The translations under genes and the position numbers were made by a program. A DNA stretch of 34,837 nucleotides from positions 1 to 34,837 of IMG/VR virus record IMGVR_UViG_3300023175_000120. The stretch is one strand, 5' to 3'. The notes under the pieces are model-generated. The model saw only the letters and a list, made by a program, of their open reading frames with translations, did not search any database and was not told where the DNA came from. Of the stretch, positions 1-34,837 are shown piece after piece; the stretch's first letter is position 1, and each line of letters opens with the position of its first letter. The DNA comes from a virus. Taxonomy: Duplodnaviria > Caudoviricetes.

Positions 1-222
1 AATGTAATTACTGGTGCAGATTCTACTGCAACAGGAACACCACAATCAACTGCATCTGAAGTAGTATCACTTGCAGGTGGTTCAACAATAACATTTAATA
101 CAGGATATGCAAACCCAGAATTAGAACCTGATAGTGGTAAGATGTTATATGTTGAAAATCGTAGACCAATAGCAAGAGCTTCAGACCAAACCGAAGATAT
201 TAAAGTAATAGTGGAATTTTAA
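1..222 (+). CDS. gp8: Baseplate wedge subunit gp8, C-terminal fragment (5' truncated by the window)
   Basis: Frame 1 is open from base 1 to TAA at 220-222 and ends ...GYANPELEPDSGKMLYVENRRPIARASDQTEDIKVIVEF, the characteristic T4-like gp8 C-terminus. Not in the ORF track. Confidence 0.9.
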   Translation, partial: NVITGADSTATGTPQSTASEVVSLAGGSTITFNTGYANPELEPDSGKMLYVENRRPIARASDQTEDIKVIVEF

Positions 223-225
223 AAA

Positions 226-3200
226 ATGCAAAAGACAAACTTAAATGTATCCCCATACTATGATGACTTTACAGAAAGTAAAGACTTTCATAGAGTTTTA
301 TTCAGACCAGGCTTTTCTGTTCAAGCAAGAGAGTTAACACAACTCCAAAGCATATTACAGAATCAAATTGAAAGACATGGTCGTCATGTTTTCAAAGAAG
401 GCACATTAGTAATACCTGGCGCTATCGGTTTTACAGATGATTACTATGCTGTAAAATTACAATCACAATATCAATCAAATGATATATCAGGATACATTGA
501 CCAGTATGTCGGTAAAATTATTACTGGTACTTCATCTGGTGTAAAAGCACAAGTCATTCAAGCAGTTGCAGCTACAACAGATGACCCAATTACTTTATAT
601 GTAAAATATGTTTCAACTGGTAGTGATAATGTCACAACAGTATTTGCAGACGGAGAAAATATATCAGCAGATGATGTTATTAGTTCTTTTGGTGCAAATA
701 TTGATAGTGCAGTTTTACAAGCATCAGATGCTACTGCAACTGGCTCATCTGCAAACATTCAAGAGGGTGTTTATTTTGTTCGTGGTAATTTTGTTAGAGT
801 TGCAGAACAAAGACTTATTTTAGACAAGTATACAAACACTCCATCTTATAGAGTTGGTTTATCAATTTCAGAAACTTTAGAAACTCCAGAAGAAGATAGT
901 TCATTGTTAGACAATGCAGCTGGTTCTACAAATGAAAACGCAAAGGGTGCTCATAGATTAAAGATGACTTTAACTTTAGCAAAACTTGCTTTAGATTCAA
1001 CTGCTGATGAAAACTTTGTTGAATTAATGAGAATTAGTAATGGTGTATTACAAGAGAAAGCAAGAAACACAGAATATTCTGTTCTTGGTGAAACTCTTGC
1101 AAGAAGAACATATGATGAATCTGGTGATTACACAGTAAAAGAATTTGGTGTTAGAATTAGAGAAACATTAAATGACGGATTAAATGATGGTGTTTACAAT
1201 ACAGGTATAACAACTGATAGTGGTAATACTGCATCAGATGATTTTCTAACAGTAGAATTATCGCCTGGTAAAGCATATGTTAAAGGTTACGAAATAGAAA
1301 CAGTCGGCCCTACATTTATTGATGTTCCTAAACCTAGAGAAGTAGAATCTCATAATGCAGCTGTAACTCCAGTTGAAGTTGGTAATTATGTTCTTGCAAC
1401 AAACATGAACAATATACCACAAATTTCACCTGAAATATCTGGACAAATAGATGATCCATATAAAGAGATTAGATTATTTGATACTTTAAATGCAGCTCAA
1501 GGTTCTTCAAACGGAACACAAATTGGTGTTGCTCGTGCAAGAGCAATCGAACATCATTCTGGTAATACAGGATCAAACTTACTTGCATCATCATCTACAA
1601 CAGATACACAATTTAAGGTTTATCTTTTTGACCTTCGTATGTTTACAACTATCACTATGTCACTAGCTGCTGATTCTGGTGAATTAGATGAGGGTGATAA
1701 AGTTACAGGTGTAAATACAGGTGCATATGGATTTGTTAAATCTGCAAGTGGTACAACATTACAATTAACATCAGTTGTTGGTAATTTTTCTTCTGGAGAA
1801 AATCTTAAATCAACTGGTTCATCTAGAGCAGATGATATTATACAAAATGGTTCTACAAATATAGAAGTTGATAGTGTAGTAACACAAGACTTTAGTAAAG
1901 TAAAACAGTTATTTTCTGCTGATACTGATACTAACTTTACAGCAGATTTAGTTTTAGAAAATGAATTTTCACTTTCTGGAACACTAACTGCAACATCTGG
2001 ATCATCAACTGTTAATGGTTTTGGTACATCATTCTTAACAGAGCTTCGTGTAGGAGATATTATCAATATTCCTGGCGTTGGTGATGTATTAATTGATACA
2101 ATAACAGATGATGATACTTTGGACATAGTTGGAACTGCTGGTGCAACTGCAACATCAGTTCCTGTAGTAAGAAAGCGTTCAAAGATTAATGACCAGAATA
2201 GAAATATTCTTTTAAGAAAATTACAAAAGAATACTATTAAAACATTAAAGACAGAAGCTAATACTGGTCTTTCTGATACAACAGTAGTTGTAAGGAGAGG
2301 ATTTACACAAGTAACAAACGCATCTGGTGAATTAACAATAACAGCAGGTGCAAATGAAACATTTAATTCAGTAACAAATACTGATTATGTTGTTGCAATT
2401 CAATCAGGTGGTGCATCTGGTGCTGGTGATATTGTTAATGTTGATAATATTACTGTTGCAGGTGCAGGTACAAACTCTTTAACTTTAACAAGTGCATCTA
2501 TATTTGGAAGTACCTGTACTGTTAATGTTATTGCAACATTAACAAGAACATCTGTTAATGAAAAAACAAAAACTAGAAATCGTATGCACCTTATTGAAGT
2601 AGACAATGATGGTGTTGGTGGTGGTGTAGAGTATGGAACATCTGCACACCATAAAGATATTTCATTAGGTGTTGCTGATGTTTATAAATTACATGGTGTA
2701 TTTGATTCTTTAGATACAACAGATCCTGTCTTACCTCAATGGACTGTTTCAGGTATCGTTGGAACATTTACAAAAGGTGAAAAGATTACTGGTGGTACAT
2801 CTGGTGCAATTGCAACAATTATAAATCCAACATCACCAATTACTTTTATTACTTTAAATGAAACTGCATTTAGTTCTGCTGAAACAATTACTGGTGCAGA
2901 GAGTGGTGCAACTGCAACACTTGGAACATTCACAGAAGGTTCTAGAAATATTACAAATGATTTTGTTCTTGATACAGGACAAAGAGATAACTTTTACGAT
3001 ATTGCGAGATTAACAAGAAAACCAACTGCAACTACTCCATTAGGAAAATTACTAATTGTGTGTGATTATTTTACACACGGTGCTGGTGATTTCTTTACAG
3101 TAGATTCATATGCAGCTATTGATTATAAAGAGATACCAGTTTATAGTGCAACTCGTATTGATCCTGAAGCACCACAACCAAGTGGTGAATATGATTTAAG

Positions 3201-6200
3201 AGATACAGTTGATTTTAGACCAAGAGTTGCTGATATATCGTCATCAAGCACTAGCAACTATTCTAGTCAAGGTCAAACAGTATATAGAATAGATGATTAC
3301 TCATTTAACTTTACATCAAGAAGTTATACAGGAAATGGTTCATCTACTGTAAACATTCCAAAAGATAATTCTAGTTTTCAGTATGACTTTGAAAACTATC
3401 TTGCAAGAATTGATTTCTTATTCTTAACACCAGAGGGTGATTTTAAAGTTATACAAGGTGCTCCTGCTGAACAACCAGAGCCACCAAAAACATTAGATAC
3501 TGCTATGACATTAGCAAAAATAAATTTAAATCCATATGTGATTCAATTATCTGATGCTTCTCATACTACATTTAATAATAAACGATATACTATGAAAGAC
3601 ATTGGTAATCTTGAATCAAGAATTAATAATATGGAATATTATACTGCATTAAATCTTTTAGAGAAAGATGCAGAATCTTTACAGATACAAGATTCAAATG
3701 GTCTTGATAGATTCAAGTCTGGATTTTTAGTTGATAATTGTGCAGGTCACAATACTGGTGATGTTAAACACCCTGACTATCGTGTCGCAATGGATATGGA
3801 AAACAAAGAAATGCGACCAAAGTATTATATGAAGGGTATTTCATTATCAGAAGAAAACTTAACTGATGCAGATAGAACAAATGACAATTATCAAAAGACT
3901 GGTGACATTCTAACATTACCATATACACATACAGTTACTGCATCACAAGTTTATGCAACTAGAGTTGAAAACTTAAATCCAGTTTTATCATTTGCATGGA
4001 CTGGTATTTGTAAACTAACACCATCAGGTGATAGTTGGTTTGAAACTGAAAGAGCTCCTGATTTAATTATTAATAAAGAAGGTAATTTTGATACTGTTCT
4101 TGCAGAGAATGTAAACTCACTTGGAACAGTTTGGAACGCATGGCAAACACAATGGACAGGATTCCATGCAACAAGTACAACGAAATTTAAAGAAAAGAGT
4201 TGGGCAAGAAGAAGGCAACAAGTTCCATATAGACCAATAATAGAAAGAAGTGTTGGAACAGAAACTGGTAGAAAAACTCGTTCAGGTATTGAAACTGCAA
4301 TCGTTACTCAAATAGATTACGAATCATTAGGCGATAGAATTATTGCTCGTGCATTAATACCATTCTGTCGTGCAGTAAATATTTCATTTAGTGCAACTGG
4401 TATGAAACCTCTTACAAAAGTTTATCCTTTCTTTGATAAACAAGCAATTAGTGCATATGTTACACCTACTGGTGGTTCACTTGGTGGGGATTTAGTTACA
4501 GATGCAGCTGGTTCAGTATCAGGAACATTTGCATTACCTGATCCTAAAGTTACTGGTAATCCTAAATTTAGAACAGGAGAAAGAAACTTTAGATTGACAT
4601 CTTCAGAAACTAATGTTCAAGTTCCAGACCCTGAAACATTTGCACAAGCAATTTTCTCTGCAACTGGTATTTTAAATACAATTCAAGAATCTATTGTTGC
4701 AACAAGAAATGCAAGAATTGAAGTTAGACGAGTTACAGAAAGAAGAAATGTAAATAGAAATGTAACTAGAGATAGAATCGTTGGGTGGTGGGATCCGCTA
4801 GCTCAATCATTTATGCCTCAACAAGAAGGTGGTGAGTTCTTAACTAAAGTTGATATTTTCTTCTCACAAAAAGATGATAACATTCCAGTTACTTGTCAGA
4901 TTCGTGAAATGCAAAATGGTTATCCAACAACTAAAGTTGTTCCAAATGGAAGTAAAACTTTATTACCTGCTGATGTTAGTACATCTAATGATGCAACTGT
5001 AGCTACAACATTTACATTTGACGAACCAGTCTATGTGAAGAATGGTGTAGAACATTGTATTGTATTATTCACAGATTCAGTAAAATATCTTGCATGGATT
5101 TCTAGAATGGGTGAATTAGATGTTGGTGGTAGTAGATTAGTTTCAGAACAACCATATCTTGGTGTATTATTTAAATCCCAGAATAACACAACATGGAGTG
5201 CATACGATTTAGAAGATTTGAAGTTTAACTTATATCGTGCAAAATTTGATACATCAAAACAAGCAAGTATCACATTAATAAATGATGCACTACCTGTTAA
5301 AACACTAGAAACAAATCCAGTTAGAGTATTCAATGGTTCTAATGTGCTTAAGATAAAACACAGAGATCATAATATGCACTCAATAACAAATAATGTTACA
5401 ATTTCTGGTGTTGTTTCTGAAGGTATTACAACAACATTAAATGGTGCTGTATCAATAGGTGCTACATCATTAACAATAAATGGAACAAGTGATTTTAATG
5501 ATGGTGCTATGGAGATAAAAATTAATGATGAAGTATTGTTAGGTACTCTTTCTGGTGGATCAACTTTCACTTTAAGTAGTCCTTCAGCTACTGCTTCTGC
5601 TCATTCAGATAGTGATACTGTTGAATTACATCAAGTCAAAGGAATACCTTTATCAGAAATTAATAAGACACATACTGCAATAGGTAATATTGGTATTGAC
5701 TATTACACAATTACTACTACAACATCTGGAACATCAGATGGAACAGTTGGTGGTTCAAGTGTTACTGCAACAGAAAATGCACAGATTGATAGTATTCAAA
5801 TGGCAGTTCCTACTATTGAATTCCCAGATACAACATTGACTTGTAAACTTCGTACAACAAGTTCAACATCAGTTAGTGGTGCTCAAACATCATTTCAGTT
5901 AGCCGCAGCTGCAAGTGCAGAAACAGTTCCAATAAATGATAATTATTATTTTGAAAATCCAAGAATGGTTTGTTCAACAATTAATGAAACAAATGAGTTA
6001 TCAGGTTCTAAATCATTCTTCTCAACATTTACTATGACATCAACTAAAGATAACTTATCACCAGTTATTGATTTAGATAGAAAAGTTGCAATTTGTGTTG
6101 CAAACAGATTAGACAATATTGATAGTTCAGCAAATTACTATCCTTCAGATGAGTATATCGGCCCTGAAGAACCAGATGGTGATAAGAACGAAGCAATCTA

Positions 6201-6543
6201 CTGTACAAGAAAAGTTACATTAAAGAATCCTGCAACTGCAATTAAAGTTTTATTTGATGCAGTTAAGTTTAATAGTGCAGAGATTCAAGTAATGTATAAG
6301 ATACTTCGTTCAGATGATGCTTCAGATTTTGATGAATTAGGTTGGAATTATTTTAATACTACTGGTGTTCCAGATACAACAGTAAACTCATCAGCAAATC
6401 TTTATGATTTTGTTGAAAGAGAATTTACTGCAAACGATTTATCAGAGTTTATTTCTTTTGCAATTAAGATTCGTATGCAAGGAACAAATTCTGCTGAACC
6501 ACCAAGAATTAAAAACATAAGAGCGATTGCATTGGCAACATAA
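226..6543 (+). CDS. Large VrlC-like virion structural protein (baseplate-associated)
   Basis: 2105 aa. N-terminus TNLNVSPYYDDF..FHRVLFRPG.SVQARELTQLQSILQNQIE; internal LARRTYDESGDY, RYTMKDIG.LE.RI, DPLAQSF; ends PPRIKNIRAIALA. Directly follows gp8, as in marine T4-like phages. Confidence 0.85.
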   Translation: MQKTNLNVSPYYDDFTESKDFHRVLFRPGFSVQARELTQLQSILQNQIERHGRHVFKEGTLVIPGAIGFTDDYYAVKLQSQYQSNDISGYIDQYVGKIITGTSSGVKAQVIQAVAATTDDPITLYVKYVSTGSDNVTTVFADGENISADDVISSFGANIDSAVLQASDATATGSSANIQEGVYFVRGNFVRVAEQRLILDKYTNTPSYRVGLSISETLETPEEDSSLLDNAAGSTNENAKGAHRLKMTLTLAKLALDSTADENFVELMRISNGVLQEKARNTEYSVLGETLARRTYDESGDYTVKEFGVRIRETLNDGLNDGVYNTGITTDSGNTASDDFLTVELSPGKAYVKGYEIETVGPTFIDVPKPREVESHNAAVTPVEVGNYVLATNMNNIPQISPEISGQIDDPYKEIRLFDTLNAAQGSSNGTQIGVARARAIEHHSGNTGSNLLASSSTTDTQFKVYLFDLRMFTTITMSLAADSGELDEGDKVTGVNTGAYGFVKSASGTTLQLTSVVGNFSSGENLKSTGSSRADDIIQNGSTNIEVDSVVTQDFSKVKQLFSADTDTNFTADLVLENEFSLSGTLTATSGSSTVNGFGTSFLTELRVGDIINIPGVGDVLIDTITDDDTLDIVGTAGATATSVPVVRKRSKINDQNRNILLRKLQKNTIKTLKTEANTGLSDTTVVVRRGFTQVTNASGELTITAGANETFNSVTNTDYVVAIQSGGASGAGDIVNVDNITVAGAGTNSLTLTSASIFGSTCTVNVIATLTRTSVNEKTKTRNRMHLIEVDNDGVGGGVEYGTSAHHKDISLGVADVYKLHGVFDSLDTTDPVLPQWTVSGIVGTFTKGEKITGGTSGAIATIINPTSPITFITLNETAFSSAETITGAESGATATLGTFTEGSRNITNDFVLDTGQRDNFYDIARLTRKPTATTPLGKLLIVCDYFTHGAGDFFTVDSYAAIDYKEIPVYSATRIDPEAPQPSGEYDLRDTVDFRPRVADISSSSTSNYSSQGQTVYRIDDYSFNFTSRSYTGNGSSTVNIPKDNSSFQYDFENYLARIDFLFLTPEGDFKVIQGAPAEQPEPPKTLDTAMTLAKINLNPYVIQLSDASHTTFNNKRYTMKDIGNLESRINNMEYYTALNLLEKDAESLQIQDSNGLDRFKSGFLVDNCAGHNTGDVKHPDYRVAMDMENKEMRPKYYMKGISLSEENLTDADRTNDNYQKTGDILTLPYTHTVTASQVYATRVENLNPVLSFAWTGICKLTPSGDSWFETERAPDLIINKEGNFDTVLAENVNSLGTVWNAWQTQWTGFHATSTTKFKEKSWARRRQQVPYRPIIERSVGTETGRKTRSGIETAIVTQIDYESLGDRIIARALIPFCRAVNISFSATGMKPLTKVYPFFDKQAISAYVTPTGGSLGGDLVTDAAGSVSGTFALPDPKVTGNPKFRTGERNFRLTSSETNVQVPDPETFAQAIFSATGILNTIQESIVATRNARIEVRRVTERRNVNRNVTRDRIVGWWDPLAQSFMPQQEGGEFLTKVDIFFSQKDDNIPVTCQIREMQNGYPTTKVVPNGSKTLLPADVSTSNDATVATTFTFDEPVYVKNGVEHCIVLFTDSVKYLAWISRMGELDVGGSRLVSEQPYLGVLFKSQNNTTWSAYDLEDLKFNLYRAKFDTSKQASITLINDALPVKTLETNPVRVFNGSNVLKIKHRDHNMHSITNNVTISGVVSEGITTTLNGAVSIGATSLTINGTSDFNDGAMEIKINDEVLLGTLSGGSTFTLSSPSATASAHSDSDTVELHQVKGIPLSEINKTHTAIGNIGIDYYTITTTTSGTSDGTVGGSSVTATENAQIDSIQMAVPTIEFPDTTLTCKLRTTSSTSVSGAQTSFQLAAAASAETVPINDNYYFENPRMVCSTINETNELSGSKSFFSTFTMTSTKDNLSPVIDLDRKVAICVANRLDNIDSSANYYPSDEYIGPEEPDGDKNEAIYCTRKVTLKNPATAIKVLFDAVKFNSAEIQVMYKILRSDDASDFDELGWNYFNTTGVPDTTVNSSANLYDFVEREFTANDLSEFISFAIKIRMQGTNSAEPPRIKNIRAIALAT

Positions 6544-6544
6544 T

Positions 6545-6772
6545 ATGAGTGAATATCTTAAAGTAGAAAATTATCCAAAACTTGCTAGAGATGTAAATTC
6601 TAGAGGAGTTGTTAATACTGATATGAACGCATATCAAGCCGCAGTTGCAAAATCAAAAGCATTTAAAAAACAAAAAGACGAATTAAGAGATTGTGTACGA
6701 GATATAAATAATTTAAAATGTGAGATGCACGAAATAAAATCTCTTTTACTAAAATTAGTGGATAAAGAATAA
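6545..6772 (+). CDS. Small coiled-coil phage protein
   Basis: ATG at 6545 just after the upstream stop is preferred to 6527. LARDVNSRGVVNTD followed by the heptad-like DINNLKCEMHEIKSLLLKL. Confidence 0.7.
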   Translation: MSEYLKVENYPKLARDVNSRGVVNTDMNAYQAAVAKSKAFKKQKDELRDCVRDINNLKCEMHEIKSLLLKLVDKE

Positions 6773-7353
6773 TGGCAGATAGAAACGCACCAGCAACCTT
6801 TACTTTTGAACAATGGCGAACAGAATTTAATGAGCTTGCAACTGATGTAGGTGATATTGGAAATTTACCATCAACGATAAACGGTGGAGCAGTATCAGAT
6901 GTTATCGAAGCAATTACAGCATTAGAATCAGGTTTAAGTTCAGTCTTATTACCAACTGTTATTGACTTTGACGATTCAACTGGTGTTGCAAGTGAAAGAA
7001 TTAAGTTTGGTACTGATGACGATTTACAAATGTATCATGATGGTTCACACAGTTATGTTGCACATAATGGTACAGGTGATTTATTAATTGATTCAAACAA
7101 TAATCTTGAGTTAGATGTTGGTGGTAACATTGATATAGATGGTGACGGTAGTATTAGTATAGATGGTGCTTCAGGTGTTACAATTCAGTATAATAATTCA
7201 ACAAAAATAGAAGCAACAAACACAGGTGTTTCAATTACTGGTAATATAGTTGATGGTAGTGGTACTATGTCAGGTAACTTGGCATTTCCAGTAACAGGTG
7301 GTAATATTGGAACAGAGGGTTTTGCAATCGCAGTTTCTATTGCATTAGGATAA
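6772..7353 (+). CDS. Fibre-proximal structural protein
   Basis: N-terminal TFEQWRTEFNELA motif, fibre-shaft motif KFGTDDDLQMYHDGSHSY, C-terminal FAIAVSIALG. Confidence 0.65.
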   Translation: MADRNAPATFTFEQWRTEFNELATDVGDIGNLPSTINGGAVSDVIEAITALESGLSSVLLPTVIDFDDSTGVASERIKFGTDDDLQMYHDGSHSYVAHNGTGDLLIDSNNNLELDVGGNIDIDGDGSISIDGASGVTIQYNNSTKIEATNTGVSITGNIVDGSGTMSGNLAFPVTGGNIGTEGFAIAVSIALG

Positions 7354-7371
7354 TAAGGAAAGAAATAAACA

Positions 7372-7716
7372 ATGGCTAATAATTTTAAAAACGCATTTGC
7401 AACAAGTGTTTCTACAAGTTCAGGTTCACCAACAGACATTTATACTGCAAATAATGGTAGCACAGTAAACTCTATTCTGATTGAATTAGATGTTGCAAAT
7501 ACTGGTACTTCTTCTATTACTGCAACTGTTTTAATATATGATAGTAGTTCAACAAATAGTTATCATATTGTTAAAGACGCAATTATACCTGTTGGTTCAA
7601 CATTAAAAGTTGTATCTGGACAAAAGATTGTTTTAAATGGTGATGATAAAGTTCAAATTTATGCTTCTGCGGCTACAGTTGATGTAGTTGCTTCAGTTTT
7701 AGAAGATGTTACATAA
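7372..7716 (+). CDS. Small beta-rich virion protein (putative fibre connector)
   Basis: 114 aa, MANNFKN...IVKDAIIPVGSTL...KIVL..GDKV...DVVASVLE; AAGGA ribosome binding site upstream. Confidence 0.6.
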   Translation: MANNFKNAFATSVSTSSGSPTDIYTANNGSTVNSILIELDVANTGTSSITATVLIYDSSSTNSYHIVKDAIIPVGSTLKVVSGQKIVLNGDDKVQIYASAATVDVVASVLEDVT

Positions 7717-7726
7717 GGAAATTTAA

Positions 7727-8527
7727 ATGTCAAATGAATCATATATGGGTGTACCATATGTTAATCAACTTGCACCCACTTTCAAAAAAGAAGATTTTCT
7801 AGGTTCTGCACTTGCTACACACAATGGTCATGCAAATTCTAAAGTATTAGACTTACCTGTGCCTGGTTCAGTTGCAACAGGTTTATTAGTAGTAGTTGAT
7901 AATGTAGTGCAAGAACCTACTGTTGATTATACAGTTCATGAAACAGCAGACGCACAACCTAAAATTTTAAAATTTGCATCTGCACCAAGTGGTAGTGCAT
8001 CAATTTATGTGATTCATAGAGGTTATGCAAATGTAAATCAAACACCACCAACTGGTTCTGTTACTGATACAGCATTAGCTGCAAATTTAAAATCATTTAC
8101 AACAGATAGTTTTACAGGTGACGCTTCAACAACTGCATTTACTCTTTCAGAAACTCCACCTAATGCAAATTCAATTTTAGTTTCAGTTAATGGTTCTGTT
8201 CAACAATCAACTACAGATTTTTCATTGTCGAGTGCAACATTAACATTTACATCTGCACCTGCATCTGCAGCTGTTATTTTAGTAAAACATTTAGGTGTTA
8301 GAGGTGTTCTTCGTAGAGGCCCAGATTATCAATTAGATACTTTTACTGGTAACGGTTCTGATGCTGCATTTACATTATCAAATTCAATATTAACAAATAA
8401 TGCCTTTGTATATTATAATGGTACTTGTATGCAACCGACTGATGACTATACAATATCTGGTACAACATTAACATTTACATTTATACCGTTAAACAATTCA
8501 GATATTATGGTTAGATACCAGTTATAA
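7727..8527 (+). CDS. Fibre protein with three tandem ~70-aa beta repeats
   Basis: Repeated unit FTG(D/N).S..AFTLS...(L/F)V..NG..(Q)QP..D(Y/F)T.S..TLTF..AP; first copy more diverged. Confidence 0.65.
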   Translation: MSNESYMGVPYVNQLAPTFKKEDFLGSALATHNGHANSKVLDLPVPGSVATGLLVVVDNVVQEPTVDYTVHETADAQPKILKFASAPSGSASIYVIHRGYANVNQTPPTGSVTDTALAANLKSFTTDSFTGDASTTAFTLSETPPNANSILVSVNGSVQQSTTDFSLSSATLTFTSAPASAAVILVKHLGVRGVLRRGPDYQLDTFTGNGSDAAFTLSNSILTNNAFVYYNGTCMQPTDDYTISGTTLTFTFIPLNNSDIMVRYQL

Positions 8528-8530
8528 ATA
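8523..8530 (+). promoter_or_regulatory. T4-type late promoter
   Basis: Exact TATAAATA, ~20 nt upstream of ATG 8552, with AAGGA between. Confidence 0.75.
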
Positions 8531-8551
8531 AGATTAAAGGAATAAAAATTA

Positions 8552-9211
8552 ATGAGTAATTATTTAGGAAATCAACCAAGTTACGGTGCATATCACAGAC
8601 AAGTTATTACTGGTGATGGAAGTACAACTACTTTCGCATTAGATTATAGTATTGGCGTTGCAACTCAAATTTTAGTTTCTTTAGATGCGATTATTCAAGA
8701 ACCAGAATACTCTTATACAGTTTCTGGTTTAACAATTACATTTGCAAGTGCTCCTACAAATGCAGCTAGAATTTTTATTCTTTATCTTGGTAGACCATTA
8801 GATAGTTTAAATGCAACTGCTACACTTCAAGATGGTTCGGTAACTACTGTTAAAATTGCAGATTCAAATGTTACTTCTGCAAAGTTAGAAGATAACATAG
8901 TATTGCCTGGAACAGATTCAGTTACAGTTCCAAAAGGAACAACTGCACAAAGAGGAACAGGTGTTTCAGGTAAATTTAGATTTAATACAGATGAGGGTAA
9001 TTTTGAAGGTTATGATGGAACATCATGGGGTGCAGTTGGTGGAGGTGCTACAGGCGCTTCTGGAAATCCTGTATTTTATGAAAATGACCAGAATGTTACT
9101 GGAGATTACACAATTACATCAAATAGAAATGCAATGAGTGCTGGGCCCATCACGATAGATGCAGGCGTTACTGTAACAATACCTGCTGGCTCAGTATGGA
9201 CAATAGTTTAA
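8552..9211 (+). CDS. Tail-fibre adaptor/shaft protein
   Basis: One beta repeat as in 7727, VT..K(I/L) shaft repeats, VPKGTTAQR...RFNT....FEGYDG..W fibre motif, C-terminal NAMSAGPITI...VTIP.GSVWTIV. Confidence 0.7.
   Translation: MSNYLGNQPSYGAYHRQVITGDGSTTTFALDYSIGVATQILVSLDAIIQEPEYSYTVSGLTITFASAPTNAARIFILYLGRPLDSLNATATLQDGSVTTVKIADSNVTSAKLEDNIVLPGTDSVTVPKGTTAQRGTGVSGKFRFNTDEGNFEGYDGTSWGAVGGGATGASGNPVFYENDQNVTGDYTITSNRNAMSAGPITIDAGVTVTIPAGSVWTIV
9128..9154 (+). repeat. Dispersed 27-bp repeat (second copy 29931-29957, one mismatch)
   Basis: aatgcaatgagtgctgggcc(c/t)atcacg, encoding NAMSAGPIT in both genes. Confidence 0.85.
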
Positions 9212-9224
9212 AGGGAAAAAATAA

Positions 9225-9851
9225 ATGGCACTATCATTAAGTGGAACATCAACTGGAAGTCTGAACAATATATCAGTACCAAATGAAACTGGAACTTTAG
9301 CAACAACATCAACAACAATTTTACCAAAAATAGTTGCAGTTGGTCGAAGGACTACCTCTCAAAGTGGTATATCAACTGCTTGGGATACAAGTTCATCAAT
9401 TGGTTACAAGACTCCATCAAACCCAACAACTATTCTTTATGATTCACAAATTTTAGACACATATAATCAATTTGATCCAACAACTGGTATTTTTACAGTA
9501 GATGCATCTACAGTTGGTTGGTATGAAGTACGATTTCATTGGCAAGGTAACTCTCTTATTCGACCCGAAGGATCAGACCCTACTAAAACTGCTGAAGCAA
9601 GGGCTTTTGCTGGCATTTACAAAAACAATACTTCATTACAAGGTAGAGGAGATTTTCTAGAAGACGAACAAGGATTAAGTGCAGGTGGTGAAGATGAAAC
9701 TCGTTTTGGTCTAGATTGTAGTGCAATTGTAGATTTAACAACATCAGGTGATAATGTACGAGTAAGATGTGCAATGTATACAACATCAGCAGCTAAGCAG
9801 GCAGAAAACGGTACTAGTATTACAATAACAAGATTAACTGACGCTTCATAG
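9225..9851 (+). CDS. Putative fibre tip protein with C1q/TNF-like head
   Basis: Short shaft, then ILYD....D.YNQFDPTTGIFTV....GWYEV and AIVDL..SGDNV.V, resembling C1q-like domains. Confidence 0.55.
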   Translation: MALSLSGTSTGSLNNISVPNETGTLATTSTTILPKIVAVGRRTTSQSGISTAWDTSSSIGYKTPSNPTTILYDSQILDTYNQFDPTTGIFTVDASTVGWYEVRFHWQGNSLIRPEGSDPTKTAEARAFAGIYKNNTSLQGRGDFLEDEQGLSAGGEDETRFGLDCSAIVDLTTSGDNVRVRCAMYTTSAAKQAENGTSITITRLTDAS

Positions 9852-9868
9852 TAAAGGAATAATAAAAT

Positions 9869-10423
9869 ATGTCACAAATAAAATTGAGTCCAAACGCTAG
9901 TGGTACAGGAGTGTTTACTATAGATGCTCCAAATAGTAACACAGATCGAACATTAAGTTTGCCTGATGTTGCTGGTAATATTGTTACTACTGGTGATACA
10001 GGTACAGTATCAACAGATATGATAGCAAATTCAGGTATTACTCCTGCAAAATTAAACGGAGCTCAATCAGGTAACGCACCAATATATGGTATAAGAGCAT
10101 GGGTTACTTTTAATGGAGAAGGAACTGTTGCTATTTTTGATGATGGAAATGTTAGTAGTGTTACAGATAATGGAACAGGAAAATATACAGTAAATTTTGA
10201 AACTGCAATGCCTCATGCAAATTATTCTATTTCTGGTGTTGCACAACATAACACTAATGCAAGTTTTGCTGGTGATCACAGAGAAAATGGATTTAGTTTA
10301 GCAAAAGGTGTAGTACCTACTACAAGTGGTGTTAGAATTGTTAGTCTGGATAATCCTAATTGGAGTACTCAATCATCAGCATATGAAGATGGTTCAAGAG
10401 TTACTGTAATGATTATTTGTTAA
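9869..10423 (+). CDS. Putative fibre tip protein
   Basis: N-terminal NASGTG..TI.APN..TDRTL.LPD shared with 12290; C-terminal RAWVTFNG...NVSSVTDNGTGKYTVNF...M..ANY fibre-tip domain. Confidence 0.7.
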   Translation: MSQIKLSPNASGTGVFTIDAPNSNTDRTLSLPDVAGNIVTTGDTGTVSTDMIANSGITPAKLNGAQSGNAPIYGIRAWVTFNGEGTVAIFDDGNVSSVTDNGTGKYTVNFETAMPHANYSISGVAQHNTNASFAGDHRENGFSLAKGVVPTTSGVRIVSLDNPNWSTQSSAYEDGSRVTVMIIC

Positions 10424-10435
10424 AAGGAAAAATAT

Positions 10436-10633
10436 ATGAATAGTAATAAAAGAATTTTATATCAAACAGAAGAAGGTGGAGTTGCAGTTATTGTTCCATC
10501 AGATAATTCTAGTTTAACTGTTGAAGAAATTGCAGTTAAAGATGTACCTTCAGGTAGACCATATAAGATAGTTGATGTTAGCGAAGTGCCATCAGACAGA
10601 ACATTTCGTAACGCATGGGAGTATCAAGCATGA
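10436..10633 (+). CDS. Small fibre-associated (chaperone-like) protein
   Basis: 65 aa, GGVAVIVP...IAVKDVPSG.PYKIVD..EVPSDRTFRNAW; AAGGA upstream; follows a tip gene. Confidence 0.65.
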   Translation: MNSNKRILYQTEEGGVAVIVPSDNSSLTVEEIAVKDVPSGRPYKIVDVSEVPSDRTFRNAWEYQA

Positions 10634-10881
10634 GTATTGTTGTGAATTTGACAAAAGCAAAAAATATTGCACATGAGAAAAGAAGAGCAAAAAGATCAGA
10701 AGAATTCAAACCACATGATGATATTATTGCAAAACAAATACCAGGCGAAGATGCAACAGCAGCCGAAACTGCAAGAGCAGAAATCAGAACAAGATACGCA
10801 ACAATTCAAACAGATATAGATAACGCAACAACTGTTGATGCACTAAAAACAGTATATGACAATGCATCACTAGGAGCGTAA
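10630..10881 (+). CDS. Small helical fibre-associated (chaperone-like) protein
   Basis: ATGA overlap with the upstream stop favours start 10630 over 10615; KAKNIAHEKRR..R..EF.P.D...IDNATTVDALK. Confidence 0.6.
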   Translation: MSIVVNLTKAKNIAHEKRRAKRSEEFKPHDDIIAKQIPGEDATAAETARAEIRTRYATIQTDIDNATTVDALKTVYDNASLGA

Positions 10882-10882
10882 T

Positions 10883-12082
10883 ATGAGTACATTAAAAGTA
10901 GATACATTACAAAACGCAGTTGGTGAAAATTTTGTTTTTCAAAATAAAAATTTACTCATCAATGGTGGCATGAATATATGGCAAAGACGCACACAAAAAA
11001 CAAATATAGATTCTGGTGGTTATTACACAGTAGATAGAATTAATACTACTGGTAATCTTACTGGTGGTACTGGTGAGTTTACACAAGAACGATCAACTGA
11101 TGTTCCAACAGCACAGGGTTTCAATTATAGTTTAAAAATGGATTGCACTACTGCTGATACACTATCTACTACATCTGGTTTTATGACTGTTAGACAAAGA
11201 ATAGAAGGACAAAACCTCCAGCACTTACTCAAGGGCTCATCAAGTGCTAAAAAAGTCACATTGTCGTTTTGGGTAAAATCTTCTAAAACAGGAACACACA
11301 TTTGTCAATTATTTGATGAAGATAATACAAGGTCTATTTCAAAATCATATAGTGTAAGTTCTGCTGACACATGGGAAAAAAAGGAATTGACTTTTGATGG
11401 AGACACCACAGGAGCATTTGATAATGATGCTAACAGAAGCCTTCATGTTGTTTGGTGGTTAGCTGCAGGAACAGACTACACATCTGGAAGTCTTGGAACA
11501 TCTTGGGCAACTGGAGTAGATGGAAATGGACTTGCAAATTTTGTAGCAACTGGTCAAGTCAATCTTGCAGATTCAACAAGTAATGAATTTTATCTCACAG
11601 GCCTCCAATTGGAAACTGGAAGTGTTGCTACAGATTTCGAGTTTGAACCATTTGAAACTACACAGAGAAAATGTTTTAGATATGCTGAAAGACTTACTTC
11701 TCAAAATGAAAACCTATCTTTTTTTCTACGAAGAAACACAAGTGATAATATTTTTCAAGGTTGGTATAACTTTAAAGAACCAAAAAGAGGAGGTGCTTCT
11801 TTAGTTGTTCAAACTCAACCTGCACTTACTACAAATACTCCAACAGCAGATCAATTCAGAATGTTTAACTCGTCAGCTTGGTCTAATGTTACTAGTACTC
11901 AAAGTGTTTCAATCTCTGGTCAAAATACATCTGGTGGGCACAATCAAGCAGGAACATATACAACTTTAGACCAATCAAGAGGTATGACAATTATAATTAA
12001 TGGAATTACTAGTGGAACAACTGGACAATTAGCAAGTGCAGAATTTCAACACGCTGATTTGATTATAGATGCAGAATTATAA
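10883..12082 (+). CDS. Fibre/adhesin with carbohydrate-binding-like domain (paralog A)
   Basis: MSTLKVD start; NKNLLINGGMNIWQR...QRIEG.N...TLSFWVKS...TWEKK...TGLQLE.G..AT.FE; ends DAEL. Confidence 0.75.
   Translation: MSTLKVDTLQNAVGENFVFQNKNLLINGGMNIWQRRTQKTNIDSGGYYTVDRINTTGNLTGGTGEFTQERSTDVPTAQGFNYSLKMDCTTADTLSTTSGFMTVRQRIEGQNLQHLLKGSSSAKKVTLSFWVKSSKTGTHICQLFDEDNTRSISKSYSVSSADTWEKKELTFDGDTTGAFDNDANRSLHVVWWLAAGTDYTSGSLGTSWATGVDGNGLANFVATGQVNLADSTSNEFYLTGLQLETGSVATDFEFEPFETTQRKCFRYAERLTSQNENLSFFLRRNTSDNIFQGWYNFKEPKRGGASLVVQTQPALTTNTPTADQFRMFNSSAWSNVTSTQSVSISGQNTSGGHNQAGTYTTLDQSRGMTIIINGITSGTTGQLASAEFQHADLIIDAEL
10943..10987 (+). repeat. Dispersed 45-bp repeat (second copy 13261-13305, 43/45 identical)
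   Basis: aataaaaattta(c/a)tcatcaatggtgg(c/a)atgaatatatggcaaaga. Confidence 0.85.
11204..11251 (+). repeat. Dispersed 48-bp repeat (second copy 13510-13557, 46/48 identical)
   Basis: gaaggacaaaacctccagcacttact(c/t)aa(g/a)ggctcatcaagtgctaaa. Confidence 0.85.
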
Positions 12083-12097
12083 AAAAGGAACATAAAA

Positions 12098-12286
12098 ATG
12101 ATACAAAGTGTAAAACGACAAATTTTGCCAGGATTTACCGATTCTGATCCAACTACAACAATATACTATGTTTATTATACTGATGTATCATATGCAACTT
12201 GTACAGAGGGTGATAATAGATTTTGGGAAGAGGTTCAAGAATGGGTTTCTCAAGGAAATACAATAACAGAATTTGTAACGGAGTAA
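12098..12286 (+). CDS. Small chaperone-like partner of paralog A
   Basis: 62 aa, C-terminal DNRFWEEVQEWVSQGNTI similar to the 14224 product. Confidence 0.65.
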   Translation: MIQSVKRQILPGFTDSDPTTTIYYVYYTDVSYATCTEGDNRFWEEVQEWVSQGNTITEFVTE

Positions 12287-12289
12287 CAA

Positions 12290-12862
12290 ATGAGCAATGT
12301 GAAAATTGAAGGAAACGCTTCGGGCACAGGAACACTAACCATTCAAGCTCCAAATACCAGCACAGACCGAACATTGAATTTACCAGATAAAGCTGGTGCA
12401 ATAGCAGTTGGTGCTGGAACAATTGTTCAGGTGGTTCAAGGAACTACAAGTACAGAAGTTGTTGTTACTACGACTGATTATACAGATACAACTTTAAGTG
12501 CATCTATAACACCATCTTCATCTTCTAACAAAATATTGGTTCAAGTGCTTCAAGAGTTTGTTTCTTTAAGAGGTCAAGACGGTGTGGGTGTGGGTATAAG
12601 GTTATTAAGAGATAGCACAACAATTTGGACTCCAATAGAAAATAGTACAGGGCCTTATCTTTGGTATACTGATGACCAAGAATTAGATGGATATGCATCA
12701 ATAAATTTTTTAGATAGTCCGTCTACAACCTCAAATGTTACTTATAAAACACAAGGCAGACCATATAGAACTAATAATAATGGTTCAGCAACATTTCAAA
12801 ATGCTAATGGCGTAGTTGTTTCACCAGTTTCAACAATAATTTTAATGGAGGTTGTAGCATGA
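12290..12862 (+). CDS. Putative fibre tip protein
   Basis: N-terminus shared with 9869; C-terminal domain GTIVQVVQ...LSASITPSSSSNKILV...FLDSPSTTS.VTYK.Q...STIILMEV. Confidence 0.7.
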   Translation: MSNVKIEGNASGTGTLTIQAPNTSTDRTLNLPDKAGAIAVGAGTIVQVVQGTTSTEVVVTTTDYTDTTLSASITPSSSSNKILVQVLQEFVSLRGQDGVGVGIRLLRDSTTIWTPIENSTGPYLWYTDDQELDGYASINFLDSPSTTSNVTYKTQGRPYRTNNNGSATFQNANGVVVSPVSTIILMEVVA

Positions 12863-13152
12863 TTACAAAATCAGATGCAATACTTTCATTAAGACCAGAT
12901 TCAGAATGGACAATGACTGGTGATGTAATAAATTGGTTAGATTCAAATACAACTTGCCCAACAGAATCAGAGATACAAGCAGAAATAACTAGGTTACAAG
13001 CAGAGTATGATGCCAAAGCATATCAAAGAAGTCGTAGACCAGAGTATCCAAACATAGGCGACCAGTTAGATGATTTGTTTAAAGCTGGTGCGTTTTCTGA
13101 TGATATGAGCGCAAAGATTCAAGCAGTAAAAGATAAGTATCCAAAGGAATAA
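12859..13152 (+). CDS. Fibre-associated chaperone-like protein
   Basis: ATGA-coupled to 12290; AILSLRP..EW...PTESEIQAEI.RL...YQR.R..EYP.IGDQLD.L...IQAVKDKYPK. Confidence 0.7.
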   Translation: MITKSDAILSLRPDSEWTMTGDVINWLDSNTTCPTESEIQAEITRLQAEYDAKAYQRSRRPEYPNIGDQLDDLFKAGAFSDDMSAKIQAVKDKYPKE

Positions 13153-13155
13153 ATT

Positions 13156-14214
13156 ATGAGTTTTATAAAATCAGCTGGATTTAGAGGATTACAATCAGAT
13201 AGTGATGATATAAAGATAGATACATCTGGTAATGTTGCTATTATTAACAGTAATATTGTTAATAAAAATTTAATCATCAATGGTGGAATGAATATATGGC
13301 AAAGAAGCACCTCAGCTACAGCCTCATCTACTGGATATAAAACAGTTGACCGATTCCAATATTCACAAAATGGAAGTGGGGCTTACACCCAATCAAGATC
13401 AACTGATGTTCCATCAGGACAAGGTTTTGGATATAGTATGAAGATGGATGTTACGACTGCTTTAGCAAGTCCAGCTGCTGGTAATTACTCAATGTTTATG
13501 CAAAAAATGGAAGGACAAAACCTCCAGCACTTACTTAAAGGCTCATCAAGTGCTAAATCATTAACTCTTTCTTTTTGGGTTAAATCTAATAAAACTGGAA
13601 CTTATATTGCTCGTTTTTCTGATGAAGATAATTCAAGAACAATTTCTAAATCTTATACAGTCGATTCGGTTAATACATGGGAAAAAAAGACTATTACCTA
13701 TGCAGGAGACACCACAGGAGCATTAGATAATGATAATGCAGAAAGCTTAACTATTCAATTTTTTTTAAGTGCAGGAACAAGTTATACATCAGGAACTTTA
13801 GCAACTTCTTGGGAATCAACTACTAATGCTAATATAGCGCCTGGTATAACAAACTTACTTGATTCTACATCTAACGAATGGTACATTACAGGGATTCAGC
13901 TAGAGGTCGGAGAAAACGCTTCAGGATTCGAGTTCGAGCCATATCAGGTTACTGATTTAAGATGTCGTAGATATTATGATGTTAGAACAGGGGAGCATGA
14001 AGGTTGTAGAAATTATAATAATGGTGGATTGATTACTCATGTTTATTGTACTTGTGGAAGTTGGAGAACCTCACCAGGCACATCCTATTATAATACTTCA
14101 GGTGGTGGAACTTGGGTAACTTATCTTGGAAGCCCATACAGTTTTTTAGCAACCAATGGTGGGATAAATGTCTTGAAAAAGGCCAGTATTAAAATAGACG
14201 CAGAATTACCTTAA
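13156..14214 (+). CDS. Fibre/adhesin with carbohydrate-binding-like domain (paralog B)
   Basis: Core clearly homologous to 10883; different N-terminus and a shorter Cys/Tyr/Gly-rich C-terminus ending DAELP. Confidence 0.75.
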   Translation: MSFIKSAGFRGLQSDSDDIKIDTSGNVAIINSNIVNKNLIINGGMNIWQRSTSATASSTGYKTVDRFQYSQNGSGAYTQSRSTDVPSGQGFGYSMKMDVTTALASPAAGNYSMFMQKMEGQNLQHLLKGSSSAKSLTLSFWVKSNKTGTYIARFSDEDNSRTISKSYTVDSVNTWEKKTITYAGDTTGALDNDNAESLTIQFFLSAGTSYTSGTLATSWESTTNANIAPGITNLLDSTSNEWYITGIQLEVGENASGFEFEPYQVTDLRCRRYYDVRTGEHEGCRNYNNGGLITHVYCTCGSWRTSPGTSYYNTSGGGTWVTYLGSPYSFLATNGGINVLKKASIKIDAELP

Positions 14215-14223
14215 GGAAAAAAA

Positions 14224-14397
14224 ATGGAAATAAGTAACGCACAATATATGACATATAATAATGAAATTGCCTGTATTCATGCAACAATAGATGGTGAAGT
14301 TTGGAATGTTCCATTAGTAGAAGGTAATAGATTTTATGATGAGATTATGCGTCAAGTAGAAGCAGGTGAATTAACTATTGCACCTGCTGATGAATAA
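14224..14397 (+). CDS. Small chaperone-like partner of paralog B (57 aa, not in ORF track)
   Basis: MEISNAQYMTYNNEIACIHATIDGEVWNVPLVEGNRFYDEIMRQVEAGELTIAPADE; AAGGA upstream; motif shared with 12098. Confidence 0.8.
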   Translation: MEISNAQYMTYNNEIACIHATIDGEVWNVPLVEGNRFYDEIMRQVEAGELTIAPADE

Positions 14398-14404
14398 TAA
14401 CTTG

Positions 14405-14412
14405 TATAAATA
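14405..14412 (+). promoter_or_regulatory. T4-type late promoter
   Basis: Exact intergenic TATAAATA upstream of ATG 14439. Confidence 0.75.
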
Positions 14413-14438
14413 GTTTAAAAAATAAAAGAGAATAATTT

Positions 14439-15068
14439 ATGAGTATATTAACACAAATCGGAACAAGTGGAATTAAAGCTAATGCAATAACCACAGATAA
14501 AATTCTTGATGCAAATGTAACTACACCTAAAATTGCAGATGCAAATGTAACTACACCTAAAATTGCAGATGGTGATATTACATCTGCGAAACTAGAAGCA
14601 AATGCAGCCTTTATTCCAGGCATGATTCTCATGTGGTCTGGAACTATTTTAACAATTCCTACTGGTTGGGGTTTATGTGACGGCACTACATATGCAGGCC
14701 CACCTGATGTTATTTCACCAGACTTAAGAGATAGATTTATCATTGGTGCAAATCAAGATGATAGTAGTGTTGCAAAAACAAATATCACAGGAAGTCTTAC
14801 ACAAACAGGTGGTAGTAAAGATGCTATTCTTGTGTCGCATGGCCATGATATAAATTTGTTGCGATATGCAGGTAATACCCATTTTAACTATGGTCATTTT
14901 CCAACACACCCACTGCAACAAGGTGATTATCCTGTGTGGCAAACTACTGGTTATAGTACAAATGTAGGTGGTGGTGGAAAAGCAGTAAGAACCGCAGGTT
15001 CAAGTGGAACAAATAGAAATTTACCACCATATTATTCAATTGCATATATAATTAAAAAACCGATATAA
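14439..15068 (+). CDS. Short fibre protein with tail-collar-like domain
   Basis: 10-aa shaft repeats, then PGMILMWSG...IPTGW.LCDGT...PDLRDRFIIGA...TGGS....L.SH.H...NLPPYYSIAYIIK. Confidence 0.8.
   Translation: MSILTQIGTSGIKANAITTDKILDANVTTPKIADANVTTPKIADGDITSAKLEANAAFIPGMILMWSGTILTIPTGWGLCDGTTYAGPPDVISPDLRDRFIIGANQDDSSVAKTNITGSLTQTGGSKDAILVSHGHDINLLRYAGNTHFNYGHFPTHPLQQGDYPVWQTTGYSTNVGGGGKAVRTAGSSGTNRNLPPYYSIAYIIKKPI
14508..14571 (+). repeat. Perfect 30-bp in-frame tandem repeat (2.1 copies)
   Basis: gatgcaaatgtaactacacctaaaattgca x2 plus gatg; encodes DANVTTPKIA twice. Confidence 0.95.
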
Positions 15069-15117
15069 AATATAGTCACATGGTTTAATTAATACCAATC
15101 TTTTTTTATCATTCAGT

Positions 15118-15135
15118 TATAAATAATTATAAATA
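15118..15135 (+). promoter_or_regulatory. Two tandem T4-type late promoters
   Basis: TATAAATA at 15118-15125 and 15128-15135, then AGGAG at 15144-15148 and ATG 15159. Confidence 0.8.
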
Positions 15136-15158
15136 GATGATAAAGGAGATTGTATTTA

Positions 15159-15497
15159 ATGGCAACTGTTTCAAATATATTCATTGACCAAGGTGCAACA
15201 TTCACAACTACAGTAACTATTAATGATTCAACGGGCTCTGCTCTTGATCTAACTGGTTATACTGCACTTGCTCAAATTCGTAAAACTTATGCATCTACAA
15301 CATCTACAAGTTTTACATCTACCTTTGCGACTGATAGAACCACAGGTCAAATCACAATCTCATTAACAAATACACAAACAGCTAGTCTTGATTCAGGAAG
15401 ATATGTTTATGATGTTCTCATAACAGATAGTTCTGATGTAAAAACAAGAGTAGTTGAAGGTATTGCAACTGTCAATCCAAGCGTTTCTAGGAGTTAA
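15159..15497 (+). CDS. Conserved small beta-sandwich virion protein
   Basis: ATG 15159 fits the AGGAG spacing better than TTG 15150; NIFIDQGATF...LDLTGYTA.AQIRK...GRYVYDV...RVVEG...V.P.V. Confidence 0.75.
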   Translation: MATVSNIFIDQGATFTTTVTINDSTGSALDLTGYTALAQIRKTYASTTSTSFTSTFATDRTTGQITISLTNTQTASLDSGRYVYDVLITDSSDVKTRVVEGIATVNPSVSRS

Positions 15498-15503
15498 ACT
15501 ACT

Positions 15504-15791
15504 ATGGCAATAACAGCAACAGTTAACACAACAAGAACAGTCGTAGGTTCTGTATCACAAGGGAATCAACCACAAGTAACGAGAGTTACTGTTCCAGGCC
15601 CTAAAGGTGACACAGGCGCTCAAGCTACATCTGCAAGTCTTAACATAAATGATATCGGTAATGTTGATGCTTCAGGTCTAGCAGATGGTGCTTTGTTACA
15701 ATACAGTACCGCTTCAAGTAAATGGGTTGCAAGAAACGAATTAGATACAAGTGAGAATAATTCACTTCGTCTAAATGCAGGAAGTTTTTAA
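15504..15791 (+). CDS. Small fibre linker protein
   Basis: Short collagen-like PGPKGDTG, DIGNVD....DGALLQY....KW motif, ends LNAGSF. Confidence 0.65.
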   Translation: MAITATVNTTRTVVGSVSQGNQPQVTRVTVPGPKGDTGAQATSASLNINDIGNVDASGLADGALLQYSTASSKWVARNELDTSENNSLRLNAGSF

Positions 15792-15805
15792 AGGGAAAAT
15801 AAAAC

Positions 15806-17419
15806 ATGGCTACAATAATTCAAATAAAACGCTCTACTGGTACTACTGCACCAAATACATTAAGTGATGGTGAATTAGCATACACCCACGGTGCAGGTAC
15901 TCAAGCAGACAATGGTGACAGACTTTTTATTGGTGATGGTTCTAGTGTAAATGTAATTGGTGGTGAATATTTTGTAAACTTAATGGATCATGCTCATGGT
16001 ACATTAACTGCAAGTTCAGCACTTCTAGTTGATTCAAATAGTGCAATAGATGATTTCTATGTAGGAAATAATTCTACAACTGGTGGTAGTTTAAAACTTA
16101 ATGAAGGAACTACTAATGGTACAAACTATATTGCGCTTAAGTCACCAAATGCTCTATCTGCAAATACAACATACACATTGCCTGCAACACCAACTGCTGG
16201 AAATTACTTAACTACAAATAGTAGTGGTGATTTGAGTTGGGGTTCAATTACTTCTTCATTTGATATAGACGCTGATTCAGGAACAACAGATACATTTAAT
16301 ACTGGTGAAACTTTAACTTTCGCAGGTGGAACTGGTGTTGATACAACTGTTACTAATAATCAAATTTCTATCGCAATTGATAGTACAGTTGCAACATTGG
16401 ATGATACACAAACATTTACAAATAAAACTTTAACATCACCAGATATTAATACTGCAACAATCGAAGGTGGTACTATTGGTGATGCAACTCCTGTAACAGT
16501 TCTTAAAGTTGATAATATAAGTTTAGATGCAAATACAGTTTCTACAACTGATACAAATGGTGATTTAGTTTTATCACCAAACGGAACAGGAACAGTAACA
16601 GTTCCATCTGGTTATACATCAAGAGCTGGATTTGCAGACGAATCTTTAGTTCCAAAGTCTTATGTTGATGGTGTTGCAAACGGACTTGATGTAAAATCAT
16701 CTGTAACAGTTGCAACAACTGCTGATTTATCTGCAACTTACAATAATGGAAATGGAACTCTTACTGCTGGTAGTAACGGTGCAATATCTATTGACGGTGT
16801 TTCACTTTCTGCAAGCGATAGAGTTTTAGTTAAAGACCAATCATCTCAACCAGAAAATGGTATCTATACTGTAACAACAGTTGGTGATGTTTCAAACCCT
16901 TTTGTTCTTACAAGAGCTACTGATGCAGACACTAATACAGAATTAACTGCTGGTGCATTTACTTTTGTAGAAGAAGGAAGTACAAATTCAGATAACGGTT
17001 ATGTTCTTTCAACAGATGGTGCAATTACATTTGGAACAACAAACATTACTTGGGAACAATTCTCTGGTGCAGGTCAAATATCTGCTGGTGATGGTTTAAC
17101 AAAAACAGGAAATACAATTAATGCAGTTGGTACAGCAGATAAAATTACTGTTAGTGCAAATGCAATTACAATTGCATCAACTTATGTTGGTCAAACAAGT
17201 ATAACAACATTAGGAACAATTGCAACTGGTACTTGGAATGGTGATACTATTGCATATAATTATGGTGGTACTGGTCAAACATCTTATGCACAAGGTGACA
17301 TAGTTTATGCAAGTGCAGCTAATACTCTTGCAAAATTAGCACTTGGTGCAAATGGTAAAATTCTTCAATCAGACGGAACGGATATATTATATGGCGACAT
17401 AGATGGCGGCACATTTTAA
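15806..17419 (+). CDS. Tail-fibre shaft protein
   Basis: N-terminal IQIKRS...P..L.DGELAY; KSYVD...GLDVK.SV..ATTA...DRVLVKDQ....ENGIY.V...LTRATDAD domain; ends IDGGTF. Confidence 0.8.
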   Translation: MATIIQIKRSTGTTAPNTLSDGELAYTHGAGTQADNGDRLFIGDGSSVNVIGGEYFVNLMDHAHGTLTASSALLVDSNSAIDDFYVGNNSTTGGSLKLNEGTTNGTNYIALKSPNALSANTTYTLPATPTAGNYLTTNSSGDLSWGSITSSFDIDADSGTTDTFNTGETLTFAGGTGVDTTVTNNQISIAIDSTVATLDDTQTFTNKTLTSPDINTATIEGGTIGDATPVTVLKVDNISLDANTVSTTDTNGDLVLSPNGTGTVTVPSGYTSRAGFADESLVPKSYVDGVANGLDVKSSVTVATTADLSATYNNGNGTLTAGSNGAISIDGVSLSASDRVLVKDQSSQPENGIYTVTTVGDVSNPFVLTRATDADTNTELTAGAFTFVEEGSTNSDNGYVLSTDGAITFGTTNITWEQFSGAGQISAGDGLTKTGNTINAVGTADKITVSANAITIASTYVGQTSITTLGTIATGTWNGDTIAYNYGGTGQTSYAQGDIVYASAANTLAKLALGANGKILQSDGTDILYGDIDGGTF

Positions 17420-17447
17420 TTAAATTTAACATGGATAAATAATTATC

Positions 17448-17897
17448 ATGGCAACAGTAATAAAATTAAAAAGGTCTGAAACTGCGGCTGCAGTACCAAC
17501 AACGAGTGATTTAACTGTTGGTGAAGTTGCAGTCAATACTACTGATAAAAGAATGTATGTTCGCTCTTCTACTGGCGTTGTAGAAATTGCAAACGCAGCT
17601 TCTGGTGTATCTGAATTTATCTACACAGCAACATCATCACAAACAACTTTTACTGGTAATGATGATTCTTCAAATACTCTAAATTATCTTGCAGGACAAA
17701 TAATGGTTTTTCAGAATGGTATCTTATTGAAACCTACTGATGACTATACTGCAACAAACGGAACAGATGTAGTTTTACAAACTGGTGCAACAACAGACGA
17801 TATTATTCAAATTATCTCTTTAGCAAATGGTGATATTGAAGAATTCAATGAAACAAACGAAGAAACTATTATTGCATTTTCAACTGCTTTAGGATAA
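17448..17897 (+). CDS. Short fibre adaptor protein
   Basis: N-terminal IKLKRS...VP...DL..GEVAVNT.D resembles 15806; one beta module shared with 23527; ends IAFSTALG. Confidence 0.65.
   Translation: MATVIKLKRSETAAAVPTTSDLTVGEVAVNTTDKRMYVRSSTGVVEIANAASGVSEFIYTATSSQTTFTGNDDSSNTLNYLAGQIMVFQNGILLKPTDDYTATNGTDVVLQTGATTDDIIQIISLANGDIEEFNETNEETIIAFSTALG
17739..17765 (+). repeat. Dispersed 27-bp identical repeat (second copy 23857-23883)
   Basis: gatgactatactgcaacaaacggaaca (DDYTATNGT). Confidence 0.85.
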
Positions 17898-17919
17898 TTA
17901 TTATTAAGGTTTATACAAC

Positions 17920-20900
17920 ATGGCAAAAAAATTAGTTCAATCATATTACACATATACTGCATCTACGAATGTTTTAGTTGTAGACCAATTTGTAAAATTA
18001 GAAGAATTACTTGTTATTACTAATTTGACTAGAGGTCAAATAGTTTATAATTTTGCAAGTGCATCAAAAGGTGCATCAGTTAGTTTTGATACAACTACTG
18101 AAAAAACTTCTATAACTTTAGACTTTACAGCCACAGGTGCAGCTGATTCTGACAAGTTTCAAATCTTTATTGATGTACCAGAACAAGTTATAGATATTTC
18201 AGATTCTTTATTAGACCCTGTTCATAAATTAAGAGTTGCAAATCCTCAAAACTTAATTGATACTGACTTTGAATATGGACTTCAACCAACAAAGTGGGAA
18301 ACAGTAGAATTATCAAATAACATACCCTCTTTTTATACTGATGATGGTGATGGTTATATTGGAGGTATTCAATCAGTAACTTCAACTAGTGGAACTAGTG
18401 AAATTGTTATCACAACATTAGGAGAACATGGTCTTACTGTTGGTAATCCTATTGATGTTAGAGGTTTATCATCTAGAACAGCAGAAGGTAAATTCTTAAT
18501 TAAAATTGTAACTGATACTACAATCACTTATCAAGCATCTGCAAATCAAACAGTTACTGGAGATATTTCTGGTGTGTATACAACAGTAGCGCCTGGAAGT
18601 TTCTTTCAATCATCACAAATTACATATACTGCTACAACAGGAATTACTTCAGATTCTGCTGTTCCAAGTGATATAACAGTTACTACAGAAAACCCACATG
18701 GATTTCAAGTAGATTCTAATTTTTATTTGACAAATACTGTTGCAAATAAAATTGTTACAATAGATTCAGGTACATCTACATCATCTACAGCTTCAGATAA
18801 TTTTGAAGTAGTAGAACCAGATAATACAATTGCATTTTCAAGTTCGTTAGATTTAACACAAACTGAAACAAAAGAATATATTCCTGCATATCATACAAAA
18901 ATAGTTGCGAGTGATGTTAATATAGTTGCTAATTCTATTACTTGGACTGCACACAATTTAAGAGATGATGACTGTTTATTATATGTAAAACCATCTGGTG
19001 ATACTCGTATAGGTGGTTTAGATAGTATGGGAATTTATTATGTTATAGTTGTTGATGCAAACACTATTCAACTTTCTGCAACTTATAATGGAAGTGCTAT
19101 TGCACTTTCTTCTACTGGAACATATACTTATGGTAGAGGTGTATTAGGACTGGTTTATGAGTGTGTACAATTTTATCAACAAGGCCCTAACAGACGCACA
19201 TATGTAAGAACACGAGCATATTATAATAGTGATAATACAGGTTCTGGTTGGGATTTACAAGTAATAGAATCTGGTAATACTTATAGAGGTAAAGCAAATG
19301 TATCAAGCTCATCTTCCCACGCAAAAACTATTTTTATGAGTCCAACAAATACTGATTTAAATGTAAGAAATCCTTATGGTAACATTGGTGGTAGTGGAGC
19401 CGCATATTATAGTACATCATGGAACGCAAATGTAGCAAACCCTGACAACAGTACAACACCATCTACATACAACTTTATTGAAGATTTTGGTGCTTATGAT
19501 AATAATAATTATAATAATGCAAATTCAAATCGTTCTGGATATGTTACTGGTTCTCTAGGTGAGATTTATGTTTATACAAATGTTTATTATTTTAATACAG
19601 TTACTAACACTAATACTAGCCTTCCAGCATTTTGGATACCATTAATAAGAGACCCTGAATTCGATACTCTTTTTGTTCAGAATCATGGATTATCAACTGG
19701 ACAAACTGCAACACTTACAACAAATTCTGGAACTGATATTGTTCATCAAACTTCTGATGTTGGTACTACAACATTAACTAGTCCTGCAAGTGTAACTATA
19801 TCAAAAGTAACTGACGATAGATTTAGATTGAATGATGGTAGTAAAGATTTAAGAATTCGTGATGTAACAGGAACATACACTCTTTCTGGTAATAAAGACA
19901 ATACTTTAAAAAATAGTTTTTTTGTTGCTAATCATGATTTAACTTCAGGTCAAAGAGTAACACTTGACACGCCAGGTTCTGGAGTATTACCAACAACAGC
20001 AGATACAGAAGTCACGATTGACGGTGATGTTTCTACTGCAGCCGCATTTGATATTATAAATGATTACATAACAAATAATACTCCTAATAGTGTTACACCA
20101 GTTTCATATGCTGTTCCTACTCTCGAACAAATGACAAGTAGTAGAATGGTTATGCCTCCACAAACTACAAATGCAGCTCAAAATGGTGCAGCTTTTACAG
20201 CTACTCAAACTTTTGCTGATTATATTAATAGTGCAACTGCTAATAGCACTCAATCTTTTTCTTTTGAACCAGATAAGATGTCAATATCTGGTGGTTATCA
20301 ACCTCTTGCAAATAATAATAGTCATGCGAATAAATTACTTACTGTTGTAGGTACAGATTTAGTAAATAATGCAACTGTTCCATATTATCTTTATGTTATA
20401 GGTGCTAATTATGGGTCTTTTGTAAATACCTCAAATGGTGTTGCTTTTAGAACATATAGTCCTTATGTAACATGGTCAAGTCCTGATCCAAGTGCAAGTT
20501 TAAACTTTACCGATCAATTAAATAATTATACTTCTACTAATAATAATTGGTATTGGAGTGTTTCTTGTCATAATCTTCAAACTTCTGACAATGATTTATT
20601 GTCATTGCATTTTATGATACGACCACAATACTTAACTAATAATAATGTTTCTCTGAATCAGTCAAGATATTTTAGCACCTCGCAAAACAGACAATATAAT
20701 CAAGATAATGGTAGCATAAAATATAGTGGTGACATAAATGGTGGATTACTTCTTTTATATGATGATGCACAAACAATATCTCAAGCACAAGTTGTATCTT
20801 GGATGGAAGGTATGGTAGATGCTTTAGATGCAAATTGGAGAACACCTGCATTAAATGAAACTGATTTATTTACTGTTAGTAATTTATCAGCAAACAGATT

Positions 20901-23508
20901 TTCATTATCAAAAAATGGTGTTCCAGTTGATTTAACAAATAACGGAACATCACCAATTACATTTACAACAGAATCAACTGGTGGTATTGCTGATGGTGCA
21001 TATACAGCTGATGCTGTAACTTCAACTACTTTTACATTACCAAGTGGTTCTCAAATTACTCCAGTTACATATGATTTCGATAGTACAACTATTGATACAT
21101 CTACAGATTCAATAGTATTTACATCTTCAGTACATTATCAGACAGGTTCTGCTGTTGAGTATAATAATAATGGAAATTCAGATATTACAGGATTAGTAGA
21201 TGGTTATACTTACTATACAATTCCTGTTAGTGACAAATATATTAAACTTGCATCAAGTTTACTTAATGCACAAGACGGTACTGCAATAGATTTAACAGCA
21301 ACAGGTACTGGAACTCATCAATTGATATCACAACAAATTTCAGGATTTGTATCAACAGCTGGAACTTGTAATATTGTAGCAGATGAAAAAACTGTTGTTG
21401 GAACAAATACACTCTTTAAGAGATATTTTAAAGTTGGTGACAATATAACATTTTTATTAGGTTCAACACCAGGCGAATACTTTACAACAACAATTACTGC
21501 GATTGCAAATGACACACAATTAGAAATAGAAACTGCATCAAGTGTTGCAGATGCAACTGCAAAAGCATTTACAACAACAAAAGTTTATGCAAGACCAGAT
21601 GGTTATGCAGTTCATAGACCATATGATGGTGGTGTTGAGATTGCAGCTGGTACTGCACCATATTCACAAATTATTAGACAAACTCGTAAATATTTTAGAT
21701 ATCAATCTGGTAAGGGTATTCAAACATCTTTAGCACTCAACTTCAATCCACCAGTAGTTTTACAGTCATTAACATCAAGTTCTACAACTGCAACTGGTGT
21801 AACTAGATATCCTCATAGATTATCTACTGGACAAAGTCTTAAAATAAAAGATGCTTCAGATACAGTTTACAATGGTACTTTTGATATTACAAAAGTTGAT
21901 GAGTTTACATTTACATACACATTACCAAGTACACCCACTACAACAACTCCAACAGGTGTTATAAAATATAATGTTAATGGATATTCAGGTGCAGCTATTC
22001 GTTCTGGTATGTTTGATCAACAGAATGGATTCTTTTTTGAATATGATGGCTCCACTTTATATGCAGTTCGTAGATCATCAACAACACAATTATCAGGAAC
22101 AGTTGCTGTAACAAAATATTCAAATAAAGTAGTTGGAACAGACACAAACTTTACTGGTCAACTTACTGCTGGAGATTTTATTGTTATTCGTGGATTATCA
22201 TTTAGAGTAACAAGTATAAACAGTAATACTATATTATACATACAACCTGAATATATTGGTGAATCTGGAACAGATGTTATTTTAACAAAGACAGAAGATT
22301 TAAAAGTTCCACAAACAGAATGGAATCTTGATAAAGCAGATGGACAAGGACAATACGGATTTAATCTTGATATTGATAAAATACAAATGGCATACATGGA
22401 TTATTCATGGTATGGTGCTGGTAAGATTCGTTTTGGATTTAAAGACATAAGAGGTCATGTAAGATATTGTCATGAATTTTTACATAATAACAGATTAGAT
22501 GAAGCATATATGCGTTCTGGTAACTTGCCTGGTAAGTATGAAATTATAAATGGTGCGAATCCAACATATGCACCTACATTGTTCCATTGGGGTACATCTA
22601 TAATTATGGATGGTAGGTTTGATGAAGATGAAGCATATCTATTTACTGCAACTTCAGATAATTTATCATTTTCTGCTGGTCAGTCAAATACATCAACAAC
22701 TAATGCAAACTCAACTATAAGAGCAAGATACTTTGGTAAGAATTCTGCCAACTATTATTTACAATTAAAGTTTCCTAGTGGTGATGCAAGTAAATTTAGT
22801 GTTGGTGCAGTTTTAACATCAGCAACTAATGCGTTAGGTGCTTATGAAGGTTATACAGTAAATTCTACTTTCTATTCTGGTTCAAGTTTTGTTGTAGAAA
22901 TATATTTAGGATTTGGTTATAGTACACCAAGTATTAGTGTTGCATCTGGTACTGCAATTACTATTGGTGGTAGTGATGCAGAAGATGATGTTGATTTAGG
23001 TATTGACTTAATACCTTTAGTATCTTTAAGATTATCACCATCAGTTGATAGTAACTTGCCTGGAAATTTAGGTCAAAGAGATATTATCAATCGTATGCAA
23101 TTGAAACTAAACGAAGTTGGTGTTATTCTCTCACACGACTGTGAGGTCGTATTGATTTTAAATGGTAACTTGAGTAATACAAATTATATACAAGTAGGTT
23201 CACCTTCACTTTCACAATTAATAAAACACCAAATAGGTGAAGTGATTGATGGTGGTGCAGAAGTATTTTCATTTAGAGCAGCTGGTGGTACAGCTGATAG
23301 TAATGGTGTTAACAACTCAAACGCATCAAACTTTACACTACAACAAGTAATTGACTTGGGTAATGCAATTCTTGGTGGTGATGGAACATTCCCTAACGGC
23401 CCAGATGTGTTAAGTGTTGCAGTTCGTATTTTAGATACTACAACAGTTAGTGCTACAAATCCGTTTAATGCTTCAGGTCGTATTACATGGTCAGAATCAC
23501 AAGCATAA
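17920..23508 (+). CDS. Large virion structural protein
   Basis: 1862 aa; KLRV.NPQNLIDTDFEYGLQPTKWE, RQTRKYFRYQSGKGIQ, QMAYMDYSWYGAGKIRFG, ends ITWSESQA; repeated H.L..G..V modules; type seen in marine T4-like phages. Confidence 0.75.
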   Translation: MAKKLVQSYYTYTASTNVLVVDQFVKLEELLVITNLTRGQIVYNFASASKGASVSFDTTTEKTSITLDFTATGAADSDKFQIFIDVPEQVIDISDSLLDPVHKLRVANPQNLIDTDFEYGLQPTKWETVELSNNIPSFYTDDGDGYIGGIQSVTSTSGTSEIVITTLGEHGLTVGNPIDVRGLSSRTAEGKFLIKIVTDTTITYQASANQTVTGDISGVYTTVAPGSFFQSSQITYTATTGITSDSAVPSDITVTTENPHGFQVDSNFYLTNTVANKIVTIDSGTSTSSTASDNFEVVEPDNTIAFSSSLDLTQTETKEYIPAYHTKIVASDVNIVANSITWTAHNLRDDDCLLYVKPSGDTRIGGLDSMGIYYVIVVDANTIQLSATYNGSAIALSSTGTYTYGRGVLGLVYECVQFYQQGPNRRTYVRTRAYYNSDNTGSGWDLQVIESGNTYRGKANVSSSSSHAKTIFMSPTNTDLNVRNPYGNIGGSGAAYYSTSWNANVANPDNSTTPSTYNFIEDFGAYDNNNYNNANSNRSGYVTGSLGEIYVYTNVYYFNTVTNTNTSLPAFWIPLIRDPEFDTLFVQNHGLSTGQTATLTTNSGTDIVHQTSDVGTTTLTSPASVTISKVTDDRFRLNDGSKDLRIRDVTGTYTLSGNKDNTLKNSFFVANHDLTSGQRVTLDTPGSGVLPTTADTEVTIDGDVSTAAAFDIINDYITNNTPNSVTPVSYAVPTLEQMTSSRMVMPPQTTNAAQNGAAFTATQTFADYINSATANSTQSFSFEPDKMSISGGYQPLANNNSHANKLLTVVGTDLVNNATVPYYLYVIGANYGSFVNTSNGVAFRTYSPYVTWSSPDPSASLNFTDQLNNYTSTNNNWYWSVSCHNLQTSDNDLLSLHFMIRPQYLTNNNVSLNQSRYFSTSQNRQYNQDNGSIKYSGDINGGLLLLYDDAQTISQAQVVSWMEGMVDALDANWRTPALNETDLFTVSNLSANRFSLSKNGVPVDLTNNGTSPITFTTESTGGIADGAYTADAVTSTTFTLPSGSQITPVTYDFDSTTIDTSTDSIVFTSSVHYQTGSAVEYNNNGNSDITGLVDGYTYYTIPVSDKYIKLASSLLNAQDGTAIDLTATGTGTHQLISQQISGFVSTAGTCNIVADEKTVVGTNTLFKRYFKVGDNITFLLGSTPGEYFTTTITAIANDTQLEIETASSVADATAKAFTTTKVYARPDGYAVHRPYDGGVEIAAGTAPYSQIIRQTRKYFRYQSGKGIQTSLALNFNPPVVLQSLTSSSTTATGVTRYPHRLSTGQSLKIKDASDTVYNGTFDITKVDEFTFTYTLPSTPTTTTPTGVIKYNVNGYSGAAIRSGMFDQQNGFFFEYDGSTLYAVRRSSTTQLSGTVAVTKYSNKVVGTDTNFTGQLTAGDFIVIRGLSFRVTSINSNTILYIQPEYIGESGTDVILTKTEDLKVPQTEWNLDKADGQGQYGFNLDIDKIQMAYMDYSWYGAGKIRFGFKDIRGHVRYCHEFLHNNRLDEAYMRSGNLPGKYEIINGANPTYAPTLFHWGTSIIMDGRFDEDEAYLFTATSDNLSFSAGQSNTSTTNANSTIRARYFGKNSANYYLQLKFPSGDASKFSVGAVLTSATNALGAYEGYTVNSTFYSGSSFVVEIYLGFGYSTPSISVASGTAITIGGSDAEDDVDLGIDLIPLVSLRLSPSVDSNLPGNLGQRDIINRMQLKLNEVGVILSHDCEVVLILNGNLSNTNYIQVGSPSLSQLIKHQIGEVIDGGAEVFSFRAAGGTADSNGVNNSNASNFTLQQVIDLGNAILGGDGTFPNGPDVLSVAVRILDTTTVSATNPFNASGRITWSESQA

Positions 23509-23526
23509 TAATTATTAGGAATATTA

Positions 23527-26500
23527 ATGGCAGAGTCTAGAAATAAAAAATTAATGAGGTCGTTGAGAAACTCGTTTCTCGACAATCAAATAGAAGAAGA
23601 TGGTGATTTAGTACCTAATATTATTTTAGATACAACACCTCAACTTGGTGGTAATCTAGACTTAAATGGTTTTAATATTACTGGTTCAGGTGCTATTGAT
23701 ATTACTGGTGCAATTAATCCAGTATATGCACAATTTGTTTATACTGCAACTGCAAATCAATCTACATTTTCTGGTGCTGATGATAATAATGCAACATTAG
23801 CTTATGTTGCTCAAAAAGTTTTAGTTTTTCAAAATGGTGTTTTACTTGCAGATACAGATGACTATACTGCAACAAACGGAACATCTATTCAATTACAATC
23901 AGGTGCATTAGTAAACGATACAATTCAAATTGTTGCATTATCTAGTTCTGGTGGTGGAGGTGGTGGTTCTGTTGATTTAAGTGCAGTTGCACAAGACATT
24001 ATACCAGATGCAGATAATACTTACGATTTAGGTTCTTCATCAAAACAATGGGCAGAATTACATTTAGCAGGTGGAACATTCTTTCTTGGTGGTGCTCGTA
24101 TGCAAACAGACCCAACAACTGGTGCGATTGCATTTATTCCTAAAGCAACTGCAAGTGTACCAAATCCAAAAGGAATTGTTTTATCACAAGATGGTAAATT
24201 AAAACCAGTAGACACTACTGGTGGTTCAGTTTCTAGTTCAGATTTTCAAGATGCAGCTAATAGTGATAATTCAACACCATCAACTGCATCATATACAAAC
24301 GCAAGTGATTTACCTTTAACTGGTGTTACTGCTGGAACAACTGCATTTGTTTCTGCAACAAATAGATTATATCTATTTACTGGAACTGGTTGGTATAACA
24401 TTGCACTTGTAAATAACAGTCCAACAATTACAACAGGTTCACCTGCTACTGTTACATTAAACACAAATGGTACTGCAACAGTATTAACTTTAGTTGCAAC
24501 AGACCCTGAAGAAGTTCCAATCACTTGGAGTTATGCAGTTACAGGTGGCAGTTTAACAAATGGTGGTGGTGCAACTGCAACAGTTACTCAATCAAACAAT
24601 GTATTTACAATAACACCAACAACTACTGAAGCTTATGCAGGAACATTTTCATTAACATTTAGTGCAAGTGATGGTGTTAACACAGCAACATCAACTGGTG
24701 TATTTACTTTAGCATTTGCATTTACTGACACAAACTTTGCAAGTGTTGTTGCATTTTATGATGGTAGTGGTGTTGCTGGTACGCATAGTAGTGCATCATT
24801 TACAGATAATAGTTCTAACAATTTTACTGTAACTTCAACTGGTACAACTAAACAAATATCGACAAGTCCATATTATCTTCCAACTGGTTATCGTTCTGTA
24901 TATTTTGACGGTAGTAATGATGATATAAGATATACATCTTCAGGAGTTATACCTCAACCTATGGAATGGTTAGATGGTGCAAGTGATTATGGTACTTACG
25001 AATTATTTGTTAAATTAGATGGTACTCAAATAACACCATCACAAACATATACTCCGGCCTCTTTTGGTTGTATTGGTGGTACATACATAAACTTTGGTGT
25101 TACAAACACAGGTGCATTAAGATATTATTGGTGGACTGGTGGTTCAAATTATGTAGATTCTACAACTACATTATCACCAAACACATGGAATCATATTGCA
25201 CTAGTAAGAGATTCTACAACTATAAAATTTTATATAAATGGTTCATTAGATGCTACAACACAAACTAATTATGCTGGCGTTTCGTGGGCAACTGGTGCTA
25301 CTGGTGAAGTTCTTTACATAGGTAGAGGTCATGCTTCAGCAGATGCTGATGGTATGTTTAAAGGTCATATTTCAAATTTAAGAAGTAGTGATATTGCAAG
25401 ATATAGTGGTTCTTCATATACAGTTCCAACATCACCATTTACTTCAGATGCAAATACATTATTATTAACTTGTAATGATTTAATAATTGCAGACAAAAGT
25501 AGCAACGCATATTCATTAACATTAAATGATATACCAAAAGTAAGAAGTTATTATCCTGATGATATAACAGGAATGACTACTGAATATCAACCTAGTTCGC
25601 AAGGTGGTTCTGCATATTTTGCCAATAGTGGTACTCAATATTTGACTGTGGGTAGTGCAGGAGATTTTGCTACTGGAACTGGTGAATTTTGTTTTGAGAT
25701 TTGGTTTAAACAAGATGTGGCATTTGCAGACTATAAAGACATCTGGAGTACATATGATGGTTCTAATGGTAATTTTGTACACACACGATCAAATCAAACT
25801 GTTATTTGGGGATCAGAAGGTACAATTCGTATCACCAGTAATGATCTAATAAAACTTAATACTTGGTATCATTTAGCAATAGTTAGAGATTCAGGTGGTG
25901 TCATTAAAATGTATCTTAATGGAAAAGCTCAAACTCAAACTTATACTCGTTCTACTGATATACCACACACAACCAATCCATTGACATTGGGTTATCTTGC
26001 TGGATTTACCAGACCTTGGGGTGGTTATTTATCAGACTTTAGATTTGTCAAAGGATCAGCAGTTTACACATCAGACTTTACACCACCAACTACACCATTG
26101 TCTGCTATCACTAATACTGAATGTTTATTAAAATTTGGTGGTTATCCTTTATTTGAAAGAACAGGAAAAGAGTATCTTACTACTTTCAATGGTAATTCAG
26201 AAATTACTGATGCAAATTATGTACATTTAAGATATGCTTCTTTTTATGATGGTAGTGGTGATTATCATACAATATCAAGTAACTCTAATCGTGCAATAGC
26301 TACTAATCAAGACTTTACTATAGAAACATGGATAAAAGTAAATGCGTTTACACAATATGGTCATTTTGCAACAACTTATAATAATGTTGGTGATGATGAA
26401 GATTATTTCTTCAGATTAAATAATACTGCACAATCATGGCAATTTCAATTAGGTTCTCAAAATTCTATAGCAGTAAATTCATCAACAAATTTAATTCAAC

Positions 26501-27429
26501 ATAAATGGCATCATCTTGCAGTTACAAGAAGTAGTGGAACAGTTTATTTGTGGCAAGATGGTGTTCAAGTTGGTTCTGCTTCTGATACACAAGCATTAAA
26601 TGATAATACAGTATATCTTGGACAAGCAATCAACGGTTATCCTTTAAATGCATATATGTCAGATTTTAGAGTTGTTGTAGGAACAGCAGTTTATACATCT
26701 GCATTTACACCACCAACTTTAGCATTAACTGCTATAAGTGGTACTCAAATGTTAATAACAAGTTCTGCATCTACTGTTGCAGATGCAAGTTCAAATGCAG
26801 CTACTGTAACTGCTAATGGTACTGTAAGTTTAACAAAAGAAGTTGACCATCATACAAACATGACATTCCCTGATGATGTTACTGGAACTTTAAAATTTAG
26901 AGGTGATACCGATTATATAACTGTTACAAATCATGAAGCGATGAATTTAAGAGATCAAGATTTTACTATTGATTTCTGGTTCAAACGAGATGCAGTTAAT
27001 AGTGGAACATATGGTGATACATTTATTTGTAATGTTACTGGTACTGGTGCAATTGCACTTGCAATCAATCCATCAGGTTATACAGGTGTATCTTATAGAA
27101 ATACAGTTAGTGGAAGTTGGACAAAAGTAGGAACAGACCCAGGCGATACATACGGTAGTGTTCAAGTTGGTTTAAATAAATGGACACATTATGCAGTTGT
27201 AAGAACAGGAACAACTGGTTATCAATTTGTCAATGGTGTTCTCGCAGAAACATTTACATTTACTGGAACTATAACTGATTGGAATGGTGGTATGCACTTT
27301 AGTCATTGGCATGATGGTTATACTAGAGGCCTTATTGGAGAAATCTTTGGATTTAGAATAACAACAGGTGTTGCAAGATATACTTCAGCGTTTAGTGTTC
27401 CAACAGAACCGCCTGGAAGAAGGAATTAA
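23527..27429 (+). CDS. Adhesin-like fibre protein with four LamG/concanavalin-A-like domains
   Basis: Four repeats of (F/Y)T.E.(W/F).K ... W.H.A.(V/T)R....(Y/F/W).(N/D)G ... GY.S(D/N)FR...G.A.Y...F..PT; Ig/cadherin-like module (PTIT...ATDPE...ITWSY) before them. Confidence 0.8.
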   Translation: MAESRNKKLMRSLRNSFLDNQIEEDGDLVPNIILDTTPQLGGNLDLNGFNITGSGAIDITGAINPVYAQFVYTATANQSTFSGADDNNATLAYVAQKVLVFQNGVLLADTDDYTATNGTSIQLQSGALVNDTIQIVALSSSGGGGGGSVDLSAVAQDIIPDADNTYDLGSSSKQWAELHLAGGTFFLGGARMQTDPTTGAIAFIPKATASVPNPKGIVLSQDGKLKPVDTTGGSVSSSDFQDAANSDNSTPSTASYTNASDLPLTGVTAGTTAFVSATNRLYLFTGTGWYNIALVNNSPTITTGSPATVTLNTNGTATVLTLVATDPEEVPITWSYAVTGGSLTNGGGATATVTQSNNVFTITPTTTEAYAGTFSLTFSASDGVNTATSTGVFTLAFAFTDTNFASVVAFYDGSGVAGTHSSASFTDNSSNNFTVTSTGTTKQISTSPYYLPTGYRSVYFDGSNDDIRYTSSGVIPQPMEWLDGASDYGTYELFVKLDGTQITPSQTYTPASFGCIGGTYINFGVTNTGALRYYWWTGGSNYVDSTTTLSPNTWNHIALVRDSTTIKFYINGSLDATTQTNYAGVSWATGATGEVLYIGRGHASADADGMFKGHISNLRSSDIARYSGSSYTVPTSPFTSDANTLLLTCNDLIIADKSSNAYSLTLNDIPKVRSYYPDDITGMTTEYQPSSQGGSAYFANSGTQYLTVGSAGDFATGTGEFCFEIWFKQDVAFADYKDIWSTYDGSNGNFVHTRSNQTVIWGSEGTIRITSNDLIKLNTWYHLAIVRDSGGVIKMYLNGKAQTQTYTRSTDIPHTTNPLTLGYLAGFTRPWGGYLSDFRFVKGSAVYTSDFTPPTTPLSAITNTECLLKFGGYPLFERTGKEYLTTFNGNSEITDANYVHLRYASFYDGSGDYHTISSNSNRAIATNQDFTIETWIKVNAFTQYGHFATTYNNVGDDEDYFFRLNNTAQSWQFQLGSQNSIAVNSSTNLIQHKWHHLAVTRSSGTVYLWQDGVQVGSASDTQALNDNTVYLGQAINGYPLNAYMSDFRVVVGTAVYTSAFTPPTLALTAISGTQMLITSSASTVADASSNAATVTANGTVSLTKEVDHHTNMTFPDDVTGTLKFRGDTDYITVTNHEAMNLRDQDFTIDFWFKRDAVNSGTYGDTFICNVTGTGAIALAINPSGYTGVSYRNTVSGSWTKVGTDPGDTYGSVQVGLNKWTHYAVVRTGTTGYQFVNGVLAETFTFTGTITDWNGGMHFSHWHDGYTRGLIGEIFGFRITTGVARYTSAFSVPTEPPGRRN
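23628..23660 (+). repeat. Dispersed 33-bp identical repeat (second copy 27537-27569)
   Basis: agatacaacacctcaacttggtggtaatctaga (DTTPQLGGNLD). Confidence 0.9.
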
Positions 27430-27432
27430 TAA

Positions 27433-29442
27433 ATGGCAGAAACAAGAAATAAAAATATAGTAAAAGCTATAAGTAATGCATTAGTTCTAGGAGAGATAGA
27501 CACTACTGGTAATATTGCTGGTGGTGATTTAGATGCAGATACAACACCTCAACTTGGTGGTAATCTAGATATTAATGGTAACGATATTATTTCTCTTGCT
27601 GGTGCGAACATTGATATCTTACCACATACTTCAGGTAAGATAAATTTAGATGGTGATGGAAGTACAAGTGGTGTTAGTGTAACAGATGGTCTTATTGAAA
27701 TGCGAACATCTACTGGTAGTGTTGCGGCTATTGATATGTATTGTGAAGTTAGTAATGCACACAAAGTTACAATTAAACCACCACCTCATGCAGATTATAG
27801 TGGTAATGTAACTTTTCAACTTCCATCAAGTAATGGTACTAGTGGTTATCTTTTACAAACAGATGGTAATGGTGTAACAAGTTGGGCAGCTGCTGGTGTT
27901 ACTGGATTTGATTCTGCCGATAATACATCATCACCTAACAATACTATAAATGCAGCTTCTCTTACAGTAAATTCATCATCAACAGATGCAGATTTTGTTA
28001 TTGAACCAAAAGGTGCTGGTGCGATTTTATCTCACATACCTGGCGGTGATGCCGCTACTGGTAATAAACGAGGTGCATTTGCAATAGATTTACAACTCAA
28101 TAGAACAGATGGTACTCCTGCGGCTGGAAATGTTCCATCAGCATATGGTGCTACTATTATTGCTGGTTATGATAATAAAATAGCTGCTAGTGGTTCTGGA
28201 ACAGACAATTCTAATAGTGCAACTGTTAGTAGAGGTGCAATAATCGCTTCTACTGGTAGTACAGTTACAAGTGCTTCATCAGGTACTCAATATCAAATAA
28301 AAGAAGCTATAATAATTGGTTCAAAAGATAGTAGTCTTACATCAACTGGTGCAACATCTTATCAATCTATAATAGCAGGTGGTTCAGTTCATACGATTAA
28401 TGGTCACGATAGAGGTGGAATTTTCTCTGGTAGACAAAACACTCTAGGTAATGGTGATTATAGTACCATAGTAGGTGGTTATTTACACAATGTTAATGGT
28501 AGTTATAATAACGCCACAGCTGGTTATGACCATCAAATAGATTCTACAGCCATTTACTCATCCATAAATGCTGGTTATTTCAATGAAATAGAAGGTGATT
28601 ATACTTTCATAGGTGGTGGATATTCTCACTTTATTGATGACGGTTGTCAATATGGTGCAATAGTTGGTGGTTATAATCATACTTTAGACGGCGATTATGC
28701 TGGAATGTTTGCTGGTAGAGATAACGCTATGACATCTACTAATTCTCAATATAGTGTAATATTAGGTGGTTATGCATTATCAATAGCAGGAAATTATTCA
28801 GCTATACTTTCTGGTGTTTTAAGTGAAGTTACTGGTAATCAAGCAGCAATTGTTGGTGGTTATGACAATCATGTTTCTGACCATTACTCTGTTGTTATTG
28901 GTGGTAGAGATAACGATATAGATGGCCAAGGTTCTGTTGCTCTTGGTGGACATCATGGTTATGATCATGGAAAAAATGCTAGTGTTATAATGCCTGCTGG
29001 TATTTTTGATAATTCTTGGGATGATGGTGAAGCACAACAAAAATACAATACTGTAGCACATGAAACAACTGATGCAACACAAACTGCATTAAATACTCAC
29101 GCTGGTGATCTTACCGTTGGCAGTTCTTATTTTGCAGGTTCTTTAAATTCAAACGGCGCTTCTTTATTCAAAATAACTCTTATTGCAAATGTAACAGGTG
29201 GTGGTGATACAAAAGCATGGACATTTGAAGGTGTTTTTAAAAAAGGTTCTTTAGCTTCTTCTGTTGCATTTGTAGGAACACCTGTAAAAAATGTCATAGC
29301 ATCAGATACAGGTGCATCATCTTGGGATGCTGATGTTCAAGTAAATACTACTTATGGTGGTGTAGAAGTGGCTTGCACAGGTGCGGCTTCGACAACAATT
29401 CGTTGGGTTGCTCAAATATCACAGACACAAGTTGCATTTTAA
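27433..29442 (+). CDS. Fibre/spike protein with Gly-rich ~15-aa beta-solenoid repeats
   Basis: N-terminus related to 23527; a dozen or more repeats of (Y)S.I.(G/A)G..(N/H)...G, like trimeric adhesin beta-rolls. Confidence 0.7.
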   Translation: MAETRNKNIVKAISNALVLGEIDTTGNIAGGDLDADTTPQLGGNLDINGNDIISLAGANIDILPHTSGKINLDGDGSTSGVSVTDGLIEMRTSTGSVAAIDMYCEVSNAHKVTIKPPPHADYSGNVTFQLPSSNGTSGYLLQTDGNGVTSWAAAGVTGFDSADNTSSPNNTINAASLTVNSSSTDADFVIEPKGAGAILSHIPGGDAATGNKRGAFAIDLQLNRTDGTPAAGNVPSAYGATIIAGYDNKIAASGSGTDNSNSATVSRGAIIASTGSTVTSASSGTQYQIKEAIIIGSKDSSLTSTGATSYQSIIAGGSVHTINGHDRGGIFSGRQNTLGNGDYSTIVGGYLHNVNGSYNNATAGYDHQIDSTAIYSSINAGYFNEIEGDYTFIGGGYSHFIDDGCQYGAIVGGYNHTLDGDYAGMFAGRDNAMTSTNSQYSVILGGYALSIAGNYSAILSGVLSEVTGNQAAIVGGYDNHVSDHYSVVIGGRDNDIDGQGSVALGGHHGYDHGKNASVIMPAGIFDNSWDDGEAQQKYNTVAHETTDATQTALNTHAGDLTVGSSYFAGSLNSNGASLFKITLIANVTGGGDTKAWTFEGVFKKGSLASSVAFVGTPVKNVIASDTGASSWDADVQVNTTYGGVEVACTGAASTTIRWVAQISQTQVAF

Positions 29443-29460
29443 TTAAAAGGAAAATAAATA

Positions 29461-29754
29461 ATGGCAATACAATTAAACTTAACAGCAGAAAATACTAAAT
29501 TAAATGTTCCATTGAATTCAGTATATGCAAGAATATCTAGTTTAAGAGGAAACAAAACAACATTTGAGTACAATGTTCAAGTGTTTATAAATGAAACATC
29601 AGCAAATCCAGGCGAGGGTTTAAGAACCTCAAGACCAATTAGAGTTGATAGTTTTAGTTTTCCAATAACAGATATTGACAATACAAATATAATGGAATTT
29701 TGTTATAATCATTTGAAAACGCAAACTTTATACACAGAGGGAGTTGATGTGTAA
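29461..29754 (+). CDS. Small fibre-associated protein
   Basis: 97 aa, MAIQL...YARI...CYNHLKT...Y.EGVDV; follows the fibre gene, AAGGA upstream. Confidence 0.6.
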   Translation: MAIQLNLTAENTKLNVPLNSVYARISSLRGNKTTFEYNVQVFINETSANPGEGLRTSRPIRVDSFSFPITDIDNTNIMEFCYNHLKTQTLYTEGVDV

Positions 29755-30014
29755 TGACTATTCATTTAAAACATCAAAATGCAGGAGATGTAATTTTACA
29801 AACTGATGCAGATGGTAATTTACAGATAAATCCAGATAATACAAATGGAATAGGATCAGTAATTAGTTCAGGTGTATTGTATGAACACGCACACACAATT
29901 AGTTCAGCATATTCAATATCAAGTGGAAATAATGCAATGAGTGCTGGGCCTATCACGGTTGCAACAGGCGGTAGTGTTACAGTACCCACAGGCTCTGCAT
30001 GGACAGTAGTGTAA
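29754..30014 (+). CDS. Minimal fibre adaptor protein
   Basis: 86 aa; C-terminal half homologous to the C-terminus of 8552 (YE....I...Y.I....NAMSAGPIT......VT.P.GS.WT.V). Confidence 0.7.
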   Translation: MTIHLKHQNAGDVILQTDADGNLQINPDNTNGIGSVISSGVLYEHAHTISSAYSISSGNNAMSAGPITVATGGSVTVPTGSAWTVV

Positions 30015-30017
30015 TAT

Positions 30018-30025
30018 TATAAATA
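30018..30025 (+). promoter_or_regulatory. T4-type late promoter for neck/terminase genes
   Basis: Exact intergenic TATAAATA, then AAGGA and ATG 30046. Confidence 0.8.
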
Positions 30026-30045
30026 GAATTAAAAGGAAAAATTAA

Positions 30046-30858
30046 ATGGCTACTCCAAACACAAGAGATACATTTAAAGAATATTGTTTAAGAGCATTAG
30101 GGAAACCTGTAATTGAAATAAATGTAGACCCAGATCAGATAGACGATAGAATAGACGAAGCGTTACAATACTTTGCACAATATCACTATGATGGTATTGA
30201 GAGAATGTATCTTAAATATCAAATAACATCTGCTGACATTACACGAGCTCGTTCTAATAACAACTTAACTCAAGTTACTGATGTTGATAGTTCAACAACT
30301 GCAACATGGAAAGAAGCAAAGAATTATATACCTATTCCATCAGCAGTTATGTCTGTTGTAAAAGTTTTTCCTTTTACAGATAAAGGTATGCAAAACTTAT
30401 TTGATGTTAGATATCAATTAAGATTAAATGATTTATATGACTTCAGTTCGACATCTGTTTTACACTATCAGATGACAATGCAACATTTAGATTTTTTAGA
30501 CCATATTCTAGTAGGTGAAATACCAATAAGACATAATCAACATCAAAATAGATTATATCTTGACATGGACTGGCAGACAGTATCTGCTGATGAATATATT
30601 GTAATAGAATGTTATAGAAATTTAGACCCTGCTACATACACAGATGTATGGAATGATATTTTCTTAAAGAAGTATGCAACTCAATTAATTAAAAAACAAT
30701 GGGGTGCAAACTTATCTAAATTCCAAGGTGTGCAAATGTTAGGTGGTGTTGTTCTGAACGGTGAACAGATTTATACTCAAGCTCAAGAAGAATTAAATAA
30801 ACTAGAAGAACAAATGCAACTCGCATATGAGTTACCACCAATGCACATGATTGGATAA
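30046..30858 (+). CDS. gp13: Neck protein gp13
   Basis: YCLRALGKPVIEINV..DQIDDRIDEALQYF..YHYDG...KKQWGANLSKFQGVQMLGGVVLNG...YELPP...IG. Confidence 0.95.
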   Translation: MATPNTRDTFKEYCLRALGKPVIEINVDPDQIDDRIDEALQYFAQYHYDGIERMYLKYQITSADITRARSNNNLTQVTDVDSSTTATWKEAKNYIPIPSAVMSVVKVFPFTDKGMQNLFDVRYQLRLNDLYDFSSTSVLHYQMTMQHLDFLDHILVGEIPIRHNQHQNRLYLDMDWQTVSADEYIVIECYRNLDPATYTDVWNDIFLKKYATQLIKKQWGANLSKFQGVQMLGGVVLNGEQIYTQAQEELNKLEEQMQLAYELPPMHMIG

Positions 30859-30862
30859 TTAA

Positions 30863-31729
30863 ATGCCTACTAATGTATATTTCGACACAGGTACAAAACC
30901 AGAACAAGCACTCTATGAAGATTTAATCATAGAACAGCTTCGTATCTATGGGCAAGATGTTTACTATATTCCTAGAAACATGAATAGTGAAGATAAAGTA
31001 TTTGGTGAAGATGAATCATCTTCATTTGATGACGCATACCTGATTGAAATGTATATGGAAAATGTAGATGGTTATGAGGGAGAGAAAGAATTAATGTCTA
31101 AATTTGGTTTAGACATAAAAGATGATGCAACATTTGTTGTTGCAAGAAGAAGATGGGAACAATTCGTTTCAGTTGATAATAATTTAATTGTATCTTCAAG
31201 ACCAAACGAAGGTGATTTAATTTATTTTCCAAAAGCCTCAAAGATGTTTGAGATTACTTTTGTAGACCATGATGACCCATTTTACCAAGTACATAACTTA
31301 CCAACATATAAATTAAAGTGTAAGACATTTGAGTATGGTTCTGAACAGATTGATACTGGTATTGCAGAAGTTGATTCAATAGAAACTGATAATAGTTTAG
31401 ATCAACTTGCACATCAAGTAACATTAGAACAAACAACATTTACTGAAGAATTTAGATTAGAAAGTGGAGAAGGTTTACTTGTATTAGATGGAACAAATCC
31501 AATAGGTGCAGATACTGGTGATAATTTAATTACAGAAACACAAACACATAATGGTTCTTTATTATTAGAAAATCCAGTAGAAGGTGCAGACGCATCATAT
31601 ATAATATTAGAATCTTATGTTCTTGATTCGATAGATGAAAGAGCACAAAATGATTTATATTCAACATTAGATGATAATGTTTTAGATTTTTCTGAAACAA
31701 ACCCATTTGGAGATGCAGGGATAGATTGA
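30863..31729 (+). CDS. gp14: Neck protein gp14
   Basis: EQ.LYEDLIIE.LRIYGQDVYYIPR...SKFGL...RPNEGDLIYFP...FEITFV....PFYQ...LDFSETNPFG. Confidence 0.95.
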   Translation: MPTNVYFDTGTKPEQALYEDLIIEQLRIYGQDVYYIPRNMNSEDKVFGEDESSSFDDAYLIEMYMENVDGYEGEKELMSKFGLDIKDDATFVVARRRWEQFVSVDNNLIVSSRPNEGDLIYFPKASKMFEITFVDHDDPFYQVHNLPTYKLKCKTFEYGSEQIDTGIAEVDSIETDNSLDQLAHQVTLEQTTFTEEFRLESGEGLLVLDGTNPIGADTGDNLITETQTHNGSLLLENPVEGADASYIILESYVLDSIDERAQNDLYSTLDDNVLDFSETNPFGDAGID

Positions 31730-31730
31730 T

Positions 31731-32555
31731 ATGATAGGACAATATTTTTATAACGAAGCGACAAGAAATGTAGTAGTTGCATTTGGAACGCTTTTTAACA
31801 GAGTACAGATTGCAAAGAAAGATAGTTCTGGTAATGTAACACAGACTATGAAAGTTCCATTAGCATATGGGCCTAAACAAAAATGGTTATCAAGACTACA
31901 GGAAGACCCAAACTTAAATAAAAAAGTTGCAGTAACATTACCAAGATTAGGTTTTGAAATATCTGGTATTGAATATGATACTGCAAGAAAATTAAATAAA
32001 ATAATCAAAGTTAAGAAAAAAGTTGATGGTGTTGATTATGACCAATTAAAGTCAGGATTTATGCCTGTTCCTTATAATATCAATTTTGAATTATATGTAA
32101 TGGCAAAACAATCTGATGATGCACTACAAATCGTAGAACAAATACTACCATATTTTCAACCAGAATATACTGTAACAATGAGAGAAGTTCCAGAGTTAGA
32201 TATTATCAGAGATGTTCCTATTGTATTAAACAGTATCAACTATGAAGATAATTACGAGGGTGAATTTACAAGTAGAAGAGCTATAATTTATACAATGAGT
32301 TTTACTGCAAAGTATTTCCTATACGGCCCAATCACTTCTACAAATGTTATTCGTAGTGTTCAAGTTGACCAGTATACAGATATGCCAGTTAATACACCAA
32401 AAAGAGAACAGAGATATACAGTTGAACCAGACCCAACAAATGTTTCACCTGCTGTGTTTGATCCTAATGATGATGATAACTTTGGATTTAATGAAACTGC
32501 ATCATTCTTTGAAGATGCAAAAACATACAATCCAGTAACTGACGAAGATGAGTAA
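31731..32555 (+). CDS. gp15: Tail sheath stabiliser / tail completion protein gp15
   Basis: YFYNE..R..VVAFGTLFN...KVPLAYGPKQK...TLPRLGFE...DALQIVEQILPYFQP...FTAK.FLYGP. Confidence 0.95.
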   Translation: MIGQYFYNEATRNVVVAFGTLFNRVQIAKKDSSGNVTQTMKVPLAYGPKQKWLSRLQEDPNLNKKVAVTLPRLGFEISGIEYDTARKLNKIIKVKKKVDGVDYDQLKSGFMPVPYNINFELYVMAKQSDDALQIVEQILPYFQPEYTVTMREVPELDIIRDVPIVLNSINYEDNYEGEFTSRRAIIYTMSFTAKYFLYGPITSTNVIRSVQVDQYTDMPVNTPKREQRYTVEPDPTNVSPAVFDPNDDDNFGFNETASFFEDAKTYNPVTDEDE

Positions 32556-32967
32556 GTCAACTGAAGTCCTAGACGGAGTATTAGGTATAACTGATGTTGT
32601 AGATAATGCAATGTCTACTACTACAAAAGAAGTAGTAAAGAAACCAGTTATTGTGAAAACAAATGATGATGACATTGACAATGATTATAAGTATCAAAGA
32701 GAAAACTTTTATAATTTAGTTGAAAGAGGTCAAGACGCAATAGATGGTATTTTAGAGCTCGCAAGAGAATCTGAACACCCAAGAACATATGAGGTTGCAG
32801 GTAACTTAATAAAACAAGTTGCAGAAGTAACAGAGAAACTTGGTGATTTACAAGAGAAGATGAAAAAACTGAAAGATGTTCCTAGTAATGCACCAAAGAA
32901 TGTAACTAATGCACTTTTTGTAGGTTCTACTGCTGAATTACAAAAATTACTAAAAGGAAAGAAATAA
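32548..32967 (+). CDS. gp16: Terminase small subunit gp16
   Basis: DY.Y.RENFYNLVERGQDAIDGILELARESEHPRTYEVAG...VTNALFVGSTAELQKLLK. Confidence 0.93.
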   Translation: MSKSTEVLDGVLGITDVVDNAMSTTTKEVVKKPVIVKTNDDDIDNDYKYQRENFYNLVERGQDAIDGILELARESEHPRTYEVAGNLIKQVAEVTEKLGDLQEKMKKLKDVPSNAPKNVTNALFVGSTAELQKLLKGKK

Positions 32968-33678
32968 ATGTCAACAACCATTACAAGTACATCAATAAAT
33001 GTTAATAATGCTACTGACCCATCATCACCCTCTACTGGTGATTCATACTACAATACCACAACAAATGATTGGAAATTTTACAATGGAACTTCTTGGATAC
33101 CTTTAGAAGAAGGTGCTGTACAACAATATCCAATAGAACATCTAGGAAATTGGGAAAATAAATCACCATCACAAGGTTGGTACTGGATAAAACCGCCAGG
33201 TGCGAGTGAAGCTTTTTTCTGCGAGTATAGTGGTGGTGATTATAAGTCTACTGGTTATGGTTTTTGGAGATGGTGGAGATGTAATGATGACTATCATTCA
33301 ATTTTAAATCATCATTATAATAAAGGATATCAATGGAATGTTTTGATGGTAGAAAAAGAAAATACTGGTACATGGCAAACAGCAGGTTTTAATACCAATC
33401 AAACTTTTAATCAAAGAAATAGCACCGCCGTATCTACATCAGGTACAAGGACTGGATATAGAGTCTACTTTGGGTATGCTGGAGGTCATGGAATATATAA
33501 TACAGGTCAAAGCGTTTGTAATTGGGGTAGTTCTTCTGGTGGTTTAGGTTCAGGGTTTAATGGAAGCAATTGTGGTTCATTTCCAGATAATTTATACATG
33601 GGTACTGGTGGTGGTTCTAATACCTATGGTAGTAGAGGAGGTGTATGGTCTTTTTGGTTTAGGTGGTTAGACACATGA
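32968..33678 (+). CDS. Inserted adhesin-like protein (fibre-type N-terminus, possible fibrinogen-like head)
   Basis: DPSSPSTGDSYYNTT....KFYNGTSW fibre motif, then QGWYWIKPP....FFCEY..G; Trp/Gly/Cys-rich. Confidence 0.6.
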   Translation: MSTTITSTSINVNNATDPSSPSTGDSYYNTTTNDWKFYNGTSWIPLEEGAVQQYPIEHLGNWENKSPSQGWYWIKPPGASEAFFCEYSGGDYKSTGYGFWRWWRCNDDYHSILNHHYNKGYQWNVLMVEKENTGTWQTAGFNTNQTFNQRNSTAVSTSGTRTGYRVYFGYAGGHGIYNTGQSVCNWGSSSGGLGSGFNGSNCGSFPDNLYMGTGGGSNTYGSRGGVWSFWFRWLDT

Positions 33679-33980
33679 GTTATATTTGGCAAAATCCTAA
33701 TTTTGCACGACCACATAAGTATGATGATTATATTGATTGGTTAAATGCAGAAGATCGTACGGCATATTTAGCCGCTAAAGAAGCTACTATGGATGCAGAT
33801 TATTTTATTCTATGGAAACAAGATTTAGTAAAACAATGTCAATTGAAAAGATTTGAAGAATACCCATCTATAGAAGAACAAATGGAAATGCAGTTTAATG
33901 ATAAAGTAAATTCTACTACTACATGGGATAATGCAATTAATATGGTTAAAACTAATAACCCAAAACCAATTATTGATTAA
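33675..33980 (+). CDS. Fibre-associated chaperone-like protein
   Basis: ATGA-coupled start at 33675; R..EYPSIEEQMEM.F...I..VK..NPK is homologous to 12859. Confidence 0.7.
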   Translation: MSYIWQNPNFARPHKYDDYIDWLNAEDRTAYLAAKEATMDADYFILWKQDLVKQCQLKRFEEYPSIEEQMEMQFNDKVNSTTTWDNAINMVKTNNPKPIID

Positions 33981-33992
33981 AATGAATATATT

Positions 33993-34837
33993 ATGCAAAA
34001 TATTGACCATTATCTCGGTAATCCCCTACTAAAGAAAGCAAATGTTTCTGTCGAATGGACAGAAGAACAAATTGTTGAATTTAAAAAGTGTATGGAAAAT
34101 CCTTTACACTTTATTGAAAATTACATAAAGATTGTATCACTAGACCACGGTTTAGTTCCATTTGATATGTTTCAATTTCAAAAAGAAATGGTTGATACAA
34201 TTCACAACAATCGTTTCACAATCTGCAAACTACCTCGACAGTCAGGTAAATCTACAACATTAGTATCTTACATATTACATTATGTTGTTTTCAATGCAAA
34301 CATGAATGTAGCGATACTTGCAAACAAAGCCTCTACTGCAAGAGATATTCTTTCTCGATTACAACTTGCATATGAAAATTTACCAAAATGGTTACAACAA
34401 GGTGTAATGTCATGGAATAAAGGTTCATTAGAATTAGAAAATGGTTCTAGGGTAGTTGCATCATCTACATCATCAAGTGCAGTTCGTGGTGGTTCATACA
34501 ACATGATATTTTTAGATGAGTTCGCATTTGTTCCTAATAATGTTGCAGAAGATTTCTTTTCATCTGTATATCCTACAATATCATCTGGTAAATCTACAAA
34601 AGTTATTATTGTATCAACACCTAATGGTATGAATCTGTATTACAAACTATGGACTGATGCAGAAAACAAAAGAAACTCTTATAACATTATTGATGTACAT
34701 TGGAGTGAAGTGCCAGGCAGAGATGAGAAGTGGAAACAAGAAACTATTGCAAATACATCTGAAGAACAATTCAAAAGAGAGTTTGAATGTGAGTTTTTAG
34801 GTCTACAAACACATTAGTTGCACCACACAAGATTAAA
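33993..34837 (+). CDS. gp17: Terminase large subunit gp17, ATPase domain; frame break near 34802, 3' truncated
   Basis: YLGNPLLK, Walker A PRQSGKST, Walker B IFLDEFAF, STPNG, F.REFECEFLG. In-frame TAG at 34815-34817, but the -1 frame continues STNTLVAPHKIK to the window end. Confidence 0.93.

Follow-up and report, generated by a model that had tools for sequence, protein, structure and literature searches.

Avoiding restriction sites and modifying bases are usually seen as two alternative ways of escaping restriction. The silent purge of words by virulent phages has been described by Rusinov et al. 2018 (PMC6286503), whose main text, in the part accessible, uses neither "overlap" nor "flank". 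As for modification, phage C5-MT/TET enzymes were measured to modify GpC[C/T] and to spare GpCA (Burke et al. 2021, PMC8256090), and the accessible part of the report on CAjan gives dPreQ0 at GA and GGC, short motifs that overlap and block restriction sites (Kot et al. 2020, PMC7544227). The Synechococcus phage S-B43 has adjacent CmoA, CmoX and CmoY genes (Yang et al. 2025, PMC12783734; PDB 8YF3). In the accessible sections of that paper SpCmoX has a measured GC target, GCG included, and blocked HhaI; no genome recoding is reported there for S-B43, and the specificities of 5,615 CmoX candidates are left open. Among marine viral genomes studied by SMRT, the commonest modified motifs in the available text are RGCY, CCNGG, GGWCC and GGHCC (Hiraoka et al. 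2022, PMC8919816), which fits selection on such words.

The window analysed here, the whole stretch of 34,837 nucleotides, comes from a marine T4-like phage related to Melnitz. Unlike plain avoidance as far as PMC6286503 presents it, its CCWGG is undepleted but shifted into a single flank context. Like S-B43 the phage has the three cmo genes side by side, but it carries an extra solo CmoX paralog, has a predicted target of GCY rather than GC, and follows a CCWGG rule that S-B43 lacks. The footprint inferred for it equals the GpC[C/T] specificity of the C5-MT/TET enzymes, yet it is without TET. CAjan differs in its chemistry, and the CAjan pathway genes are absent from the window phage. Whereas m4C is called at the motif itself in marine myoviruses (PMC8919816, accessible part), no N4/N6 MTase was found here. 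The conditional flank pattern was not found in print in literature searches and title listings.

CCWGG sites in the window and the closed genome

Overlapping contigs that are 99.2–100% identical join into a closed 141-kb circle of the same phage as the window. The features of the window are:

1–34837, no strand: words purged outright, which GCY cannot or does not rescue (counts against expectation)
226–6543, plus strand: large virion protein gene, left anchor of the window
307–34717, no strand: 23 CCWGG, all in-frame Pro-Gly and all preceded by G, followed by C or both, which puts GCC on one of the strands
568–33775, no strand: 47 GCNGC, of which 43 overlap RGCY (word counts)
1306–32329, no strand: 13 GGNCC, all GGSCC, containing GGCC (word counts against expectation)
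8265–20041, no strand: the four CTGCAG that remain of about 20 expected, each preceded by G on one of the strands, which gives GCT
9190–13315, no strand: 3 surviving CTNAG at 9190, 9793 and 13311 (48 expected), all overlapping GCT
25054–25058, plus strand: the sole CCGG, in the form CCGGC, where about 10 were expected
31731–34817, plus strand: genes for gp15 and both terminase subunits (small and large), right anchor of the window

A preliminary description had held that all 23 CCWGG occur as GCCWGG or CCWGGC at Pro-Gly dipeptides, that the flanking base nearly always falls at a synonymous third position, in a rare codon, and that the only CCGG is likewise CCGGC. All of this was confirmed at the coordinates given there, and the flanking base falls at such a position in every case. 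Eleven sites are only preceded by G, eleven only followed by C, and one (34713) has both. The flank codons account for 1–7% of the codons of their own amino acid (TCG 2%, ACG 1%, CCG 3%, GCG 4%, GTG 4%, TTG 7%, GGC 5%), and these rare GC-rich codons were gained despite an AT-rich background. The pattern was not reproduced by 1000 synonymous shuffles of the window, in which 2.3±1.4 flanked sites were expected (maximum 7; 23 seen) and 20.5 unflanked sites (minimum 14; none seen); its independent-site probability is about 10^-25. With 23 CCWGG against 22.8±1.6 expected, the word itself is not depleted. All nine H-CCWGG-D flank pairs, the non-palindromic ones included, are absent from the window, as is CCSGG.

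A further 94.75 kb of this phage, outside the window, has 47 CCWGG, of which 40 were flanked against 10.4 expected. The preliminary description had regarded many unflanked sites elsewhere as counter-evidence, but the whole circle has only 7 among its 76 CCWGG (64.7 unflanked and 78.7 in total expected). The rule is thus strong but not absolute genome-wide.

Rescuing context and other words

The same flank rule extends to CTNAG, CTCTTC, CTGCAG, CCGC, GCNGC and GGNCC. On the circle, six or more unrelated cores obey it. In the window GGWCC is missing (12.6 expected) while GGSCC is in excess (13 against 1.4), and RGCY overlaps 33 of 35 GCWGC (exceptions at 8363 and 28843) and 10 of 12 GCSGC. Seen/expected counts on the circle are 1/170 for unflanked CTNAG, 0/30.7 for unflanked CTGCAG, 13/9.8 for GCTCTTC versus 3/49.4 for HCTCTTC, and 51/14.9 for GCCGC versus 6/53.2 for HCCGCD. 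Words silently purged by this phage include ACGT, CASTG, CTNAG, GGWCC and RGATCY; the first four are under-represented in the window itself, where ACGT occurs 0 times (54.5 expected; 0/228 on the circle), CASTG once (27.8), GAATGC 0 times (12.6) and CGCG 0 times (3.8).

Judged from the footprint, rescue is strong by GCC, partial by GCT and nil by GCA and GCG. GCC ranks first among trinucleotide contexts (122/36.4; median rescue 0.07), and in the 5-mer ranking GCT gives incomplete rescue (17/50.7). On the circle, GCA did not rescue GCASTG (1/28.5 seen/expected), GCATGY (2/33), GCAGCA (8/72.6) or GAATGCA (0/20), nor did GCG rescue GCAGCG (1/8.2) or GCGWCG (0/6.5). As GCA and GCG contexts stay purged on the circle, GC followed by any base was rejected as the footprint motif. 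RGCY was rejected as well, since CTNAG and CTCTTC are rescued by TGCT and CGCT too, and CCWGG by TGCC and CGCC. No mutational cost is claimed for the depletion of GCT, which is low also in enzyme-less genomes (0.80–0.87 against 0.73–0.78). Rescue by a GC that adjoins the site but lies outside it fails for CASTG (0/5.8) and CTNAG (1/10.5). Nine of the ten CATCG survivors have such an outside GC.

Modification genes and distribution of the footprint

The closed genome encodes an adjacent cmoY-cmoX-cmoA cassette and a second, solo cmoX. The contig chain G001-G002-L404-G006/G008 places the cassette (cmoX at G008 10589–11734) about 26 kb beyond the window. Contig G010, which holds structural and small genes and overlaps both positions 1–1161 of the window (99.2%) and the end of G008, places the second cmoX (G008 73562–74683) about 15.5 kb before it. 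CmoX matches 8YF3 (E 4e-148); the first enzyme shares 60% identity with SpCmoX and its paralog 56%, and both keep the SPPC catalytic motif, score over the PF00145 cut-off and keep the Arg at the R350 position, which binds carboxy-SAM. The Melnitz enzyme has Leu there, and among the fetched loci 64 Leu enzymes with TET stand against 91 Arg enzymes. CmoA, whose gene adjoins the first cmoX only, is 59% identical to SpCmoA (TIGR00740 E 1e-38, under its cut-off), and CmoY, a predicted asparagine-synthetase-like ligase, is 46% identical to SpCmoY (PF00733 over cut-off).

Other modifier families were searched as well, and none besides CmoX was found in the closed genome. The TET/JBP dioxygenase PF12851 is present in Melnitz and was not found in G008, G001, G002 or G006. 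Profiles detected no N4/N6 MTase (PF01555, PF02086, MT-A70) in the same four contigs, G010 and the 3.2-kb gap at L404 being covered by ORF reading and tblastn, and Mom and DUF4338-DruA-like genes (PF25680, PF14236-like) are absent from the population contigs. Searches with TGT, with the DpdA model and, the CAjan match serving as positive control, with CAjan DpdA, FolE, QueD, QueC and QueE returned nothing in the closed circle or Melnitz. With cmo genes present and dpdA, TET and Mom absent, the shielding principle of the preliminary description holds, and the chemistry is likely to be C5-carboxymethylcytosine rather than the 7-deazaguanine it had favoured. Its other suggestion, a C5 cytosine enzyme, was the one borne out. 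Its view that sites are kept only under a shielding modification stood with regard to the GC-centred overlap and an encoded predicted modifier, but not with regard to GGC/GCC, as the motif is wider and GCT rescues.

The cassette itself is poorly recoded: four of the seven unflanked CCWGG of the circle fall within cmoX, cmoA and the neighbouring mazG, and by a post-hoc count about 2 kb of it hold 6 rule-violating sites versus 39 in 79 kb. Another 8 lie at 70–75 kb of G008, near the second cmoX. Together with a sister group of the first cmoX that lacks the rule (6/6), the unflanked sites make the cassette look recently gained, and the footprint may predate it in this phage.

The cultured phage Melnitz, whose C5-MT belongs to a clade related to CmoX (39–44% identical to both) and whose pol-MT-TET-kinase order is the clade II gene order of PMC8256090, has the rule, with 68/68 CCWGG flanked; it also avoids AGCT (132/375). 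Unflanked CCWGG amount to 2/87 in TET loci and 3/129 in four of six CmoX groups. CmoX occurs without the rule in the cultured S-B43 (292/258) and S-CRM01 (184/194) and in L393–395 (11/13) and L613/L614. The footprint is also seen in 80 loci that have a DUF4338/DruA-like gene but lack C5-MT, TET and cmo genes (13/176 unflanked in 34 loci after de-duplication) and in the 148-kb G048, which lacks PF00145 (3/62); the footprint therefore cannot identify the chemistry. Weak GCC/GCT rescue also occurs in HTVC008M and Mosig, which have no C5-MT; Mosig is an unclean control, its record being cut within the MT-A70 gene that comes after DNA pol. Orthologous Pro-Gly sites swap among G-before, C-after and both, and are bare in 1/205 cases in rule-positive loci versus 109/131 in rule-negative ones, these being related, non-independent sequences. 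An enzyme-blind test of 34 long contigs gave 14 rule-positive and 20 rule-negative ones. Both CmoX-clade enzymes found sit in rule-positive contigs, and the only three contigs with a completeness of 90% or more are rule-negative. The rule-positive contigs, however, were all under 50% complete, and some of them carry a DruA-like gene instead.

Proposed shielding by a modified GCY and alternative readings

In this phage many short restriction-type words are removed by silent codon choice, and sites forced by Pro-Gly, Gly-Pro or Ala-Ala remain almost only where they overlap GCC or GCT. It is probable that these trinucleotides are the target of the phage's own CmoX enzymes, predicted to carboxymethylate the cytosine and thereby to shield the sites from host nucleases. 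Several of the observations speak against this: other cassette types share the footprint, some phages with CmoX lack the rule, the cassette is poorly recoded, GCG gives no rescue here although SpCmoX modifies it, rescue by GCT is partial, Melnitz avoids AGCT, and weak rescue occurs in phages with no C5-MT. By analogy with S-B43, CmoA would make carboxy-SAM, CmoX would transfer the carboxymethyl group to cytosine C5 after replication, and CmoY would add glycine. The footprint suggests for both CmoX a preference for GCY, which would be a narrower target than the GC of the S-B43 enzyme. Within GCCWGG the carboxymethyl group would sit on the outer C of one strand, while GCNGC seems to require marks on both strands (RGCY). 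Hosts with CCNGG/CCWGG-, GGNCC-, CTNAG- and GCNGC-type nucleases are the presumed source of selection, and the cytosine-carboxymethylating system likely shields the overlapped sites from such DNA-cutting enzymes.

The clustering of rule violations in the cmo cassette and near the second cmoX, the rule-less sister cmoX group and the presence of three cassette types in the same slot near DNA pol/mazG/recA would also suit a relic, in which an earlier cassette (C5-MT+TET or DUF4338-like) drove the recoding. Both CmoX would then have come later and, marking GC broadly as SpCmoX does in the accessible part of PMC12783734, would keep GCC covered but would have had no part in shaping the GCY boundary. 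We regard this as unlikely: G009, with a CmoX 82% identical, has a fully recoded cassette (0/14 unflanked) and the same GCA exclusion (GCAGCR 1/16), the distant G017 with CmoX, CmoA and CmoY-like genes gives 0/50, and GCA-context sites are still purged throughout the circle. It is very unlikely that a host enzyme or unrecognised phage gene common to rule-positive phages marks GCY, with the cassettes as bystanders. The span of the rule over three unrelated cassette types and the weak rescue in HTVC008M and Mosig speak for such a marker, but two of the three types are families with measured GC targets, and of 216 population ORFs the 8 that Melnitz and G048 also have but six rule-negative genomes lack include none resembling a DNA modifier (the four profile-scanned were bS21, a weak zinc ribbon and two without family).

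Explanations free of modification, by avoidance of longer sites (ACCWGGT, CCCWGGG) or mutational bias, can draw on the many words purged outright, such as ACGT. They are hardly tenable, however, given the loss of even non-palindromic flank pairs, one flank rule for unrelated cores, the gain of rare GC-rich codons and the swapping of G-before and C-after at the same site among relatives. A 7-deazaguanine placed at GGC by a DpdA system is compatible with the sequence alone, since the C of GCY has the G of RGC as its partner, and in CAjan preQ0 was measured at GGC (PMC7544227, accessible part). This reading is already largely refuted and retains next to no probability: its pathway genes were not found in the population contigs or Melnitz, and the CCWGG rule does not hold in CAjan itself, where 37 sites are unflanked and 45 were expected to be, and where the top rescue context is TCC/GGA, the GA motif of that phage, for one core only.

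In a broader form of the shielding proposal, to which we give somewhat less than an even chance, a single shield base pair, the C of GCY, would be used lineage-wide in marine T4-likes and served by three unrelated, interchangeable cassettes in a single genomic slot: C5-MT+TET, CmoX+CmoA(+CmoY), and a DUF4338/DruA-like protein with glycosyltransferases after it. The DruA-like phage protein, encoded for example at G014 7458–8522 and HTVC008M 99568–100659, is a candidate new DNA modifier and, if the proposal is true, a DNA-modifying enzyme not described before that targets GCC; modifier specificity could then be read from such footprints by sequence alone. In the window phage avoidance and modification appear coupled codon by codon, irremovable sites having been brought under the modification. 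For the two CmoX enzymes the footprint yields GCY as predicted target, and it would also list the restriction specificities of the phage's host. The idea is testable now, because the cultured Melnitz obeys the rule at every one of its sites.

Flanked CCWGG sites in the window

The window is the part of a T4-like phage genome that encodes its structural module, with baseplate and fibre genes through gp13-17, and by terminase its closest cultured relative is Methylophilales phage Melnitz (85.7%). The claim that each of its 23 CCWGG sites is preceded by G or followed by C was confirmed for 23/23 sites at the same positions. All are in-frame Pro-Gly codons, the flanking base being supplied by a rare synonymous codon. 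The proposed comparison with synonymous shuffles (1000 were run) revealed no depletion of CCWGG itself (23 seen vs 22.8 expected). In the same shuffles, flanked sites were seen 23 times vs 2.3 expected (shuffle maximum 7) and unflanked sites (HCCWGGD) 0 times vs 20.5 (shuffle minimum 14). Because Pro-Gly is always encoded by CCNGG, no silent change can eliminate CCWGG as long as CCGG is avoided too; CCGG was seen once vs 10 expected.

Other words in the window behaved similarly. GGWCC was seen 0 times vs 12.6 expected and GGSCC 13 times vs 1.4; CTNAG was seen 3 times vs 48, all three overlapping GCT; ACGT was seen 0 times vs 54.5; and 33/35 GCWGC sites had the form GCAGCY. The avoided words are presumably restriction-enzyme sites. 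Taken by itself, the window suggested that a single base pair is concerned, either the G in RGC or the C in GCY that pairs with it. GATC was partly avoided in the window (36 seen, 99 expected) and RGATCY almost wholly (2 in the window; 9 seen, 105 expected on the circle described below), and no Dam gene was found for this avoidance. Positions 6772-30014 of the window hold about 20 fibre, chaperone and virion genes, several of which are swapped in strain G005 (blocks of 77-96%).

Closed circle and probable target motif

Overlaps of window-G001 (99.98%, 32 kb), G001-G002 (99.97%), G002-L404 (99.87%, 5.5 kb), L404-G006 (99.87%, 4.7 kb), G006-G008 (99.98%), G008-G010 (100%, 3.0 kb) and G010-window (99.2%, 1.2 kb) closed a circle of 140,815 bp, the sum of the non-overlapping parts and a near match to the 141.5 kb of Melnitz. 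The circle is a population-level assembly of several contigs and not a single molecule. In some strains a tail-fibre-like gene akin to window 13156-14214 is inserted after uvsW with small partner genes; locus L166 has a different insert, of 524 aa, before gp47.

Tail-fibre-like insert after uvsW
L161 13472-13973
L404 5547-6700
L323 1-866

Unflanked CCWGG was rare on the circle (7 seen vs 64.7 expected), but at 7/76 sites the rule is not absolute. Unflanked CTNAG was seen once vs 170 expected and unflanked CTGCAG 0 times vs 30.7; GCTCTTC was seen 13 times vs 9.8 and HCTCTTC 3 vs 49.4; GCCGC 51 vs 14.9 and HCCGCD 6 vs 53.2. There was no rescue (seen/expected) by GCA (GCASTG 1/28.5, GCATGY 2/33, GCAGCA 8/72.6, GAATGCA 0/20) or by GCG (GCAGCG 1/8.2, GCGWCG 0/6.5). 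A prior-free ranking of trinucleotide contexts placed GCC on top (122/36.4; median 0.07 among 47 scored contexts), with GCT partial (17/50.7), GCA at 2/58 and GCG at 5/32. For phage CAjan the same ranking, with one core, placed TCC/GGA on top, which is its measured GA motif. In CAjan 1-50000 (L465), ACCGG is left mostly in TCC/GGA context (69/23), possibly a footprint of its GA modification. On the circle, 9/10 surviving CATCG sites (99 expected) have GC adjoining the site and not a GCY cytosine inside, a pattern absent for other words.

GpC[C/T] is the measured target of phage C5-MT/TET pairs, GpCA being spared (Burke et al., PMC8256090); the measured target of SpCmoX is GC, HhaI is blocked, and the glycine amide was detected in virion DNA (Yang et al., PMC12783734); and RGCY, CCNGG and GGWCC are the commonest modified motifs in marine viral genomes (Hiraoka et al., PMC8919816).

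Predicted modification genes and proposed mechanism

An HNH-type gene, cmoY, cmoX and cmoA sit between regA and mazG-recA on the circle, and a second cmoX lies 2.8 kb past the relocated DNA polymerase. Both CmoX proteins have SPPC and an Arg equivalent to SpCmoX R350. The two CmoX paralogs are 60% and 56% identical to their S-B43 counterpart; for CmoA the figure is 59% and for CmoY 46%. The suspected 7-deazaguanine route found no counterpart, as no TGT, DpdA or preQ0 genes were detected in the population contigs. The suggested search for cytosine methyltransferases yielded the two CmoX, which have the C5-MT fold, but no N4 enzymes. TET, N6 or MT-A70 methyltransferases and Mom or DruA-like genes were likewise not found in these contigs; for some of the families, contig G010 and the L404 gap were covered by ORF reading and tblastn instead. 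The polymerase (G008 68259-70787) lies about 60 kb from its usual post-regA place, surrounded by small genes and close to the second cmoX. Contig G008 also encodes several 2OG-Fe(II) oxygenases and the following genes.

G008 35405-35668, bS21
G008 62302-62622, cytochrome c
G008 64369-64740, Fe-S assembly protein
G008 76314-76901, PurN-like formyltransferase

Pattern, context, linkage and gene content are established observations, and modification of a GC pair very probably shaped the pattern. The phage very likely makes carboxymethyl-C. CmoA would provide carboxy-SAM, the CmoX enzymes would mark the C of GCC and GCT, CmoY would likely amidate with glycine, and the bulky base would block nucleases with the marked base in their site. 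A single marked strand seems enough for CCWGG, CTNAG and CTCTTC; two seem required for GCNGC. The full proposal, recoding around GCY with the phage's own predicted CmoX carboxymethylation blocking nucleases, is reasonably probable as a whole. Site avoidance is known on its own, as are enzymes acting at GpC[C/T] and the Cmo pathway. The coupling of the three was not found in a literature search at the level of listings, and the main text of Rusinov et al. 2018 (PMC6286503) uses neither "overlap" nor "flank".

The footprint in relatives and other cassettes

In raw counts that include redundancy, 1 of 342 CCWGG sites was unflanked in 80 gp15 loci, and 371 of 505 in distant uvsW loci. Among related sequences, orthologous Pro-Gly sites of rule-positive loci have G before, C after or both (bare 1/205), and those of rule-negative loci are bare in 109/131. 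Selection thus acted on either flank and not on inherited codons, although the sequences are related and not independent. Melnitz, with flanked CCWGG (68/68) and CCGG (15/15), carries C5-MT+TET after the DNA polymerase; the accessible part of its paper (PMC9004378) names the methylase merely as possible protection. Unflanked CCWGG amounted to 2/87 in 23 de-duplicated TET loci and 3/129 in four CmoX groups (30 de-duplicated loci). The rule was absent from HTVC008M (140 of 147 kb examined), Mosig (140 of 141 kb), syn9 (120 of 177 kb) and CAjan (50 of 60 kb). Mosig has a GCNGC-to-RGCY bias (GCAGCR 16/68), and its record is truncated within an MT-A70-type methyltransferase gene directly past the DNA polymerase (MT647606.1 1-232).

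Two further CmoX groups do not follow the rule (unflanked CCWGG at 6/6 and 11/13), nor do the CmoX phages S-B43 (292 seen, 258 expected) and S-CRM01 (184, 194). The enzyme is therefore not sufficient, and the selective pressure has to come from a nuclease of the host. In S-B43 all 8 CCGG are flanked, yet flanked CCGG is scarce too (8/51). As cmoX, cmoA and mazG hold 4/7 of the unflanked CCWGG of the circle, the cassette looks recently gained and the footprint may be older. However, contigs G009 (0/14) and G017 (0/50) have recoded Cmo cassettes under a strict rule, which argues that CmoX is able to maintain it. Loci L613 (CmoX at 1399-2496 and 9880-11007) and L614 form a separate lineage with two CmoX paralogs, one CmoA and no CCWGG rule.

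In the rule-positive contigs G014 and G034, and also in HTVC008M, the slot after the DNA polymerase holds a DUF4338/DruA-like gene.

DUF4338/DruA-like gene (phrog_19197), directly after DNA polymerase
G014 7458-8522
G048 85618-91066 (L728)
HTVC008M 99568-100659

No C5-MT, TET or cmo genes were found in 80 loci of this gene, and 34 de-duplicated loci had unflanked CCWGG at 13/176, unflanked CCGG at 5/117 and GGWCC at 11/134. Contig G048 (148 kb, 84% complete) has unflanked CCWGG at 3/62 and no PF00145; its cluster contains a glycosyltransferase of the TET-associated kind, and the Mom family is represented there too. The footprint thus occurs with this gene without C5-MT, TET or cmo, and so marks the base pair and not the chemistry. 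A single hidden gene common to rule-positive genomes was also sought; 8/216 ORFs qualified, none modifier-like. No paper with the term DUF4338 was among the literature matches listed, and PMC13219725 does not mention it. The DUF4338/DruA-like gene replaces C5-MT cassettes and accompanies the GCC footprint; downstream of it come glycosyltransferase-like genes, with TAGT scoring above the cut-off in G048, and a member of the Mom family.
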